From positions 143,361 through 207,360 of the forward strand of contig JARXAD010000001.1 in the NCBI GenBank assembly GCA_029866025.1: 64,000 nt of DNA, given 5' to 3'. Positions 1-64,000 of the stretch are shown in pieces. Positions within the stretch are counted from its first letter, which is position 1, and every line of letters begins with the position of its first letter. The notes beneath the pieces were generated by a model, which worked only from the letters and a program-made list of their open reading frames with translations, had not been told where the DNA came from and ran no database searches. Made by a program: the position numbers and the translations under genes. Source of the stretch: Vampirovibrionales bacterium. Lineage in GTDB: Bacteria; Cyanobacteriota; Vampirovibrionia; Vampirovibrionales; Vampirovibrionaceae.

Positions 1-827
1 AACAAGGTTTCAATGTCTTTGCGGGCTTCCGTGCCAATTTGCTTAATCAACGTTGCCCCTTTGCCAATAATCATGCCTTTTTGCGACGCCTGATTGACGT
101 AGAGTGTGGCGGTAATACGCGTCATGGCGGGGTCGGCCTCGTTGTAATCATCAATCACAATGGCCACACTGTGGGGCAGCTCTTCTTGGGTTAAGCGCAT
201 CACCTTTTCGCGAATAATCTCAGCACTCATTTCTCGCAGGCGTTGGTCCGTCAGGGCGTCTTCATCGTAATACGCAGGCCCCACGGGCAAATGCTTTAGC
301 AGCAACGGCACAATCTCGTGGCATTCCTTCCCGGTGCGGGCAGAAATCAACAGCGTCTTGGATTTTTTGTAACCTTTCAGCAGGGCTTCATACGCTAGGC
401 AGCGGGTGCCAAGCAATCCGGGGTGTTGCTTGAGCTGATCCGCCTTGTTAATGGCCAGCAAAATAAAAGCGTCTTTGTGGGCGGCTTTTTCCAGCACTTG
501 GGTCACCACATACGCGTCGCCTTTGCCCGGAAGCTCGTTGCCGTTTACCACAATCACGTAGGCGTCGGCATCGGCAATGGCGGCTTGGCTTTCGTCTACC
601 AGCAATTCGCCCAAGCTATCCAAGGGTTTAGAAAACCCCGGTGTGTCCATGAGTACCAATTGGCCTTCGTTGGGCAGGGTGATTACCCCCCGAATGCGGT
701 GGCGGGTGGTTTGGGCCACTTGGCTGGTAATGGCAATTTTTTGCCCCACCAGGCGATTGAGCAAGGTGCTTTTGCCCACATTGGGGCGGCCCACCACACT
801 GACAAAACCGGAACGAAACGCCATCAT
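1..827 (-). CDS. era: GTPase Era (3' end runs off the window)
   Basis: Manual translation of the minus strand from ATG 827/824 gives MMAFRSGFVSVVGRPNVGKSTLLNRLVGQKIAITSQVAQTTRHRIRG...DTPG, and a KH-domain GMIIGKG segment near the window start. Not in the ORF track. Confidence 0.95.
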   Translation of the reverse strand, partial: MMAFRSGFVSVVGRPNVGKSTLLNRLVGQKIAITSQVAQTTRHRIRGVITLPNEGQLVLMDTPGFSKPLDSLGELLVDESQAAIADADAYVIVVNGNELPGKGDAYVVTQVLEKAAHKDAFILLAINKADQLKQHPGLLGTRCLAYEALLKGYKKSKTLLISARTGKECHEIVPLLLKHLPVGPAYYDEDALTDQRLREMSAEIIREKVMRLTQEELPHSVAIVIDDYNEADPAMTRITATLYVNQASQKGMIIGKGATLIKQIGTEARKDIETL

Positions 828-859
828 AAAACCTGCTTCTAATTAAGGAAAATCATCTT

Positions 860-897
860 GCCCCTTAGGGTCACGGCCCTATGGTACCCTAAGGGGC
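860..897. promoter_or_regulatory. Perfect 12-bp inverted repeat in the divergent era/GT-C intergenic region
   Basis: GCCCCTTAGGGT (860-871), 14-nt spacer, ACCCTAAGGGGC (886-897). Confidence 0.45.
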
Positions 898-925
898 GTT
901 GTTTCCGTAGAGACTCCCCCCACCC

Positions 926-2407
926 ATGATCCATTCCGATTTTTCTCGTCGCTTAGCATCCTTACCCTTATGGCAAGTTGGGCTAGCACTATTGCTGGTG
1001 TGCGTGGTTACCATGGAATGGTTTTACGCGCCGGGGGGGCATTTTCACAACCGCTTGCAGCGCGAACTGTTTGTGTGGCCTTTGGCACTGCTGTTGATGG
1101 CTGGCTATGTGTTACTACTCAACTATTTCCCAACGGATCGCCCCCTGACTCCTATCGAAAAAGCCGTGGTCGTGGTGGGCGGCATTCTTATCACAACCAT
1201 TGCGGCTGTTACCGTGCCTTTTCATTCCACCGATGTGTACGGCTACATCAATCGAGGCTGGCAGCAAGTGGCTTACGGCACCAACCCCTATGTGACGGTG
1301 ATTAAAGCCTTGCCCGGGTGGAAGCAAGACGCCATGTTGACCAACCACTGGATTAGCAACCCGTGCCCCTATGGGTTTGCCTTTGCCTTGGCCGCCAAGC
1401 AACTGGTGGCGTGGGGTGGGGGAGTGCTTAGTGACACATTGGCGCTGTTTAAACTCACCAATGCCCTCGTTCACATAGGTTTGGGGCTGCTGTTGGCGTG
1501 GGTGGCTTCTAAAACTCAGGTAAACAATCCCACAGCCCCGTGGAAAGCCTTTGCCGAATGGACCTTTCACCCGTTGTTGCTGGTTCATCACTTGGCCAAT
1601 GGCCACAACGATGTGTGGATGGGGGCCTTGTTGGCAGGGGCTGTAGCGTTAAGCTTAAGTGTGCAGAAGCGCGATGTGTGGGCGCTTTTTGCCATTACCT
1701 TAAGCGCACTAATGAAATACGCTACTGTATTGGTATGGCCGTTGTGGGCGGTGTGGCTGGTGGCGCAGCGTCGGTGGATGACGCTGCTGTTTGGGGTGTT
1801 GGGATCGGCAGCGACGGTGTGGTTGTTGGGGCTGCCCTATTGGCACGGAATGTTGACTCAAGCGCCTCTGAACCAAATTGTGGACAATGCCACCCTCACC
1901 CATAGCTCGGTGCATAGCTTGGTGTATTACGCCTTTCGTACCGTTGCCAAGCTTATGGGCCACGAGTGGATTACGCTAGCGCCCTTGGTCTTTAGTTTGG
2001 TTAAGGTGGGGTTGATGGCATTGTTGGGCATGACTGTCCTATGGTCTGCCCAACGTGTGTGGAAACATTACCGCATTACTCAAGAATCCCATCAAGAACC
2101 ACTCTCACCCACGGCATTACTCACCACTGTGTGGGAGCCTATGTTAACGGTGCTGTGTGTGGGGGTAGGAATCGTTAGCTTAAAGTTTTACCCGTGGTAT
2201 GTGGGCATGGTGTTGCCATCGGTGCTCATGTTGGCCCAGCAATCGTTGCTACGGCGGGCGGTAATGGCGGTGGCGGTGGTACAAGTACTGAGCATTACCA
2301 TTTTAGGCCAAGCTCGCATGGCCGATTGTATCGTGCTACTCCTGCTACCACTGCTGTGGGTCCTCTGGAGTCATCGCTGCGCTCAGAATCAAACGGCGAC
2401 TTCTTAA
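926..2407 (+). CDS. Polytopic GT-C fold glycosyltransferase (MptA/MptB-like, polyprenol-phosphate-sugar dependent)
   Basis: Many TM helices; motifs STDVYGY, TNPY, PCPYG, GHNDVWM, LMKY and FYPWY match the MptB/GT87-like pattern. Confidence 0.75.
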   Translation: MIHSDFSRRLASLPLWQVGLALLLVCVVTMEWFYAPGGHFHNRLQRELFVWPLALLLMAGYVLLLNYFPTDRPLTPIEKAVVVVGGILITTIAAVTVPFHSTDVYGYINRGWQQVAYGTNPYVTVIKALPGWKQDAMLTNHWISNPCPYGFAFALAAKQLVAWGGGVLSDTLALFKLTNALVHIGLGLLLAWVASKTQVNNPTAPWKAFAEWTFHPLLLVHHLANGHNDVWMGALLAGAVALSLSVQKRDVWALFAITLSALMKYATVLVWPLWAVWLVAQRRWMTLLFGVLGSAATVWLLGLPYWHGMLTQAPLNQIVDNATLTHSSVHSLVYYAFRTVAKLMGHEWITLAPLVFSLVKVGLMALLGMTVLWSAQRVWKHYRITQESHQEPLSPTALLTTVWEPMLTVLCVGVGIVSLKFYPWYVGMVLPSVLMLAQQSLLRRAVMAVAVVQVLSITILGQARMADCIVLLLLPLLWVLWSHRCAQNQTATS

Positions 2408-2539
2408 ACATAACGTTTTGTTACAAAAACAAGCGTTTGGGCAATTCGCCATTAACCTATCTCTCGGGCCCTCCGATACCTTAACGGTGTGCGCCATCCA
2501 TGAATTGATCGGCTTCATTTATTCAGAGAGACGTGATTT

Positions 2540-4492
2540 ATGAGTCAAAAAGCCAATACTTCCCTTGCTAGCAACCCAAAACACAGGGCACTGTGGGCCA
2601 TTGTATTAACAGCCCTGGTTGGCTTATTGCCTTTTGCGGCGGTAGCGGCCCCCAATTTAGCTAATCCTATGCAGGGCAGTACCTTTAGCGGTAAAAAATT
2701 ACCGTCTCCAGCAGTACTCTCCAATGGCACGCTTAAAGTTCGTTTGCAAAACGATCGTTGGTTTTTAGAAGGACGCTTAACAGGCAACTCATGGTATCCA
2801 AGTAATCCGCGTATTCGTCAAGCCGATGCCTTGACCCAGCAAATGAAACTAGGCGTCGCCGAACAACAGTATCAGACCGCCCTAAAAGCCAATCCAAACG
2901 ACGCTGGAGCCCACCATGGGTTAGGCCAAACCACGTTTTTGCGAACCACTAGCTCCAATGGGGCCATTCGCCAAGCGGTAGATAACTACCATGAAGAGGC
3001 GGTGCAACACCTGCTGACGGCCTTGCGCTTACAGCCCAACTATGTGGATGCCAACGTGACGCTGGCCAAGGTATACCTAGATGAACTAAATCGCAAAGAA
3101 GATGCTCGCGAATACGCCGCCAATGCCTATCAATTGGCCCCTAACCGTAGTGATGTGCTGACGCTGGTGGGACGCATGCTATTGGAAGACGGTCAGGCCG
3201 AAGAAGCCTTGCCTCTATTAAGCAAAGCCACACGCGTGGATGCTCGTAATGCCAGTGCGCATACCTATTTGGGTAAAGCCCATCATGCCTTGGGCAACAC
3301 CCAAAAAGCTTTAGACGCTTTAAACACGGCCCTGTGGCTTCAGCCACATCAAGCCCCTGTTCATGACGTTTTAGCCAACATTTACAAACAGCAAGGTAAT
3401 CAAGCCGCCGCCGTCAGCCATTGGCAACAGGCTTTGGAAATTAAACCAGAGTATACAGAAGCCAGCGTAGGCTTGGCTGAATTGTATGCCCAGCGCCAAG
3501 ATTGGCCCTTAGCCTTGGGCGTTCTCAAAAACGGCTACCACAGCGTGCTGCCCAGTTGGTATACCCAAAAAACAGACATGGCCATGACTATTGGCCGTAT
3601 GGCTTTAGAAAACCGCCAACCCCAGGTGGCCCAAACCTATTTTCAAGAGGTATTGAACAGCAACCCCAACCATTGGGAGGCTCGCCAGGGCTTATCTCAA
3701 GCCCAGTTACAGCAAGCCCAATTGGCCTTGGTGGATGCCCAAGCCTATGGCGGCGATATTCTCACCCGTGAACAAAGCCTGGCCACCTTGCAACAGGCAC
3801 TCAAAACCGATCGTACCAATGTGCAAGCCAAACTGGTGCAAACCAAAGTGCGTGGATCGGCGCGTCACTTGGATGACATTTCTGCCGAAGAAAGCCAGCT
3901 GGTGATGGATGATTTGTCCTACAGCGTGACGGACAGCCTCGCCCAAGGAGAGTTATGGACGGCTCGTTTTGACCCCATGCGTGCTGAGCGGTCCTTTGCT
4001 GCGGCTGTGCAAAGCCCTATCAAGCCCGAGGACCAAATTAAAGTAGGCGATATGTTGTTGACTCTGGGTCAACCGGAGTTTGCCAAACAAGCCTTTCAGC
4101 GGGCGGCCAAAAGCCCTGATCCAATGATTCAGAGTGGCGCCAAACAAGGATTAAAATTGGCCGCACAACAAGAACAACGGGCATTGCAAGCGTTACGCTA
4201 TGCGCAGCAAGACCAATCCAACGATGTAAAACCGCCAGAACAATGGTTGGAAGAAGCCCTGCAAGCCAACCAACGCTTGCCTGAGGCCCATTATTTATTG
4301 GCCCAGTTGTGCGAACACCAACAAGAAGCAGCTCCCGAAAAAGTGTCGAAGGCGATTCGTCATTACCATGCCTTTATGGCCTTAGCGCCCACCAGCCCTC
4401 AGGCGTCTCAGGCCGAGCAGCGCATTGCTCGCTTGGTGTCCCAGGTACTCAAAGCCGAAGCCAAGGTGTCGACGAATCAGTCGCGTAGTTAA
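2540..4492 (+). CDS. Exported tetratricopeptide-repeat protein
   Basis: N-terminal hydrophobic signal (…LLPFAAVAA) followed by many TPR units, e.g. ALRLQPNYVDANVTLAKVY and ALEIKPEYTEASVGLAELY. Confidence 0.85.
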   Translation: MSQKANTSLASNPKHRALWAIVLTALVGLLPFAAVAAPNLANPMQGSTFSGKKLPSPAVLSNGTLKVRLQNDRWFLEGRLTGNSWYPSNPRIRQADALTQQMKLGVAEQQYQTALKANPNDAGAHHGLGQTTFLRTTSSNGAIRQAVDNYHEEAVQHLLTALRLQPNYVDANVTLAKVYLDELNRKEDAREYAANAYQLAPNRSDVLTLVGRMLLEDGQAEEALPLLSKATRVDARNASAHTYLGKAHHALGNTQKALDALNTALWLQPHQAPVHDVLANIYKQQGNQAAAVSHWQQALEIKPEYTEASVGLAELYAQRQDWPLALGVLKNGYHSVLPSWYTQKTDMAMTIGRMALENRQPQVAQTYFQEVLNSNPNHWEARQGLSQAQLQQAQLALVDAQAYGGDILTREQSLATLQQALKTDRTNVQAKLVQTKVRGSARHLDDISAEESQLVMDDLSYSVTDSLAQGELWTARFDPMRAERSFAAAVQSPIKPEDQIKVGDMLLTLGQPEFAKQAFQRAAKSPDPMIQSGAKQGLKLAAQQEQRALQALRYAQQDQSNDVKPPEQWLEEALQANQRLPEAHYLLAQLCEHQQEAAPEKVSKAIRHYHAFMALAPTSPQASQAEQRIARLVSQVLKAEAKVSTNQSRS

Positions 4493-4545
4493 TTTATTTA
4501 AATCCGTTACAAATAGCTGATAAATAGCAATTAATACAACTCTAT

Positions 4546-4564
4546 TGTTTTTATTTATTATAGA
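4546..4564 (+). promoter_or_regulatory. Candidate promoter motif TGTTTTTAT-N4-TATAGA
   Basis: Related motifs recur at 25579-25598 (minus strand) and 50235-50253. Confidence 0.4.
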
Positions 4565-4591
4565 TATTTATTTTGAGAGAGGTTGCGTTTC

Positions 4592-5029
4592 ATGGGTTCT
4601 ATACCATATTCTAACAATATTTATTACCAGGTGCCAAAACCCAAACAACCGTATTCATATTCTCCACAGGCCATTATTAAAAGCGTGGATAAAAATAAAG
4701 ATGGCGTGATGACTCAACAAGAAACCTGGGCTTATTTACGAGCGGTGTATGCAAAAAATAATATCAAGAATATCAACGACCCTGCCAATAATATCAGCCC
4801 CAAGATTAGGAATGTTATTGATTTTTTACAGACGCTCATGTCCGATGTATTTGGTGGTGCTGTCTCTAAACTGAACAAAAATGATTCACCTGAAGGTGTA
4901 TCTTTGGACGATCTATCGGCTTTAGCCTTGCGTTCGGGTAACGCCAATAAAATTGAATACGGCGATCTTAACTCAATAAAAGTAAAGCAGCCGCCTATCC
5001 CTGATATGCGTGACATCCCTTACCCATAA
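4592..5029 (+). CDS. Small EF-hand-like hypothetical protein
   Basis: DKNKDGVMTQQE is an EF-hand loop; GAGAGG RBS precedes ATG 4592 (the ORF track starts at TTG 4583); AT-rich. Confidence 0.7.
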   Translation: MGSIPYSNNIYYQVPKPKQPYSYSPQAIIKSVDKNKDGVMTQQETWAYLRAVYAKNNIKNINDPANNISPKIRNVIDFLQTLMSDVFGGAVSKLNKNDSPEGVSLDDLSALALRSGNANKIEYGDLNSIKVKQPPIPDMRDIPYP

Positions 5030-5054
5030 GGGAATCAAGTCCACATGAAGTCTA

Positions 5055-6185
5055 CTACACTACCGATAACCGATTGCGCCCATCTTCTTTAGAGGCATAC
5101 AACGCTTTGTCAGCGGCTTCAACCCATTGAGTAGGCTGTGTGTAAGGGACAGGCTCGCCCTCACCCAAATTAAACCAAGCCAAGCCTTGGCTAATGGTAA
5201 CGCTTAAATCAGGATGCCCTTCAAAATTTTTTGCCGCAATGGCTTCTCGTATGGCAGTGGCTGTTTCAATGGCTTTGTTTTTGGCAATGGCAGGAAAAAT
5301 AATACCAAACTCTTCCCCCCCATAACGGCAGGCAAAGCACCCGCGGGGCACTTCTTGCTGAATAATTTTGGCCACGGCTTTGAGTACGTCATCACCGGTT
5401 TGGTGTCCGTAGGTATCGTTCAGTTTTTTAAAATGATCAATATCCAGCATCATCAGGCCCAAAGGGCGCTGATACGTAAGGGCATCGGTAAACAATTCCG
5501 TGGTTTTTTGTTGAAAAAAGCGTTTGTTGTACAAACCCGTCATGGCATCGGTAACGGTTTGAGCCCGCAATAAGGTTGCAGTTTGCGATAAGGTGGCGAC
5601 GTCTTGGCTGAGTGTCAATTTATCTTTGGTTTGCTCCGCTAAAGTGGTTTGTAAAATCTCTGCCTGCTGAGAGGCATAGGTTTTTTCTGTGAGCCACACC
5701 CAGCCCCATTGAACAAAGGTTGTTTTAACCAATTGGGTAAGCCAAAACAGCCCGTGCAAAAAGGCTTGCCAGCCCACGAGGCTTAAAGGCGCTGCCCAGT
5801 CCATTACCCCCGGTAAAACGGTTGCCGGTTGCACATTGGGGAAAATTTTACCCAAGGCTAGGATATGGAGGAGTTGTGGCCCTGGAAGGGCAGGAAACCA
5901 GGCGGTTTCATACGCGGGGTTTAGCAAAAACAGCTGATTGAGCAAGGCGTTGATGGGCCATACCAAGGGGTTGGTGAGACCATAAAATCCATCGGCAACA
6001 TTGCCCCCTACCCCTAAAAACCAGCCGGCTGTCCAGGCCTGAGTTGTTTCAAGCACACTCTCTGCATAGATGCGAGAATCGAGCATGAGCAGTACAAAAC
6101 GAGCCCATAATAGGGTTGAAAGAACCGACAGTATTAGGTCGATCCAAACAGCATGGTCACGTTGTTTGCCATCCATGGGGTGCAC
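5055..6185 (-). CDS. Membrane-anchored diguanylate cyclase (GGDEF)
   Basis: TDAMTGLYNKR, DIDHFKKLNDTYGHQTGD, RYGGEEF and ADKALYASKEDGRNR; N-terminal TM segments plus a coiled coil. Confidence 0.93.
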   Translation of the reverse strand: MHPMDGKQRDHAVWIDLILSVLSTLLWARFVLLMLDSRIYAESVLETTQAWTAGWFLGVGGNVADGFYGLTNPLVWPINALLNQLFLLNPAYETAWFPALPGPQLLHILALGKIFPNVQPATVLPGVMDWAAPLSLVGWQAFLHGLFWLTQLVKTTFVQWGWVWLTEKTYASQQAEILQTTLAEQTKDKLTLSQDVATLSQTATLLRAQTVTDAMTGLYNKRFFQQKTTELFTDALTYQRPLGLMMLDIDHFKKLNDTYGHQTGDDVLKAVAKIIQQEVPRGCFACRYGGEEFGIIFPAIAKNKAIETATAIREAIAAKNFEGHPDLSVTISQGLAWFNLGEGEPVPYTQPTQWVEAADKALYASKEDGRNRLSVV

Positions 6186-6189
6186 TGCC

Positions 6190-7176
6190 TTACTGACGGT
6201 TTAACCAGCGGGCTGCCTCTTTGGCGGCGTAAGTAATAATGGCATCGGCTCCGGCACGGCGCAAACTAAACAGGTATTCCATCAATACGGCTTCTTCATC
6301 CAGCCAGCCTTTTTCGGCAGCAGCTTTTAGCATGCTGTATTCGCCCGACACACTGTAAGCCACTAGTGGTAAGTCTGTTAAATTTCGCGCTTCTCGCAGG
6401 ACATCCATGTAAAACAAGGCGGGTTTTACCATGACCATGTCAGCACACTCGCCCACATCTAAAACAAGTTCTCGTAAGGCTTCGCGGCGATTGCGGTAAT
6501 CCATTTGATAGCTGCTTCGGTTGCCATGCGACGGTGCCGATTCTGCTGCATCTCGAAAGGGAGCATACAGACTGCTAGCATACTTGGCAGAATACGCCAT
6601 GATGGGCACATGATCATACCCGCCTTCGTCCAGTACTTCGCGAATGTAGGCCACTTGCCCATCCATCATGGCGGAAGGGGCTACCATATCAGCCCCTGCA
6701 GCCGCTTGGCTTAAAGCCACACGTCCTAATAATTCTACGGAAGGGTCATTAAGAACAGACCCCCCAATAGCAATGCCGCAATGGCCGTGGGTCATGTACT
6801 CGCACAGGCAGGTATCGGTAATAACCGTCACCTCATCCCCAAAGCGGTCCTTCAGGCGTTTGGTGGCTTGTTGAATCACGCCACTTTCATCCCAGGCGCT
6901 GCTGGCTTCCGTGTCTTTTTCATCGGGTACGCCAAACAAGAGCACGGTGGCAATGCCTAAGGCCAAGGCGTCTTCTACGTCCGATTCAATGGTTTCTAAG
7001 GGTTGCTGAAACACCCCTGGCATGGAGGCCACGGGGGATGGTTGTGGGCTGCCATTACTGACAAAAATAGGATGAATGAGCTGGGAAGGCCGTAACATGG
7101 TTTCGGCCACCAGTTCGCGTAATGCAGGGGTACGGCGCAACCGGCGCATGCGGGTAAAAGGAAAGGTCATCACCAC
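6190..7176 (-). CDS. hemB: Porphobilinogen synthase (delta-aminolevulinic acid dehydratase)
   Basis: RMRRLR start, Zn site DTCLCEYMTHGHCG, YSAKY and MVMVKP. Confidence 0.98.
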   Translation of the reverse strand: MVMTFPFTRMRRLRRTPALRELVAETMLRPSQLIHPIFVSNGSPQPSPVASMPGVFQQPLETIESDVEDALALGIATVLLFGVPDEKDTEASSAWDESGVIQQATKRLKDRFGDEVTVITDTCLCEYMTHGHCGIAIGGSVLNDPSVELLGRVALSQAAAGADMVAPSAMMDGQVAYIREVLDEGGYDHVPIMAYSAKYASSLYAPFRDAAESAPSHGNRSSYQMDYRNRREALRELVLDVGECADMVMVKPALFYMDVLREARNLTDLPLVAYSVSGEYSMLKAAAEKGWLDEEAVLMEYLFSLRRAGADAIITYAAKEAARWLNRQ

Positions 7177-7229
7177 TCATCCGTTAGACAATGCGTTCTA
7201 TCGTATCACGCTGTTCTGGCAAGGGGGCG

Positions 7230-9746
7230 TTACCCCACCCCTTCCGTCGAGTGAGGGGATTCTTGGGCAGGCCCTTGGTTTAGCTGGCGATTTAACCAAT
7301 AGCTTACTTTTTCTTGCAAAATAACCAGTTGAACAGGCTTGGTAATCACGTCATTCATGCCCGATTCGAGGCACTGAGTCATCTCTTCGGGAATAACATT
7401 GCCGGTGAGGGCAATAATGGGGGTGTTGGGCAGGGTTTCGGTTTCTCCCACGGTTAGTGCGCGTATTTTTTGGGTGGTTTCGTAGCCGTCCATCACGGGC
7501 ATTTGGCAATCCATTAAAATTAAATCCATTCGTTCTTGCGATAACAGCATGAGGGCCTCAGAGCCATCGGAAGCAACGGTTATACGCGCCCCCAGTTTTT
7601 CTAAAAGCCGAGAAGCCACACGCTGATTGACGATATTGTCTTCTACCACCAAAATATGGGGAAAATTGCTTAGCTGAGAGGCAAAAGCGGAAGCAGCCTT
7701 TGTTGCTCCCAAGGGTTCTGTAGGGGAAACAAAGGAAGACTTGGGGACGTAAGATGTTGGCCCCCCTTCGGGTGCCAGTAAATTTGGGGTAAGAGAAACA
7801 AACGCATAGGGATCTTTAGAGGGATCCAGCGGTAGCGGTACCATCAACCAAAATTTTGAGCCTTGGCCGGGTTCACTGAGAACGCCTAAATCGCCTCCCA
7901 TCAAGACGGCTAAGGATTTGGAAATAGAAAGCCCTAAGCCTGAGCCGCCGTATTTGCGAGTGGTAGAGGTATCTGCCTGTTCAAATTGCTGAAAAATTTT
8001 ATCTTGTTGTTTAAACGTGAGTCCAATACCGGTGTCTTCCACCACAAAAGAAAACACGCCTTCACCGTCCGAGGTCCCTACGTCAAAGGTGGGTATGTAA
8101 TCTACATGCAGTGTAATGCTGCCGTGGGGTGTAAATTTAATGGCATTGGATAGTAAGTTGAGTAACACTTGTTTCAGGCGTAAGGCATCGCCAACACCAT
8201 AACGGGGCACTTGGGTGTGAATGTTAAAAGAAAAACGCAACCCTTTTTCTCGCAGGCTGGGTGCTATTAACTGTTGCATGGTGGTTAGTAGTAATTGCAA
8301 ATCCACTGGTGCTTTGTCTAATACCAACTTGCCTTCTTCAATTTTAGAAAAATCAAGAATGTCGTTTACCAGTTCTAATAGAGTGGTAGCCGAAATATGA
8401 ATGGTACTGACATAATCTTCTTGTTCGGCGTCCAGCTGGGTATCGCATAGCAAGGTGGTCATGCCAATCACGCCGTTTAAGGGCGTGCGCAATTCGTGGC
8501 TCATGTTGGCTAAAAATTCTCGCTTAGCTTGGTTGGCTTTTAGGGTGCGTTTTGTTTCTTCTTGTAGTTTTAGGCCCTTGACCCGTAATAAGGTAAAGGT
8601 GTTTTTAATGTATTTGGCCAGTAAATCAATTTCATCGGTTTTACCCGTTAGCTCGCCCACAATGGCATCTTCGGGGCGAGGCTTGCCTGCTGCAAACACA
8701 ACCCCCTGAGACAACACCTTAAGCCGCTTTAACACCAGCTGATTGAGCAAATAATAGTTAAAGCCTACGGTAAAACAAGCCAATAAAGCCATAAGCACCA
8801 TAAACCAAAGCAGGCTTTGCTTGGCTTGTAAATATACGGTTCGTTCTTGCGCTACTTGAATTGCAAAACGAGGCAGTCCCCAATAATCTCTAATCAGGGT
8901 TAGGCCTGCCACATGAGGCACCGCATGGCGCACTGGGTACTGGTATAGCACGGGGTATTCATCGTTATAATTTTCCTGAGCGACATCCAGCGGCTTGGGC
9001 TGTTGGTTGTAATGCCGGTGCGCCTGCCAGTAAGTGGCAATGGGCAGTAGCTGCAAATCATTTGGCGTAATAGCGGTGAGTATTCGTAACCGTTCCAGCT
9101 CTGGTTTAGACAACACTTTGCCTACCAATAGCAAGCCGGGTTTTTCACCCGTCGCTAGTTTTCCGTTGCTAGGCACGATTCGCTGGGTGGTTAAATTAAT
9201 CCAAATAGGCGCCGTTGGGGTGGCAATATTAACAAAGCCGGAACGAGCCGATTTTTCTGTCAGCGGGGCTAAAACCGTCCATTTTTTTTTAAAAAATGCC
9301 TGTAAATTTTTAGGAAGAGGCTTTGGTTTTTCATATTTTTTGCTGAGAGAATGGTACTGACCATAAATTAACTGCCCATTGGGGCTGTAAAAGGCCATAA
9401 AGTTTACTTTGGCATTGGCAAGGGTATCTCCTGCAAAGTTAGACCCTATAAACCGAGGGTTTTTGTTGTGCACAAACACATACGCATCATCCCACTGAGA
9501 CCAATCTAAAAAGCTGGACTCCAAATCATCCACACTCTGTAAAAAGGCATCCCTAACGCGATGCACGCTGGTGTGGGTAATGTTGGTTTCAATGGCTTTA
9601 AATTGGCGCATTAATACCAGCTGGCCCACCCCCCACATAAAGGCAAGCAGCAACAAAACGCTAATAGCTTTTAGCACCAGTACCTTGCGGGCAATGGGCC
9701 AATGGCCAAATCGTTTACCAAGCCATGTATTTATAGAAGCCAGCAT
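7230..9746 (-). CDS. Hybrid sensor histidine kinase (CHASE4-like sensor, HisKA, HATPase, REC)
   Basis: DWSQWDDAY (CHASE4-like), H-box [17 protein letters not shown] boxes NAIKFT, DTGIG and GGSGLGL, and receiver [13 protein letters not shown]. Confidence 0.93.
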
Positions 9747-9880
9747 AAAGTCCTTTAGCTTAGGGCTGCTTTAACGCAAGGAAAGTTGCTTAGTAGTGTA
9801 AGGCGTTTCCCACTCCCACAGAGCTTTTTCGCCGTTAATTCCATTAAACAAGGGAGAGGCGTTTTTAAGACAGTAGATGG

Positions 9881-10789
9881 CTATTCTTTCAATCCGCCCG
9901 CCATTAAGCCCGCCACCCAATGACGTTGGCCCACCGCCATGAGCACCAATAACGGGGCCACACTAGTTGTGGCGGCGGCCATTAGTACCGGCCAATCAGT
10001 AACGTCTCGGTAGGTGCTTTTTAAGGCGGCAATGCCTACGGGTAAGGTTCGCCACTGCTCGCTTTGGGTCACCATGAGGGGCCACAAAAAGCTATTCCAG
10101 CAGCCTACGGCCACAAACAGGCCCAAGGCCAGCACCACGGGTCGAGCTAAAGGAAGGGCAATGTGCCAAAAGGTTTGCCAGCCATTACAACCATCCAACC
10201 GCGCCGCTAATTCCAGCTCGGGGGGTATGCTTTCAAACCATTGGCGGAACAAATACACCCCATAACCGCCAAACAACCCAGGCACCACCAAGGCCCACGG
10301 GGTATCTACCCAATGGAGTCGGGCCATTATCCAAAACAGGGGCACTACATTGACTGCAGGGGGCACCATCAGCGTCCCCAGCATGAGGGCAAACACCCAC
10401 GGCTTTAAGTTGAATCCACGATAGGATAAGGGGAAGCGAGATAAGGCGTACCCCCCTAGGGCGCATAAAAACACGTGAATAATCGTTGTAACCACCGCTA
10501 CCCATACGCTGTTAAACACGTACAAACCAATGGGGGCCTGCTGCCACAAGCGCTCATAGGCAGAGAATACCGGGGTTGCCACCCACAGTAAGCCTAAAGG
10601 CGACTGTCCTGCCGCCGTTAAGGTAGGGTCATCTCCCCGTAACGATAATACGGCCATGACCCACAAGGGCAGGCCAAACAGCACCGTCAGTATGGCTGCC
10701 AGCAACCAGCGCCGTGTTGTTAGTAACACCAAGGTCCACCATGGTTGAGAGAAGATTAAAGATCGCATGCTTGGTATTATGACAGCCAT
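9881..10789 (-). CDS. Carbohydrate ABC transporter permease (MalG/UgpE-like)
   Basis: EAA loop PPELELAARLDGCNGWQTFWHIALPLARP, WNSFLWPL and RTLPVGI. Confidence 0.92.
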   Translation of the reverse strand: MAVIIPSMRSLIFSQPWWTLVLLTTRRWLLAAILTVLFGLPLWVMAVLSLRGDDPTLTAAGQSPLGLLWVATPVFSAYERLWQQAPIGLYVFNSVWVAVVTTIIHVFLCALGGYALSRFPLSYRGFNLKPWVFALMLGTLMVPPAVNVVPLFWIMARLHWVDTPWALVVPGLFGGYGVYLFRQWFESIPPELELAARLDGCNGWQTFWHIALPLARPVVLALGLFVAVGCWNSFLWPLMVTQSEQWRTLPVGIAALKSTYRDVTDWPVLMAAATTSVAPLLVLMAVGQRHWVAGLMAGGLKE

Positions 10790-10821
10790 TGCCCCCTTGT
10801 TACCATACTGGCCAGCTCTCC

Positions 10822-11112
10822 ATGCCTGAGTATCGTTACCGCTGTTCCCAAACCAGCTGCCCCAGCAACACTCAAAGCCTTCTCCATACCCACGGCATGG
10901 ACGAGACCCCTCTGCTCACCTGCCTTGTGTGCGGCCATTGGCTGGTAAAGCAGCCACAGGCAGCCACTTTACTAAAATCCACAGCAACAGATGCAGCTAC
11001 AAAGTTAGACGAAGCCGCTGCCCCAAAGCCTCCCCACGTGTGTAGCGGTCCTTCCTGCGCCTTTCATCATGTGGATGACTGGTTTGCAACAACGGTTCAC
11101 CCGACTCAATAG
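10822..11112 (+). CDS. FmdB-family zinc-ribbon protein
   Basis: MPEYRYRCSQTSC…TCLVCG and a C-terminal CSGPSC; ATG at 10822. Confidence 0.75.
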   Translation: MPEYRYRCSQTSCPSNTQSLLHTHGMDETPLLTCLVCGHWLVKQPQAATLLKSTATDAATKLDEAAAPKPPHVCSGPSCAFHHVDDWFATTVHPTQ

Positions 11113-11225
11113 ACCTTCTTTGGAGGGGGCAATCGACACTCTTGAGGGGGTTTTAATCCCATACGTTTGCACTAGATTCCCCGTCACGTCCCTAAGCCCC
11201 TGTCATTTAGCACTTCTTTCTTACG

Positions 11226-12998
11226 TTGCCACCTATTTTGGACCGATTACTACCATCTGCTGCCAGCTTTTCATCTCTGGCCTCCTCTTTGTTGGCCGCT
11301 AAGCCACCCAATCCGTCACCGCCTAGCCGTGGTGATGTGGCCGCCGCTATCACGTCTAAAAGAGCCACTTTTTCCAGCGCTGCGCCTCTTCAGGCTTCGT
11401 GGGTCAATAAAGGAATTTTTAACCACGCCTTTAGCTGGCTAGACAAACAACCCCGCAGCATGGAGCTATTGGTGGAAGACGTGGTGGGCTTTGGCTTGTT
11501 ACGCTTTGTGTTGGATGGCTTACGCGGCTGGTGGTACGGTACGGGAGAGTTTAACTGGCCTGCCGCCCGAGAACGTGGCCTGCGGGAGGGGCTATCCATT
11601 TTAACGGATATTTTTATACCCGGCTGGGCTGGGCTGGGCATTGGGGCGGTGGCTGGCTGGGGAGCAGGCACCTTGGCCGCCCAATCGGCCAAAGCACTGA
11701 CTAAAAATGTGGTGCCTACCAGTAGTATGCGAGTGTTGCAACACGTTACTCAACACGCCACCAGCCTAGAAGACGCCACTGAGCGCTTTGCCCAAACCCT
11801 TAGCGATTACTGGAAACCCCACGCGAGCGCTACAGGTATTACAGCCCATAACGCTACAGGTGCCATTAAAGACGCTTTAATGGCCTTAAATTCTAAGGTA
11901 TTGCAGGGCTTGCAGGGAAAAGAACGCGACGAGTATTTGGTAGAAATGAGGGCGACTCTGGCGAAAAAACTAGGCCTAACCCAGCTGGATGGCGTGTTAG
12001 ACCTGCCCCACCTGCGGGAAGAAACACTGCGCCTAACGGCCAGTGGCGAAGAAGGGCTATTAGAACACTTTACAACCTGGACAAAATCTGTTGCGGCCAA
12101 AGCAAAAACCGGCCTTTGGAGCCCAGCTTTAAAGGCGGATATCCATGCCGGATTTAAGCAAGGCCTGCGTATTCGGGGTTGGCAAGTGGGTGGCCTTCTG
12201 GTGGGGCTCATTTCCACCATGCTGTCTCCGTTGCTCATTAACGCCATTACCCGAAAGCTGGACCATCGCAATGACTACCCTGCCTTGCAAGGCCTTACCC
12301 GCCCCCCAGCGTCTGCGGCAAAAAACGACCCACTAACAGGCTTAAAGGGCTGGTTTAATCAACAATTTCCCTATGTTAGTCAGTCGCTGGGCAAGGGTAA
12401 TCCGCTGCCACTCATTGGGGCCCTTATTCCTATGGTGGTGGCCCTAACGCTAGATACCGTTAATGTGCGCTTTGCGAGACCCACAGGCAAACGCCTGCTA
12501 AGCTTGCTGGATTTTGGAAAAATGGCGCCTCACACCATGCAGCAGCAAATTGCCACCCTATTTGGCTTTTTAATTACGGCACGGCTGCTATCTACCCGAG
12601 AAAAAACCGAATACCGCGAGCGGGCGGTGGATTCTGGCTTGGGATGGGTGATGTGGATTCTAGGAACGCCTTTCTTCACGCGCATGATGGCAAAAAAATC
12701 TCAAAACGCTGATTTGCTGATGAAGACGGTGGGGCCGTGGAGCCGGTCACGCTTAAGAAGCCTAGCGGATTTAAAGCTTTTAAAAGGTCAATTACCCGAA
12801 GCTACCCTCAATGCCTTACTGGCTGAACGGAACGCTATAGGGCGAAAGGCTTTGCTTCTTAATATTGGTTTGCTGGGTATTGCAGAGCCCATTGTAAGTA
12901 CCCTATGGAGCCGTAGCACAGTGGAAGCCGAGGCTAAAAAAGCTTGGGCTCCTGTTATTAAGCGGTTGGTACAGTACCCCAATGAACACTTGTATTAA
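11226..12998 (+). CDS. Hypothetical polytopic membrane protein (lineage-specific)
   Basis: 590-aa ORF with several hydrophobic Gly-rich helices and a Ser/Pro-rich N-terminus; no recognisable family; start codon uncertain. Confidence 0.7.
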   Translation: MPPILDRLLPSAASFSSLASSLLAAKPPNPSPPSRGDVAAAITSKRATFSSAAPLQASWVNKGIFNHAFSWLDKQPRSMELLVEDVVGFGLLRFVLDGLRGWWYGTGEFNWPAARERGLREGLSILTDIFIPGWAGLGIGAVAGWGAGTLAAQSAKALTKNVVPTSSMRVLQHVTQHATSLEDATERFAQTLSDYWKPHASATGITAHNATGAIKDALMALNSKVLQGLQGKERDEYLVEMRATLAKKLGLTQLDGVLDLPHLREETLRLTASGEEGLLEHFTTWTKSVAAKAKTGLWSPALKADIHAGFKQGLRIRGWQVGGLLVGLISTMLSPLLINAITRKLDHRNDYPALQGLTRPPASAAKNDPLTGLKGWFNQQFPYVSQSLGKGNPLPLIGALIPMVVALTLDTVNVRFARPTGKRLLSLLDFGKMAPHTMQQQIATLFGFLITARLLSTREKTEYRERAVDSGLGWVMWILGTPFFTRMMAKKSQNADLLMKTVGPWSRSRLRSLADLKLLKGQLPEATLNALLAERNAIGRKALLLNIGLLGIAEPIVSTLWSRSTVEAEAKKAWAPVIKRLVQYPNEHLY

Positions 12999-13166
12999 TG
13001 CAGCATTATTGCTACTTATGTAGAAGTAAATCTTTGTTCTCCCCTCACCCCCTCCATTTAAACAATACGTTTTAAGGCTATTACTGAGTCCCAGTAATCT
13101 TACTCCTTGGCTGTATTCGATTTGTGAAGGCTTCTGTCTCACTCGTTTACCCCAAGGAATGTTTGC

Positions 13167-14079
13167 ATGAAATTACTATCTCCTCTTAGAAATGCACTTT
13201 TGCTATCGGCGACTTTATTGGCTAATTGCCAATCGGATTTAAAGTCGATGCATTCGCCACCAACCGCGGCAACCACTCAAACAAAACCCAAGGGAGATAG
13301 TTTTGATCCGACAGTCATTTTAGTCATGGATAAGTTTAAAACCAACACGGTCGACATCACGGGCGATAAGATTCCGGATGTCCCTCATGGGTTACTGGTT
13401 CAAGCCAGTTTGGATGATAATTGCTTAAAGCGTGGTAAAGACCCCGCTACATTTGAGATGATTCACGTAGAAAATGATCTCAATCAAGATGGTCAAATGG
13501 ACCGTAGTGAATTATTAAAAGCAGTTTTAGAATTGGAAAAATTGGTAAAGACCAAAAAAATAGCGGCGATTAATATTAGTATGAGCCTGGATATCCCTCT
13601 CGATTTTTTTAGAGGATGAAGGGATTACCAATTTAAAAACATTAACAATATTCTTCAAAAAACAAATCAAATCCCAATCGAATGCCCTCCCACAAGAAAC
13701 ACACACGGCCAAGTCAAGCCGACTAGCCGAACTAACCGGCCTTCACCAAGAGCTTGAAGCCCTTACTCGATTGGCGGCCATTGCTAAAACCACTCCTATT
13801 TATGCAGCCGGCAGTAAAGAGAAGCATTTAGTCTCATTAATTACCGTATTGGAGGGCGTTCACGGGGTGAGTAATCCCACAGGTCAGAAGCGTTTTATAG
13901 AGCACCTCGCCACCGCAGAAGAGTGCACGGTAAGAGTCGATATTGCCAATAGTACAGCCTCCATTTCTGGAAGGCCATTCGCTACTCTGGCCGCTCCCAT
14001 TAGTTCCCCTCGAACCTTTACCAATGTGGGTTCTTCTTTTGGGGCGCCCTTTTACCTAATAAAAGCCTTGTCACACTAA
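13167..14079 (+). pseudogene. Subtilase (S8-like) lipoprotein split by a +1 frameshift at a T7 run
   Basis: ORF1 has lipobox LANC, VMD, HGLLV and INISMS; ORF2 has YAAGS and GSSFGAP. Removing one T from 13604-13610 joins them into a 303-aa ORF. Confidence 0.7.
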
Positions 14080-14190
14080 GATTTTTTTTCTATATCTTAC
14101 CAATGTGTACTTGGGAGCTTTTTTCCTTCGCTCACGTCCGACAGCAATAAGATACAGTGTTGAAAATCATTGTAAACAAGGTTTGTAATT

Positions 14191-14748
14191 GTGCCTCCAC
14201 TTTCATCAAAATTTATAGGCAAAGGTCAACGTCAGCTTTGGGTCCTTAAGCTGGTTTTGTTCACCCTCGTCTGTATGGTCGTGTTGAGTGTTGGGCTGGC
14301 CAACACGATGGCTTTTGCGAAGGTGTCCAAGGGACTTTCCAAGGTTGGAGCACTGATTGGTGGCCACCCCTTTGTGTTAGAAGTAGCCAACACTCCAGAG
14401 ACCTTACAAAAAGGCCTGATGGGGCGAAGTAGCCTGGAACCCAACGCTGGTATGCTCTTTCAATTTTTCGATGCGCCTCAGTTCCGTTACTTTTGGATGA
14501 AAGGCTGCCTCATTCCGCTGGACATTTTGTTTGTTAACGACCGACGCATTGTCCATATTGAGCACTTGGCTCAGCCCTGCCTCCCTGAAGTGAGTCGGTT
14601 GAATGCCTGCCCTGTGATTACGACCCGTCATACAGTGGACACCGTGATTGAGATTGCCGGTGGCCGTGCGCGGAAAATTGGCCTACAATCAGGAGATGTC
14701 CTTCAGTGGCTCGCCCCATCGGGCCAGCTGCCGTCTTCTTCTCGGTAA
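14191..14748 (+). CDS. DUF192-family protein
   Basis: LEVANTPETLQKGLMGR, GMLFQF, FWMKGCLIPLDILF and VIEIAGG. Confidence 0.9.
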   Translation: MPPLSSKFIGKGQRQLWVLKLVLFTLVCMVVLSVGLANTMAFAKVSKGLSKVGALIGGHPFVLEVANTPETLQKGLMGRSSLEPNAGMLFQFFDAPQFRYFWMKGCLIPLDILFVNDRRIVHIEHLAQPCLPEVSRLNACPVITTRHTVDTVIEIAGGRARKIGLQSGDVLQWLAPSGQLPSSSR

Positions 14749-14763
14749 TTGGTTTTTTCTGCA

Positions 14764-17700
14764 ATGCCATCCACGTCATCACCCAATTCTTCTCCCGAAC
14801 CCTTAGTGCCAAAAACGACTACGCCTGTAATTATTGAGACCGCCGAAATCAATGGAAACACAGGGAAAACCGTCTCGCAGTGGTTGTTGCAGCGCTTTAA
14901 ACAAAACCCAGTATTGGAACAACTGACGGAGCGCTGTCAAAACCTCAAATCTGCCGATGGCATGGAAGCCTACGTGGATAACGTGGGGAACCCCTCCCTA
15001 AAAGCTTTGTTGTTAGCGGGATTGTTTAACACCTTGCACCGCCCATTAGTGGTGTGTTGCTCTGAACCGGCCCATGTTCACAAACTGGCTTCTGAGTTGG
15101 GGTTGTACCTTCCCGAAGACGCTATTTTGGCCTATCCCGTGGAAACCCACTCGCCTTACGACCAGACAGGCTTGCCCCTTCATGCCTTGCGCGATCATTA
15201 TGCGGTATTGGAGCGTTTAAGCGACGTTAACTCACTGCCCTATATTTTATTGCTGCCTCCCAAAGCGTTATTGCTTAAAACCCTCACCTATGCCGCCGCG
15301 TGCAAACAACAGCTCACGTTGACTGCCGGAAACGACTACGCCCCCGACGCCTTGGTGGCCGATCTGATGGCCATGGGCTATGTGCGCAACAGTTTGATTT
15401 TAGAGCCGGGTGAATTTAGCCTGCGAGGTGATATTCTCGACATCTACCCCGTTAATACAGACCCAGTACGCGTGGCCTTTTTTGGGGACACCGTGGAAAA
15501 CATGCGCCTCATTGACATTGAGCGCCAACGGTCGGTGGCCACTATTCAAACCGTCAATTTATTGCCCCGCCATGCGGCTACCGTCACGCCAGCTGCCAAA
15601 GCCCGTTTGTTAGACAAACTCACCGAAGGGCTTCAAACCCACTGCGAGCGCCTAGACGCGGTGGATGCAGATGCCTTGGCCGGCGGTGTGCAACAATTTA
15701 TGGCGGCTTTAGAGCTGCCCATTTTGCCCGATGGCATTGATTACGTCGCGCCCCTGCTGTCGGACAATCCAGAGGAAGACTTTCAACCCTTGCTGGAGGC
15801 TATTCCTACCCAAGCGGTTCTGTTTTTAGAAGATTGGGCCATGCTGTCCAACAATCTAACGGGCCTTAGCGACCGATTGGAGAGAGAATACCGCGATGGT
15901 ATGACCAAAGGCCGTGTACTGGACGTGAACATGGCGTGGCATATTACGGATACTACAGCCTTAAACCGATTAAAAGAGCGTATTCCCCGTCGTATTTTGC
16001 TGGACGCTTTTCCGTTAGGCAGCGATGGCCAGTTGGGCTTGGAGCAGCTTAAAGATTTGTTCCCCCTCAATTACCAAGGGGCTGCTCGTTTTAAGGCCAA
16101 CTTACCCGATGCGCTGGAAGTCTTTCGTCAGCACCGCCGCGACGGTATTCAGGTGTTGGTTACCTCTCAGCATCCCCAACGGGTGCTGGATGCTTGCAAA
16201 GATGCGGAAGTGCCCGCTTTGTATTGGGCCGATACCGCCGAGGCACCGCCCCCAGCCACAGGGTTGGAAATTATCATTAGCAAACAAGGCCCCCACGAAG
16301 GCTTTGTGCTGCCCGATTGTGAATTGGCCCACTATACCGACACCGAGCTGTTTGGCCACAGCCAAAAGCGCGCCCACGTGTCCTCAAAATCCAAGCGGCA
16401 CCGCGATGATATTGATGTCATTAACTCGGTGAACGACCTGAAGGCTGGCGATTTTGTGGTGCATATTAAGCACGGCATTGGCCAGTTTAAGCAACTCACC
16501 CAGCTCTCGGTAGAAGGTGAAACCCGAGAATACCTCACCGTCCAGTATTCCGGCACCGATCGCCTTCATGTGCCCGTGGATCAGGTCAATTTGCTCTCTC
16601 GTTACCGAGGCGCTGGGGAAGCACCGCCCAAGTTGAACAAAATGGGGGGCACCGACTGGAACCGCCTCAAATCTAAGGCCCAAAAGGCCATTGTAAGCAT
16701 TGCGCGCGAATTGATTGAGCTGTATGCCCGTCGTGCCAAGGCCAAGGGCCACCAGTTTGATCCGGATTCGCCGTGGCAGGTGGAAATGGAAGAGGCCTTT
16801 CCCTACAGCGAAACCCCCGACCAGTGGCAAGCCATTACGGATATGAAGGCCGATATGGAAGGCGATGGTCCCATGGATCGCCTGATTTGCGGCGATGTGG
16901 GCTTTGGTAAAACAGAAGTGGCGCTGCGCGGCATTTTTAAGGCGGTGTTGTCGGGCAAACAAGCGGCGGTGCTGGTGCCCACCACCATTTTGGCCCAGCA
17001 GCACTACAACACCTTGGTAGAACGCTTTAAGCCCTATCCGGTGCGTATTGGCTTGCTCTCACGGTTTCGTAGCCCCAAAGACCAAAAAGAAGTGGTGCGT
17101 AAACTGGGTTTGGGCGAAATTGACGTCATTGTGGGCACCCACCGTCTGTTGCAAAAAGACATTAAGTTTAAAGACTTGGGCCTGCTGGTTATTGATGAAG
17201 AGCAGCGTTTTGGCGTGACCCACAAAGAAAAAATCAAACAAGTGCGTGCTGAAATTGACGTACTAACCCTTTCGGCCACTCCCATCCCCAGAACCCTTTA
17301 TATGTCTCTCTCTGGTGTGCGTGAGATGAGCCTCATTAAGACGCCTCCCACCAACCGTCTCCCCATTCAAACTTTTGTGGGGCCTTACAACCCAGCCCAA
17401 GTTCGTATGGCTATTTTGCAAGAGCTGGATCGTGGCGGCCAAGTGTTTTTCCTCCACAACCGGGTGCAAACCATTTACCAAATGGCGGAGCATCTGGAGA
17501 CCCTCATCCCCGAGGCCAAAGTCAAGGTGGCCCACGGCCAAATGACGGGCGACGACTTAGAAAACGCTATGCTGAGCTTTGCTGAGCATGAGTACGATGT
17601 GCTATTGTGCACCACCATTATTGAAAGCGGCTTGGACATCCCAAACGTGAATACCATTGTGGTGGATCAGGCCAACAAGTTTGGCTTGGCCCAGTTGTAT

Positions 17701-18495
17701 CAAATTCGTGGGCGGGTAGGACGCTCGGATCGCCAAGCCTACTGCTACTGTTATTACGAGCCCGACCGTATGCTCACCACCGATGCCCAAGACAGGCTGC
17801 GGGCGCTTCGAGAATTCACCACCCTGGGCAGTGGCTACCAAATTGCCCTGCGCGATTTGGAAATTAGAGGCGTGGGCAACATTTTGGGCGGCGAACAACA
17901 CGGACACATGGTGGCCATTGGTTTCGATCTGTATTGTTCCATGCTGGAAGATACTATTAGCCAGCTAAAAGGCGAAACCACCGCTAAGCACGAGCCTGCC
18001 ATCATTGATTTGAACGTGACGGCCCTTATTCCACAAGACTGGGTGGGGGATTTGGACGTGAAGCTGAGCGAATACAAACGCCTAGCCGATGTCACCAGCG
18101 AAATGCAACTGGATCACATTCAGGGCGAATGGCGCGACCGCTTTGGCCCCGTGCCGAAAGAAACCCAACAACTGGTGCGCTTGGTGCAATTGCGCTTGCT
18201 GGCCACGGAAATGGGCATCCCCATTGTGCGCAGCGATGACGAGTACCTGCGCATTGGTGCCCCCTTTACCTTGCAAGAGTGGATGTACCTGCAAAAGCAC
18301 CTGCCCGATGAGATTGGCCGCAAGGCCCGTTGGATGCCTGGCGTAAAAAGCCAGCAAGGCAGCCACGCCCTATTGCTTGTTAAAACCCAGCGCATGGATG
18401 GCGACGACATGGTGGACTACTTGATGACCCTCTTCAAAGGCATTCAGGGCATTCGTAACCAGCTAGCCGCCAAAGCTGCCGCTGCCAGTAGCTAA
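14764..18495 (+). CDS. mfd: Transcription-repair coupling factor
   Basis: UvrB-like N-terminus, RID VVHIKHGIG, GDVGFGKT, IDEEQRFG, QIRGRVGR and TRG motif DLEIRGVGN. Confidence 0.98.
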   Translation: MPSTSSPNSSPEPLVPKTTTPVIIETAEINGNTGKTVSQWLLQRFKQNPVLEQLTERCQNLKSADGMEAYVDNVGNPSLKALLLAGLFNTLHRPLVVCCSEPAHVHKLASELGLYLPEDAILAYPVETHSPYDQTGLPLHALRDHYAVLERLSDVNSLPYILLLPPKALLLKTLTYAAACKQQLTLTAGNDYAPDALVADLMAMGYVRNSLILEPGEFSLRGDILDIYPVNTDPVRVAFFGDTVENMRLIDIERQRSVATIQTVNLLPRHAATVTPAAKARLLDKLTEGLQTHCERLDAVDADALAGGVQQFMAALELPILPDGIDYVAPLLSDNPEEDFQPLLEAIPTQAVLFLEDWAMLSNNLTGLSDRLEREYRDGMTKGRVLDVNMAWHITDTTALNRLKERIPRRILLDAFPLGSDGQLGLEQLKDLFPLNYQGAARFKANLPDALEVFRQHRRDGIQVLVTSQHPQRVLDACKDAEVPALYWADTAEAPPPATGLEIIISKQGPHEGFVLPDCELAHYTDTELFGHSQKRAHVSSKSKRHRDDIDVINSVNDLKAGDFVVHIKHGIGQFKQLTQLSVEGETREYLTVQYSGTDRLHVPVDQVNLLSRYRGAGEAPPKLNKMGGTDWNRLKSKAQKAIVSIARELIELYARRAKAKGHQFDPDSPWQVEMEEAFPYSETPDQWQAITDMKADMEGDGPMDRLICGDVGFGKTEVALRGIFKAVLSGKQAAVLVPTTILAQQHYNTLVERFKPYPVRIGLLSRFRSPKDQKEVVRKLGLGEIDVIVGTHRLLQKDIKFKDLGLLVIDEEQRFGVTHKEKIKQVRAEIDVLTLSATPIPRTLYMSLSGVREMSLIKTPPTNRLPIQTFVGPYNPAQVRMAILQELDRGGQVFFLHNRVQTIYQMAEHLETLIPEAKVKVAHGQMTGDDLENAMLSFAEHEYDVLLCTTIIESGLDIPNVNTIVVDQANKFGLAQLYQIRGRVGRSDRQAYCYCYYEPDRMLTTDAQDRLRALREFTTLGSGYQIALRDLEIRGVGNILGGEQHGHMVAIGFDLYCSMLEDTISQLKGETTAKHEPAIIDLNVTALIPQDWVGDLDVKLSEYKRLADVTSEMQLDHIQGEWRDRFGPVPKETQQLVRLVQLRLLATEMGIPIVRSDDEYLRIGAPFTLQEWMYLQKHLPDEIGRKARWMPGVKSQQGSHALLLVKTQRMDGDDMVDYLMTLFKGIQGIRNQLAAKAAAASS

Positions 18496-18503
18496 GATAA
18501 TCT

Positions 18504-21185
18504 CTAAACCATTGAAACCAATTGCCCCTCAAGGCTAGCCATTTGCTCCGTTAGCTCGGTCAAGCGACCACGGTTTTTGGCAATCACTGACTCGGGGGCG
18601 CGGGCCAAAAAGCCCTCGTTGCTCATCATGCCGTTTAGTTGGGCCTGCTCGGCTTGCAAGGTTTCCAGCTTTTTGCGCAAGCGCGCTGATTCTTGAGTCG
18701 TATCAATCAATCCAGCCAAGGGCACGCACCATTGGGTGGTACCCACCAAGTTCATGGCCACTTGGGCCGGTACATTCTCGGCAAAGGTAAGGCTCTCCAT
18801 GGCCACAAACTGGCGGATTAAATCCGCATAGCGCTCAAACACGGCTTTTTCGCCTGAATCGCTGGCATTCACCACCACCGCCACCGCTTGCTTGGGGGGC
18901 ACGTTGTACTGCTGGCGAATATTCCGCAATGCCCGAATGGCCTCAATAGCCAACCCTACTTCGGTTTCTAGCACAGAATTTAAAAGTGATTGATCCACCA
19001 AAGGCCATTGGGCAATGGAGATGGATTTCCCTTGTCGGTAAGGCAACTGTTGCCAAATGGCTTCTGTCATCAGTGGCATCATGGGGTGAAGCAAGCGCAA
19101 GAAGGTATCCAGCAAGAACAACAGAATACGTTGCGTATTGGCACGCTGATTTTCATTGCGCAGCGGGGCTTTCGCATATTCCACGTACCAATCACACACG
19201 TCATTCCACACAAATTGCTGAATGGTATCTGCTGCTTCCCCAAACTTATAATCCACCAACAGCTGTGTAGCCTCTTGAATGGTGTGATGAGCGCGACTCA
19301 ACACCCAGCCATCCATAGGCTGCAAAGCAGCCCTATCGATGGGGTCATTATCAACTGGAGAACCTTTATCCTCTTCAGGAAGAAGGTTCATCAGCACAAA
19401 ACGGGCAGCATTCCACAATTTGTTGGTAAACAAGCGCCCTTGTTCCATCACACCCTTGGCCAGCTTAATGTCTTGCCCGCCATAGGTGATGAGGCTCGTC
19501 AACGCATATCTAAACCCATCGCACCCGTATTGTTCAATGGCTTCCACAGGGTCTACCGTGTTGCCTTTGCTTTTACTCATCTTCTGGCCTTTTTCATCAC
19601 GAATTAGCCCGTGGATGTAAACGGTATGAAAGGGGCTTTTAGCCGTTAGGCCATGACCCATCATGGTCATACGGGCGACCCAGAAAAAGATGATGTCAAA
19701 ACCGGTAACCAACACGCTGGTGGGGTAAAAGGTTTTAAAATCCACGGCCTGTTCATTCGGCCAGCCCATCGTCGAGAACGGCCACAGACCTGAAGAAAAC
19801 CATGTATCCAGCACATCGGGGTCTTGCTCAATGGCCGAAGAATGGCATGTTGCACACGCGGTGGGGTCAGTATTGTTAGGGCCCTGAGGCACCGTCACCG
19901 CATGGCAATCAGCGCAATGCCACGCCGGAATGCGATGCCCCCACCACAATTGGCGAGAAATGCACCAATCTTGAATGGTGGTCATCCACCGCAGGTAATC
20001 TTTCGTCCAACGCTCAGGAATAAAGCGAATCTCGCCTGCTTCCAAGGCAGCCAAAGCCATGTCGGCCAAGGGTTTTGTTTTTACAAACCACTGCTTGGAT
20101 AGAATCGGTTCAATAATGGCACCACTGCGCTGGGCACGCCCCACGCGGTTGGTATGGGTTTCTTTTTTCACTAAAAAACCAGCGGCTTCCAGCAGTTGTT
20201 CGGTGATGGCCTTGGCCTCAAAACGGTCAATCCCGTGCAAGGCCATTGGAATGAAGTCAAAGGACTCAATTTGACCCAAGTCGTTAATAACACGCGGCGA
20301 CGACAAACGGTGGCGCTGGCCAATGGCAAAATCGTTGATGTCGTGGGCGGGTGTGACCTTGAGAACGCCCGTACCAAAGTCAGGCTCTACGTAGTCATCC
20401 CCAACAATGGGAATAAGCTTCTGGGTGAGGGGGTGACGGACGTGTTTTCCAATGAGTGCTTGGTAGCGAGCATCCTCAGGGTGGACAGCCAGTGCTACGT
20501 CTCCGCACAAGGTTTCGGGGCGAGTGGTGGCTACCGTTAAACGCTCAGTACTGCCCTCAACAGGGTAGGCAATGTGCCACAAAAAACTCTCTTCATCGGT
20601 GTATTCGGTTTCAATATCCGAAATAGCGGATTGACTGACAGGATCCCAATTGACGATGTACTCCCCCTGATAAATAAGGCCCTGAGAGTACAGCGTGGCA
20701 AAGGCTTGGCGAACGGCTTGAGAGCATCCGTCATCCAGCGTAAACCGCTGGCGAGACCAGTCGGGAGAAACACCCAAGCGTTTGAGTTGGCCCGTAATGT
20801 TGCCTTGGCACTGTTTGGCCCAGCTCCACGTGCGCTCTAAAAAGGCGTCGCGGCCTAGGGCGTGACGATCGGTTTTTTCGGCGGCCAATTGGCGCTCCAC
20901 AATGCTTTGGGTGGCAATGCCGGCGTGATCCGTGCCCGGCATCCACAGCACGGTAAAGCCCCGCATGCGGTGGAATCGCGCCAGAATGTCTTGAATGGTG
21001 TTATCCAGCGCGTGGCCCATGTGCAACACGCCGGTCACGTTGGGCGGCGGCATGACGATGCTGTAAGGCTGTCCATTGCCTGGCGCATGAGACGGTGATT
21101 GCTCGGGCTGAAAGAGCCCTTCGGCCTCCCAAAAGGCCATGGTGGAGGCTTCAACAGCAGAGGGGTCGTAAATTTTATCCAGCAT
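18504..21185 (-). CDS. valS: Valine--tRNA ligase
   Basis: PPNVTGVLHMGH, DWCISRQLWWGH, KMSKS and a C-terminal coiled-coil arm. Confidence 0.99.
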   Translation of the reverse strand: MLDKIYDPSAVEASTMAFWEAEGLFQPEQSPSHAPGNGQPYSIVMPPPNVTGVLHMGHALDNTIQDILARFHRMRGFTVLWMPGTDHAGIATQSIVERQLAAEKTDRHALGRDAFLERTWSWAKQCQGNITGQLKRLGVSPDWSRQRFTLDDGCSQAVRQAFATLYSQGLIYQGEYIVNWDPVSQSAISDIETEYTDEESFLWHIAYPVEGSTERLTVATTRPETLCGDVALAVHPEDARYQALIGKHVRHPLTQKLIPIVGDDYVEPDFGTGVLKVTPAHDINDFAIGQRHRLSSPRVINDLGQIESFDFIPMALHGIDRFEAKAITEQLLEAAGFLVKKETHTNRVGRAQRSGAIIEPILSKQWFVKTKPLADMALAALEAGEIRFIPERWTKDYLRWMTTIQDWCISRQLWWGHRIPAWHCADCHAVTVPQGPNNTDPTACATCHSSAIEQDPDVLDTWFSSGLWPFSTMGWPNEQAVDFKTFYPTSVLVTGFDIIFFWVARMTMMGHGLTAKSPFHTVYIHGLIRDEKGQKMSKSKGNTVDPVEAIEQYGCDGFRYALTSLITYGGQDIKLAKGVMEQGRLFTNKLWNAARFVLMNLLPEEDKGSPVDNDPIDRAALQPMDGWVLSRAHHTIQEATQLLVDYKFGEAADTIQQFVWNDVCDWYVEYAKAPLRNENQRANTQRILLFLLDTFLRLLHPMMPLMTEAIWQQLPYRQGKSISIAQWPLVDQSLLNSVLETEVGLAIEAIRALRNIRQQYNVPPKQAVAVVVNASDSGEKAVFERYADLIRQFVAMESLTFAENVPAQVAMNLVGTTQWCVPLAGLIDTTQESARLRKKLETLQAEQAQLNGMMSNEGFLARAPESVIAKNRGRLTELTEQMASLEGQLVSMV

Positions 21186-21500
21186 AAGCCTGTATTTCTC
21201 GCAGTGTAAAGAGAGCCATGTATGTTACACAGGGTAACAAAGGGGCTTTGTTAGCGCAAATAGCCGCCCACAAAGCTCTTGCCTCCATGCCAATGTTGCT
21301 GCGTGGCCTTGTTTGGCTTGCCATCCAAGGTGGTTGAGGGACAATAGTAGGCTCTAAAAGAGGGGACGGTGCTTCCCTGTAACGATTTCCTTCCTTTTGA
21401 GCGATTTGGATCAAACCGTCCTTTGGGCGCGTTTTTAATTCAGCAGATAGCTTTTTCTACCTTGATTTCCCCTTTGTTTGCGTTGTGAGTAACCCCGATT

Positions 21501-22277
21501 ATGGCCTACGATACGCCTTTGCTAGACTCTGAAGCCCCCGTGACCTCTCAGCCTCCTTTCTCTATGGATGATGCCACCCCCCTGAATGCTATACGTGAAG
21601 GTGCTGCGGCGGAGGACGCTGAGACCGCTTCGCGCTATGCCAGTAAGCCTGCAACGGCCCTGGGTTCCCATCAGTCTAGCAACATTGGTGTGTATGTGCG
21701 TCAACCGGCCAATACCCAGCGCGAATTGGATGTGCTGTGGTCTAATTCTCGCCACTTCCACAAAGAAGATCGGTCTCCCATTGTGTTTACCGTGGCCGGC
21801 TTGCTGCTGGGTGTGATGATTGCCAGCGCCGTGTTCTTTTTGCTCTCTCAAAAGCCTGAGATTGTGACCAGCCAAGATGCCAGCACCGTAACGGCAGTGC
21901 AAGATGCCGATTTGTTGGCGGAAGAAAATAATTTACCGCCCGAAGATGCGCCCTCCACGGTGGCCACACAAACCAAAGCCATGGAAGAAGAGTCGGCAGC
22001 GGGTGCTGTGCAGCAGGCCCAAACTGTGGAAGCTCAGAACACGCCAGTGGCGTCCTCGCGTACTGCTGCTGTATCGGATAGTTTGGCCAGTGAGCCGGCG
22101 CGCCGTACCCGTGGTAGCGTGCAGCACCGTGTGGAACCTGGCGATACCCTGGGTGGCATTGCTTACAAATACTATGGCGCTAGCACCCCCGCTTTGGTAG
22201 ACAAAATAGCCCGCTCCAATCGCATGACGGATCCCAACAACCTCACCATTGGTCAGGCGTTGGTCATCCCCAATTAG
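21501..22277 (+). CDS. Bitopic membrane protein with C-terminal LysM domain
   Basis: Single TM helix, acidic linker, and LysM HRVEPGDTLGGIAYKYYG…NRMTDPNNLTIGQALVIP. Confidence 0.88.
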   Translation: MAYDTPLLDSEAPVTSQPPFSMDDATPLNAIREGAAAEDAETASRYASKPATALGSHQSSNIGVYVRQPANTQRELDVLWSNSRHFHKEDRSPIVFTVAGLLLGVMIASAVFFLLSQKPEIVTSQDASTVTAVQDADLLAEENNLPPEDAPSTVATQTKAMEEESAAGAVQQAQTVEAQNTPVASSRTAAVSDSLASEPARRTRGSVQHRVEPGDTLGGIAYKYYGASTPALVDKIARSNRMTDPNNLTIGQALVIPN

Positions 22278-22292
22278 GGCTGAGTTGGCGTT

Positions 22293-22955
22293 TTAGCAAT
22301 AGCCACCATAGCCATAGTAGTTATTACGGCAGGCACCGCCGCCAAAACCGATACCTAATATGGCTGCTAACCCTATAAACCCTACCACTGCCCACCCTAG
22401 GTTGCCATTGCCGCCTAGGCCAGCGTCGCCTTGCGTGCTGTGATCAAGGGAAAAGAAGTGTTCGTTGGTGTCGGCCGCAGGGGCTGTGGCCACGGTTTCG
22501 GTGATGGCATTGTCGCCGCCGTCTTTTTTCCCAGTGATGTCTTGGTTCTCATCCTTCGGGTTGTCTTGTGCAACAGTAGTGGGATCGGTGACGAGGTTTT
22601 GGAAGTTCTCAAAGCTAACAAGGCCGTCAAAGGTTTTATCGGCTTCGTCCGCTGTTTTAATGGCTACTTGCAGTTCTTTCCAGTCTAGCTTGTCGTTTTT
22701 AGCGCCCTTTTTACCACCTTTGGTATCCGCAGTTTTAATTAGGTAAGTGGCTTGCTTATCCGTTAAACCTGTGAAGATGCTTTTCAGCTCGGTAGCGGTA
22801 ATGTTGTCTTTGTTAGTGACTTTTAAACTTACAACAGACCTAAAATCTTTTTCAGAAAATTTAAATTTTTTATCTTTTTTGCTGCAACTGGAGTAATCCA
22901 AATAGGCTTGAGTACCTGTTGCGGCAGTATTAATCTTAAATACGGGATCAGCCAT
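22293..22955 (-). CDS. EF-hand-like protein with C-terminal TM anchor (paralog 3 of a triplet)
   Basis: DEADKTFDGLVSFENF; C-terminal WAVVGFIGLAAILGIGFGGG followed by a Tyr/Gly/Cys tail; RBS GAAGGA. Confidence 0.8.
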   Translation of the reverse strand: MADPVFKINTAATGTQAYLDYSSCSKKDKKFKFSEKDFRSVVSLKVTNKDNITATELKSIFTGLTDKQATYLIKTADTKGGKKGAKNDKLDWKELQVAIKTADEADKTFDGLVSFENFQNLVTDPTTVAQDNPKDENQDITGKKDGGDNAITETVATAPAADTNEHFFSLDHSTQGDAGLGGNGNLGWAVVGFIGLAAILGIGFGGGACRNNYYGYGGYC

Positions 22956-23043
22956 GAATTAAATTCCTTCTGTAAAAAATGGGTTAGTGATGGATGGGCA
23001 ATGGCCCGAGCGCAGGGATGAGTGGGTGTCCATTAGGGTGATG

Positions 23044-23065
23044 AAGGGTAGCCTTTGCTACCCTT
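23044..23065. other. Stem-loop directly after the stop of 23064-24263
   Basis: AAGGGTAGC-CTTT-GCTACCCTT, a perfect 9-bp stem with no U-tract on the minus strand. Confidence 0.5.
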
Positions 23066-24263
23066 ATGCAAACATGGGTGGGTTGGCTGGACCTTGAAGC
23101 TGGCCTTGAAATTGCCCTTGAAAGGCGATTGGAGGCGACCCAAACCCTGGTTGTGGCGGGCAAAACGGCACCGACGGTGGGCATAGGGGTTTGGGCCCAC
23201 ACTGCTGTTGGTATTGTGCCATTTGGTTGTTGTACCGTTGTTGATCGTTTCGATTTCTGATGGCAAAGAAAGCCGCCAAGCCAGTGAGTATGCCAGCCCC
23301 CGCAAAAAACAGCCCTTTATTACCGATTTTTTTCTTTTCGGGCTCCGCTGGTTTTTCGTCTTGTTTTTTTAGTTCGGTAATTTCTTTTTCTAGTGCTGCT
23401 ATTTTTTCCTCCAAGGCTTTTGTTTCAGTGTTGGACGGATTATTAATTTCTACCTTGCTGGTGCTACCGCCACCGCCTTTGCTGGATTTCTCCGATTTTT
23501 CTGTTTCTTTTTTCTGGGTTTCTTCCGCAGGATCTGCTTTCAGCAACGCTTCCACATAATCGTTAAACTTACCGATGGTTATTTTGCCATCCCAGGCACC
23601 ATCGTGCTGGTCAATGTCTTGCAGAACACAGCCCACGCCGTCGGTAATGTCGTTGGGTTTAAATTCTTTGGCTTTGTTAAACACAGCTTCGGCGGCGGCA
23701 TCGGTAAGGCCAAACATGGCTTTTATGTCGCCAGCGTCTTTCACAATGCCATCTTTGGTGGCCCCTTGGGCTTGGTCTAGCGCTTTTACGTAGGCTGTCC
23801 AGTCATTGTGGTACTTGGTTTTTCCGTCCTCACTGTTAAGGCTGGCCTTGGTGCCGTTTTGGTCTTCGTCTTTGTCGGCTACTTTTTCTCGTTTGGCTTT
23901 GGCTTCCGGTGGTTTGGCGGGTGCTTCGGCCGTCTTTTCATCCAGCTTGGTTAGGTCTAATTTACAGTCTAAGCCATTGGCATCATCCAAAGCATAAATA
24001 CCCGCAGCAATTTCTTCACCAGATAGTATGCCCTTTTTGTCATCAGTGTCATGGTGGGCAATAAGATAGTTCCACAATTTAGTTGGATCGGCCCCTAATT
24101 GGTTTGCAATTTCGTTCGTGTTGTTCTCATAGAGATTTGATGCAACATAAGTTAATCCTTTGATAATTTTATCTTTTTCTGTCGCATTAATAGCTTCTCG
24201 ACCAGAATTAGTGTCCAGGATGGTATAAGAATGGTCTGCCTTTGTAAAATAACCTATATACAT
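23064..24263 (-). CDS. EF-hand-like protein with coiled coil, C-terminal TM and Gln/Pro/Cys tail (paralog 2)
   Basis: DTDDKKGILSGEEI and DIDQHDGAWDGKITIGKF; TM GLFFAGAGILTGLAAFFAI; RBS AGGGGGG. Confidence 0.82.
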   Translation of the reverse strand: MYIGYFTKADHSYTILDTNSGREAINATEKDKIIKGLTYVASNLYENNTNEIANQLGADPTKLWNYLIAHHDTDDKKGILSGEEIAAGIYALDDANGLDCKLDLTKLDEKTAEAPAKPPEAKAKREKVADKDEDQNGTKASLNSEDGKTKYHNDWTAYVKALDQAQGATKDGIVKDAGDIKAMFGLTDAAAEAVFNKAKEFKPNDITDGVGCVLQDIDQHDGAWDGKITIGKFNDYVEALLKADPAEETQKKETEKSEKSSKGGGGSTSKVEINNPSNTETKALEEKIAALEKEITELKKQDEKPAEPEKKKIGNKGLFFAGAGILTGLAAFFAIRNRNDQQRYNNQMAQYQQQCGPKPLCPPSVPFCPPQPGFGSPPIAFQGQFQGQLQGPANPPMFA

Positions 24264-24421
24264 ATTAAATTTCCCCCCTAAATATTGATTTGTGAATACT
24301 TGAGTAAGCCCAATAAACCCGGTGTTGTTTTAAAAATATTTTTAACCAAAGCGCATGTTGGTGTTAAGTCATCATCAAAAAATCCTTTTATGGTGTGGTG
24401 TAAAACAATGCTAAATAAAAT

Positions 24422-25513
24422 CTACGCAAAGGGGTTGCGGCCAAACAGCCCTTGATTGAGCCCCTGATTGGGTGGCACGTTGCTGTAAACAGGCCCTTGT
24501 GGCGGCATTTGCATTTGGTTAGCACGATACTGTTGAATACCCAGGGCTAAGGCAGCGCCACCCAATAACAGGGCTAGCAATTTGCCAGTACGGCCACGCA
24601 AAGTATCGAGCAAGGTGGGCTTGGCAGCCACGGCTTCTTCGGGTACTTCTTCCTCGGGAGCAGGTGTTTCGGGTTCTTCTGGCGCAACGGGTGCCGGTGG
24701 TGTTACTGCTTCGACAGGTTTTTTCTTGGCCACCTTTTGTTTGCCACCGCCCGAAGCTTTTTTGGCTTTGGCTTCCTGAATATCGTCTTTTGCTTTATCC
24801 AAGGTTCCTTCCAAAACGGCGTTTAAATCAATGGACAACTTTGCATCCGGGTAGCGAGCCTCCAGTTTGTTGGGGTAAGCATCGGTCGTTACTTGGCGAA
24901 CCAACTTAGCCACATATTGTACTTGGGTTAAATTAGTGCTGTTTGCTGTATTATAGGCGGCTCGTTTTGTTTCTAGTTCCGCAATTTTCGCCGCATGGGC
25001 AGTGTTGCCAATCAAGTAATTTGCAATGGCTTCGTAGTTTCCATTTTTGGTTAACGTTAGTTTATTGCTTGCATCCACCGTGCCATTTAAGTTGGCTGGG
25101 GCCGTTGCTCCACCTGAAGTAGGTGCCGTAGGTGCGGGAGTCGTCGTGGTGGCATTCGCATTGGTTACGTCTACTTTGTAGTTGCCTTTTTTCCAACTGG
25201 CTTCAATGGCTTTGGCTTCGGCTAGGGTAATAATGCCGTCTCCAGTACCTGTTTTACCGTCAATATTGCCATCATCGGCATCTTCTAAAAATTTAATAAC
25301 GCGATCATCTAAATCGGTGTCACGGCCATACAAGCTTTTGGTGGCGGTATTAAATAAGTCTACTTGCTCATCAGTGGTAAAATTAAAAAATGCTTTTAGT
25401 TCAGCATCGTCCCAAATCAGACTGTCCTTGTCGCCAATCGTTTTGGCCAAGGCTGTTTGATAGTGTTTCCAATTGTCATAACCTGAATTTTTATAGGTAA
25501 ACCATGCAGACAT
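24422..25513 (-). CDS. EF-hand-like protein with Pro/Glu linker, C-terminal TM and Gln/Pro tail (paralog 1)
   Basis: DADDGNIDGKTGTGDGIITLAEA; TM LLALLLGGAALALGI; RBS GGAG. Confidence 0.82.
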   Translation of the reverse strand: MSAWFTYKNSGYDNWKHYQTALAKTIGDKDSLIWDDAELKAFFNFTTDEQVDLFNTATKSLYGRDTDLDDRVIKFLEDADDGNIDGKTGTGDGIITLAEAKAIEASWKKGNYKVDVTNANATTTTPAPTAPTSGGATAPANLNGTVDASNKLTLTKNGNYEAIANYLIGNTAHAAKIAELETKRAAYNTANSTNLTQVQYVAKLVRQVTTDAYPNKLEARYPDAKLSIDLNAVLEGTLDKAKDDIQEAKAKKASGGGKQKVAKKKPVEAVTPPAPVAPEEPETPAPEEEVPEEAVAAKPTLLDTLRGRTGKLLALLLGGAALALGIQQYRANQMQMPPQGPVYSNVPPNQGLNQGLFGRNPFA

Positions 25514-25578
25514 AATAAATGCTCCAATAAATTGAACGGGTAAATTAAAAAAAGAAACACCAAAAAATAAGTTATAGA

Positions 25579-25598
25579 ATTATATTTATATAAAAACA
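25579..25598 (-). promoter_or_regulatory. Candidate promoter TGTTTTTAT-N5-TATAAT upstream of the triplet
   Basis: Minus strand reads TGTTTTTAT ATAAA TATAAT; TTGTTAC direct repeats 11 bp apart lie at 25622 and 25633. Confidence 0.5.
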
Positions 25599-25660
25599 AC
25601 TGTGTGGGTTTTAAGAACAGCTTGTTACGTGTTTGTTACACGCACTGTTGCAAAGGCTAT

Positions 25661-26656
25661 TTATACCCCTTGCAGCAACACCTGCCGCACCGCCACGCCA
25701 TGGGCCACTTGCTGGCGGATGAGCACCGTTTGGGTAGGGTTTACCACCTGCCCTTTGTGGCTTTGCCCAAACCTAAATTGCGGGTGCAGCTCCACGCCCC
25801 AATTTACGGGCCCTGGGTGCAATACCCACGCGGGCAAGCTTTCCGGTGTTTTTTTGGTTTTTTGCAAGCGCTCGGGCGTTAGCTGGTAGGCGGCAATCCA
25901 CGCATCGGTTACGCCACTGCCCCGCTCCGTTTGCACACGCAGCGTCATAATCGCGTCGACGCCACTTAATGCATCATTCAGTACCGTGTGGCGCTGGCAG
26001 CCCACAAACACGGGGTCTTCCAAGTTGGGCAGCCACTCCACAGGTCCGCACAAGCTAACGGTGGCGCCCAAGGTTTTAAACACGGTGGTAGTACTGCGGG
26101 CCACGCGGCTTTTTCGGCTATCCCCCACAATGAGAATACGCATCTCTTTAAACGTAGCCAGTTTTTCTTTGTAAGACCCTCCTTGGAGGGTCCATAGGGT
26201 GTAGGCATCCGCCAATGCTTGGGTGGGGTGGTGGGTGGTGCCTTCTCCTGCGTTAATCAATCGCACGTGGGGCCATTCTGCATCCAAATAACGCGCCACT
26301 TCACCATGCAGCCCGTCTTGGCTGTGGCGCAGCACAATAGTGCCCGCCCCCAATGCTGCCAAGGTCTCCATGGTATCCAATACCGTCTCGCCTTTTTGCA
26401 CCGACGACGTCGCCACGTTCAAATCCAGCACCGGAAACCCCGCCTGCTGCGCCGCCTGTATAAAACTCATGCGCGTCCGTGTCGAGTTTTCATAAAACGC
26501 CGCCGCCACCGCCAAAGGCGGTTTTTCAGTTAGATTATGCGTTAGCGCTGAGTGTCCTTGAGGGGATTTTTCCAGCAACGCTTTTGTTGTCTGGAAAAAA
26601 GCCAGCAATTCTGGGGCCGTAAATTGATTAGCACTTAGCACATGGTGATGATTCAC
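25661..26656 (-). CDS. pyrB: Aspartate carbamoyltransferase catalytic subunit
   Basis: FYENSTRT, SSVQKGETVLDT, HPTQAL, LRVQTER and LHPGPVN. Confidence 0.95.
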   Translation of the reverse strand: MNHHHVLSANQFTAPELLAFFQTTKALLEKSPQGHSALTHNLTEKPPLAVAAAFYENSTRTRMSFIQAAQQAGFPVLDLNVATSSVQKGETVLDTMETLAALGAGTIVLRHSQDGLHGEVARYLDAEWPHVRLINAGEGTTHHPTQALADAYTLWTLQGGSYKEKLATFKEMRILIVGDSRKSRVARSTTTVFKTLGATVSLCGPVEWLPNLEDPVFVGCQRHTVLNDALSGVDAIMTLRVQTERGSGVTDAWIAAYQLTPERLQKTKKTPESLPAWVLHPGPVNWGVELHPQFRFGQSHKGQVVNPTQTVLIRQQVAHGVAVRQVLLQGV

Positions 26657-26695
26657 AGCACATCGCCCCTAACTCATCAACAACAAACCAAAAAA

Positions 26696-27262
26696 TTAAG
26701 CGTACGTTACCAACGCATGAATGGGCGTATTGGCCGGCAGCACGCTTTTTAGCACGGGCACGCCACCCAAAAAGGCCAAATCCACCACAAATTGCACCGC
26801 CGCTACGGTGGCACCGGCTTCTTGCAACAATTCAATGGTGGCTTTCGCCGTGCCGCCGGTGGCCAACAGGTCATCAATCACTACCACGTTGTGGCCAGTG
26901 GTAATGGCGTCCGCATGCATTTCAATCACATCCGTGCCGTATTCCAAAGCATATTCACGGCTGACGGTTTTGGCAGGCAATTTCCCTTTTTTACGAATGG
27001 GTACAAAGCCCAAGCCCAGCTTGTACGCCAAGGCTGCCCCAAACAAAAAGCCACGAGACTCAATCCCCACAATGAGATCCACATCAATCTTGTTTAATTG
27101 TTCTGCCAAGGCATCCACGGTTTGGGCAAACAGCTCGCCATTAGACAGGATAGGCGTGATGTCTTTAAACACAATGCCTGGCTTGGGAAAATCGGGAATG
27201 TCGCGAATAGCGGTGCGCAAGGCCGTTTCAATGGGAGTGGTGGCAGTCATGGAAGGGCTCAT
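26696..27262 (-). CDS. apt: Adenine phosphoribosyltransferase
   Basis: IPDFPKPGIVFKDITP, GIESRGF, YALEYG and PRPP motif VIDDLLATGGT. Confidence 0.98.
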   Translation of the reverse strand: MSPSMTATTPIETALRTAIRDIPDFPKPGIVFKDITPILSNGELFAQTVDALAEQLNKIDVDLIVGIESRGFLFGAALAYKLGLGFVPIRKKGKLPAKTVSREYALEYGTDVIEMHADAITTGHNVVVIDDLLATGGTAKATIELLQEAGATVAAVQFVVDLAFLGGVPVLKSVLPANTPIHALVTYA

Positions 27263-27347
27263 CTCGGTTGGCTTTCATTGTTCGGTAAAAGGGTGTGCCC
27301 AACCACTGTAGCAAAACCGTTAGACTGTCTCCAGCCGAGCAACCGCA

Positions 27348-29975
27348 TTAGTAGGGTGTGGCCGCTTGGCGCTGAATGTCGTCTAGTGAGGCGGACAGCA
27401 GCCATTGGCGATACGCCCGAATGGGCTGCCAAAGCTGCCCAATCAAGGCATATTCGGGGAAATCCGTAAGCGACAACTTCGCCGTCGGCTGCTGGAAGGT
27501 GAGGGTCAGCATTTCTTCCTCACCGGTGGCAGTGGATTCCCAATGGACTAAGCCCATGCGCCCAAACAAGCTAAGGGATGCCAACACCAAAGGCCCTGTG
27601 ACTCCCCACTGGCACGCCAGGGTTGAGGCCGCAATTTGCAAAGGCGTATTATCTGACGGTGCGCTGTTTTTTAGGTGACGATAGACTGATCGGAGCCAGT
27701 CTTCTACGGGTTGGTGCACCGATTGAGCTTGCCAGACGGCCCCCACCACATGGATGCGGCTGGGCGAGACGGTCTTTAATAATTGATTCAGCACCTGAGG
27801 GCTGGGGGGCAAATCCCACAACACCAAGCGCTGAGCTGGCAATGCGTTTTGGCGGGTTACCAGCTGCTCTGGCGATAAGAAAGGGATATCCGGCGGTGTG
27901 GGAGACTCATGAAACAGAAGAGCCGTCGTGGATTCGCCCTCATTGCTCAATAAGTCTTTGGGTTGCATCAATTGAGCCACCAGCGTTTGCACCGCTTCGC
28001 GAGGGCGATGATCCAGCCACACCGGTGCTGAAGAGACTGCTGGTTGCCCTACCGACTGAATCACAGGGGTAATCGTCTTAGGGGGAACCGAAGCGACCTG
28101 CAGGGCAGGGCGGACATTTTTAGAGGCACCACTACCCGACACCACACCCAAGTCTTGGAGCTTCAGTTGAAGACGGCTGTTACCATTAAAGGTGTTGCAT
28201 TCGGGGGCTACTACCAAGCGCACCACTTGGCCTACTTCTACGGGATACTCGTCTGCCCGCTGCCACAGCAGGGCTTCAATAGGGTCGGCATTGCGGTCGT
28301 TTTCGGGCGCTACCAGCAATTTTAGGTGTTGGCTGCGATCGCCCATGCGCTTAACCACTTTAATTTGGAGCGGTTGGGTCATAAACAACGGGGCCGGATT
28401 GGCTTGGCCAAAGGGTGCCATGGATTGAATGATCTCCAACAACCCCAAGTGGAGCTGATCCCACTGCAATTCGGCATCAATACGCACTGTGGGTTTGCAC
28501 ACGTCGTCTGGGATTTGCCCTTGGCAGTAAGCCAGCAACTCGGACCGAAAGGCGTCAAAATCGTTGCGAGCTAGGGCAAAACCGCCGGCACCGGCATGGC
28601 CGCCATAGTGCTTAAACCAACGGGAACAATGGGTAAGGGCCGTGTGCAGGTTAAAGCCCTCAATGCTGCGGGCAGAGCCTTTAATCGTATCGGTCGCCTC
28701 ATCCACAATCATTAAAAACACGGGCACGTTGTAGCGATCTTTAAGGCGAGACGCAGCCAAACCGATAATCCCTGCATGCCAATCGGGGCTGGCCAAAGCA
28801 ATGGCTTTTTCGCCGTTTAATCCACCCCGCTTCGCTAGCGCTTGTTCCGCCTGCAGTAAGGTTTCTTCGCACATGCCTTGGCGCTGACGATTGAGGGCAT
28901 CCAAATGCTTGGCAATGGTCTCGGCTTCAGCTGGGTTATCGGTAGTGAGCAAGGTGACGCCTGCATCAGCCCGTTCCAAACGTCCCAACGCATTCAGGCG
29001 AGGGCCGATGGTAAAGCCAATGGTTTCAGCGGTAATGGGGTTGTTGGCATTCCCCCCAGCCACAGCAATGAGGGCATCAATACCCACACACGGAGCCGCT
29101 GTTTCTCTGTTATTTAGGCTTTGCAGGCCGCGCCACACCAACCACCGGTTTTCACGGACCAAGGGCATCATATCCACCACGGTGCCAATAGCGGCAATGG
29201 CATAGAGGGTTTCCATCACCACGGGGTCGGCGTCGTATTGTTCCAAAAGCAATTCACACAGCTTTAAGGCCACACCTGCCCCACACAAGTGATAGAGGGG
29301 ATGCAACTTGTCACTCAGCCGTTTGGGGTTGATATTGGCCACCCCCGGCGGCAGTTGCTCCGCCAAATCGTGGTGATCCGTCACAATGGTTTCCACGCCC
29401 AGGCCGTTGAGTAGGCTGACTTCGTTAAAGTTGGTAATGCCGGTGTCGGTGGTAATGACCAAGCGCGTGTTGCGGCTGCTGACTAGTTTGCACAAGGCGG
29501 TAGCGTTTAACCCGTGGCCTTCCGCCGAGCGATCCGGAATGTAATGGCTGACCTTGGCCCCCAAGGTCTTCAGGGTGTGCACAAACACCGACGTCCCTGT
29601 CTGGCCATCCACGTCAAAATCGCCATAAATCAAAATGGGTTCTTGATTATCAATGGCCTTAACCATTCGCTCCAAGCCAATGTCGGCGTCGGGCAGTTCC
29701 AAACCGCTGGTAGGGGTAAAATTAACCAAATCTAAAAAGACGGCGGCCTCATCCACGTCATTCCAACCTCTATTAGCCAATAACTGGGCCAATAGATTGT
29801 ACCCTTGGGGCGAATGCTCTTTGGCCAGGGATACCAGCTCTGGGCTGGGGGCTTGCGCCGAAGTTACTTGTAGCCAGCGCCCTTGTTGTAAGGGTAACGA
29901 AGCCAGCGGAGACAATTGAGGTGCGCTCACCACATCGGGATCGGCAAAGGGGGTGGGGTCTAAGGAAGTCAGCAT
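27348..29975 (-). CDS. recJ: ssDNA exonuclease RecJ with C-terminal extension
   Basis: YGDFDVDG, TDTG, TDHH, GPRLNALGRL, GSARS, GGHAGAGG and PFGQANPAP; start is either ATG 29975 or the ORF-track start 30011. Confidence 0.95.
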   Translation of the reverse strand: MLTSLDPTPFADPDVVSAPQLSPLASLPLQQGRWLQVTSAQAPSPELVSLAKEHSPQGYNLLAQLLANRGWNDVDEAAVFLDLVNFTPTSGLELPDADIGLERMVKAIDNQEPILIYGDFDVDGQTGTSVFVHTLKTLGAKVSHYIPDRSAEGHGLNATALCKLVSSRNTRLVITTDTGITNFNEVSLLNGLGVETIVTDHHDLAEQLPPGVANINPKRLSDKLHPLYHLCGAGVALKLCELLLEQYDADPVVMETLYAIAAIGTVVDMMPLVRENRWLVWRGLQSLNNRETAAPCVGIDALIAVAGGNANNPITAETIGFTIGPRLNALGRLERADAGVTLLTTDNPAEAETIAKHLDALNRQRQGMCEETLLQAEQALAKRGGLNGEKAIALASPDWHAGIIGLAASRLKDRYNVPVFLMIVDEATDTIKGSARSIEGFNLHTALTHCSRWFKHYGGHAGAGGFALARNDFDAFRSELLAYCQGQIPDDVCKPTVRIDAELQWDQLHLGLLEIIQSMAPFGQANPAPLFMTQPLQIKVVKRMGDRSQHLKLLVAPENDRNADPIEALLWQRADEYPVEVGQVVRLVVAPECNTFNGNSRLQLKLQDLGVVSGSGASKNVRPALQVASVPPKTITPVIQSVGQPAVSSAPVWLDHRPREAVQTLVAQLMQPKDLLSNEGESTTALLFHESPTPPDIPFLSPEQLVTRQNALPAQRLVLWDLPPSPQVLNQLLKTVSPSRIHVVGAVWQAQSVHQPVEDWLRSVYRHLKNSAPSDNTPLQIAASTLACQWGVTGPLVLASLSLFGRMGLVHWESTATGEEEMLTLTFQQPTAKLSLTDFPEYALIGQLWQPIRAYRQWLLSASLDDIQRQAATPY

Positions 29976-30103
29976 GACGTTATCATACGGGTTTTGGCCT
30001 GCCTCTCGCAATGGGCCCCCAAGGGGGCTTTATACGAGTGGGCTTGATGACGGGGTGGTACACTGAACGCATCGTCCTCCAACTTTTAAAAAGCCCTTTC
30101 TCT

Positions 30104-31261
30104 ATGGCCATTCAATACGGCAGCGACCCTACGCCCCCCAGAGCACCCAAAAGTCTCGGTAAGGGCTCAAAAAAAGAAGCCTCTTCACTGACGGCAGATA
30201 CCATTACCGCTGCGTTCCAAGCCGTGGCATCCATAGGAGTGGCTTCTGCCACCCACCCCGTGCCGCGCTCCAAGTTGCTTGCCAAAGAAGCCAGTGAGGC
30301 CGACGACCAACTGGAGCAAAAAATACGGCCCCATCAACTGAGTGACTACATTGGCCAAAGCAGCCTGAAAGAAACCCTTTCTATTAGCATTCAGGCGGCC
30401 CAAAGCCGCAACGAACCCTTGGATCATGTGTTGCTATATGGTCCACCCGGCTTAGGGAAAACCACACTGGCCATGGCCTTGGCTTATGAAATGAAGGCTC
30501 CCTTTCAGCTAACAACGGCTCCTGCTTTAGAGCGCCCTCGCGATTTGGTGGGGCTACTGATGGGCTTAGAACCCGGTAGCGTTCTGTTTATTGATGAAAT
30601 TCATCGGCTTAACAAGCTGGCGGAAGAAATCCTCTACCCCGCCATGGAAGATTTTCGCTTAGATCGCACCGTGGGCAAGGGTCATGCCGCCAAGATTTTG
30701 AGTGTGCCATTGCCCAAGTTTACCTTGATGGGAGCCACCACCAAGGCGGGCAGTTTGGCCAATCCGCTCCGAGACCGCTTTGGCCTCACCTTTCGCCTGA
30801 ATTTTTACACCCCAGACGAATTGCAGGCCATTATTACCCGCTCTGCCAAAATACTGGGCGTGGCCATTACCGACGATGGCGCATCCTTGATGTCGTCTCG
30901 AAGCCGCGGAACCCCCCGTATTGCCAACCGTCTGCTGCGCCGCGTGCGGGATTATGTGGCCGTGAGTAAAGGTCCCAATGCTCCCATTGATGGAGAGATG
31001 GCGGAAGCCGCCTTGGCCTTGTATGGCATTGACCCCCAAGGCTTGGATGAAAGCGACCGCACCATGCTAAGCCTAATGGCCACCCAATTTAACGGCGGCC
31101 CAGTGGGATTAGACACCCTAGCAGCTGCCATGGGAGAAGACCCCCGAACCTTGGAAGACGTGGTGGAGCCGTACTTGCTACAGTGTGGCCTCATCCAACG
31201 CACCCCTCGTGGGCGCCAACTTACTGCCGCAGCGCAGTTGCTTTTATTTAACGCCCATTAG
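30104..31261 (+). CDS. ruvB: Holliday junction branch-migration helicase RuvB
   Basis: [45 protein letters not shown] and EPYLLQ…RTPRGR; start uncertain. Confidence 0.97.
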
Positions 31262-32007
31262 GGTGCTTGCCACTCAAACTGAATGTTTTGTACTTTCGCA
31301 TTAGGATGGCGCTCCAGAATATAAGTCTTAACAAAGGTTGTTACAGTTCCACCCCTCGGGGCAGCTGTTTTTCGGTCTCCCGATATATAATCCAACACGT
31401 GCTGTGGTAAATCCATTGTTTTTAAAAGAACAACACCACCAGGATCAATAATTTTGAAGACGGCATCCGTCAGTTCCTCATAATGATGACCAACAACATC
31501 ACCTAGCACTGCGTCAGAGCCCATCTTTTTTAAATCATCCTTGATTTCCTTAATGGCGGCATCATTAAACTTTAGTAAGAAAACCTTAGCACTTGGATCA
31601 TAGCTTACAACCAAGTCATTCTTTGTGTAAGCAATCTTGCCGGAATAAACTTGAGGTTCAGTCCTCTCAGGATCACTATGTTGATCTTTAATGTAGGTGA
31701 GGATTTCATCAATTTTTTTTTGTGGCAGTGGTTTGGTTGTAGTTGTAACTTTAGTCTTTTTTATCTTCGGTGTGGGCTCGTTAGTTGTTTCAGCCCTTAC
31801 TGCTGGGGTTGTTTCAAACCCATCTCTATCAGGCTTTGGGTTTTCTTGCTTTGCACGTCTCAATTGCTGCCTCAAGTCTAAATTGACCTGTTCCAAACTA
31901 TCCACTGTCTTCCAGCAGTCAGGCTTTGTGTCTTGTTGGGCAAAAGCTCTACCGCTTGCTAATAATGCAAAGGTTAAGGCCAAAGGCTTGAATAAAAGAG
32001 AACGCAT
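31258..32007 (-). CDS. Secreted hypothetical protein
   Basis: Sec-type signal [23 protein letters not shown] followed by a short coiled coil; AT-rich codon usage; GGAG RBS. Confidence 0.75.
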
Positions 32008-32082
32008 ACAAAAACTCCAACATATCGCTCTAAGTGAACCCTGTTGAAAACCTCCTGAATAATTAAAATTGCGTGTCAGCGC

Positions 32083-32556
32083 TTAACGGTACTTCACCAA
32101 AATTTCGTTACCGCTTACGTAGCCCAACTCGTTACGAATGAGGGCTTGCTGCCCCTGAGGGCTGCCATAATAGCGAATGGCACTGGCCAGCTGGTGTTGC
32201 TTGGTAGCGGCAGCATCATGGTACGCCACAATGTGAGAGGCTTCTTGGGATAAGAGTAAAATATCACTGAGATTCTCAATCAAAGCCCGGCTGAGTTGCA
32301 GAAGGCCGAACCCTAAAAAAATCAGCATGCTAACTTGACCGGCCCAAGCCAAGCGCGAAGGCTTGCGGGGCGATAATTGACGGACGCGCTGCTGGCGAGG
32401 ATCTTCTTGTGGCTGCGATTGCAGAGGCTCACTGTAAGGCAGTGGCGTCAATAAGGCGTCTTCTAATGGAGGAAAGGAGTGTGGCTGGGCAGCGTAAGCT
32501 GGCAACGCTGCTGCGTTGGTTCGGTATCGCTGTGATTGCCGTTGGGGCAATGCCAT
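32083..32556 (-). CDS. Septum formation initiator (FtsB/DivIC-like)
   Basis: Single TM, coiled coil, and C-terminal ALIRNELGYVSGNEILV resembling the AR..LG.V..GE motif. Confidence 0.65.
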   Translation of the reverse strand: MALPQRQSQRYRTNAAALPAYAAQPHSFPPLEDALLTPLPYSEPLQSQPQEDPRQQRVRQLSPRKPSRLAWAGQVSMLIFLGFGLLQLSRALIENLSDILLLSQEASHIVAYHDAAATKQHQLASAIRYYGSPQGQQALIRNELGYVSGNEILVKYR

Positions 32557-32771
32557 GAGCCAAAAACCTCTCTATCACCTTAAAGCCAAATCGCTTACGA
32601 GAAAGTGCTTCAATTTGTTAATAAATTATAACGATCTCAAGCAAAAAAGGGGAGCTTTCTGGGTTTTTTCGCTGAAAATCCGTTCATAATGCTTAATGTT
32701 TATTCATCTGTTTGTAGTGTATTTTGGGAAGGGCGATTGGGTTTTTTGGGCTTTTACCATCGCATCCTGTT

Positions 32772-32808
32772 AAAAAAGCGCCCCCAGAGAATGATCCAAG
32801 GGCGCTTT
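32772..32808 (-). terminator. Rho-independent terminator after the phosphorylase
   Basis: Minus strand AAAGCGCCC…GGGCGCTTTTTT. Confidence 0.75.
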
Positions 32809-32826
32809 AAAAGAGGCTTTTAGACC

Positions 32827-34653
32827 TTAAACAGCAGCCAATACAGGCTCTAACGGCAGTGCCGTGTGTTGAAATGCGTGAGGTGTGAGCACGCCGTACA
32901 AACGTTGATAGTATTCCAGCACCATGCGGTGGGTGTTGAATTGGCTTTCCGCCGTTTCTTTGGCACGCCATACCCACTGTTGCCACTGGGTGGTGTCATT
33001 CCAGTACGTGGGAATCACCATGGTTTCTAACACATTGCGTAACGCTTGGTAGTCGGCTTCATCTTGCTCTTCATCACTGGTGTAGGTTTTTTCACCGGGA
33101 TTGATAAGGAATCCGTTGATGCCATGGAAGGTACCTTCTACCGACCAGCCATCGTGGGTGGTGCAATGCAGCGAACCATTGAGGTTGGCCGACACGCCGG
33201 AGGTGCCACTGGCTTCCAGGGGGCGACGGGGCGTATTAAGCCACACATCGCTCATCAGCTTTAGTTCTTTGCTTAGGGCTAATTCGTAGTTGGGCAGCAC
33301 CGCCACGTTGGGGTGCTTTTCGGCAAAGCGCAACCACTCTTCAAAGCCTTCGCGGCCACTGGTATCACGGGGGTGAAATTTACCGGCAACGAGGATCTGG
33401 ATTTTCTTCTCGCCCAGCCACTGTTCAATGAGGGCTTGATCGCGCAATACCAAGGTAGAGCGCTTATAGCCTGTAAAACGGCGGGCCCATACCAATGTAA
33501 GTACGTTGGGATCTAGCTGTTTGCCAGTTTTTAAATTTACGTCTGCCAATAATTGGGATTTGATAGCTTGTTTGGCCTGCCAAAATTCTGCGGGGGTGGT
33601 GGCGGCCTTTAGGCGGGTATCTTGCCAATAAGGTTGGTTAACGCCATTGGTAATAGCGCTAATGGGGCAGCGCCCTTCCACGTGTTGCCACATGCGGTTG
33701 GCCACATCGCCATGCAACTGAGAGACTCCATTGGCCCAGCGAGACAGGCGTAAGGCGGCTTCGGTTAGGGAGAAGGGCTCCCCACCAATGCGGCGGGCTT
33801 CTTCCAGAGGCGTATCTACAAAAAATCCGGCTTCAGCCAACAAGTGGGCTTCATGCACTTCGTTACCAGCGGGTACAGGGGTGTGGGTGGTAAACACCAC
33901 CTGGTCGCGCACCACGGTGCGGTTGCCGCCATTCTCTTTCAGTAGTTCAAAGGCCAAGGGCAAGGCATGGCCTTCGTTCATGTGGTACACATCCACATCC
34001 CAACCCAAGGCACGCAGGGCTCGAACACCGCCAACGCCCAAAATAATTTCTTGAGCCACGCGGGCACGCTCGTCACCCCCGTACAAAATATCGCACCACT
34101 GTTGTTCTTCTTCTGTATTCTCTGGGGTGTTGGAAGATAGGAACAAGGTTGGAACTGTCCCGAAGGTGTTGGGTTCCAATAAGTAAATTTTTAGCACCAC
34201 GTCATTATTAAAGATGCGAACGGAAACGGTTTTGCCAGTATCGGTGAGGCAATTGAGGGAACGTTCCTGATAATCCACTTGAATGGTGTTGTTTTCAAAT
34301 CGTTGTTCGCCATACCCGTAGCGCCACAACAAGCTAATGGCCACCATGGGTACTCCCAATTCGTGGGCCGAACGCAAATGCCCCCCCGCCAAGTACCCCA
34401 ACCCACCCGAATACGTGTAGAGGGACTGATCAATGGCGAGCTCCATACAAAAATAGGCCACTCGTGGCATCCCACTGTTAAGGCCCGCTGGCATGGGATT
34501 GTTTAAAACAGCTGCTGTAGAGGAAGAAAAAGACATTGAGGAAGACACTCCATAAGACACAGTGGAAGATGAGTCCGACGAGGCAGAGGCCAAGGACGGT
34601 GGTAACGAAGGCGATGAGAGCCAGCTAAGAAAAAATGGGGGTTTAAATGTCAT
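32827..34653 (-). CDS. glgP: Short-type alpha-glucan phosphorylase (GT35) lacking the canonical PLP lysine
   Basis: VAYFCMELA, YSGGLG, HMNEGH, FTTHTP, ITNGV, ARRFTGYKR and EASGTSGVS. The true start is probably downstream (ATG 34536 or later). Confidence 0.9.
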   Translation of the reverse strand: MTFKPPFFLSWLSSPSLPPSLASASSDSSSTVSYGVSSSMSFSSSTAAVLNNPMPAGLNSGMPRVAYFCMELAIDQSLYTYSGGLGYLAGGHLRSAHELGVPMVAISLLWRYGYGEQRFENNTIQVDYQERSLNCLTDTGKTVSVRIFNNDVVLKIYLLEPNTFGTVPTLFLSSNTPENTEEEQQWCDILYGGDERARVAQEIILGVGGVRALRALGWDVDVYHMNEGHALPLAFELLKENGGNRTVVRDQVVFTTHTPVPAGNEVHEAHLLAEAGFFVDTPLEEARRIGGEPFSLTEAALRLSRWANGVSQLHGDVANRMWQHVEGRCPISAITNGVNQPYWQDTRLKAATTPAEFWQAKQAIKSQLLADVNLKTGKQLDPNVLTLVWARRFTGYKRSTLVLRDQALIEQWLGEKKIQILVAGKFHPRDTSGREGFEEWLRFAEKHPNVAVLPNYELALSKELKLMSDVWLNTPRRPLEASGTSGVSANLNGSLHCTTHDGWSVEGTFHGINGFLINPGEKTYTSDEEQDEADYQALRNVLETMVIPTYWNDTTQWQQWVWRAKETAESQFNTHRMVLEYYQRLYGVLTPHAFQHTALPLEPVLAAV

Positions 34654-34735
34654 AACCAGAAGAGACCATTCTATCGATAGGAAGAATCATTCTAAACAAG
34701 ATACCCCTCATAACGCCATCATGGCAAAAGGATTT

Positions 34736-36982
34736 TTAGTGAATTGCGGCTTCTTCCACCCAGTGTTGGGTTTCTAGCGATTTTGGGGTGTGGCGAAAAC
34801 GCTGGCATTGCTGAATCGCCAAGGTCATACCCTCCAACGCGCCCCACTGCTCAAGGGAGACCGGTAACTTTTGGCACCAATTCGGGTGTTCATCCACAGT
34901 GCCCGGCATATTGGCCTGAGAGGCTTCTCCCATCAGGTCTTCCAATTGCATCACCAACAACTGGCAAGGCGATTGGGCTAAAAACCCTTCGACTGCAGCC
35001 GCCAAGGCTGGGCTCCAAGTGTCTGGAACGCGGGTATCATTCCATAAGCCAGCCGCATGCAAGGCGTTGATGAGCTGTTGCTTTTCTTCTGGGCGACGGG
35101 CGTGATCACGTTGGTACATGTCTTCGCTGGGGTATAGATGAAGTCCTTGGCGCGTTTCAATATCGTGAGCGTTCCAAAAGCCTGCCAGTGTAGGTAAGTC
35201 ATGGGTGCTAAAGGCTGCCAGGGCTTGTCCAGAGTAATGCTGGGGTAATACAAATCTTTCATCGCTAGCCCGTTCAAATAGCATCAGTTTGTAGGATAAG
35301 ATGCCCCATCGCTCAAAGGCATGGCCAATTTCAGGGGGTACCGTGCCCAAATCTTCGCCAATAACCACACACTGGTTTCGGTGACTTTCCAGCGCCACCA
35401 GTGCCATCAATAGTTCTAGCGGGTATTGTACGTAGGTCCCTTCAACGCCGGTTTTCCCTTGGGGAATCCAGAACAGACGCATCAAACTCATGGCATGATC
35501 AATGCGAATGGCCCCCATCAAACTCATATTGGCTTTCAGTAGTTCAATAAAGGGCTCGTACTGTTGCTGGGCTAACACATCGGGCCGCCATGCTGGCAAG
35601 CCCCAGTTTTGGCCCAATAGGTTACAGGCATCAGGGGGGCAGCCCACCGACATCTCACGAGTAATCAATGACGGGTTTGCCCACACATCAAAGCCAGAAC
35701 TATCACTGCCCACGGCTAAATCGCCATAAATGCCCACACTCATACCGCTGGCGCGTGCTGCGTGTTGAGCAGCGTTGAGTTGTTCCCAGGCTAAAAATTG
35801 GGCGTATTCTGCAGCACGGATACGGGTGGCATAGCGTTCACCAAAGGCCTGTATTTCAGGCGTGTTGGGCGATTGATACCCTGGTGGCCATTGCCACCAG
35901 CAGGTAATGTGGCCGGCATCTGCATCCATCACCTCACTCAACACTTGAAATAAAGCAAACTGCCACAAGGATGGACCTTGCTCATTGCAAAAGGCTTCAA
36001 AAGCGGCATGACGCTGAGGATGCTGTGTTCGGTAGCTGGAAGACGTAAAGGTATCAAACAGAGCTACCAACAGACGTTGATGCCACGGCGTATACTGTTC
36101 GTAAGGCACACGATCACTGGATTGCCACTCCGCCCGTTGGGCCGAAGCTTGATTCCACACTGTTTGAGCCGCAATGCTATGACCCCATTCAGGGGTTTTG
36201 GTTGCATCAATATACAAGGTATTTAAAAAACGACGGCTGGACGGAGAATAAGGGCTAATATGACCAGGCCGAGAGGGGAACAAGGCGTGCATAGGGTTTA
36301 AGCCAATAAGATTCGCTCCACGTTGCCCTAGCCAGGTGGCGGCATTGGCCAAGTCGCCTAAAGTGCCTATGCCGGCATTGGTGGCCGACCGCTGTGCGTA
36401 CAGCTGCAAGGCCACACCCCAGGACCGAACCGGATTGGGGTTGTAGCACCGATTGGGAGTCCGAATCACTTTTGCCGTGGCTACACGATGTTCAGCAGCA
36501 AGGGTTAATTGATGATACCCCCATGGTAGCTCATGGCGCATGGCTGGGGGTAGTGTTAACTGGTGTTCCGCAATCACTTCCCCCGATGGTAAGGTATGGG
36601 TGGGCAAACCATCAAAATAGCTTACCGACCAATGACCTTGACATACAGGGCCACGTTCGGTTGTGAGAGACCAAGCCACAGTTGTACAGTCCTTGGGAAG
36701 GCGAACCGAGAGACACTCCGTGTCATCTCGCACGACCAGAACCGAAGGAGTGAGCTGTCCCCAGAGCGTATGCTGTTGGGCCTCCATGCAGCGGGTTGCT
36801 TCGTCATCACTGGTGGGGCAAATGCCCATCACTGCCAAAATGGCTTGAAGGGTTTCTAGTGGGGCAAATACAGCGTTACCAAACACATCGGTGTAATGGG
36901 TATCAATGCCATAGGCGGCTGCTAGCGCTTGCCATGCCTGGGTGGAAAGAGCGTTTGTAGGACAAAGAGTCGGGGAGGTCAT
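34736..36982 (-). CDS. malQ: 4-alpha-glucanotransferase (amylomaltase, GH77)
   Basis: SPYSPSSRRFLN, GDLAVG, GQNWG, catalytic RIDH, IGEDLG and STHDLPT, and NMPGT. Confidence 0.96.
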   Translation of the reverse strand: MTSPTLCPTNALSTQAWQALAAAYGIDTHYTDVFGNAVFAPLETLQAILAVMGICPTSDDEATRCMEAQQHTLWGQLTPSVLVVRDDTECLSVRLPKDCTTVAWSLTTERGPVCQGHWSVSYFDGLPTHTLPSGEVIAEHQLTLPPAMRHELPWGYHQLTLAAEHRVATAKVIRTPNRCYNPNPVRSWGVALQLYAQRSATNAGIGTLGDLANAATWLGQRGANLIGLNPMHALFPSRPGHISPYSPSSRRFLNTLYIDATKTPEWGHSIAAQTVWNQASAQRAEWQSSDRVPYEQYTPWHQRLLVALFDTFTSSSYRTQHPQRHAAFEAFCNEQGPSLWQFALFQVLSEVMDADAGHITCWWQWPPGYQSPNTPEIQAFGERYATRIRAAEYAQFLAWEQLNAAQHAARASGMSVGIYGDLAVGSDSSGFDVWANPSLITREMSVGCPPDACNLLGQNWGLPAWRPDVLAQQQYEPFIELLKANMSLMGAIRIDHAMSLMRLFWIPQGKTGVEGTYVQYPLELLMALVALESHRNQCVVIGEDLGTVPPEIGHAFERWGILSYKLMLFERASDERFVLPQHYSGQALAAFSTHDLPTLAGFWNAHDIETRQGLHLYPSEDMYQRDHARRPEEKQQLINALHAAGLWNDTRVPDTWSPALAAAVEGFLAQSPCQLLVMQLEDLMGEASQANMPGTVDEHPNWCQKLPVSLEQWGALEGMTLAIQQCQRFRHTPKSLETQHWVEEAAIH

Positions 36983-37114
36983 AACGTGCCTTTAGCGCAA
37001 CACAACAGCAATGATGCGGCCTTAAGAACAACGATTGGCCGCCCAACAACTGGCGTTTAGAGTATCACAAGGTACAACGGCGCGCAGGTGTGGCCAAAGC
37101 CAATCGCTTAGGCG

Positions 37115-39484
37115 TTATACTGCCGGATGAAAGCGTTCAAATTCAGCGCGCAGTTGATTCAACGACGGCCGCTCCCCTTTGGGTTTGTTTGACAACAAAT
37201 TGAGGAAGCTGGGGAAATAGTATTCAGCCAATATTTTGTAGGGGTCGTGTTCAATAGAAACGTATTTATATGCGTTCATTCTCATATTTAGTAAGGAATC
37301 TTTATCGGTTAACGCATTGGCACCCGGTTCGGTTGCTTTTTTGTAAGCCCTATCCATAAGTTGATAAAAAGATTGGTTCACTTCGTTGTATTCCGCTGTC
37401 TCTTGCTCGGTTAGGGTCGCTTCGCGATCGGGCAACGAATATTGTAAGGTTCCGGCGTTTAGCGCCAAGGTTTCTTTTTGGGTAAGGTCTAATAACTTGT
37501 TTAAAGAGCTACGATACACAGGCATGTTGCTCATTTTCATTAGCAATGCCGTTGGGCCGTATTCCCGCAAAATATAATCGGCCCTGTTCCCCACCGGTAA
37601 ATCTTTATCGGCCAATGACCACGCCAACCCATCCGTGGCAACAGCCAGCGGAATGGAAAACATTTTGAGTGCCTTTAATTGAGAAATGCCAAAGGGCTCA
37701 TACAAGCTGGGGTGAATAATAAAATCGGCTGCTGCATTCAATCGGTCATCGCCATTTTGAGTATACGGTGCCATCGGCATCCAAAAACGGCCTTTTATGG
37801 CAGGGTTACTGCTAAGTTTTTTAACCCATTCTGCTAACCCTGCAATACGACCACTTCCGGCAATGGCTAACTGGGCTTTGGGGTGCTGCAATAAAAACGC
37901 TTCCGCTTCTTTCATCAGCAAGTGAAAGCCTTTTTGGTACGGGTCTAAACGGGCTACCCACGTGTATAAAACAGCATCCGGATCTTCGTTTAAGTAGTTA
38001 TCAACAAACTTTTTTGGCCCCTTGTCTTGGTTATATGAAACCCCTGCTTTTTGCATGGCTTGAGTCCATCGCTGAAAAGCTACTTTATTGGCTTTTTTAA
38101 ACGCCAGTAATTCGGGAGCCATTTGTACGCGGATGGGAGACTCTTGCTCTTTAGGGCTGTTAACTAATTGCGTTAATAACGCCGCTTTAGAAAAAGGCTT
38201 AAATTCAATGGGGCCAACGCCCGCAACCGTTGGCTCGGTGGCATGTGTTGTTAGGTATTCTGCCCCTTCAGGGGTCATGCTTTCATCAATAAAATGGTGC
38301 ATATCGTAGGCATAATCTGCTTTAAACAGTTTTTTTAATCCTGATAAAAAAGCACCCCCGCGTGAAAAATTACTGCCGGTAATGGTGGATAGAAAATTAT
38401 GGTTGACAATGACGCTATCAGCCAAGCTTAAGCCAAGGGTAAAATATTCGGTAAAGGTTTTGGTTAACGATTGAAGCGCCGTAGGCAAAGGAAAAATACG
38501 AGACAGCCATGATGTGTATTGAGTATCGGAGTAGGTGTTGTGCAAATAAAACATAGATTTATAATTGCCCAATACTTTTTTTAGCGGCAATGCTAAAAAG
38601 GGCGCTGCTGGCCAGTCATTGGCAATGGCAATATCCACGCCGTTAGGAAAAGGAATTTGAAACGTAGATCCCTTTGGCAAGGGCTTTTGGCCCGTTAAGT
38701 AGGGCAACACTTTATAAATAGCATTGTTAAATAGAAGCAAACTATCTTTTTTAGTGCTTTGGGCCTTGGGGTGAGAATCTTCATGCTTTTTGTCAACGTC
38801 GTCAATTTTATAGGCGTAAAATACACTATCAAAACGACGCGTGTAAAAATCATTTCCCAAAGTATATTCATTGGGATTTGCCTTGGATTGCTTTAGGTTA
38901 AAAAAGGCTTTTTTGGCATATTTATCAACAAATTGCTCTTGACGCTCTTTGTTGGGAATCAGCCTAGAGACAGCGATTAAAAGGGTGTTCAGCCAATACC
39001 GATCAGGCACACCCACAGTAACGCCTGTATCCACCCAATCCGCTTTTTTGTTGTTATTACTGTCCTTTAAATATTTGCTGGTTTCAGGAGTAATGACCAC
39101 CACGTTGGCAGGGGTGTTTTTTACCATCGAGCGAACCACAAAACCGGTGACGTCACCCAGCCCACCCGTTTTATCCACAGCCCCTTCGGGAGACACCCAT
39201 AAAATTTGCAGAGGCTGGTTGGTGCGTTTGGGGTAGTGCTCGTTGATAAGTTTTTGCAGAGGCTGATAAATGGGGCTGTTCACGTTTTTAAGGGCGACGG
39301 TGGATGCAAAGCGAACGCCGGGAGAAATTTTTTGATGATGACTTAGTTGAATGGAGTCTTTTAGGGCTGAAGGCAAATTGGAGATACTGGAGCCAAAAGG
39401 CATGAGCCCAGCACCACTCACCCAAGAATGATGGGCCGATGTGACATGACGTTTCAGGGGTGGTGATGAGGTAACCCCGAGCAT
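37115..39484 (-). CDS. Divergent glycogen/starch synthase-like glycosyltransferase (GT5)
   Basis: KTGGLGDV, NDW, LHN, ARLDPYQKG and PSLYEPFGISQL; long N-terminal extension and inserts; AT-richer than its neighbours. Confidence 0.85.
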   Translation of the reverse strand: MLGVTSSPPLKRHVTSAHHSWVSGAGLMPFGSSISNLPSALKDSIQLSHHQKISPGVRFASTVALKNVNSPIYQPLQKLINEHYPKRTNQPLQILWVSPEGAVDKTGGLGDVTGFVVRSMVKNTPANVVVITPETSKYLKDSNNNKKADWVDTGVTVGVPDRYWLNTLLIAVSRLIPNKERQEQFVDKYAKKAFFNLKQSKANPNEYTLGNDFYTRRFDSVFYAYKIDDVDKKHEDSHPKAQSTKKDSLLLFNNAIYKVLPYLTGQKPLPKGSTFQIPFPNGVDIAIANDWPAAPFLALPLKKVLGNYKSMFYLHNTYSDTQYTSWLSRIFPLPTALQSLTKTFTEYFTLGLSLADSVIVNHNFLSTITGSNFSRGGAFLSGLKKLFKADYAYDMHHFIDESMTPEGAEYLTTHATEPTVAGVGPIEFKPFSKAALLTQLVNSPKEQESPIRVQMAPELLAFKKANKVAFQRWTQAMQKAGVSYNQDKGPKKFVDNYLNEDPDAVLYTWVARLDPYQKGFHLLMKEAEAFLLQHPKAQLAIAGSGRIAGLAEWVKKLSSNPAIKGRFWMPMAPYTQNGDDRLNAAADFIIHPSLYEPFGISQLKALKMFSIPLAVATDGLAWSLADKDLPVGNRADYILREYGPTALLMKMSNMPVYRSSLNKLLDLTQKETLALNAGTLQYSLPDREATLTEQETAEYNEVNQSFYQLMDRAYKKATEPGANALTDKDSLLNMRMNAYKYVSIEHDPYKILAEYYFPSFLNLLSNKPKGERPSLNQLRAEFERFHPAV

Positions 39485-39532
39485 ACAGTGGACTCTTTAC
39501 AACATAAGGAAGGAATGGAACGGAAATAGAAA

Positions 39533-40984
39533 TTAAGAAGCGGTTTGGACAGAAGCGGGGGGGCTCCACTGAAACCGCTGCAACAGGGTAAAGGCGAGTA
39601 GCATGGCCCCAGCGCCTAATAAAAAGGCCATATCTTCATGGGCATGAAAGTGGCTAATCAGGGGACCCACCAACACGCTGCACAGCACACCGGGTGCGGC
39701 CACAAAAATGTTAAATACGCCCATCAAAATACCTTCTTGGCCTTTAGGAACATCGCGCGCCACCATGGTAAAGGGTAGTGATAAGGTGGTGGCCCAGCCA
39801 ATACCCATCAAGGCCATAAAGCTTAGGGTCCAGCCCGGTTGCTGTAATAAAGACAAACCAATGAGTGAAATTGCCATTAGTAACAGTGCTATGGAATGCA
39901 CCGCTTTGGGGCCGAATTGTCGGCTCCAGCCGTTCATCCACGGGGCTGCTAAAAAGCATATGCCATTGAGAGCCGCAAATCCCAAGGAGGCCCACTGAAC
40001 CCCTTGTTGATACACAGCCGAGGCTGAATCCGTGGCGCCAAAGACGGCTTTAGGTACGTGAACAGAAAAGAAAATAAACAAACACATCAGCCCAAACCAC
40101 GTGGCACTGTGGGCTAGGCACAACCACCACTGGTTGGGAGTCAGCTGGCAGCCTTGCACAATGCTGGCCCAGATGGGTTTTTGAACTGCTTCGTCGCTTT
40201 TTGACATTTTCGTCAAAGGTTCTTCAGGGGTCGTGAGTATGGTTAAGCCCATAAACAAAACCATCACGGCAGCGCCCAGGTAAAACAGGGTGGAAACATT
40301 GGTGAGGGCAAAGCCAATCAAAAACGCTGCAATGGAGCCTAAGCCAATGGTTAAACTCATCAGCGAAAAAGTCTGGGTTTGCTTGAAGGTATCAAACACA
40401 TCGGGCACCAAGGCACGATAAGGCCCTTGGGTAATGTTAATGCTGGCATCCAACACCCACAGCAATAGGGCTGCTATCAGTAGCCCAAAGGGGAAGGCCT
40501 CAATCGCAGAGGCTTCCATACCCAATTGGCCTAAAACAGGGCTTACCCATGTGGCTACGGCCGTGCCAATACCCGCTGCGTTGGGCATTAATATAAGACT
40601 ACACGCTACCAATAAGGTACCAAGCACTAAAAACGGTCGACGCCGCCCCCAGGTGCTGGCATGACGATCGCTTAATACGCCCACAATGGGTTGAACCAAC
40701 ACGCCGGTGACGGGGCCTGCGGCCCAAATCAAACTGGTCAGCCACGGCACGGAACCCAAACGCTCTAACAGAGGGCTGACTTGCCCCATTTGCAAGGCCC
40801 AGGCAAATTGAATGCCCAAAAAGCCAAGGGCCACCATCCACGGATGTGCGGATGCCAGCAACGCCTTACCCACAGTAGGAGATGCTTTGCCAAAAGGCGT
40901 TACAGGCTGAACACCAGCGCCCAGGGTGTTACGCTCATCAACAGAAGAGGAGTCAGAAGCAGAGAAAACAGTGGGAATGGCCAT
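39533..40984 (-). CDS. MFS sugar/H+ symporter, SUC/SLC45-like (maltose/sucrose type)
   Basis: GIQFAWALQ, GPVTGVLVQPIVGVLSDR, GRRRPF and DASINITQGPYRALVPD; about 12 TMs. Confidence 0.9.
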   Translation of the reverse strand: MAIPTVFSASDSSSVDERNTLGAGVQPVTPFGKASPTVGKALLASAHPWMVALGFLGIQFAWALQMGQVSPLLERLGSVPWLTSLIWAAGPVTGVLVQPIVGVLSDRHASTWGRRRPFLVLGTLLVACSLILMPNAAGIGTAVATWVSPVLGQLGMEASAIEAFPFGLLIAALLLWVLDASINITQGPYRALVPDVFDTFKQTQTFSLMSLTIGLGSIAAFLIGFALTNVSTLFYLGAAVMVLFMGLTILTTPEEPLTKMSKSDEAVQKPIWASIVQGCQLTPNQWWLCLAHSATWFGLMCLFIFFSVHVPKAVFGATDSASAVYQQGVQWASLGFAALNGICFLAAPWMNGWSRQFGPKAVHSIALLLMAISLIGLSLLQQPGWTLSFMALMGIGWATTLSLPFTMVARDVPKGQEGILMGVFNIFVAAPGVLCSVLVGPLISHFHAHEDMAFLLGAGAMLLAFTLLQRFQWSPPASVQTAS

Positions 40985-41090
40985 GAGGAGTAACCTTTTT
41001 TAATCCAATGGGGGGCAGTATGCCGAGAGCCGTTTTATAGGAAGGGTAGCAATATTCCAACCATAGTAACGAGAGTACCTTAAATAACTT

Positions 41091-44000
41091 TTACCGTGTT
41101 TCACGCACCAGCAATACGCCTGCATCGGGTTTGGTGGCATCCATCATTAAGGGCTTCCCATTCAAGGCAACTAACTTTCCTTTGCTCACCACAAAGGTGT
41201 TTTGGGTGCCTTCTTGGCGATACCGAGTGCCATCGGGCATCCCCAACGTCGAAATATCGGGGGTGTAGGCAAAAGGTTTGCGAGGGGTTCGGGTAATTGG
41301 GTAGGTGGCGTTTTTGCCCAATGGGTTGGCTTTGGCAGCGTCTTGGTTGAACAACTCACCGGTGGCGGGGGCAATGGGTAGCAGGCCAATGATTTGCTGA
41401 TTGCCGGACTGAGGACCACCATCCCAAACGCTCATAAACACGCCGTTGGTGTCGTCTTGGCTGACGGGCTGCCAAAATCCGTTAAAGGCTTTTTCGTGAT
41501 CTCGTCGCCACTGGCTTTGGGTGCGCAGGGTGCTTTGAGCTGTGAGAAGCCACGGGGCCGGTGCCTTGTTATAGGGCGTTACCAAGGCGTCTCGGTTTTG
41601 TTGATGACGGTTATCGGTGCTTTCGCCTCCCGCTAACGCCATAAAGTCATGGCCATACAAAGCAGCATTGCCACCGCTGAGTAGCTGGGCAAACACCATC
41701 TGGGCTTGCTTTGCCATCACAGGCTTCATCAACACTTCCCACAACGGCGCTTTATGGGCGGCGTGCTTGGCCATTTCGGGTTGATTAAAAATGGCATCCA
41801 GAACTTTGTTGGGGCTTAGGTGAGCCAGCAACGTGGGCTCAATAGCCATCAACTCGGCTTCGGTTTGTTCTAACGCGTGGTAGAAGGCCTGTTTAAAGCC
41901 AGTATTGTTGTTACCGTATGCTTCTATGGCGTTTGCCAAGGCAGCACGGGTGGCCCACACTTCGCCCAAGGGTAGGTAATGAACCAAAATACTTTCCAAT
42001 GCGTTTTGAGCTGGCAATGTGGCAAACGGTTTTAACAGTTCCGGCAAAACCTTGCCGTCGTGCTGCAAGGTCCGTACCATCTCAGGAATGGCCCTGGCAA
42101 TGGCCACACGCATGTCTCGTTGGTTCATAGCTTCTTTAGGTAGATTTTCGGCATCCCCCACAAATTTTTTCTGGGGGGCTTCCATGTAATCTCGTATTAG
42201 CGCTGATAACTCTTTCGTCAATTCCGGCGTTTGGGTATGGAGGTAGGTATTAAGGTCGTTCAGCGCTTTGCCTACATCGGCGATGCCAGCCGACTTTAAG
42301 GTGGCTCTGGCCCCTGCTAAATCGGCTTTGGTTTGCAGCGCTTCCAGTACATTGTTGGTGTCATCCAGTAGCCCTCGCATGCCATACGATGCCATAGACG
42401 CAATATTGGGGTTGCGCACCAAGGCGTGGTTGACAGTGGCATAATCATGGCTGGCCAGTAGCGACAATGCCATGCGGCTAACCCATGCTGGAAACATCTG
42501 TAAAAAGCCTGCCAGTTTATCGTTGGCAAACTGTTGCGGCCCCAACATCCAGTCGCCATGTTCCCACGGTTTGGCAGGGGCGTTTACCAAGGCGGGAATG
42601 CCGCTAAACCAGTGACTCATGTTGGGCATGCTGGTAAAAACCGATTGCCCCCACTGCTTGAGAGGCTCAAAAAACAGTTGATAGGCTTGATGCACAGCAT
42701 TTTTGCTGGCGCCCAACTTTTCAGGGTCTAGCTCGGCCATAATCACGGTTTTGGGGAACACAGCCCGAACCCCAGAGAGCAGCTTGGCCCACGTATCGCG
42801 TACTGTTCGCATTTCTTTCACAAAAATGGCGTCTCGTACGTTGCCCTGGCTCGCATTGCGTATAGCAGCGGTGTTGGCGATGTCTACGGCTGCATCCAAG
42901 CGCCAATTGAGACCCACTTCGCCTTGGGTCATGAGGTGTCGAGCGACGGTGGCTGCTTCCACAGTGGTGTGGGCCAGTGTTTTTTCTGCCAAACGGGCCA
43001 GTTCTGTTGTGTTTAGGCTGCCAACTTGCCGCTGCATAGCCTTACGAAAGGTGGATGCTGCCGTGGCAGGATCCCAGCGCATGGCGGCACCCAATTGGCG
43101 ATCCATGCCTGCCCCGAGGGCGTTGATGTCGTCTGATGTTTGCCCACTGAGCAATTGACGCCACACAACGGGGGCCAACTGAATCAACACTGCATCCCGC
43201 AACGAAGGCTCTAATAGCTTTAGTTGACTTTCTGGACTGAGTTGGCGGAAGACCCCTTCTAGCGCTCGTCCCAGTTGGCTATTGAGACTTTGTTGACCCA
43301 GAGTAATGTCTAGCTTTTTGGCTAAGGGTTGGGTAGCTTTGGATTGGTTGAGTAGCCAGCGAAGCGGCTTGCTGGCCCAATACACCGGTTGTAATGACCC
43401 ATGGTGGCCTAAAATTTGGTCTTCAAACTTAGGCCAACCCAAGGTGTGCTTAATAAAGGTGAGATCGTGGGCGGGATCATCGCTGTGAAGATTGAGCGCC
43501 ACCGGCGGCAGTAATTGAGAGAGGCGCTGCCCCAGCGCGAGTGATGATTCCCAACGTTGCTGCCGTGGGGTAATGGTTTGGGGTAATGAGAGGTTGGCTA
43601 AGCGACCGGCCAACTGTTGAGTGGCCTTTAACTTTTCCAAAGTGGTTGCCCAGTTACCTTCATAGTGCTGGGTTAGTAGTTCGGTTAAAGGCTGAAAGAG
43701 CCACTCTGAATCCGTTCGCTGGGTCCAATAGGTCAGGGCTTGTTGGGCTTGGCCTTGTACCGCGGGATTGGCTAAGTTCAATCGTTTGGCGGGAATTTTC
43801 CCATCCCAGCCTTCACCGGAGTCGTCTTCGTCAGGGCGTCCCAAACGGAAACCCGGCCAATCCACCATGGCTTGCTTGTATTCCACCGAGTCCGGCGATT
43901 TTCCCTGGAGGATCTGAAGTTTTTTGGAAACATCTTTAGCATTGGCAATGGGGAAGGTGTAGTTGTACACCGAGCCGCTGGCAGATAACCATGGGGTGGT

Positions 44001-45059
44001 GTCCTTCCCTGCCTCTCGAATGGGATCAAACAGCTGAATGGCCGTTGGACGGTTGGGGTTGTAGGCTGGCTGTCCAGCAGGGGGATTAGGGCTGTTAATG
44101 AGGCGAACGCCCACACGGTCCCAGTTTACATCCAGGCCGTTGGGCTTAATAGGCAACACGCCTAGTACCAGCTTGCGATCCGTAAATACACTTGGGAACC
44201 ACTTGTTTAGCAAGGCGCCTTGGGTGTTGCGATCAAACTGGTACCAATTCCAGTAGGGCGAGCGGGCTCCATGGAGCAGCAAGCTTTGGTACTGGGGGCT
44301 CATCATGCCGTGGTTGACAAACGCCCCATCAAAATAAAGCTTTATCCCATCTTGCAGGCTGTACTGCATCAGGCGTTTTAGGTCTTTATCTTGCCATACT
44401 GAGGCAAAAGGATCCGCCGTCCAGTAGTGGTGGGGCGACACCCAGTCCCCTGTGAGTGGCGACATCATAACCCCGCCCAGGGCTGGGGTTCGCTTGCCAG
44501 TTTTGGGGTCTATTAAAAATTGATCGATGCGCTGAAAAGCCCCTTCAGCCCCTCCACCGTGGGTAACATACGAATGGGTAAGACTAGTGGATAAGGGTTT
44601 GGTTGGGTTGCCTTTGGCATCCAGGGTAACAGCCGCATCTGGGTAAAGGTACAGCAAGGTGCCAACCGATTGGGTGGGGGCAAGGTTGGGGCGTGCCACA
44701 TTCCACTGTTGGCCATTCACCACGCGGGTCTCGGTGGCATCTAGGCGCTGTTGGCCATCCACCACAAAGCGGTACAGCACTTCTTGGGGTGTTGATGACG
44801 CTTTGGGTCTGAGGGTGACCGTATCGGATAGTGGCTGAGACGCCTCCCAGTAAAGACCTTTATTAATTAACGTTTGGTTTGTTAATGCTTGCTGAGCGTC
44901 GTTTTTAAACTCAACCGCTACGGAACCGGCTTGGGTATGGCCTTCTAAGTATGGGGTGGGGGCCAATTGCCCTGAATTCCAGTAATAACCACCAAAACGG
45001 ACACCCAATGGTGTGGATGCAAAGCCTTGAGAGGTCGTTGTTGGGTGATAAGCCATCAT
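41091..45059 (-). CDS. Very large GH13-like alpha-glucan enzyme with N-terminal CBM48-like segment
   Basis: YRFVVDG; conserved regions DGAFVNHG, WRLDAA, IMAEL and ASHD. Likely start is ATG 45059/45056 (the ORF track starts at 45173). Confidence 0.78.
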   Translation of the reverse strand: MMAYHPTTTSQGFASTPLGVRFGGYYWNSGQLAPTPYLEGHTQAGSVAVEFKNDAQQALTNQTLINKGLYWEASQPLSDTVTLRPKASSTPQEVLYRFVVDGQQRLDATETRVVNGQQWNVARPNLAPTQSVGTLLYLYPDAAVTLDAKGNPTKPLSTSLTHSYVTHGGGAEGAFQRIDQFLIDPKTGKRTPALGGVMMSPLTGDWVSPHHYWTADPFASVWQDKDLKRLMQYSLQDGIKLYFDGAFVNHGMMSPQYQSLLLHGARSPYWNWYQFDRNTQGALLNKWFPSVFTDRKLVLGVLPIKPNGLDVNWDRVGVRLINSPNPPAGQPAYNPNRPTAIQLFDPIREAGKDTTPWLSASGSVYNYTFPIANAKDVSKKLQILQGKSPDSVEYKQAMVDWPGFRLGRPDEDDSGEGWDGKIPAKRLNLANPAVQGQAQQALTYWTQRTDSEWLFQPLTELLTQHYEGNWATTLEKLKATQQLAGRLANLSLPQTITPRQQRWESSLALGQRLSQLLPPVALNLHSDDPAHDLTFIKHTLGWPKFEDQILGHHGSLQPVYWASKPLRWLLNQSKATQPLAKKLDITLGQQSLNSQLGRALEGVFRQLSPESQLKLLEPSLRDAVLIQLAPVVWRQLLSGQTSDDINALGAGMDRQLGAAMRWDPATAASTFRKAMQRQVGSLNTTELARLAEKTLAHTTVEAATVARHLMTQGEVGLNWRLDAAVDIANTAAIRNASQGNVRDAIFVKEMRTVRDTWAKLLSGVRAVFPKTVIMAELDPEKLGASKNAVHQAYQLFFEPLKQWGQSVFTSMPNMSHWFSGIPALVNAPAKPWEHGDWMLGPQQFANDKLAGFLQMFPAWVSRMALSLLASHDYATVNHALVRNPNIASMASYGMRGLLDDTNNVLEALQTKADLAGARATLKSAGIADVGKALNDLNTYLHTQTPELTKELSALIRDYMEAPQKKFVGDAENLPKEAMNQRDMRVAIARAIPEMVRTLQHDGKVLPELLKPFATLPAQNALESILVHYLPLGEVWATRAALANAIEAYGNNNTGFKQAFYHALEQTEAELMAIEPTLLAHLSPNKVLDAIFNQPEMAKHAAHKAPLWEVLMKPVMAKQAQMVFAQLLSGGNAALYGHDFMALAGGESTDNRHQQNRDALVTPYNKAPAPWLLTAQSTLRTQSQWRRDHEKAFNGFWQPVSQDDTNGVFMSVWDGGPQSGNQQIIGLLPIAPATGELFNQDAAKANPLGKNATYPITRTPRKPFAYTPDISTLGMPDGTRYRQEGTQNTFVVSKGKLVALNGKPLMMDATKPDAGVLLVRETR

Positions 45060-45324
45060 AAGGAACTGTGCTGGAGACGAATAAGCCCGTGGTAAAAACC
45101 AATGCAATGAGAAAAGAGAAAAGAAAAGTGGATAAGCCGTAGGAATTAAAAAAAGGATGGATTCTGGATGCATGCTGTACCGCTAAGGAGATTAAAATCA
45201 AGCGGGCGGAGCAACATTTAAGCTTTGTAACGAAGAGGGCTGAACAGGCAATTTTTACCTTGGAGGATCCTCTTAGTAATAGCAACAACGAGGGTCAAGA
45301 ATCCAAATTGCTTGATTCTAAAAA

Positions 45325-45346
45325 TTTGTTGCTGGTTTGCAACAAA
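45325..45346. promoter_or_regulatory. Palindromic operator candidate in the divergent GH13 promoter region
   Basis: TTTGTTGC-N6-GCAACAAA, a perfect 8-bp inverted repeat. Confidence 0.45.
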
Positions 45347-45454
45347 AGTCACACTCCCTCCAACAGCTCCTTTTAAATACCCCCTAGCCAAACGGCTATG
45401 TTTCGCCATCATGAGTCATAGGCTTATCGACTCAACTTATCCACACGCTTCATA

Positions 45455-46642
45455 ATGACCCCTGTAACAGCCATACCGGCTTACTTTTCGGCAGCAGCTC
45501 CTTCGGTGCCCCCTTGGCTTCGGCAACCGGCTTCTGCCAGCGTGGCAACGTCTTTACCACCTATTCCACAAGCTCCCAACCCTTTGTACTTTTATGATGT
45601 CAGTCTGAAGCCGGAACGTTTGATTACTCTCAATCCGCTTCAAAAAGTCAAACTTGGGTTTCATCAAACCTTTGTGGAGCTTCCTAAATCACTGGCCAAA
45701 GGCTTTTGGGGCGACAGTCGCTACCGATTTGATGATTTCTTGCGGTTGGGGCAAATCCCCTATGTGCTGGGTGGGGCAACCTTGGCCGGTATTTTTGCCT
45801 TAGGGGGGCACAAACTAACCATTGCACGCCAATTGGCTGCTATTGGGTTGTATTATGCAGGCCAACTAGCCGGTAGTTTGGGTGTGAATACGGCGGTGAA
45901 GTTATACACGGGTATTGACTCCGATTTGCGATACACCGCTGCCGATGGCCAAATTAAGCGCGTGTTTACGGATCCCACCTTCTCGCGGTACGACTTATTG
46001 CCCCCCGAATTTTACGTAGCCAAGGCCGCCCAATTGGGCATCCCCCCCACGGTGGCGGATCCAGAAGGGGAGGTGAAAAATACCATTGCCAATATGCTCC
46101 CCAAAATTCGTTTGTCTAAGGCCCTCATGGGAAATGCCCTGGCGGCGGTAGGTGCGGGCTTGATTGCTCGAAGCGATGTGTGGCTGAAGCTAAGCCAGCG
46201 AACGCCCGGTTTGTCGGCCCCACAGCAATTGGCTCAGTGGGCTAGGGATGTGTTGGGGATTTTGGGTCATCAGTGGTTTGCTCCCCTCAGCCATCACCCC
46301 AGTGGACTGCCAGCAGGGCGAATTATAGCCTTGCGCAGTGTTGCTTCGGTGGCTTTGGTAGGGGCTTTTGGTTATGGAGCCTGGCTTTTGGCTACTCTTA
46401 AGCCTAAAAAAACCTTCCAGCCTGCCCATGTGGAATACTTACGCAACATTAATGACCTGTTTGGCCCAACTAGCCAGCAAAACCAGCCCGACTACCTCAT
46501 GCGAAATGCAGCCATTCAGGCATTCCAATCCTATTTAATGCGAACCCGAGAACAAATGACGCCAGGCTTGTATGATGGTGTTGTATTGGCTCCCATGGCT
46601 TCCGTAACTCCTAACGTCAAGGCCAAGGAGGCAACTCCATGA
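45455..46642 (+). CDS. Hypothetical membrane protein, paralogous to the N-terminal half of 46639-49887
   Basis: Hydrophobic helices; shared ungapped block VKxxTG…Y…FxD…LxP…LxxP; ATGA overlap with the next gene. Confidence 0.8.
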   Translation: MTPVTAIPAYFSAAAPSVPPWLRQPASASVATSLPPIPQAPNPLYFYDVSLKPERLITLNPLQKVKLGFHQTFVELPKSLAKGFWGDSRYRFDDFLRLGQIPYVLGGATLAGIFALGGHKLTIARQLAAIGLYYAGQLAGSLGVNTAVKLYTGIDSDLRYTAADGQIKRVFTDPTFSRYDLLPPEFYVAKAAQLGIPPTVADPEGEVKNTIANMLPKIRLSKALMGNALAAVGAGLIARSDVWLKLSQRTPGLSAPQQLAQWARDVLGILGHQWFAPLSHHPSGLPAGRIIALRSVASVALVGAFGYGAWLLATLKPKKTFQPAHVEYLRNINDLFGPTSQQNQPDYLMRNAAIQAFQSYLMRTREQMTPGLYDGVVLAPMASVTPNVKAKEATP

Positions 46643-49600
46643 GCCTGATGACACCGTTACCGCCTGCTAGTGTAGGATCCGCACCCAAAGCCTCTCATAC
46701 GCCAGTCCCCCTGGATGCGCAACGGGTGCCGTCTCCTGGCGTGTTTCATCGTTCTCTCAAGCCATCTGAACGGGAACAGCCTGTCCTAAATAGCTTGCTG
46801 TATGCCATGAAGACCCCCGATGCCACCGTGAATGCTCACCAGTTGGGCCGTGTGGAAGGTGGCTTAAAAATGGCGGGCGGTGCCATTATTGCCTTGCTAT
46901 CGTTATTGGGGCTGCCCAATGCCAGCTTAGGTGTGGCCGAAGTGCTTGGGTTTGGCGGCTTTTTTGGCACCATGGCCGTTATGCCCAAAGCAGTGCAGTG
47001 GTTGGTAAAGCAAAAAACGGGTCTTAACCAAAACGCCTATTACCTCAGTACCCAACGCGATCGTCGTTGGCTGTTCCAAGATGTGGGCTATTTACCCTTT
47101 CATCTCATTCCTGAGGCTGAGATTCAAAAAGTAGGCGACCGTTTAGAGGTGCCCCAAAATCTGCCCAACCGTCGGGGTGTTATTGAAGATCGCATTCGTC
47201 AAATTACGGCACAATCGCAAACCCTGTGGATGCTATTGGCAGGCCCTGCCACGCCTTTAGTGGCTTCGGGCTTGGCCCATGTGCTAGAGCAACCCGGTTT
47301 GGCTGCGGTTAACCAACTTAAGCGTTGGACGTACCAAGGATTGTTGTCTGCAGGGATTGGTAATAAAAAGGCTCTGTTGCAAGGCCTCTTGAATACCTTT
47401 GTCGGCGATTCGCCCTCCTCAGATCTCTCTCGCTGGTGGCCCAAGGTTCAACAGCGCTTGGCCAATGAGAGTGGGTTGACTCACTTTGTTGCTCAACGCA
47501 GTAAAGAAGTAGGAATTAAAGCCAGTAAGCTGACGGATGTTCAGTGGGCACAATGGTTGGAAGACTTTTTAGCTACAGAGATGGAGACAGGTCATCCTCA
47601 ACAGGCGGCAGCGGCTTCTCAACGCTGGGATCGCTTGATTGCCAGCTTAAAAACCTTCCAAGAGCAGGTGCAAGATATTTGGGGCGGTAAGGCCCAAGGG
47701 CTTTTGGCTAAATATACGGGGGGCCATGAAGCCCCAAGCCAGCTTAGTGAGCTAAGCGCCCCCGGTAAAGTATTGTCTTCGGCAGAGCACGCTAAAAAAC
47801 AATGGTTGGAAACCTTGTTGCAACTTCGAAAGGAGTTGGCAGATGGCAGCATTCCTCGCCTGGACAATGCCAACGGGTTACTCAATCAAGTGGACCGCTT
47901 GGAAGAGTGCTTGCTGGATAGTACTCAAGGGGCCAATAAAGACTTGCGGCGCCACCAGCCTTTAACCCGAGAAGCCTTACGAGATTTGTTGTACGGCAAC
48001 AACGCCGGTCGTATGGCAGAAGCGCTCGTGTCTGGGGATAGTGATACGGTGCAGCGTGTGTTGGTGGGTGATTTTGAACGTCAAATTGGCGGTAAGAATG
48101 GATTCTTTAAATGGTTGGGGCATTTGGGCCGCCGAGAATTTCAAAAGGCCGAATGGACCTTAGGCCCGACATTGGCTTCTCAGTTTAAAGTCGGTGCCAA
48201 ACAAGCCCTTACTGTGGGTGGTTGGCGGCGTGGGGTGTTGGGCGTGTTGGGGGGTGGCTTGGCTGTTGCCAGTGCACTGTATTACGCCTTGGTATTGGGT
48301 AAAACCCGAAAACCACCAGCCAGTGAGTTTTCCAATGCGGAGCAGATGATCCGTAAATACAATCAACGGGGTGAGTTTGAAACCTTGCAGCGCAGCATTG
48401 CGGTGCTTAAAGCCCAGCGAGCTTCGTTGGCCCCACGCAACCCCTTGTTTGAGCAGCCGGGCTATTTAAAATCCTTGTTCCATCAGCGCCAGGCTGTTAC
48501 GTACGCACTCAACATTCGAACCTATGGCGCCCAAGATACCAACCGAGACGGTCTCATTACGCCGTATCAATTTGAGCAAGGTACTTTTTTAAGCAGCATT
48601 GCTCGCCTAGACGAGCTAAAAGCCTTGGGTGTGAATAATATTCATTTGCTGCCCATTAATCCCATTGGTACGTTAAAACGCAAAGGGGTGGCCGGTAGTA
48701 TTTATGCGGTAGCCGATTTGCACACTTTAAATCCGCAGCTGGCGGATCCGCGTAGCCCTCTCAATGTGTATGAACAGGCGCGCTTATTTGTTCAAGAATG
48801 TCACAAGCGTGGCATTCAAGTCATGATCGATATTCCCAGTATTGCCAGTATTGATTTGGCCATTACTCGTCCTGACCTGATTGCGGTGGATGAAGCAGGG
48901 CGAACCCAAACCCCCACCACTTGGACCGATGGGGTTGTATTTAAAAACGATGCCAAATTGCTGGAGTACTACCAAGGCTTTTTTGACTTAATGGTGAATG
49001 ATTTGGGCGTGGATGGCTTTAGGGCAGACGTGGCTCGCTTCCGTCCCGATTGGTTCTGGAAGCATTTCATCAACAAATACCCGGATAAAGCCTGGGTGGC
49101 CGAAACCTACACGCCGGAAGACGCCTCGCCCTTGGATCGGATTCCGCGGGATAATCCCCATGATCAGTTGGGGTATGGCTTTGATGCCATCTACGGACAG
49201 CTGCATATCTTCCATCAACTGAAGAGTGGCCGTGACTTTACCAACTACTTAACGGGGGAACTGCCTAGTATTACCCATGCTGGGGCGGCTCAAGCAGGGG
49301 TCTCGCCCTTAACAAAATCATCGTGGGCGTCGTACCTTACCCATGACGATGAAACCACACCCATGAACCATGGGGGTGTGGAACATGCTTTAATGGTGGC
49401 CAATCTGACGGCCCTAACCCCTAACACCACGCCGTATATTTTGGATGGTCAGCAAACGGGTTACGACAAACGTATTGATATTTTTAACTACACGCCAGCT
49501 CATGTGGGTGAGCATCCTGAAATAGGCACGGCCCTTGCCAAAGCTTTGGCTGTGCGTAAGGCCTATGCTGATGTCTTTGCCAATGTCTCTGTGCCCAATG

Positions 49601-49887
49601 TATTGCCGATTACCGGCGATGTTACCCACCAGTTGTTTGCGTGGACATTGGAGCACAATGGCCGCAAGCTGTTACTGATTGGCAACAAAACCCCCAACGC
49701 TCGTACCGAAGGGATGATTCAATTGCCACCGGGCTTGTTGCCACCGGGCAAGCCTCTCTCCAACCTGTTGTTGGAATACGGTCGTCAGTGTCGCTTAGCA
49801 CCCACTCCACAAGGCCTGTCTGTTAGCTTAGGGCCGTCTCGCATTCTGTTGTTTGATGTGTCGTTGTCGACAGCGAAGGCTGTTTAA
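46639..49887 (+). CDS. Fusion of an unknown membrane domain and a C-terminal GH13 alpha-amylase domain
   Basis: C-terminal half has LDELKALGVNNIHLLPINP, GSIYAVAD, DGFRADVA (D797), AETY (E822) and THDD (D903). Confidence 0.88.
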   Translation: MSLMTPLPPASVGSAPKASHTPVPLDAQRVPSPGVFHRSLKPSEREQPVLNSLLYAMKTPDATVNAHQLGRVEGGLKMAGGAIIALLSLLGLPNASLGVAEVLGFGGFFGTMAVMPKAVQWLVKQKTGLNQNAYYLSTQRDRRWLFQDVGYLPFHLIPEAEIQKVGDRLEVPQNLPNRRGVIEDRIRQITAQSQTLWMLLAGPATPLVASGLAHVLEQPGLAAVNQLKRWTYQGLLSAGIGNKKALLQGLLNTFVGDSPSSDLSRWWPKVQQRLANESGLTHFVAQRSKEVGIKASKLTDVQWAQWLEDFLATEMETGHPQQAAAASQRWDRLIASLKTFQEQVQDIWGGKAQGLLAKYTGGHEAPSQLSELSAPGKVLSSAEHAKKQWLETLLQLRKELADGSIPRLDNANGLLNQVDRLEECLLDSTQGANKDLRRHQPLTREALRDLLYGNNAGRMAEALVSGDSDTVQRVLVGDFERQIGGKNGFFKWLGHLGRREFQKAEWTLGPTLASQFKVGAKQALTVGGWRRGVLGVLGGGLAVASALYYALVLGKTRKPPASEFSNAEQMIRKYNQRGEFETLQRSIAVLKAQRASLAPRNPLFEQPGYLKSLFHQRQAVTYALNIRTYGAQDTNRDGLITPYQFEQGTFLSSIARLDELKALGVNNIHLLPINPIGTLKRKGVAGSIYAVADLHTLNPQLADPRSPLNVYEQARLFVQECHKRGIQVMIDIPSIASIDLAITRPDLIAVDEAGRTQTPTTWTDGVVFKNDAKLLEYYQGFFDLMVNDLGVDGFRADVARFRPDWFWKHFINKYPDKAWVAETYTPEDASPLDRIPRDNPHDQLGYGFDAIYGQLHIFHQLKSGRDFTNYLTGELPSITHAGAAQAGVSPLTKSSWASYLTHDDETTPMNHGGVEHALMVANLTALTPNTTPYILDGQQTGYDKRIDIFNYTPAHVGEHPEIGTALAKALAVRKAYADVFANVSVPNVLPITGDVTHQLFAWTLEHNGRKLLLIGNKTPNARTEGMIQLPPGLLPPGKPLSNLLLEYGRQCRLAPTPQGLSVSLGPSRILLFDVSLSTAKAV

Positions 49888-50234
49888 AATGGATGCGCCT
49901 AGAACCTATCCCGTTAAGGCTCGCAGGTTAATCAGTGCATACCTCAGTTTAAACAAGGCTTCGTCGTTTTTATTTTTTGGTTTGCATCTCTCACAGCTTC
50001 CCAATAAGAAGACACCCTTTCTTTTGCAGCACCATTATGGGATGGGTTCTATTTCGCAATGCTCGTGTTCGGCTGGCATTGTAAACAACCATAAAGTAAC
50101 AATGTTTTAGGCCTTGTTAACCACAATCGATAGCCTTTAAATGCTTTTGTAAATTTTAAAATATCCAAGCCATATCCAGGTGGAGTGGCCCACTTGTTAG
50201 CCAATAAATGGTGCCTTAATTAATATTTTGTTAA

Positions 50235-50253
50235 TGTTTTTATTAAGTATAGA
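50235..50253 (+). promoter_or_regulatory. Candidate promoter motif TGTTTTTAT-N4-TATAGA
   Basis: Same core and spacing as 4546-4564. Confidence 0.45.
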
Positions 50254-50312
50254 AATTATTAATAATTCATCCCAAGAGAGTTTACGCACAAGAGAAGAAA
50301 GAGGAAGAGTGT

Positions 50313-53300
50313 ATGTCGAATATTTCCAATGTGTCGTCGAATGCATCGGCTTTTAGTGCCAAAAGCATTCGTAAAGAGTTAACCAAAGAACAAAACGAAG
50401 CCCTGAGAGAAATGTCGAAAAATACCGTGCATGGCGATGCCGATTTGGCTGCTCAGTTGGCTGTTTTGAGTGTTTTGGAATTTAACACCCTGGCCGGCAC
50501 CAGCAGTGCCGATACAGAAACCATTACGATTAACAACGATACCAGCGTTTCGATGAAAGAGAAAAAAGGCACCCTGGACAAAATAAAAGAAGTTTTTGAA
50601 AAATTTAAAAGCAACGTGCAACTGGCTAAAGACGAAATTAAGCTGGTTAAAACCTTTATTAAAGACTTGCAATCGCCCGCCGACCGAAGCGATGAGCCCC
50701 CTGCCTTAATGGGCTTTACCCAAGAGGAATACGCTGCCGTTAAAGGTTCCAAGCGTATTCAAATGGAGAGCGGCGAAACCGACGAAAAACGCAAGTACGC
50801 CGTTATGACGGGTGTGGAAACGGGCTTTTTAGAAAGCCTTCGCAAAGATTTAAAATCGGGCCTGTTTAACATTAAAAACCCCAAAATTGGCGATTTTCAA
50901 GCCAAGGTCAAAGAATACGAAGGCAAGGCCAACAAATCCACCGAAGATTATGAAAAACTGTTGGGCTACCGCTACATTGTGGACAATTGGACGGAGATGA
51001 ACAAGTCCGGCGGCAAGGCTAACCTGAGCAAGGCTAACCTGAAGAACTTGGACAAACAGGGCGGTAAAGACGGCTTTGTGACCTTGGGCGATATTGACGC
51101 CTCGAAAGGGCAAAAGCAGGGTTACCACTCGCGTAAGGTAACGGGTATTGTTACCGCTGCCGTGGTGGGTACTGCAATAACCGTGTTAACGGGGGGTGCC
51201 TTGGGCCCTGTGGCGGCCGGTGCCATTGGTGCCGCTGCTGGTTCAGTAGCTTCTAGCGCTATTCAAAAAAAGACCTTTAAAGAAGCGGCCAAAGAGGCGG
51301 CCTTGGCTGCCGCCTTAGGGGCGGTGGGCGGTGTTGCGGCACAAGGTGCTGGAGCGGCGGCTAGTGGGTTAACCAGCAAAATGTCAAGCGAAGTGGCCAA
51401 AGCGGCCATTAAGCAAGGGGCGTCTGCTGCGGCACGCAGTGCCAGCACCACTGTTATTAACGACGTTGCCGATGACGGCAAACTAAACAACCGTAAAGGC
51501 TACTTAAAGCAAATAGGCATTGGCGCCGTAACGGGTGCTGCTGCCAGCGGCCTAGGCGCTGGCCTGGGCGATTTTGGAGCCACGGTTGTGGGTAAATCCA
51601 TTGAGCGAGGTGCCCAGCAAGGCATGGATTATGCCGCCAAGGACCTAACCGATGGCAAGAAAGGCTTTGATGAAAAAGCCCTACTGGGCGCTTTTGCCGG
51701 AGGCGTGGTGAGTGGTGCTGTAGAGCAAGGGGCCCAAGCCGTGGGTAACCATGTAGGACCTGAAACCCGCTTTGGCAATAGCCCTGTGGGCGAGACGGTA
51801 AAGGCAGGGTTGGGCGGATTGGCGGCCGGTGCTGCTGGCGAATTGACCAACCAGGTTATTTCTCGCAAAAAAGGCCAACGCGACACGGAGAGCATTTTAA
51901 ACAGTGCGCTGGGTAGCATGCAATCCAACGCGGTGGCGGCCCATCAAGAGTCTCGTGCCGAGCGTAAAGCGAAGCAAGAACGTGAAGCCCAATTGGCAGC
52001 ATTACTGAGTGCTAAACCCGGTGGTGAGGCCTCTGCAGATGAAGCACCTTGGAGAACTCTCTTAGACGGTGAAATGACCGAAACCTCTGCCGAGGCTGGC
52101 CCTGACGATCCAATTGTTCCCAAAAGCAAACTTATCAAATTGGATGACAATGGAGAACCCTACCTAGACAGCAATGCTGGAACTGCGACTAAAGCAGACT
52201 GGGAAGAATTACGTGCCTTAGGTAAGGAGTATAAAGCACGCAAGCAAGCCGCCAAGGCAAAGGCTGCTGCCGCAAACCCTGCTACAACCAAGGCTGCCTC
52301 TAGCGCTCCCGTTGCTACAACCACTAATGTCTCTAACGCCGTCGTTAACACTCCCAATGTTCCAGCTAAGCCTGTAGCCTCCACTACCCCTGCTGCGAAA
52401 CCAGCAGCGGTCGAGTCAAAAGATTACTGGGACATGAGTAAACGGCAACGGCGCCAATTGGATAGAGCTGATCGCAAGGCGAAAAAATATGCCTACGAGG
52501 AGGCAATGTTTTGGGACCCAAATCAAACTGAGATAGCTCCCCCTGAAAAAACTGGCATTCTAACCCGCGTTTCGGATAAGGTTGTTAATACCTATAACCG
52601 TGCGACCAAAGGCGACGTTACTTATGGTAATGATGGAACGGCATATTACGACCGCAGCACTACCTGGGTAAAGCAAGCCAAACGTGGTATTGGCAACGCC
52701 GCCCACGCCGTGGGTAACGGCATCGAAAAAGCCTACGACCGCGTTGTTAACGGTAAAGTGGTTACAGATGCCAATGGCAATGTCGTAAAGGATGGCTGGG
52801 GTGACCCTGTTCGCAAGCGCCCTATTATCGACCGCATTACCAAAGGCACAGTGGTTACAGATGCCCAAGGCAACATCCAGACGGATGACAACGACAACCC
52901 TGTTTACACTCGCCCAATGGTAGACGGTTTCAAAAAAGTCTACAGCCGCGTTGTTAACGGTAAAGTGGTTACAGATGCCAATGGCAATGTCGTAAAGGAT
53001 GGCTGGGGTGACCCTGTTCGCAAGCGCCCTATTATCGACCGCATTAGCAAAGGCAAGTACGATCCAGAGTATGAATCCTACAGTCGCCCAATGGTAGACG
53101 GTTTCAAAAAAGTCTACAGCCGCGTTGTTAACGGTAAAGACGTTAGTGGTGAATCTGAAATTACCACCTACGAGCGTCCTCTCCTTGACAAAGCTCACAA
53201 CGTAGGTCAGTACATTCTCCACCCTTTTAAGGCGGAAAAACGTGACCTGCGGAACCCATACGTTACTCAAACCCTTAGCAAATCTCCCCAAACAAAAACA

Positions 53301-53687
53301 GGCAATTTTGTTGCCGATGGATCAACCAATGGCAAAGCCGTTTTAAACGGTAGTAAGAAATCGGGTAATGCTGTTGTATCGGGTGCCACTAGTGGCCAAA
53401 TCGGTATCAATACCGGTCGTGCTGCAGCAAATGCTTTCACTGCTCAGTATACAATCTATGATAACCTACCCTTTGAAGAAGCATTTGAGGCCGCCCGAAA
53501 AAAACGGATTAGCGATATGCACACCACCACAACGTACAACGGAGTCGATGCGTTTCCTTGGCACGTGGGTGAAAACCCAAAAAACCCCAGTGGGTGGTAC
53601 AATCTTCGTCGCAAAGATGAGGACGACCTTACGTATCAATCTCTTTTCCTGAACTATGAGCCTTTAGAAACAAACAAAGCAAAGTAG
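50313..53687 (+). CDS. Large hypothetical protein: Ser/Asn-rich N-terminus, EF-hand-like module, Gly/Ala-zipper hydrophobic region and internal repeats
   Basis: 1124-aa ORF with strong RBS (GAGGAAGAG); TGIVTAAVVGTAITVLTGGALGPVAAGAIGAAAG; repeated RVVNGKVVTDANGNVVKDGWGDPVRKRPIIDRI. Confidence 0.85.
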   Translation: MSNISNVSSNASAFSAKSIRKELTKEQNEALREMSKNTVHGDADLAAQLAVLSVLEFNTLAGTSSADTETITINNDTSVSMKEKKGTLDKIKEVFEKFKSNVQLAKDEIKLVKTFIKDLQSPADRSDEPPALMGFTQEEYAAVKGSKRIQMESGETDEKRKYAVMTGVETGFLESLRKDLKSGLFNIKNPKIGDFQAKVKEYEGKANKSTEDYEKLLGYRYIVDNWTEMNKSGGKANLSKANLKNLDKQGGKDGFVTLGDIDASKGQKQGYHSRKVTGIVTAAVVGTAITVLTGGALGPVAAGAIGAAAGSVASSAIQKKTFKEAAKEAALAAALGAVGGVAAQGAGAAASGLTSKMSSEVAKAAIKQGASAAARSASTTVINDVADDGKLNNRKGYLKQIGIGAVTGAAASGLGAGLGDFGATVVGKSIERGAQQGMDYAAKDLTDGKKGFDEKALLGAFAGGVVSGAVEQGAQAVGNHVGPETRFGNSPVGETVKAGLGGLAAGAAGELTNQVISRKKGQRDTESILNSALGSMQSNAVAAHQESRAERKAKQEREAQLAALLSAKPGGEASADEAPWRTLLDGEMTETSAEAGPDDPIVPKSKLIKLDDNGEPYLDSNAGTATKADWEELRALGKEYKARKQAAKAKAAAANPATTKAASSAPVATTTNVSNAVVNTPNVPAKPVASTTPAAKPAAVESKDYWDMSKRQRRQLDRADRKAKKYAYEEAMFWDPNQTEIAPPEKTGILTRVSDKVVNTYNRATKGDVTYGNDGTAYYDRSTTWVKQAKRGIGNAAHAVGNGIEKAYDRVVNGKVVTDANGNVVKDGWGDPVRKRPIIDRITKGTVVTDAQGNIQTDDNDNPVYTRPMVDGFKKVYSRVVNGKVVTDANGNVVKDGWGDPVRKRPIIDRISKGKYDPEYESYSRPMVDGFKKVYSRVVNGKDVSGESEITTYERPLLDKAHNVGQYILHPFKAEKRDLRNPYVTQTLSKSPQTKTGNFVADGSTNGKAVLNGSKKSGNAVVSGATSGQIGINTGRAAANAFTAQYTIYDNLPFEEAFEAARKKRISDMHTTTTYNGVDAFPWHVGENPKNPSGWYNLRRKDEDDLTYQSLFLNYEPLETNKAK
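52739..53139 (+). repeat. Intragenic in-frame direct repeats
   Basis: 101-bp exact repeat at 52739-52839 and 52946-53046 (offset 207); 56-bp exact repeat at 52910-52965 and 53084-53139 (offset 174). Confidence 0.92.
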
Positions 53688-53745
53688 TCAGTTTGTCTGA
53701 GTTAAGCCCTAAAAGCTTAACTTCATCCAACTTACTCAACCAAAG

Positions 53746-53775
53746 AGCCATCCGCACCCCGCGGGTGGCTTTTTT
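53746..53775 (+). terminator. Rho-independent terminator
   Basis: AGCCATCCGC-ACCCC-GCGGGTGGCT followed by TTTTT. Confidence 0.8.
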
Positions 53776-53922
53776 GGGGTGTGGTTTCTTTCTCGCTAAA
53801 CAGCTCGCCAATATACGTGTGTCTCAGTTAGCCTTTTTTTTGCTGTTTTTATCTCACGGTCAAACAAAGCGGTTGGTGTGTCTCTCTGGGGGTTTTTCTT
53901 GCTCTCAGGCTTTTTTAAAATA

Positions 53923-53995
53923 TACCCCGTAGGGGAGTCGAACCCCTGTCGCCTCCGTGAAAGGGAGGTGTCCTAGGCCACTAGACGAACGGGGC
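53923..53995 (-). tRNA. trnE: tRNA-Glu(TTC), CCA not encoded
   Basis: GCCCCGTTCGTCTAGTGGCCTAGGACACCTCCCTTTCACGGAGGCGACAGGGGTTCGACTCCCCTACGGGGTA folds as a cloverleaf with anticodon TTC. Confidence 0.97.
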
Positions 53996-54122
53996 AAAAT
54001 CGATCATCTGAGAAGACTATACAGCCTACTGAAATCACCCCCTCGGGGTCAAGGGCTCGGCCAAACAATTCTTTTTAGTCCTATGGCCTTGTGCACCACT
54101 GGGCTGTGCTATGGTGCTGTGT

Positions 54123-54377
54123 ATGGAGTATGCCATTCAATTGCTAGTGCCCTTATTGCTAGGCCTGTGGGGAGGGCAAGCCTTGGCGCAGTGGTTGGCC
54201 GCTCATCAGGGTGGCCGCTACGACTGGATAACCATTGTAGGCTGCTTGCTGGGGTTTAGCATGGGTTTGGCCATGATGTATCAGCGTTTGGTGATGTTTG
54301 GTGAAAAAACATCGCCCTCTAAAACCCTCCACCCACGTCCTCCTAAAGAGGAGAAGGGTAGCGACGATGTTAACTAG
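54123..54377 (+). CDS. AtpZ/AtpI-family two-TM protein
   Basis: Two TMs (LLVPLLLGLWGG; WITIVGCLLGFSMG) at the head of the atp operon. Confidence 0.75.
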   Translation: MEYAIQLLVPLLLGLWGGQALAQWLAAHQGGRYDWITIVGCLLGFSMGLAMMYQRLVMFGEKTSPSKTLHPRPPKEEKGSDDVN

Positions 54378-54753
54378 TGGCTTCCTCCCATGCGTTGGAG
54401 GTATTGTGCTGGGCATTGGCTACGCAGCCACTGTACCCTTGGGCGTCGCGCAAGCCCACACCATGGCCCCTGGTCAACAACCGCTTGCCGGCAATACCGA
54501 CCCTGATAACGCTGCAGTCAATGCCAAGCATATCGCTAAACAGGCGTACCGTGTGGCCACCCTTAGCTTGGTTCGCTTTATTGCCACTGCTGCTGTGCTG
54601 GTAGGGTTGGGGCAAGCAACGGCCAGCCCGGCAAGTAACAGCGTTGCCCAAGCGGGATGGGCCACATTGGGGTTTGTGGTGGGTTTGATGGTTAGCTTTG
54701 GCGTCCTGATGGTGCGTTCCACAACCCAAGGGCGCCGTAGGCCGAAACCTTGA
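54367..54753 (+). CDS. Putative ATP synthase protein I (divergent)
   Basis: Small hydrophobic ORF between the atpZ-like gene and atpB, with LSLVRF motif; start at ATG 54367. Confidence 0.55.
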   Translation: MLTSGFLPCVGGIVLGIGYAATVPLGVAQAHTMAPGQQPLAGNTDPDNAAVNAKHIAKQAYRVATLSLVRFIATAAVLVGLGQATASPASNSVAQAGWATLGFVVGLMVSFGVLMVRSTTQGRRRPKP

Positions 54754-54867
54754 CGGTGGAGCTGCTTGGGCTACAGTAAGAGGGATTGACGCTGCTGACA
54801 GGTGAATGCCTGTTTAAGTTGGTTCGCGGCAGCATCCCAAGTTTTCTTTTTTAAGGGTGGTTTTTTT

Positions 54868-55587
54868 ATGGAACATTTTTGGCAGGTGTCTTTTGGAAAT
54901 GGGCTGACGGTTCATGCCAATACTGTATTAATGGCCTGGATTGCAATGGGGCTGTTAATTGGTTTGGGATGGCTGGCGACGCGTCAATTGGCGGTCATTC
55001 CTACCACGCGTCAGACGGCAGGGGAATTTTTCTACGATTTTTGCCGCAGCATTACCATGTGCACCGCAGGCCCGCGCGGTGATGGCTATTTGTTCTTTGT
55101 TGGGTCACTGTTTTTGTTTATTCTCACCTGCAACTTAATGGGCCAGTTGCCTCTTAAGCTGTTTGGGCCTTTGTTGCCTCATGGTGAGTTGATGGCCGCT
55201 ACGGCAGATATTAACACCACCGCTGCTTTGGCCATTATTAGTTTGGTAATGTACATTGCGTTGGCCATTAAGCGGACGGGCATTAAAGGATTTGTTAGCC
55301 ACCATTTGCAGCCCCATTGGTTGTTTTTGCCCATGAACTTGCTGGAGCACATTACCCGCCCGGCATCCCTTCTCATCCGGCTGTACTTTAATATTTTGGT
55401 GGGCGAAATTCTTTCGGGTCTGGCCATGTCCATATCACCCTATGTGCTGCCCAGTGCCGTTATTTTCTTAGAACTGTTTGTGGCGGTGGTTCAGGCGTAC
55501 ATTTTTGCTATTTTGTCGGCGGTGTATGTGGGCCTGATGACGGAAGTGCATGACGACCACCATGCCGACGACGCTCACGCTCATTAA
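54868..55587 (+). CDS. atpB: F0 subunit a
   Basis: TADINTTAALA, TRPASLLIRLYFNI and QAYIFAILSAVY; His-rich tail. Confidence 0.95.
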   Translation: MEHFWQVSFGNGLTVHANTVLMAWIAMGLLIGLGWLATRQLAVIPTTRQTAGEFFYDFCRSITMCTAGPRGDGYLFFVGSLFLFILTCNLMGQLPLKLFGPLLPHGELMAATADINTTAALAIISLVMYIALAIKRTGIKGFVSHHLQPHWLFLPMNLLEHITRPASLLIRLYFNILVGEILSGLAMSISPYVLPSAVIFLELFVAVVQAYIFAILSAVYVGLMTEVHDDHHADDAHAH

Positions 55588-55712
55588 TAGAAAAAAGGGG
55601 CCGTTGCCCCCTTTGGATCTTGGCTTTCTTTTTGTTACAGTGCCTCTACTCGTTGGTATCCCTCGATTTTTGTTTTGTTTAAGTGTTGTCGTTCTTTACA
55701 GGAGTATTTCAC

Positions 55713-55949
55713 ATGGATGTTGCCGCCGCCGCAATGATCAGCGTTCCTTTGGCTGTTGGCTTGGCCAGCATTGGTCCTGCTATTGGTATTGGTATGATGG
55801 CCAGCCACTATTTTGATAGCGTGGCTCGTCAGCCTGAAGTGCAAGGTGCCATCACCCCTCAATTCTTTATCACCTTGGGTGTTGTGGAATTGTTGGGTTT
55901 GTTTGGCTTCGTGGCCTTCTACTTGGTGTTTAGCAAAATTACCTTCTAA
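55713..55949 (+). CDS. atpE: F0 subunit c
   Basis: ARQPE loop and conserved Glu in GVVELLG; AGGAG RBS. Confidence 0.96.
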   Translation: MDVAAAAMISVPLAVGLASIGPAIGIGMMASHYFDSVARQPEVQGAITPQFFITLGVVELLGLFGFVAFYLVFSKITF

Positions 55950-55971
55950 GCTTTCACCTGCTTCATGAGAC

Positions 55972-56002
55972 TCAGGGCCAAAGTGTTTGCTTTGGCCTCT
56001 GA
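55972..56002 (+). other. Intergenic stem-loop after atpE
   Basis: TCAGGGCCAAAG…CTTTGGCCTCTGA, probably an mRNA stabiliser or partial terminator. Confidence 0.5.
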
Positions 56003-56062
56003 ATCCCTTCTCGCCTCTTCAATCTATCGTTAAGTGTTTTTGCCAATCATAAGGTGTTTGCT

Positions 56063-56500
56063 ATGGAGTTTGATGCGACGTTTTGGGTTGTTATGGCCAG
56101 CTTCTTCCTGTTTATGGGGGTAATGCGCCAAGTCTATTTTGAGCCCATTCGTGCCATTCAAGCCTTGCGCTCCCACAAACAAACGGAAGCCCAACAGTTG
56201 GCTTCTCACTATGCCCAATCGGCCCAAGCACTAGAATTATCCTATCAACAATCACTGCAGGCCGCTCGCCAGCAGTCTCAGCAAATGATAGCTGAACGTC
56301 GTCGTCAAGCAGTGGCCCAATCCGCCGAACGCCTTCAGACAGCTCGCAACGACTCTACCCAAAAGCTGGTGGCTTACAGCGCCCGATTACAGCAGCACTC
56401 CAATGCTTTATATGACGAATTGGTACCGGAGCGCTCTGCGTGGGCGGATCAGTTGGTTCAGCGCTTAACGGCCAATGCCAAAACCCCTTCTCTGGTTTAA
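56063..56500 (+). CDS. atpF2: F0 subunit b'
   Basis: MEFDATF…N-terminal TM, YFEPI and a coiled coil; lies between atpE and atpF. Confidence 0.85.
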   Translation: MEFDATFWVVMASFFLFMGVMRQVYFEPIRAIQALRSHKQTEAQQLASHYAQSAQALELSYQQSLQAARQQSQQMIAERRRQAVAQSAERLQTARNDSTQKLVAYSARLQQHSNALYDELVPERSAWADQLVQRLTANAKTPSLV

Positions 56501-56559
56501 CTGGTTTATTTTCTCGTTTTATTTTTTAATCACTACCCACCTTGGGTTTGGAACGATTT

Positions 56560-57174
56560 ATGCCTTACACCCCACCTTCTGACGCACCGCCCACCGAATC
56601 TTCTGAACCTACGACCACCTCTCATGAAGGAACGGCCCATCACGGACCGACTCCCTACTCGTATGATTGGTGGGTGCACAGCAATGTGTTTAACATTGCC
56701 TTGGTGGCCGTTATTTTGTTTGTGGTGGTTCAAAAAACAGGGCTGTACACAATCTTTTCCTCCAAACGCCAATCCGTGGCCGATGAAATCAATACCGTGT
56801 ATGCGGCCCGTGATAAAGCCGCTGCCGAATTAAAAATGATGGAAACCCGCACCGCCAATTTAAATACAGAAATTGAATCCATTTTGGCGCAGGCCAAGAG
56901 TGCTGCTGAAGACATGAGTCAAAAAATAGTAGCGGATGCCCAGGCTGAGGCCGAAGCCATTGTTATTCGTACTCAGGCTCAAATGGCCCAAGAAGAGCGG
57001 CAGTTGCTGACCCAGTTGCAAGCCAAGCTCATGGAAGAATCCGTTGCAGCAGCCAAAGACGCCTTGGGCAAGTTGTCGGCTTCGTCGCAAGAAGCCTCGG
57101 TGTTTGCCTTTGCCAAGGCCATTGAATCGGAACAACTACCCATGACGACATTGGTTGGAGGAAAACACTCATGA
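56560..57174 (+). CDS. atpF: F0 subunit b
   Basis: SNVFNIALVAVILF TM followed by a long coiled coil. Confidence 0.88.
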   Translation: MPYTPPSDAPPTESSEPTTTSHEGTAHHGPTPYSYDWWVHSNVFNIALVAVILFVVVQKTGLYTIFSSKRQSVADEINTVYAARDKAAAELKMMETRTANLNTEIESILAQAKSAAEDMSQKIVADAQAEAEAIVIRTQAQMAQEERQLLTQLQAKLMEESVAAAKDALGKLSASSQEASVFAFAKAIESEQLPMTTLVGGKHS

Positions 57175-57701
57175 ACACTGCCACCATTGCCAGCCGCTAT
57201 GCCGATGCACTCTTTGGCTGGGCGACCGAAAACAACCAAGTCGCTTTGATTGGTGACGAATTGCAAGCCGTTTTGACCTTGGTGCAAGAGCCCGGTTTAA
57301 ACCTGCTGCCTTACTTGGCCGATCCCGCCATTCCTCACGATAAAAAATTGTCCCTCGTGTTTGAAGCCTTTGCTTCGGTGCAATCTCCCTTGCGTAACAC
57401 CTTGGCCCTATTGGTCGAGCACCAACGCATGGATTCCTTGCCAAATGTGGTTACTCATTACCAGCAGTGTTTGGACACCTCTCAACGCCGCTTGCGTGGC
57501 ACCTTAACCACAGCCTCGCCCGTGTCTTCAGCTGCGGTGGATGCCGTCACTCAAGCCATTAAAAAGCGCTTGGGTGCTGATGAAGTCTTTCTCGATACCA
57601 CGGTGGATCCTTCTGTCTTGGGTGGCGCTTCGTTGCAAGTGGGGGATTTTCGCCTCGATGGCAGCTTTGCTTCTCAGCTGCAAACCCTTCGGGTGGGCTA
57701 G
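57171..57701 (+). CDS. atpH: F1 subunit delta
   Basis: IASRYADALF and VDPSVLGG…DGS. Confidence 0.93.
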   Translation: MNTATIASRYADALFGWATENNQVALIGDELQAVLTLVQEPGLNLLPYLADPAIPHDKKLSLVFEAFASVQSPLRNTLALLVEHQRMDSLPNVVTHYQQCLDTSQRRLRGTLTTASPVSSAAVDAVTQAIKKRLGADEVFLDTTVDPSVLGGASLQVGDFRLDGSFASQLQTLRVG

Positions 57702-57770
57702 TTTTTTGTTTTACGGTGTTTTTGACTTTATTAATCTTGATAACTTTTTATTCTGAAAGGAACCAACCCC

Positions 57771-59294
57771 ATGTCTACCACTCTGCGCGCGGATGAAATT
57801 CGCTCCATCCTGAAAGAGCGCCTTGCGGACTTTGCACCCGCCTTGCAACTCAGCCAAATTGGCCGAGTCACCGAAGTAGGCGACGGGATTGTACGCATTT
57901 ATGGCCTGCAAGGGGCTATGGCTGGTGAATTGCTGGCCTTTGATGATGGTTACGAGACCATGGGCATGGTACTGAACCTGGAAGAAGACAACGTGGGTGC
58001 CGTGGTGTTGGGCGAATTCGTCCACATTAAAGAAGGCCAAACCGTTCGTTCCACCGGTAAAATCGCCTCTGTGCCTGTGGGTCAAAGTCTCATTGGTCGT
58101 GTGGTGGATCCCTTGGGTCGCCCTCTCGATAACAAAGGCCCCATCGAAGCGGAAGGCTACCAACCCATTGAAAAAAAGGCTCCCGGCATTATTTCCCGTA
58201 AATCGGTGCACGAGCCGCTACAAACCGGCATTACTGCCATTGATGCCATGACCCCCATTGGTCGTGGGCAGCGGGAATTGATTATTGGCGACCGTCAAAC
58301 GGGTAAAACCGCCATTGCTCTGGATGCTATCATCAATCAGAAAAACAACGATGTGATTTGTATTTATTGCGCCATTGGTCAAAAATCCAGCGCTGTGGCA
58401 CAAATTGTAAAAACCCTGGAAGACCACGGCGCCATGAGCAATACCCTCATCGTCACGGCGTCTGCCATTGACCCCGCCCCCCTTCAGTTCTTGGCGCCTT
58501 TTGCTGCGGTTGCCATGGGTGAATTCTTTATGGCCCAAGGCAAGCATGTACTGGTTGTGTACGATGACTTAACAAAACATGCATGGGCTTATCGCGCCAT
58601 GAGCTTGTTGCTTCGCCGCCCACCGGGTCGCGAAGCCTATCCTGGGGACGTCTTCTACCTTCATAGCCGCTTGCTAGAGCGTGCTGCCAAACTGAGCGAC
58701 GCACAAGGAGCGGGTAGCTTAACAGCCCTTCCCATTATTGAGACCCAAGCGGGTGACGTGTCGGCGTATATTCCCACCAACGTGATTTCCATCACCGATG
58801 GTCAAATTTTCTTGGAGTCGGATCTGTTTAACGCGGGTATGCGTCCTGCTATCAACGTGGGTATTTCGGTATCTCGCGTGGGTGGTGCCGCCCAAACCAA
58901 AGCCATTAAGTCGGTGGCTGGTAAGCTGCGTTTGGATTTAGCCCAATACCGCGAACTGGAAGCCTTTGCTCAGTTTGCTAGTGATTTGGACAAAGCCACT
59001 CAAAACCAGTTGTTGCGTGGCCAAAAATCCGTAGAAATTCTCAAACAGCCTCAGTACGCGCCCCTCAATGGTGCTCAACAGTACTCGTTGCTGTTTGGTG
59101 TAAACGCCGGTGTGTTGGATGAGATTCCCAACGGCAAAATCCAAGCCTTTAAGCAGCAGTGGTTTGAGTACCTGAGTGCTCAGTTGCCCGAGTTGGAAAA
59201 ATCCATTAACGCCGGTAACAAACCCACCGATGACGAAAGTCAAAAAATGCTGGACGCCTTTAAAACCTTCTCCTCCAGCGTGTTTGCTGGTTAG
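57771..59294 (+). CDS. atpA: F1 subunit alpha
   Basis: [23 protein letters not shown] and [13 protein letters not shown]. Confidence 0.99.
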
Positions 59295-59351
59295 TCGCTC
59301 CTTTTCTTTTCCTTGTCGTAACACTCGTTTCTTCGAAAGAGGATTTGCCTC

Positions 59352-60287
59352 GTGGCCAACTTAAAAGACATTCGTCGTCGCATTAAAAGTGTGAAAAATA
59401 CCCAAAAAATCACGCAGGCGATGCGTATGGTGGCGGCTGCCAAGGTGAAACGCGCCGAACACAAGGTAAAAGCCATTCGTCCCTACAGCCAATCGTTGCA
59501 AGACGTGTTGGCCCAGGTGGCCACCACTCTCCCTGACAATGCTGAATCGCCTATTTTAACGTGGTTAAAGCCACTGGCAGAAGGCACTCAGCCCAAAAAT
59601 CCTATTATTGTGGTGATGAGTTCGGACCGTGGCTTGTGTGGCTCCTTTAACAGCAGTGTGGTACGCCAAGCCCTTAAGCTGGAGCAGCATTTGTTGGCCC
59701 AAAGTATTACGCCCCAGTTTATTACCGTGGGTCGTAAGGTTACCTTTGCCATGAAGCGCTATGGTAAGTCGCCCATATTGGCCACTTTAGCCGACATGAC
59801 GGCGGCCCCCAGTTTGGCCGATGCCCGCGCCATTGTGCAAACCGCCAGCAAAGCCTTTTTAGCCGGTGATGCTGACGATGTGGTGGTGCTGTCCACTCAC
59901 TTCCGCAGCCTTATTTCTTACAAAGTCTTGCTCACCTCCTTGGTGCCCGGACGCGCTGTACCCGCCAGTGGTTACTTGGATTATTTGTTGGCCACCCCCA
60001 AAACTACCGAAACTTCAAAAACCGCCACCGGTGAATCCTTACTGGAGCCCAACCCCTTGGCCGTGCTGGAACAAGCGGTTCCTCTTTACTTGGTCAATCA
60101 AGTCTACACCTTGCTATTAGAATCCGCTGCTAGCGAACTGGCTGCCCGGATGACGGCCATGGCCAGTGCCACCAAAAACGCCAGCGAAATGATTGGCAAG
60201 CTCACCATTCAATACAACAAGGTGCGCCAAGCCGCCATTACCCAAGAAATTTTGGAAATTGTGAGCGGCGCCCAAGCACTGGTTTAG
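59352..60287 (+). CDS. atpG: F1 subunit gamma
   Basis: IKSVKNTQKITQAM, SDRGLCG and NKVRQAAITQEILEIV. Confidence 0.98.
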   Translation: MANLKDIRRRIKSVKNTQKITQAMRMVAAAKVKRAEHKVKAIRPYSQSLQDVLAQVATTLPDNAESPILTWLKPLAEGTQPKNPIIVVMSSDRGLCGSFNSSVVRQALKLEQHLLAQSITPQFITVGRKVTFAMKRYGKSPILATLADMTAAPSLADARAIVQTASKAFLAGDADDVVVLSTHFRSLISYKVLLTSLVPGRAVPASGYLDYLLATPKTTETSKTATGESLLEPNPLAVLEQAVPLYLVNQVYTLLLESAASELAARMTAMASATKNASEMIGKLTIQYNKVRQAAITQEILEIVSGAQALV

Positions 60288-60304
60288 TGTGTAAGTGCTT
60301 TAGC

Positions 60305-60613
60305 TTATTTGGCTGCAGGCGTATTTTCAATATAGGTGCAGCCCTCAAAAAAGCCTTTAGTTAATTCGCATTCTAGTGTTGGATTTATTTGAGTGACAGC
60401 TTGAGTACGGGTGCTTCCTACAGGACGAAGATCAATGCATGTTTCGGGTGTTCTGCCCGTCACTCGACTAATTTCAAGGATGTCGTTAGCCTGGTAGCAG
60501 CCCGTGACAGGCTTTGGAACGTGGAAATCGAGATCGACTTTAAACTGCTGACCTACTTTAAATTCATGGTCGCGAGCCACAACACCAAAACGAACGACGC
60601 GAAGATTAAGCAT
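60305..60613 (-). CDS. Small hypothetical protein (102 aa) starting MLNLRVVRFG
   Basis: AAGGG RBS before ATG 60613; fills the gap between atpG and murI; the ORF track extends it to 60682. Confidence 0.55.
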   Translation of the reverse strand: MLNLRVVRFGVVARDHEFKVGQQFKVDLDFHVPKPVTGCYQANDILEISRVTGRTPETCIDLRPVGSTRTQAVTQINPTLECELTKGFFEGCTYIENTPAAK

Positions 60614-60711
60614 GGATTTTACCCTTTTTATAAAAATGTAATGTCTTGGCCTTTTAAAGGCTAACCTAACAAACGTCCTCAATGTATAAAATTGCCTTGC
60701 AACCTATAGGC

Positions 60712-61620
60712 TCATACGGCTTCCACGCAAAGATCCTTGGGTTGCCACGATTGCACGCCTGGAATCACCAACCCGCTGCACTGCTGCGCCACGGTTTTAA
60801 AACGTTCCGGATCCCCCGTTACCCAAAACCCAGCAACGCTGGGCTTTTTAACCGCATCTTGGTTTTCAACCATACTTGCAGAGGCTAATCCTTCAACTAC
60901 CTGAGTCAATTTTGTCACCATCGCTTCGGCGGGATCAAGCATGGTCACCGTGTTGGGCAACCGTGCTGCCAAGGCCGCCCGCATATGGGGGTAATGCGTG
61001 CATCCCAGCACCAAGCTGGCTGAGGTGTTTGGCGAGAGATGCGTTTGAATTTCTGCCGCCACGGTGTCCAATAAGGTTTCGTAGGCAGCCGGGTCGGGAT
61101 GGCCGTGCTCAAAATACCCGGCCAACTGTTGACCCGATACTGAGCGAACGTCCAGTGCTGGATTCAATTCTTGTAGTACCCGCGGGTAGACCCCCATTGC
61201 GGTTGTTTTTGGGGTGGCTAGTATCACGATGGTGGGGTGGGCAAGATTACCATCGTTTGCCAATTGCTCACAAACAGGCTGAATAGGATCAATGATAGGT
61301 ACCTGATTGAGTGCCGACCACCCCGCCATTAGTCCATGCTCTATCATTAGGCTGGCAGCGGTATTACAGGCAAGGGCAATCACATCACATTGCTTGGCCA
61401 GCCACGGCAACAGCTGTGTTAAACGCTCTAGTAATACTGCTGGCGATTGTTCCCCATAAGGCATGTAGGCGTTGTCGGCCACGTACACAAAACGGGCATC
61501 GGGAAATTGGGCCATCAGCGGCGCCAATACCGTCAGTCCCCCCACCCCCGAATCAAACACGCCAATGGTCAGGCTCCAATGAGGGGTGTTTGCAATAGCG
61601 GCAGTATTTATGGATGTCAT
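60712..61620 (-). CDS. murI: Glutamate racemase
   Basis: IGVFDSGVGGLTV, PYG, ACNTA and LGCTHYP. Confidence 0.96.
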   Translation of the reverse strand: MTSINTAAIANTPHWSLTIGVFDSGVGGLTVLAPLMAQFPDARFVYVADNAYMPYGEQSPAVLLERLTQLLPWLAKQCDVIALACNTAASLMIEHGLMAGWSALNQVPIIDPIQPVCEQLANDGNLAHPTIVILATPKTTAMGVYPRVLQELNPALDVRSVSGQQLAGYFEHGHPDPAAYETLLDTVAAEIQTHLSPNTSASLVLGCTHYPHMRAALAARLPNTVTMLDPAEAMVTKLTQVVEGLASASMVENQDAVKKPSVAGFWVTGDPERFKTVAQQCSGLVIPGVQSWQPKDLCVEAV

Positions 61621-61734
61621 GGGGATTGAGGTGATTCCATAAAGGCCTTAGGCCTTCCATCGCGCGGCAGTCTGTCTATAATAAAGAAAAAGCGTTTCCG
61701 CGTTTACAATCCTTCGTTGGAAAGAATTTCTCTC

Positions 61735-61866
61735 ATGACCCCCACTCATACCGAAGGCACGGCCAAGCACCCCGTCTACAACACATCCGCCTTACTGTGG
61801 GTTGGGTTGATAGGTATTCCAGGCGCCCTGTTTCTTATGCTGCTGTTTAAACTGCATTTAATTTAA
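61735..61866 (+). CDS. 43-aa single-TM small protein (not in the ORF track)
   Basis: MTPTHTEGTAKHPVYNTSALLWVGLIGIPGALFLMLLFKLHLI; TATAAT at 61677-61682; fills the intergenic gap. Confidence 0.6.
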   Translation: MTPTHTEGTAKHPVYNTSALLWVGLIGIPGALFLMLLFKLHLI

Positions 61867-61889
61867 GCCAGTGGGTTTAGTAGCCCTGC

Positions 61890-62327
61890 CTACAAGGTAA
61901 AGGATAGGGGCAATAGTTCGCTAGGCGTCGTGTGGGTGATGGCCCCTGTTTGGGGATGGACAAACTGCACCTCGGCGTCGGGGGGCAATAACTCTGCCAT
62001 CACTTGCCGGCATGCCCCACACGGGGTGGCGGCCCCTTCAAACCGTTGGCCATACTGTTGTTTTACATCGTTGGCCCATATGGCAATGGCCTTTAGTTTT
62101 CCGGCGTACCCTTGGGCTATGGCGGTAAACAAGGCGGTACGTTCGGCACAGTGGGTAAGCCCGTAGCTGGCGTTTTCTACATTCACGCCCGTAATAATCT
62201 GGCCATCGGTGGTTTGTATTGCAGCCCCCACCAAAAAATGGCTATAAGGGGCATAGGCATGGCTACTTACCCGCTGAGCTTCTGATAAGAGCGGTGTTAG
62301 GGCAGCTTTTTCCAAAGGTTCTGCCAT
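61890..62327 (-). CDS. cdd: Cytidine deaminase (homotetrameric type)
   Basis: YAPYSHFLVGAA, NVENASYGLTHCAER and PCGACRQ. Confidence 0.96.
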   Translation of the reverse strand: MAEPLEKAALTPLLSEAQRVSSHAYAPYSHFLVGAAIQTTDGQIITGVNVENASYGLTHCAERTALFTAIAQGYAGKLKAIAIWANDVKQQYGQRFEGAATPCGACRQVMAELLPPDAEVQFVHPQTGAITHTTPSELLPLSFTL

Positions 62328-62328
62328 G

Positions 62329-63702
62329 TCAAAAGCTCCTGTGGGATGAGGGAGAAGGAGAGGGTTGTGTCTGGAGGTGTTGCTTTAAAAAGGCAATGGC
62401 TTTTTGTAGTTGTACATCAGGGCTTTGGGCAGAGAGCGTGTCAACAACGCGAATATCGGGTTGGATGCCTTTTTTATGGATATCTTGCCCCCGCGGGGTA
62501 AGATACCGGGCCACGGATAGGTTCATGCCTGAGCCGTCGGAGAGGGGGATAATTTTTTGCACCAGGCCTTTGCCAAAGGTAGTGGTGCCCATTAAGGTAA
62601 CGCGATGATTGTCATGCAGGGCGGCGCACAAAATTTCGCTGGCGCTGGCACTATTACCATCCATCAGTATTACGATGGGTAATGTTTTTGGATTGTCCAA
62701 GTCATTGGTATCGGCCTGTGCGTGTGCTTTTTCGCTGCCATGGAAGGGTTTCCCACTATCGGCCGAATGCCAACGGCTGGAAAACTTTTGCCACAAGGGG
62801 CTTTCATGGGGCCCTTGCACAATAACAATGGTGCCGTGGCTTAAAAAACGGTCGGCAATGGCAACAGCATTGTCCACCAAGCCCCCAAAGTTCCCCCGAA
62901 CATCGAGAATCAAGGCCTGCTTCTGGTCCACGTCGCGTAAGGCTTCTTCCAGCTCCTCCACCATGGTTTCACTTAAAAAAGAACTGAGGCGAATATGCTT
63001 TACCCACGGGGGAGTATCGTCTTCAACCGTAACCGATTGCAAATGGACGGCTGCCCGACGCAGGTTAAGGATGCGTGATTTTTGGGTGACAGACGACTGA
63101 ACCGTCAGCTGAACAGGCGTGCCCACAGGGCCTCGAATGGTATCGGCGGCTTTTTGAAGAGACATACCCGTGGCCGAAGTGCCATTGATATGGGTAATCG
63201 CCTCTTTGGGGAGAATACCTGCGGCTTTGGCGGGTGATTGATTGAGTACCGCCACCACCGTTAAAAGCCCATTGCGCATGCCCATTTGAATGCCCACTCC
63301 AAAGAGTTCGGCATTGATTTGCATGGATTGTTCACGCATCTCATTGGGCGGTAAAAACCGGCTGTACTCATCGTTCAAACTGGCCAGCATGGTATCAATG
63401 GCCACATAAGCATCCGTTGGCTCCGATAATTTTCCGTTATAGCGCTGTCGCCAAATATCCCATTGCTGATGATTCATGCTGGGGTCACGGAAGTCGGTTT
63501 TGGCTCGCTGCCAAGCTTCTTCAAACAGTGTTTGAGCCTGTACGGATGGATTGTTGGGGTTTAATTTGGCAATGAGAAAAGGAACAATGGTGTGATCGCC
63601 CCACCAGGCACCCAGGCAGAACGCCAGCAAGCCTAGCACGGTGGCCAAAGGCCACTGAAACCGCTTGGGTAGGTACAACGGCGGTAAACGAAACCCAGAC
63701 AT
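62329..63702 (-). CDS. ctpA: Carboxyl-terminal processing protease S41A with PDZ domain
   Basis: GVGIQ PDZ, DVRGNFGG, SASASEI (catalytic Ser), TFGKG (Lys) and GIQPD. Confidence 0.93.
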   Translation of the reverse strand: MSGFRLPPLYLPKRFQWPLATVLGLLAFCLGAWWGDHTIVPFLIAKLNPNNPSVQAQTLFEEAWQRAKTDFRDPSMNHQQWDIWRQRYNGKLSEPTDAYVAIDTMLASLNDEYSRFLPPNEMREQSMQINAELFGVGIQMGMRNGLLTVVAVLNQSPAKAAGILPKEAITHINGTSATGMSLQKAADTIRGPVGTPVQLTVQSSVTQKSRILNLRRAAVHLQSVTVEDDTPPWVKHIRLSSFLSETMVEELEEALRDVDQKQALILDVRGNFGGLVDNAVAIADRFLSHGTIVIVQGPHESPLWQKFSSRWHSADSGKPFHGSEKAHAQADTNDLDNPKTLPIVILMDGNSASASEILCAALHDNHRVTLMGTTTFGKGLVQKIIPLSDGSGMNLSVARYLTPRGQDIHKKGIQPDIRVVDTLSAQSPDVQLQKAIAFLKQHLQTQPSPSPSSHRSF

Positions 63703-63737
63703 GAAAGGACCTTAAACGTGAGGATAAACCCTGGGGC

Positions 63738-63774
63738 AAATAGAAAGAACCCCGCTACCAAGGCGGCAACGGGG
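63738..63774 (-). terminator. Probable terminator-like hairpin upstream of ctpA
   Basis: Minus strand CCCCGTTGCC-GCCTT-GGTAGCGGGG followed by TTCTTTCTATTT. Confidence 0.55.
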
Positions 63775-63805
63775 CACTTTTATAGAATAACTCTTAGTTA
63801 GCGAA

Positions 63806-64000
63806 CTAGAGGGAATCCACGTTGGGCAGCTTGGGCGAGGTGTTGGAGAGAATAAACAAATCAATGATCTCCGACAGCTCGTTGGCTTTGCCTTGGAAAA
63901 ACTTGATGTCGCTTTCCAGCTTGCGAATAACGGTTTTGTATTCTTCAATTTTTTTAATGTTGGCCCGCACCGAATCCAACATGTCGGATTGGGCAGATTG
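63806..64000 (-). CDS. C-terminal part of a coiled-coil hypothetical protein (5' end outside the window)
   Basis: Open frame …MLDSVRANIKKIEEYKTVIRKLESDIKFFQGKANELSEIIDLF…VDSL-stop. Confidence 0.65.
   Translation of the reverse strand, partial: QSAQSDMLDSVRANIKKIEEYKTVIRKLESDIKFFQGKANELSEIIDLFILSNTSPKLPNVDSL

Follow-up and report, generated by a model that had tools for sequence, protein, structure and literature searches.

Several families of Vampirovibrionia keep or lose, as a block, four proteins: two of unknown fold, here called memA and memB, and two aberrant GH13 enzymes. The block lies in a 64,000-nucleotide stretch of contig JARXAD010000001.1 (the window), which comes from the 2.19-Mb genome (G000) of a member of the Vampirovibrionaceae, the same family as Vampirovibrio chlorellavorus. 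What is conserved is the core memA > memB > GH13, not the whole 17-kb locus (positions 32827 to 49887 of the window) that the initial annotation had treated as a unit. That larger arrangement is specific to G000: beside the module in relatives, MalQ occurs at only 1 of 20 loci (L018), and a phosphorylase-like gene occurs at 0 of 20. Vampirovibrionia are the closest non-photosynthetic relatives of cyanobacteria, and among them are a predator of algae that ruins Chlorella crops and bacteria common in the gut. The four-protein unit has no assigned function; solving it would show how starch-like carbon, likely the main food in both habitats, is handled, would bring in a new GH13 clade whose conserved regions are altered, and would test whether a membrane scaffold can operate an amylase-family enzyme on the cytoplasmic side.

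The locus proves to be a genuine cluster of alpha-1,4-glucan genes, in a family member with a small genome. It consists, as originally described, of seven contiguous genes in two divergent groups, with every open reading frame confirmed at its coordinates. The minus strand encodes a GT35-like protein (32827-34653; 608 aa), MalQ (34736-36982; 748 aa), a divergent glycogen/starch-synthase-like protein termed GT5-like (37115-39484; 789 aa), an MFS protein of the sucrose/H+ symporter (GPH/SUT) type (39533-40984; 483 aa), and a giant GH13 protein termed "big" (41091-45173; 1360 aa as called). A divergent intergenic region (45174-45454) separates the two groups, and the 13 promoter-like matches counted there over both strands do not exceed the 17.7 expected by chance. 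On the plus strand are memA (45455-46642; 395 aa) and its paralogue memB (46639-49887; 1082 aa), the latter consisting of an N-terminal part with a memA-like core (memB-N; residues 1-609, 46639-48465) and a C-terminal GH13 catalytic domain related to GH13_48 (residues ~610-1082, 48466-49887).

Profile searches against Pfam and NCBIfam agree with the initial annotation that glgC, glgB, and glgX are unrecognizable in the locus, and the genes of a classical glg operon (glgC, glgA, glgB, and glgX/glgP) do not stand together there. Both glgB (859 bits) and glgX (1014 bits) occur elsewhere in G000, and a search of the entire genome returned no glgC above the cut-off (best, 78 bits), no canonical glgA, and no GH57; unlike G000, most relatives in the family possess glgC and canonical glgA. 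Because the genome's one MalQ and one GT35 gene both lie inside the locus and classical GlgC and GlgA are undetectable, this cluster appears to carry most of the cell's alpha-glucan metabolism.

That several components are atypical is borne out by scores below model cut-offs and by altered motifs, which set them apart from ordinary members of their subfamilies. MalQ is a long 4-alpha-glucanotransferase of the E. coli type (PF02446 [GH77], 378 bits, with MalQ_N; TIGR00217, 464 bits, above the cut-off) and the single GH77 match in G000. The GT35-like protein, likewise the sole match of its family, aligns with PDB 9l6i (E 4.8e-70) and passes the alpha-glucan phosphorylase model TIGR02094 (464 bits; cut-off, 192), but it has Ser where the PLP lysine is expected (EASGTSGVSA versus the EASGTSGEKA of 9l6i in the alignment), as do 6 of 6 orthologues from 5 relatives. 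We take the lysine of E-A-S-G-T-x-x-x-K to bind pyridoxal phosphate, a role known from glycogen phosphorylase. The MFS, MalQ, and phosphorylase genes had been read as a maltodextrin-catabolism set; the genes are present, but their catabolic role is uncertain because the GT35-like protein lacks this lysine. The MFS protein has multiple strongly hydrophobic helices and passes MFS_1 (70 bits), and its score against the sucrose/H+ symporter model TIGR01301 (GPH sucrose, SUT/SLC45) is 138 bits, below the cut-off of 511. Matches of the GT5-like protein to GT5 (32.5 bits) and GT1 (30 bits) are weak, and its 92 bits against the glgA model TIGR02095 (cut-off, 328) make it the best glgA-like match in G000. 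This protein is extended at its N-terminus and carries an insertion within its first Rossmann half, aligns with PDB starch/glycogen synthases over residues 498-636 of its C-terminal half only, and contains K-T-G-G-L and E-P-F-G, which fit what we presume to be the GT5 glycogen/starch synthase (GlgA) motifs K-x-G-G-L and E-x-F-G.

No Pfam model reaches its threshold in "big," the nearest named homologue of which belongs to a Vampirovibrionales MAG, in keeping with the initial suggestion that the genome might be Vampirovibrionia. A profile of 11 homologues (A2) nevertheless matches GH13 neopullulanases and maltogenic amylases in four collinear pieces (1sma, E 1.2e-16), and the catalytic residues are invariant in all 11 (D282-G-A-F-V-N287, R758/D760, E814, and H909/D910). 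With the neopullulanase/maltogenic amylase/cyclomaltodextrinase type (1sma and 1j0h), which we take to be subfamily GH13_20, it shares the catalytic Asp, Glu, and Asp, the region I signature D-x-x-x-N, an apparently cytoplasmic location, and an extra N-terminal domain. Its N-terminal region is short and rich in beta structure, and its barrel is interrupted by very large helical insertions: where enzymes of that type have ~590 aa, these proteins have 1300-1500 aa, ~265 of which are inserted ahead of strand 4, after the helix that leads into it, and a further ~250 of which lie between region IV and region VII. The true start of "big" probably lies ~38 codons downstream of the called one, near 45059, and its homologues start at an RFSGY motif without a signal peptide.

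The two proteins encoded on the other strand, memA and memB, are paralogous, helical, and probably membrane-embedded. Their paralogy is weak by BLASTP (E 2e-4; 25% over 160 aa) and clear at the profile level (hhalign of A1, the alignment of 21 memA sequences, versus A3: 98.6%, E 9e-16, 132 columns). The reading frames overlap by ATGA, and AAGGAGG lies upstream of the memB start. The N-terminus of memA is rich in proline and is followed by two Gly/Ala-rich hydrophobic helices that form a hairpin, a conserved ~75-aa loop containing a beta-hairpin, and hydrophobic helices 3 and 4; in memB-N, the memA-like core is followed by a ~300-aa helical region, a last hydrophobic helix (~531-551), and a linker. 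The pair was initially singled out as an unrecognized family, and so it is: neither memA nor memB-N belongs to a Pfam family, memA also lacks an NCBIfam match, memB-N has no sequence match in the PDB, and the AF2 model of memA (pLDDT 76, pTM 0.66) matches no fold in the PDB (best E 0.045, TM below 0.2). The AF2 model of memB-N is helical (pLDDT ~75-88), and the memA family comprises 351 representative clusters among 1.84 billion proteins.

The earlier description of memA and memB as membrane proteins fits the last hydrophobic segment better than the other three. On a position-independent hydrophobicity scale (lower is more hydrophobic; MFS helices as the reference), segments 1 to 3, with medians of 4-6.5, are comparable to the most hydrophobic windows of the soluble MalQ (5.0). 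Segment 4, at 2.2 in memB and 3.9 in memA, is the only one to approach the MFS helices (lowest, -1.4), and the positive-inside count for the two proteins is ambiguous. Complex prediction with memB 40-600 and memA 45-345 scored 0.32, versus 0.00 for the best of 3 controls, with at least 71% of contacts agreeing among runs and a partner pLDDT of at least 65. Of 80 solved complexes, 58 reached the mark used, as did 2 of 110 mismatched pairs; at scores of 0.60 or lower, only 7 of these complexes did so, along with both mismatches, a calibration that holds only roughly because our own alignments were used. These predictions weakly suggest that memA and memB form a hetero-oligomer.

Although Pfam detects in memB only a sub-threshold Alpha-amylase match (17.8 bits; cut-off, 22), its C-terminal 495 aa match the PDB GH13 enzymes 4gkl (E 3.7e-20) and 3dhu (E 1e-15). 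The AF2 model of this part, with a pLDDT mostly of 85-97 over residues 570-1075, has a (beta/alpha)8 barrel with domains B and C, and Foldseek aligns it to 4gkl at a TM(target) of 0.76-0.80 (identity, ~21%) and to at least 500 PDB GH13 chains at E <= 0.001. The putative catalytic triad in G000 is formed by the nucleophile D797, the acid/base E822, and the transition-state Asp D903; among 33 homologues, the nucleophile Asp and the acid/base Glu are present in 33 and HD(D) in 30, and alignment with 4gkl pairs G-F-R-x-D-V-A and A-E-T. The NH of region I and the terminal His of region II, both expected of GH13, are absent from all 33 homologues, which have D-[VIL]-P-S-[CIVA]-A-S as region I and A, S, or F as the last residue of region II, so the reaction may differ from the hydrolysis of starch-like substrates.

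The best PDB match in both sequence and fold, the maltogenic amylase AmyB of Thermotoga neapolitana (4gkl), is the type enzyme of GH13_48. Like AmyB and the Lactobacillus plantarum amylase 3dhu, the memB domain has a three-domain size of ~420-480 aa, a region II of the G-x-R-x-D-V-A type, and no signal peptide; unlike them, it is fused to, or directly follows, a protein of an unknown family with hydrophobic helices, and its region I (D-x-P-S-C/I-A-S) does not end in NH. For GH13_48 and GH13_49 together, PMC11239784 gives Cys directly before the nucleophile in 81% of sequences, and otherwise Ala, Val, or Leu, and it lists as GH13_48 traits a region VII ending in G-Q, the region I NH, and a region V ending in L-[DN]. 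The residue preceding the nucleophile is here Ala in G000, Val or Ala in most homologues, and Cys in only 2 of 33; region VII is D-G-Q in G000 and L033 and G-[FYMLV] in the others. Free-standing GH13 partners have a Pro/Tyr/Gln-rich N-terminus of 60-130 aa, and 13 of 14 are without a hydrophobic N-terminal segment. Given this lack of signal peptides, the memB-associated GH13 is probably cytoplasmic, and AmyB, the nearest characterized enzyme, is named an intracellular exo-acting amylase in the title of its report.

In most relatives, memA, memB, and GH13 are three genes, the last two of which are fused in G000. The order memA > memB-N > GH13, with overlapping or abutting frames, recurs at 20 of 20 loci of its own order, and in the distant families f4 and f6, single-sequence tblastn recovered the three parts in order at 11 of 12 loci; at the twelfth (L043), tblastn showed the GH13 part only, and memA came from a profile match. 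The proposed linkage of the membrane pair to glucan enzymes therefore holds, with a GH13 gene or domain after the pair at 32 of 32 loci (the pair at L043 being a profile match). Across 32 named Vampirovibrionia loci, memB-N lies upstream of GH13 in 30, and one of the other two is without upstream DNA. Fused memB-GH13 occurs at 7 of 21 loci (G000, L017, L018, L020, L022, L026, and L033) and the split form at 14 of 21, and this fusion and fission implies that the enzyme works attached to memB.

Co-occurrence extends the unit to "big": in 40 relatives, 26 have both "big" and memB, 13 have neither, 1 (a 56%-complete genome) has memB only, and 0 have "big" only. The corresponding counts for the GT5-like protein are 23 with both, 12 with neither, 4 with memB only, and 1 with GT5-like only; since the genomes are kin, both sets of counts overstate independence. 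"Big" lies divergently beside memA at 10 of 20 loci, and MFS adjoins "big" at 9 of 20. In G000, and in 10 of the 24 relatives with a GT5-like gene, that gene is no more than ~2.5 kb from the module, and it stands convergently downstream of GH13 at 6 named loci, including that of V. chlorellavorus NCIMB 11383. Outside family f1, the core is flanked mainly by housekeeping genes (BacA, PTPS, SIS-CBS, and RNA polymerase), making the linkage to transport and synthesis genes lineage-specific. Many relatives that retain MalQ (39/41) and branching enzyme lack the core, which is thus dispensable for basic glucan metabolism. No other version seen is as complete as the G000 locus, to which MalQ, the sole GT35-like gene, and the sole GT5-like gene are added, and this completeness recommends it as a template for reconstitution.

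The explanation that we prefer, and to which we give about an even chance, is a hetero-oligomer of memA and memB, seated in the inner membrane and holding the GH13_48-like enzyme at the cytoplasmic face, within an alpha-glucan unit that includes "big." These four proteins (memA, memB, the GH13_48-like enzyme, and the neopullulanase-type "big") constitute a lineage-specific unit that is kept or lost together. The GH13_48-like enzyme would cut or transfer short maltosyl or malto-oligosaccharide units, and the unit would work with "big" and, in Vampirovibrionaceae, with the sucrose/maltose-type MFS importer and the divergent GT5 synthase, such that imported alpha-glucosides would be converted into, and released from, an intracellular alpha-glucan pool. 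In the reduced genome, MalQ and the only GT35-like gene have joined the cluster.

The marginal hydrophobicity of segments 1 to 3 gives some weight, roughly that of a one-in-five guess, to memA and memB being a soluble or peripheral helical scaffold that organizes, for example, glucan granules or an enzyme complex, with the hydrophobic helices packed inside the oligomer and the membrane entered, if at all, by the last helix alone. Long continuous helices, the large helical middle region, disordered Pro-rich N-termini on all three partners (typical of scaffolding or linker regions), and near-perfect co-occurrence with a second cytoplasmic GH13 ("big") would all suit such a scaffold; however, the last segment is clearly hydrophobic in many members (scoring <=2 in 44% of memB-N sequences), and the first two segments form a tight Gly/Ala-rich hairpin as in membrane proteins. 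Somewhat less probable is a glucan translocation machine, in which the pair would form an inner-membrane channel with the tethered GH13 as its motor or gate, either importing malto-oligosaccharides by cutting at the cytoplasmic mouth or exporting alpha-glucan made by the GT5-like protein to the envelope. In favor are the eight small-residue-rich helices that the pair would supply, its constant coupling to the enzyme (with fusion tolerated), the lack of a match to any known transporter family, and the co-occurrence of a glucan synthase-like gene that is often adjacent; in addition, the stretch of ~300 to 600 aa separating hydrophobic helices 3 and 4 of memB would be periplasmic in a four-helix topology. 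Yet the helices are nearly devoid of the conserved polar or charged residues that a sugar pathway would need, their invariant residues being mostly Gly, Pro, Ala, Tyr, and Trp; moreover, three of the four segments are just marginally hydrophobic, family f1 already has an ordinary MFS transporter linked to the module, and no outer-membrane or periplasmic partner was found beside the core. Slightly lower again we rate the idea that the pair is a glucan conduit of a new kind in the inner membrane, with GH13 coupling passage to cleavage or transfer; if true, it would be a principle of alpha-glucan transport undescribed in bacteria.

We consider quite improbable the initial proposal of a membrane-tethered harvesting machine, taken here to be exposed at the surface of a predator or epibiont that feeds on the starch of algal prey. 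In its favor, the organism and V. chlorellavorus share a family, the full cluster occurs in that predator (L065), and one passage of the predator's 2015 genome paper, in which no genes are named, expects its glycoside hydrolases to degrade prey starch and glycogen. Against a predatory role stands the presence of the core in 165 of 169 sampled genomes of f4, a distant low-GC family taken, on the basis of size, G+C, and level of identity, to be the Gastranaerophilales of animal guts. Signal peptides are absent from "big" and from 13 of the 14 free GH13 partners, the nearest characterized relatives of the memB GH13 are intracellular, and a Pfam search found no lipobox, sorting, or carbohydrate-binding surface domains; with the GH13 probably cytoplasmic, external harvesting of prey starch is unsupported.

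Among known glucan systems, the maltose/maltodextrin system of E. coli resembles the G000 locus in that a long MalQ with MalQ_N stands beside a GT35 gene and a sugar transporter on one strand. The G000 locus, however, has a sucrose-type MFS where E. coli has the MalEFGK ABC system, its GT35 belongs to the short TIGR02094 clade with Ser replacing the PLP lysine, and the locus additionally contains a GT5 synthase-like gene and two unusual GH13 genes. With the classical glgBXCAP operon it has in common the alpha-1,4/1,6-glucan, and G000 possesses glgB and glgX, but these two genes lie elsewhere, and glgC and canonical glgA are undetectable. SusG of Bacteroides and the periplasmic MalS of E. coli are exported (as a lipoprotein or through a signal peptide), outward-facing GH13 amylases. 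Like them, the GH13 enzyme studied here would be held at a layer of the envelope; unlike them, it has no export signal (a hydrophobic N-terminus is missing from 13 of 14 free partners), no outer-membrane or binding partners were found beside the core, and its anchor would be a paralogous pair of a new family.

The window covers positions 143361-207360 of contig C9 of the source genome, which comprises 2.19 Mb in 13 contigs and is 94% complete. An ORF listing of the window returns exactly the seven genes that the initial annotation had grouped into one contiguous block. Five lie on the minus strand with spacers of 48 to 132 bases: a gene whose product matches the alpha-glucan phosphorylase model TIGR02094 (32827-34653; NCBIfam, 464 bits), a long MalQ (34736-36982; MalQ_N and, at 378 bits, GH77 in Pfam), a protein that matches GT5/GT1 weakly (37115-39484; 92 bits with the glgA model versus a cutoff of 328), an MFS protein with a subthreshold match to the sucrose-symporter model (39533-40984; 138 bits versus a cutoff of 511), and a 1,360-residue giant GH13 protein (41091-45173). 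The other two, memA (45455-46642) and memB (46639-49887), lie on the plus strand, and the coupling proposed for them is borne out by frames that share ATGA and by an AAGGAGG upstream of the memB start. Searches of Pfam and NCBIfam gave no match for the giant GH13 or for MemA (395 residues) and only a subthreshold Alpha-amylase match for MemB (1,082 residues). Promoter and terminator scans yielded fewer hits than shuffled sequence (13 versus 17.7 and 20 versus 24.9, respectively), and sequencing runs searched with 41091-49887 gave one DNA run (0.16 of words) and no RNA run.

Ahead of the block come RecJ, RuvB, and two small ORFs without assignment, and a 1,124-residue low-complexity protein follows it. 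The two ORFs, which separate RuvB from the glucan cluster (31258-32007, minus strand, 249 residues; 32083-32556, minus strand, 157 residues), have no Pfam family. The 1,124-residue protein (50313-53687, plus strand), encoded directly after the module, matches nothing in Pfam or NCBIfam and contains a hydrophobic Gly/Ala-rich stretch at about residues 276 to 500, low-complexity Ala/Lys/Pro-rich regions, and a tandem repeat (V-V-N-G-K-V-V-T-D-A-N-G-N-V-V-K-D-G-W-G-D-P-V-R-K-R-P-I-I-D-R-I). Many proteins of the locus also carry disordered or Ser/Pro-rich N-terminal extensions of 40 to 120 residues that characterized homologues lack, including the GT35-like protein (about 60 residues), the GT5-like protein (about 90 residues), MemA, MemB, and the free GH13 proteins of relatives.

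Comparison with relatives shows which part of the block is conserved. The same order contributed 20 loci, spread over 17 genomes, and at every locus memA is followed by the N-terminal part of memB (memB-N) and then by a GH13, in overlapping or abutting frames. With the source genome, G000, counted, the GH13 is fused to memB in 7 of 21 loci and encoded by a separate gene in 14. Single-sequence tblastn finds the three parts in the same order in 11 of 12 loci of two further families, f4 and f6; at the twelfth (L043) it saw the GH13 part only, and memA was found with a profile. Ten of the 20 loci, every one from the Vampirovibrionaceae, have the giant GH13 gene next to memA in divergent orientation, and in 9 of these the MFS gene comes behind it; among the 12 f4/f6 loci, 2 have the giant gene on the downstream side of the module's GH13. 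MalQ adjoins the module only at L018, and the phosphorylase-like gene does so at none of the 20 loci. Outside the Vampirovibrionaceae, the core is flanked mostly by housekeeping genes, with a single GH57 and a single GH35 among its neighbors.

Across 40 relatives, the giant GH13 and memB occur together in 26 genomes and are both missing from 13; memB occurs alone once, in a genome that is 56% complete, and the giant GH13 never does. The corresponding counts for the GT5-like gene are 23 with both, 12 with neither, 4 with memB only, and 1 with the GT5-like gene only; because the genomes are kin, none of these counts represent independent events. In G000 and in 10 of the 24 relatives carrying a GT5-like gene, this gene and the module are no more than about 2.5 kb apart. 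Six named loci (Vampirovibrio chlorellavorus NCIMB 11383 included) have it on the downstream side of the GH13 in convergent orientation, and a search outside the order returned no copy.

The GH13 alignment, run against named genomes, recovered 32 Vampirovibrionia loci. They include those of V. chlorellavorus NCIMB 11383 and of two MAGs of that species, as well as 10 titled Gastranaerophilales, several of which carry names from deer, rumen, or other animal material. The scan also picked up three Granulicella loci, whose similarity is confined to a generic N-terminal piece of the GH13. Inside the class, matches to the memA profile are patchy: they occur in 11 of 14 Vampirovibrionaceae genomes, 1 of 1 in f2, 5 of 17 in f3, 31 of 32 in f4, and 2 of 2 in f46, and in none of the genomes of f5 (12), f47 (30), f48 (30), f49 (9), f50 (2), or f51 (1). 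In a phylum-wide sample, the profile matched 165 of 169 f4 genomes and both f6 genomes, and none of about 220 sampled genomes outside the class. Judging from genome size, G+C, and level of identity, the low-GC family f4 probably corresponds to the gut Gastranaerophilales.

In G000, both glgB and glgX are present outside the 17-kb locus, no glgC exceeds the cutoff, and neither canonical glgA nor GH57 was found. Since the sole MalQ, GT35, and GT5-like genes of G000 all lie within the locus, while most family relatives possess glgC (21 of 24), canonical glgA, and GH57, the cluster seems to reflect consolidation within a reduced genome rather than an ancestral arrangement; canonical glgA/glgC is missing only in G000 and its nearest relative, G001. 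We rejected the GT5-like gene as a general replacement for GlgA/GlgC because most relatives own the canonical genes as well (glgA above the cutoff and a glgC match in 26 of 41 genomes each). A correlation with branching enzymes also failed: neither glgB (13 of 41) nor GH57 (30 of 41) tracks the module and almost every genome has MalQ (39 of 41), so endogenous and exogenous glucan roles are not separable by this route. The two branching enzyme types swap across the order, with glgB in G000, G001, and 10 of 11 f3 genomes and GH57 in 23 of 24 Vampirovibrionaceae and 5 of 5 f2 genomes but in neither G000 nor G001.

The best glgC candidate in G000 is a 462-residue sugar-phosphate nucleotidyltransferase (G000:C9:16097-17485; L049:298-1686) with a 119-residue N-terminal extension, which scores about 80 bits with both the GlgC and ManC (mannose-1-phosphate guanylyltransferase) models, far below their cutoffs; in a genome with no recognizable glgC, it is the only candidate that could supply the GT5-like synthase with a glucosyl donor. 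In the GT35-like protein, the lysine that binds pyridoxal phosphate is replaced by Ser (E-A-S-G-T-S-G-V-S versus E-A-S-G-T-S-G-E-K in PDB accession number 9l6i), and the same holds for 6 of 6 orthologues (L051 to L056; 5 relatives; 49 to 60% identity); these proteins form a conserved short clade (540 to 610 residues) whose members may not be normal phosphorylases. The MalQ of the window matches NF011077, a model for a fusion of MalQ and TreY (malto-oligosyltrehalose synthase), over the first 722 model positions, and MalQ lies inside open frames of about 1,730 residues, the size of that model, in three relatives (G003:C34, G031:C53, and G010:C1).

The initial annotation described MemA and MemB as paralogous membrane proteins. 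Their paralogy is well supported: BLASTP detects only a weak similarity (E = 2e-4), and a comparison of profiles built from 21 MemA and from 18 MemB-N sequences aligns 132 columns (98.6% probability, E = 9e-16). These columns span a tight hairpin of two Gly/Ala-rich hydrophobic helices, then a conserved loop that runs to about 75 residues and contains a beta-hairpin, and finally the third hydrophobic helix. The conserved part of each protein ends with a fourth, more hydrophobic helix, which in MemB follows the third after some 300 helical residues; in f4/f6 relatives, the entire MemB-N protein reaches about 780 to 980 residues. The family is small: when a profile was run against 1.84 billion representatives, only 351 proteins reached E ≤ 0.001, and of these 139 reached E ≤ 1e-10. 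A PDB fold search with the MemA model (pLDDT 76, pTM 0.66) found no relative, the nuclear-receptor ligand domains and BAR domains that it returned being discarded as chance-level matches (E ≥ 0.045, TM < 0.2). The MemB-N profile matched no PDB sequence, and eight further MemB-N proteins matched no Pfam family, giving only two subthreshold coiled-coil-type matches. In the ESM Atlas, MemA matched only unnamed hypothetical clusters labeled Melainabacteria or Cyanobacteriota, and MemB residues 40 to 560 had no usable match among named clusters.

Membrane insertion, the other half of that description, is less certain. Of the four segments, only the last comes close to the hydrophobicity of the MFS helices on a position-independent scale, and positive-inside charge counts gave no clear orientation. 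A hydrophobic N-terminal segment is missing in 13 of 14 free-standing GH13 partners, whose N termini are instead Pro/Tyr/Gln-rich over 60 to 130 residues, and where the genes are split, MemB-N extends no more than about 20 residues past the fourth helix. If fusion and fission are indeed both tolerated, the C-terminal side of the fourth helix would therefore face the cytoplasm, where an unexported protein resides. This placement fits the topology that we infer, with four (or two) membrane helices, both ends inside, and the long middle region of MemB outside. Structure prediction weakly suggests that the two proteins form a complex: MemB residues 40 to 600 with MemA residues 45 to 345 scored 0.32, versus 0.00 for the best of three controls, with contact agreement of at least 71% between runs and partner pLDDT of at least 65 (of 80 solved complexes, 58 reach the score mark, as do 2 of 110 mismatches; at ≤0.60, only 7 of the 80 and both mismatches do so). 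Given the modest hydrophobicity of three segments, the pair might instead be a scaffold that does not enter the membrane, which we consider less likely; a role in translocation seems slightly less likely still. A reading as chlamydial Inc-like proteins (bilobed hydrophobic, secreted) was dropped on the Vampirovibrionia lineage, and no N-terminal peptide motif common to the three core proteins emerged from 14 loci of the order beyond general Pro-richness.

An 11-homologue profile of the giant GH13 matches neopullulanases and maltogenic amylases in four collinear pieces (PDB accession number 1sma, E = 1.2e-16). The motifs D-G-A-F-V-N, N-W-R-x-D, A-E-L, and S-H-D are invariant in the 11 homologues, and two insertions interrupt the domain, one of about 265 residues immediately ahead of strand 4 and another of about 250 that separates regions IV and VII. 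Since the homologues start at a conserved R-F-S-G-Y motif, the start called at 45173 probably adds about 38 spurious residues. No signal peptide was found in the homologues examined, and the closest named one, from a Vampirovibrionales MAG, is 48% identical.

The best-supported reading is a lineage-specific, membrane-associated glucan-processing unit. MemA and MemB would keep an exo- or transfer-acting GH13_48-like enzyme on the cytoplasmic side, with the giant GH13 as an obligatory partner; in the Vampirovibrionaceae, a sucrose/maltose-type MFS protein and a divergent GT5 would belong to the system as well, and in G000 also MalQ and the GT35-like protein. The suggestion that the locus harvests prey starch externally is unsupported, because the core is present throughout the sampled f4 genomes, taken as gut Gastranaerophilales, and export signals are lacking. 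No description of the module was found in the accessible portions of the Melainabacteria and Vampirovibrio glucan and genome literature (PMC3787301, PMC4451040), although the supplementary CAZyme tables of PMC4451040 may list its genes, or in those of the GH13_48 paper (PMC11239784).

The 495 C-terminal residues of MemB match solved GH13 structures, best of all that of Thermotoga neapolitana AmyB (4gkl; E = 3.7e-20), with 3dhu (Lactobacillus plantarum amylase) and 1gju (Thermotoga maltosyltransferase) among the other top sequence matches. A fold search with the full-length AlphaFold model (pLDDT 79, pTM 0.57; GH13 part mostly above 85) ranks the same enzymes first, with target-normalized TM scores of 0.76 to 0.80 for 4gkl and about 0.53 for GlgE and the maltosyltransferase. 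Across 33 homologues, the nucleophile Asp and acid/base Glu are invariant, and the H-D of region IV is present in 30, the three exceptions being second copies in two-module genomes. Region I reads D-x-P-S-C/I-A-S in place of an ending in Asn-His, and region II has no terminal His. In the part of the GH13_48 paper that defines the subfamily (PMC11239784), its marks are a Cys preceding the nucleophile, a region VII that ends in G-Q, an NH within region I, and an L-[DN] within region V. The clade of the module has some of these marks but not the NH, and on these sequence motifs we call it GH13_48-related rather than a member of GH13_48.

Follow-up and report, generated by a model that had tools for sequence, protein, structure and literature searches.

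A paralogous pair of predicted membrane proteins tied to a divergent GH13 enzyme in Melainabacteria suggests a novel type of membrane tether in the metabolism of sugar polymers

Several enzymes of the GH13 (alpha-amylase) family act on alpha-glucans at the cell envelope. MalS, the lipoprotein pullulanases and SusG are outward-facing and rely on Sec signal peptides or on lipoprotein anchors. In eukaryotes, the SLC3 heavy chains rBAT and 4F2hc expose a GH13-like domain on the extracellular side of heteromeric amino-acid transporters; in 4F2hc this domain is non-catalytic and the chain is disulfide-linked to a 12-helix permease of the APC type. Melainabacteria, the non-photosynthetic relatives of cyanobacteria, with common gut species among them, are uncultured or barely cultured, and their carbohydrate physiology is known from annotation only. 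Here we describe a module from this group that combines a GH13 enzyme with two paralogous predicted membrane proteins. Like MalS, the pullulanases and SusG, the module would place an alpha-glucan-active GH13 enzyme at the cell envelope; unlike them, its enzyme has no signal peptide, and the predicted tether is a paralogous membrane pair or a fusion to one member of that pair. The module also resembles the SLC3 heavy chains, in that a single membrane helix leads straight into a GH13-type domain within what may be a heteromeric membrane complex. It differs from them in the intact catalytic triad of the enzyme, in the two small paralogous partners, and in the probable cytoplasmic location of the enzyme. 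No permease signature, of the APC type or of another transporter, was found with Pfam in 24 A-type and 22 B-type proteins; an amino-acid permease gene adjoins the module in two of the 20 loci compared below.

The window, i.e. the whole stretch of DNA analysed, comprises 64,000 nucleotides of a Vampirovibrionales bacterium (assembly GCA_029866025.1, contig JARXAD010000001.1, positions 143,361-207,360 of the forward strand). We use A for the first gene of the module, B for the second membrane protein, C for the GH13 enzyme and D for the divergent neighbour (Table 1). The open reading frame list and the sequence bear out the two frames of the initial annotation and their ATGA overlap, which joins the stop codon of A to the start codon of B behind an AAGGAGG Shine-Dalgarno sequence, an arrangement that reads as a signature of translational coupling. 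The stretch between D and A is presumably a divergent promoter region; sigma-70-like promoter matches within it were no more numerous than in shuffled sequences (5 found, against a mean of 5.7). Homologues of A are 84-42% identical to the protein from the window, and a B-C orthologue of 1089 aa, whose locus tag neighbours that of an A orthologue, shows 45% identity over the N-terminal 580 aa.

Table 1. Features of the module and its flank in the window (positions count from the first nucleotide of the window)
Feature	Position	Strand	Basis
Gene A, 395 aa, stand-alone member of the new predicted membrane-protein family	45455..46642	+	ORF list, homologues
Gene B-C, 1082 aa, B-type predicted membrane protein fused to GH13 catalytic domain	46639..49887	+	ORF list
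Shared domain in A, residues 71-244	45665..46186	+	alignments, hhalign
C-terminal hydrophobic helix of A (~290-314) and basic patch LKPKK (315-319)	46322..46411	+	hydropathy, alignment
Shine-Dalgarno AAGGAGG (46624-46630, within 3' end of A) and ATGA stop/start overlap (46639-46642)	46624..46642	+	sequence
Shared domain in B, residues 55-216, paralogous to A 71-244	46801..47286	+	hhalign, 42-sequence alignment
B-specific long-helix region, residues 217-526	47287..48216	+	B-family alignment, AF2
Last hydrophobic helix of B (533-554), basic patch GKTRK	48235..48312	+	hydropathy 1.78, B-family alignment
GH13 catalytic module, ~residues 600-1082	48436..49884	+	PDB sequence matches, motif conservation
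Candidate catalytic residues Asp797, Glu822, Asp903	49027-49029, 49102-49104, 49345-49347	+	conserved motifs
Gene D, listed as 1360 aa, weakly GH13-like	41091..45173	-	ORF list, Pfam/similarity
Intergenic D/A, divergent genes	45174..45454	.	ORF list, sequence

The initial annotation proposed that A and B share an ungapped block of about 80 residues. The similarity is real, but the shared domain is larger, about 165 residues, and includes two hydrophobic helices before the conserved loop and one after it. In A, an amphipathic helix leads into hydrophobic helices 1 and 2 (IPYVLGG, residues 101-107), followed by the conserved loop of about 70 residues with its beta hairpin (FSRYDLL, 176-182) and by hydrophobic helix 3, which terminates in ARSDVW (238-243). 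BLASTP aligns the two proteins over 160 columns with 25% identity (30.4 bits, E 2e-4 in a single comparison). An ungapped block of 66 residues (A 147-212 against B 122-187; 13/66 identities, BLOSUM62 score 48) has a z of 6.8 against shuffled sequences (mean -67, sd 17), and its score was not equalled in any of 20000 shuffles; elsewhere in B no offset exceeds -3, and reversed B yields at most 9. Family profiles built from 24 A-type and 22 B-type sequences align in hhalign over 185 columns with a probability of 98.7% and E 2.1e-16, and phmmer matches between the families are as strong as 6e-12. The motif proposed for the block recurs in the consensus of a 42-sequence alignment of the domain, VKxxTGVDLxxxYxxxxGxxxxVFxDPxFxRxDLL...KLGIPxxxxD. 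On these sequence comparisons, the domains of A and B are paralogous. One could suppose that two unrelated neighbouring genes resemble each other through nothing but the composition of their hydrophobic, Gly-rich helices, given that the pairwise E-value is modest and the alignment partly hydrophobic. This view is refuted by the phmmer and hhalign matches, by the shuffles of the loop block and by the location of the best-conserved columns in the hydrophilic loop, outside the helices, and we give it practically no credence. No protein among those collected has two significant copies of the domain. The later hydrophobic helices with basic patches, which had also been described for both proteins, are present, and the A-family alignment has a KKxY consensus downstream of the C-terminal helix.

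A from the window matches no Pfam or NCBIfam family. Pfam searches with the 24 A-type members returned nine families, each matched by one member (best E 0.0061), and outside the GH13 clan the matches of the 22 B-type members were scattered (HetE-N in two members, others in one each). NCBIfam searches with the 42 domain sequences gave four families with one member each (best E 0.026), so that no Pfam or NCBIfam family is shared by the members. The AF2 model of A (pLDDT 75.3, pTM 0.64) is all-helical with one small beta hairpin, while the model of B contains helices of 40-61 residues. Compared with the PDB by Foldseek, neither model has a match at E <=0.001 (A reaches E 0.077 and B E 0.27 at best, at TM-scores <=0.17). 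In a wide VIA-align search the best matches reach Z 5.9 for A (67 aligned residues, rmsd 3.6) and Z 9.7 for B (154 residues, rmsd 6.7), and all are generic helical bundles below the background of the tool for helical proteins. We regard A and B, as predicted membrane proteins, as members of a previously undescribed family that has no counterpart in Pfam or NCBIfam and no clear one in the PDB.

When the taxonomic range and the fusion partners were mapped across the class Vampirovibrionia, 80 of the 201 sampled genomes proved to encode A. All 80 also encode the GH13 enzyme (E 1e-65 or better), and the tallies of A and GH13 per family are identical save for one extra genome in f7, the gut family, in which 165 of 169 sampled genomes carry the module. 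In a sample of the phylum, each of the 168 positive genomes has exactly two copies of the domain; about 224 genomes from other classes of the phylum gave no match. Among 1.84 billion proteins, 497 cluster representatives match at E <=0.001. Matching public records bear the names Candidatus Gastranaerophilales or Melainabacteria, and the complete MEL.A1 genome is one of them; some are labelled Clostridium, Brachyspira, Muribaculaceae or Heliobacteriaceae. It is part of the explanation we favour that the A/B family may well be restricted to Melainabacteria (class Vampirovibrionia), in which case the paired domain would be a clean lineage marker, e.g. for the records that bear these other labels.

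The order A, B, GH13 is constant in all 20 loci compared (17 genomes), and the stop/start junctions overlap or abut; in two of these loci C reaches the end of the fetched stretch and is incomplete. The arrangement originally described, a stand-alone protein followed by one fused to GH13, holds in the window, but the fusion is the minority form (5/20 loci), B and GH13 being separate in the other 15. Three genomes (G029, G069 and G149) each contain one fused and one split module, and additional long frames containing GH13 are found in G142, G082 and G170. In the split forms B terminates 10-25 aa past the last hydrophobic helix, and its length, about 500 aa in most of them and about 840-860 aa in Gastranaerophilales, follows a B-specific region that varies by lineage. 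The invariant order, the existence of fused and split forms and the co-occurrence in 80 of 80 genomes strongly support a functional tie of A and B to the GH13 enzyme, as judged from gene content and arrangement. On the other strand of the window, within 13 kb, lie genes for an alpha-glucan phosphorylase, MalQ, a GlgA-like transferase and an MFS sugar transporter. Conservation of the flanking genes does not extend past close relatives, and the connection with sugar uptake is therefore drawn from the neighbourhood in the window, and no glucan-synthesis gene is conserved beside the module outside the window's family. Gene D, whose similarity to GH13 is weak, recurs beside the module within that family, a homologue adjoining A-B-C in 6 of the 20 loci.

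The C-terminal module, called an alpha-amylase in the initial annotation, can be assigned to GH13 from its phmmer matches in the PDB (4gkl, E 3.9e-20; 3dhu, E 1e-15; 1gju, E 6.1e-11), but not from Pfam PF00128, which stays below its cut-off on the window protein (17.8 vs 22 bits). PF00128 matches 6 of the 22 B-family rows at E <=0.1 (best 1.5e-7), and the fused rows also match GHL6 (four), Malt_amylase_C (three) and hDGE_amylase (two). The nucleophile Asp of CSR-II, the acid/base Glu of CSR-III and the third catalytic residue, the transition-state Asp of CSR-IV, are present in 23/23 members of the GH13 family of the module, the last preceded by His, within HDD, in 20. The catalytic triad is thus intact, and a catalytically competent enzyme is predicted as part of the favoured explanation. 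The Asn-His pair of CSR-I is absent: the window has DIPSIAS, of a PSxA type found in all 23, and the NH of 4gkl aligns opposite SI. The CSR-I histidine is a canonical substrate-binding residue of GH13, and since it is replaced throughout the family, the substrate or reaction may differ from those of maltogenic amylases.

The closest solved relatives, 4gkl and 3dhu, are maltogenic amylases of Thermotoga neapolitana and Lactiplantibacillus plantarum, respectively, from GH13 subfamily 48 (PMC11239784). With GH13_48 the module shares GFRxDVA around the nucleophile and ETx at the acid/base, and the window protein also has GQ at the end of CSR-VII (ILDGQ). Unlike GH13_48, the family has PSxA for NH, ends CSR-VII in GQ in 4/23 members (the others in GF, GY, GM or GL), and has Cys before the nucleophile in 1/23 (Ala in the window, otherwise Val, Ala, Leu or Ser). 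In GH13_48 this Cys is 81% conserved, the remainder being mainly Ala, Val and Leu, CSR-VII ends in GQ and CSR-V in L-[DN] (PMC11239784). A putative CSR-V, in a provisional register, has the sequence WTDGVVFKND in the window; in most of the family it closes with F-x-N-[ND]. As presented in that paper, the domain survey of GH13_48 includes starch-binding and other modules and no membrane domain, and the words "transmembrane" and "Melainabacteria" are absent from the main text (PMC11239784).

Both A and B have three to four hydrophobic segments, and long continuous helices pass through these segments in the AF2 models. The last helix has a Kyte-Doolittle value of 2.0-2.3 in several members; helices 1-3 are weakly hydrophobic (1.2-1.9) and Gly/Ala-rich, so that some of them may fail to span the bilayer. 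We infer membrane insertion of A and B, and their topology, from such features. The marginal helices, the net basic charge of every loop, as though the loops faced one side, and the long helices of B would also suit peripheral or monolayer scaffolds, e.g. on the surface of a glycogen granule or an inclusion, that recruit the GH13 enzyme. The presence of at least a GlgA-like match at E <=1e-20 in 79 of the 80 A-positive genomes, the exception being 56% complete, fits such scaffolds too. We find them very unlikely, as many members have a strongly hydrophobic last helix (up to 2.3 over 19 residues), GlgA or GlgA-like genes occur without the module in family f9 (GlgA-like in 11 of 12 genomes) and in six genomes of f1, and no phasin-like or granule-protein family was matched in Pfam.

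For A and B as integral membrane proteins, the side on which the enzyme lies can be judged from its stand-alone forms. An N-terminal, signal-like hydrophobic segment is absent from all 13 stand-alone C proteins; at the hydropathy threshold used, 11 are free of hydrophobic segments altogether, while the two others have one each, located within the catalytic domain in the first and weak (residues 61-79) in the second. Their N-terminal 70-100 aa are of low complexity and rich in P, Q and Y. These 13 proteins without signal peptide or membrane helix favour a cytoplasmic face for GH13, and because a genome can hold both a fused and a split form, the free enzyme and the C-terminus of B should lie on one and the same side. 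On the other hand, the positive-inside rule would put GH13 outside: among loops that are all net positive (Lys+Arg) in both families, the 15 residues preceding the last helix of B carry +3.3, against +1.4 for the 15 that follow. On this view A and B would hold the enzyme on the periplasmic side, aid its export in the split forms and trim incoming maltodextrins before uptake, with parallels in the periplasmic amylase MalS of E. coli and in the holin-assisted secretion of signal-less glycosidases. The MFS sugar transporter that adjoins the cluster in the window would agree with it, as would the starch and glycogen fermentation predicted for gut Gastranaerophilales (PMC3787301). We nonetheless consider it rather unlikely, in view of the 13/13 enzymes with a low-complexity start in place of a signal, of the four hydrophobic helices and long signal-less N-terminal tails (50-130 aa), which predict N-in, C-in, and of Pfam and NCBIfam searches that found no secretion-system or holin family in A or B.

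The initial annotation envisaged a hetero-oligomeric membrane anchor, channel or granule-surface scaffold that positions the enzyme. Complex prediction for A and B gave 0.40, 0.39 and 0.40, vs 0.00 for the best of three controls, with contacts agreeing between runs to at least 77% and a partner pLDDT of at least 65. Of 80 solved complexes 58 reach the mark of the complex score, as do 2 of 110 mismatched pairs; at scores of 0.60 or lower the numbers are 7 of the 80 and both mismatched pairs, a calibration that is approximate here owing to the use of self-made alignments. The models thus weakly suggest an A-B hetero-oligomer. Of the roles envisaged, an anchor at the cytoplasmic face is favoured, and nothing specific was found for a granule surface. 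As for a channel, the three-helix units of A and B might form a pseudo-symmetric, two-subunit sugar-conducting path in the inner membrane, into which the GH13 enzyme, as a transferase or a (processive) hydrolase, would feed alpha-glucan chains or from which it would receive them, in the export of periplasmic or capsular alpha-glucan or the import of maltodextrin. The analogy is with SemiSWEET and PQ-loop proteins, in which a three-helix unit is likewise used twice with two-fold pseudo-symmetry in a sugar-related role; the unit of the module differs in its conserved loop, a fourth helix and long tails, and SemiSWEET/PQ-loop families had no Pfam match in the 24 A-type and 22 B-type proteins and are not among the listed fold matches. 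Such a path would account for the two copies in separate proteins in 168/168 positive genomes and for the aromatic and polar residues conserved in the hydrophobic helices (A has PYYLGG and LYYLG, B has QxxTWWML); the maltosyltransferase 1gju among the three PDB matches and the altered CSR-I, which suggests a non-standard reaction, also speak for it. However, no transporter or channel family or fold was detected (Pfam, NCBIfam, Foldseek at E <=0.001; generic helices in VIA-align), a glucan channel would be expected to need more than eight weakly hydrophobic helices, and glucan-synthesis neighbours are not conserved beyond the window's family. We hold the path, the feeding role of the enzyme and either direction of transport to be decidedly unlikely. 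If true, they would amount to a previously unknown machine that couples an enzyme to the translocation of alpha-glucan or maltodextrin, found in Melainabacteria only and near-universal in Gastranaerophilales of the human and animal gut.

The explanation that we favour, and to which we would give an even chance, is that A and B constitute a heteromeric inner-membrane platform on whose cytoplasmic side a GH13_48-like enzyme with intact catalytic residues is held. The two paralogues would be integral membrane proteins with disordered cytoplasmic N-terminal tails. In each, helices 2 and 3 of a conserved unit of three hydrophobic helices would flank the loop of about 70 aa, and a spacer, which measures about 50 aa in A and in B consists of 300-650 aa of long helices, would link this unit to the final hydrophobic helix. 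Expressed together with GH13 from one translationally coupled operon, A and B may assemble in the inner membrane with pseudo-symmetry, the enzyme being held covalently in the B fusions, as in the window, and non-covalently where the genes are separate. The likely purpose would be to localise the processing of alpha-1,4-glucan or maltodextrin at the membrane, beside sugar uptake; the operon in the window adjoins the MFS sugar transporter, MalQ and alpha-glucan phosphorylase, and it is from such context that we infer the substrate of the enzyme and the physiological role of the module.

The module would thus define an undescribed membrane-protein family that is genetically locked to a divergent GH13 enzyme, and its natural fused and split forms are ready constructs for biochemistry and structural work. 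The B-GH13 fusion in the window suggests a membrane tether of a novel type that would serve the metabolism of sugar polymers. If this tether is real, it would provide a concrete, testable trait of the handling of starch, glycogen or maltodextrin in common gut bacteria.

The predicted membrane protein A and the B-type membrane part of the fused gene B-C share a homologous block, as the initial annotation had claimed. Without gaps, residues 147-212 of A align with residues 122-187 of B with 13/66 identities and a BLOSUM62 score of 48. Shuffled blocks scored -67 on average (sd 17, giving z 6.8) and 0/20000 shuffles matched the observed score, while no other offset in B scored above -3 and none in reversed B above 9. 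The BLASTP alignment of A with B covers 160 columns (25% identity, E 2e-4). The comparison on which the claim of paralogy had been staked, that between profiles of 24 A-type (A1) and 22 B-type sequences (A2), yields a probability of 98.7% and an E-value of 2.1e-16 over 185 columns, and phmmer searches within the loci cross the family border in both directions (A query to B-type proteins at 6e-12, B query to A-type proteins at 1e-10). In the joint alignment of the shared domain (A3; 42 sequences, 162 profile positions) the strongest column conservation is found in a hydrophilic loop rather than in the hydrophobic helices. These sequence comparisons establish A and B as paralogous.

The shared unit of ~165 aa comprises two hydrophobic helices, a ~70-aa loop with a small beta hairpin, and a long helix containing the third hydrophobic segment. 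In both proteins the AF2 models begin with low-complexity, low-confidence tails (pLDDT <50 at residues 1-45 of A and 1-25 and 35-42 of B), followed by three Gly/Ala-rich helices of weak hydrophobicity (Kyte-Doolittle 1.2-1.9); the conserved loop joins the second of these to the third. After a spacer, which amounts to ~50 aa in A, ~300 aa of long helices in B and ~650 aa in the B proteins of Gastranaerophilales, comes the last helix, often strongly hydrophobic (Kyte-Doolittle up to 2.3) and followed by basic residues, in agreement with the initial annotation. A-type proteins conserve a PY in helix 1, Tyr133, Gly153, Arg178-x-Asp180-Leu181 and Trp243 (A1), whereas B-type proteins conserve instead Gln192, Thr195, Gly202 and Pro206 (A2), which indicates that the two subunits are not equivalent. 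Outside Gastranaerophilales, the otherwise variable tail of A-type proteins also contains a short C-terminal motif, [FY]xx[FY]xxxR (A1 columns ~540-560), which reads AFQSYLMR in the window and may be a docking peptide.

No described family accounts for the shared domain. Among the 24 A-type proteins Pfam matches were scattered over nine families with one member each, none of them common to the members; the 22 B-type proteins matched nothing consistently except GH13 in the fused forms; NCBIfam gave no match for A or for the N-terminal part of B; and the best PDB profile match of the domain had an E-value of 0.86. The AF2 models are of usable confidence (pLDDT 75.3 for A and 75.4 for B residues 1-580, pTM 0.64 for both), and a Foldseek search with them found no PDB match at E <=0.001. 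The wide VIA-align search returned only generic helix hairpins and bundles, whose Z-scores (5.9 for A, 9.7 for B) do not reach the background stated for helical models. These fold comparisons used the whole of A and B 1-580, and the lack of a match is no proof that the fold is new. The nearest named ESM Atlas cluster suggested PF10558 (MTP18; 33% of members, score 0.76); this identity fell below the lead threshold and was dropped. The other ESM Atlas matches were unnamed clusters of Melainabacteria and Cyanobacteriota.

A was found in 80 of the 201 genomes sampled from the class Vampirovibrionia (Melainabacteria), among them 48/49 members of the gut family (f7), and 18/24, 6/19, 5/5 and 2/2 members of families f1, f2, f3 and f4, and was absent from five other families (0/47, 0/30, 0/9, 0/12 and 0/2+1). 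The GH13 module occurs in the same 80 genomes, plus one f7 genome with the paralogue only and two weak matches in f5. We examined 20 loci from 17 A-positive genomes, and in all of them A, B and GH13 follow one another on the same strand, their junctions either overlapping or abutting. Fifteen of these loci encode GH13 separately, as gene C (C is incomplete at the end of the stretch in two of the 20), and the remaining 5/20 show the window's arrangement, with GH13 fused to B; three genomes contain a fused and a split module together.

The shared-domain profile A3 allowed the taxonomic range to be mapped over a 401-genome sample of the phylum. It proved confined to the class, with 168 positive genomes (165/169 in the gut family, 2/2 in f12, and the window's own), each with exactly two domain matches, and with no domain match in ~224 genomes belonging to other classes. 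When 1.84 billion cluster representatives were searched exhaustively with the profile, 497 matched at E <=0.001, 475 at 1e-10 and 348 at 1e-30, and in 150/150 of the matches listed the domain lies near the N-terminus. The 156 collected proteins that score comprise 33 of A-type (317-459 aa) and 123 of B-type (261-1286 aa). As to fusion partners, the C-module profile identified GH13 in only 4/157 collected proteins; among 46 long representatives scanned, one matched PF00128 and one, weakly, DUF445, the remaining long proteins being extended B forms. The collected proteins include no A-B fusion, no internal duplication and no protein with two significant domain copies.

Among named sequences, A and B are most closely related to the adjacent genes U0003_03895 and U0003_03890 of a Vampirovibrionales bacterium MAG. 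A search for related loci with protein A as the lone query retrieved nothing; with the narrower alignment A4, the titles of public records identify the f7-type carriers as Candidatus Gastranaerophilales or Melainabacteria, among them the complete MEL.A1 chromosome. The B-type domain also appears in records titled Clostridium sp. CAG:967 and CAG:768, Brachyspira sp. CAG:484, uncultured Muribaculaceae and Heliobacteriaceae bacterium, where the domain (L049, L074, L088, L092, L098, L113) is 65-71% identical to Gastranaerophilales copies. Since among the genomes sampled the domain is seen in Melainabacteria only, these titles are probably misassignments.

The GH13 part of the window protein scores below the Pfam cut-off. 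In the PDB, its C-terminal 500 aa match two maltogenic amylases, 4gkl at E 3.9e-20 and 3dhu at E 1e-15, as well as a maltosyltransferase, 1gju, at E 6.1e-11; 4gkl and 3dhu are given as structural representatives of CAZy subfamily GH13_48 in PMC11239784. Within the clade to which the window's GH13 belongs, all 23 members retain the nucleophile Asp, the acid/base Glu and the third catalytic Asp, and 20 have the HDD motif. PSxA replaces the CSR-I Asn-His in 23/23, the Cys that precedes the nucleophile in GH13_48 is present in 1/23, and the GQ at the end of CSR-VII in 4/23. The clade is thus probably active and distinct, nearest to GH13_48 but no canonical member of it. Gastranaerophilales possess a second, stand-alone GH13 paralogue of ~515-525 aa (matching the domain of the window at E 1e-52 to 1e-64; e.g. 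G107:C6:73157-74158 and G070:C1:657493-658491), which is unlinked, with no A or B beside it among the matches.

Stand-alone C proteins (n=13) have no signal-like or membrane segment ahead of the catalytic domain; P, Q and Y abound in their N-terminal 70-100 aa. From these signal-less enzymes, and from the coexistence of fused and split modules in single genomes, we infer a cytoplasmic C-terminus of B, and hence a cytoplasmic GH13. Given four helices and long tails at the N-termini, both ends would then lie inside, the conserved loop would be cytoplasmic, and the helical region specific to B would be on the outside. The charge count contests this placement: all loops are net basic, the last helix of B has its more basic flank on the N-terminal side, and the positive-inside analysis gave no clean topology. 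We therefore retain an outward-facing GH13 as an unlikely alternative to the cytoplasmic enzyme.

The initial annotation had also proposed that A and B form a hetero-oligomer. Complex prediction for A 45-375 and B 40-580, each with its own alignment and with three controls, scored 0.40, 0.39 and 0.40, whereas the best control scored 0.00, a result graded as weak support; contacts agreed between runs to at least 77%, with partner pLDDT of at least 65. In calibration the mark was reached by 58/80 solved complexes and 2/110 mismatches, and at scores <=0.60 only 7 of those 80 solved complexes were found, together with both mismatches. The prior is raised by translational coupling and by the fact that positive genomes always hold two copies, and on balance we lean towards a predicted A-B hetero-oligomer.

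In the window, A and B-C are joined by the ATGA overlap noted initially, and an AAGGAGG Shine-Dalgarno sequence lies 8 nt upstream of the second ATG, within the 3' end of A. Scans for sigma-70 promoters and terminators gave matches at shuffle level only. Upstream of A, Pfam and NCBIfam identify an alpha-glucan gene set on the opposite strand (see table). The similarity of its GlgA-like protein to GlgA covers the C-terminal third, behind a long unassigned N-terminal region, and because the best GlgA match in the window's genome reaches only E 3.5e-21, a canonical GlgA appears to be absent. The divergent neighbour D resembles GH13 at Pfam E 0.032 and, as best PDB match, neopullulanase 2z1k at E 0.004; its real start is probably the Met-Met at ~residue 39 and not the listed ATG, since homologue alignments begin only at ~residue 42. 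Downstream, the 1124-aa ORF has a long hydrophobic segment rich in Gly and Ala, as well as internal repeats of ~45 aa that are nearly identical (VVNGKVVTDANGNVVKDGWGDPVRKRPIIDRI...), and a single tRNA gene separates it from the ATP synthase operon.

Features of the window around the A/B-C module
Feature	Position	Strand	Length	Remarks
GlgA-like protein	37115..39484	-	789 aa	partial GlgA match, 92 bits vs cut-off 328
Alpha-glucan phosphorylase	upstream of A	opposite to A		TIGR02094, E 9.4e-139
MalQ	upstream of A	opposite to A		TIGR00217, E 7.3e-139
MFS sugar transporter	upstream of A	opposite to A		
D	41091..45173	-	1360 aa	divergent from A; faint GH13 similarity
A	45455..46642	+	395 aa	ORF
AFQSYLMR motif of A	46520..46543			
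B-C	46639..49887	+	1082 aa	ORF
1124-aa ORF	50313..53687	+	1124 aa	no Pfam or NCBIfam match
Antisense ORF	52560..53291	antisense to 1124-aa ORF	243 aa	probably a mere mirror of the 1124-aa ORF repeats
tRNA gene	53923..53995	-		Rfam RF00005, 58.9 bits
ATP synthase subunit a	54802			first gene of the operon

Elsewhere the flanks of the 20 loci vary. A D-type gene accompanies the module in 6/20 loci, all from the window's order and 5/6 from its own family, and both glycosyltransferase and D-type flanking genes are confined to the window's relatives. In all four Gastranaerophilales loci (L032, L033, L034, L040) BacA (undecaprenyl-diphosphatase, PF02673) lies within ~2 kb upstream of A, in three of them immediately upstream on the same strand; as these four genomes are close kin, the linkage may be inherited synteny only. 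Glycogen synthase tracks the module loosely: no lineage has the module unless it also has GlgA or GlgA-like genes, yet the module is missing from several GlgA-positive lineages, and the correlation therefore neither proves nor excludes a role in glycogen metabolism.

The initial proposal of a membrane assembly that positions GH13 is thus borne out in part: A, B and GH13 form an obligate genetic trio, one of the membrane subunits is found naturally fused to the enzyme, and the catalytic triad is intact. As the simplest mechanism, A and B would together build a heteromeric platform in the membrane that keeps a GH13_48-like enzyme for alpha-glucans or maltodextrins on the cytoplasmic side, close to where sugar is taken up; with the flanks varying elsewhere, this role is deduced mainly from the enzyme family and the neighbourhood in the window, and the boldest reading, an enzyme-coupled glucan or maltodextrin translocon, seems to us somewhat less probable still than an outward-facing enzyme. 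Titles and abstract openings of the open-access papers searched on glucan enzymes of Melainabacteria/Vampirovibrionia and on GH13_48 do not describe the module. Judged from sequence, A and B constitute a new, lineage-restricted family of membrane proteins, the dedicated partner of a divergent GH13, and their domain could serve as a lineage marker for Melainabacteria. Envelope-tethered glycoside hydrolases are a known theme, of which the A/B family would represent a new version of the tether.
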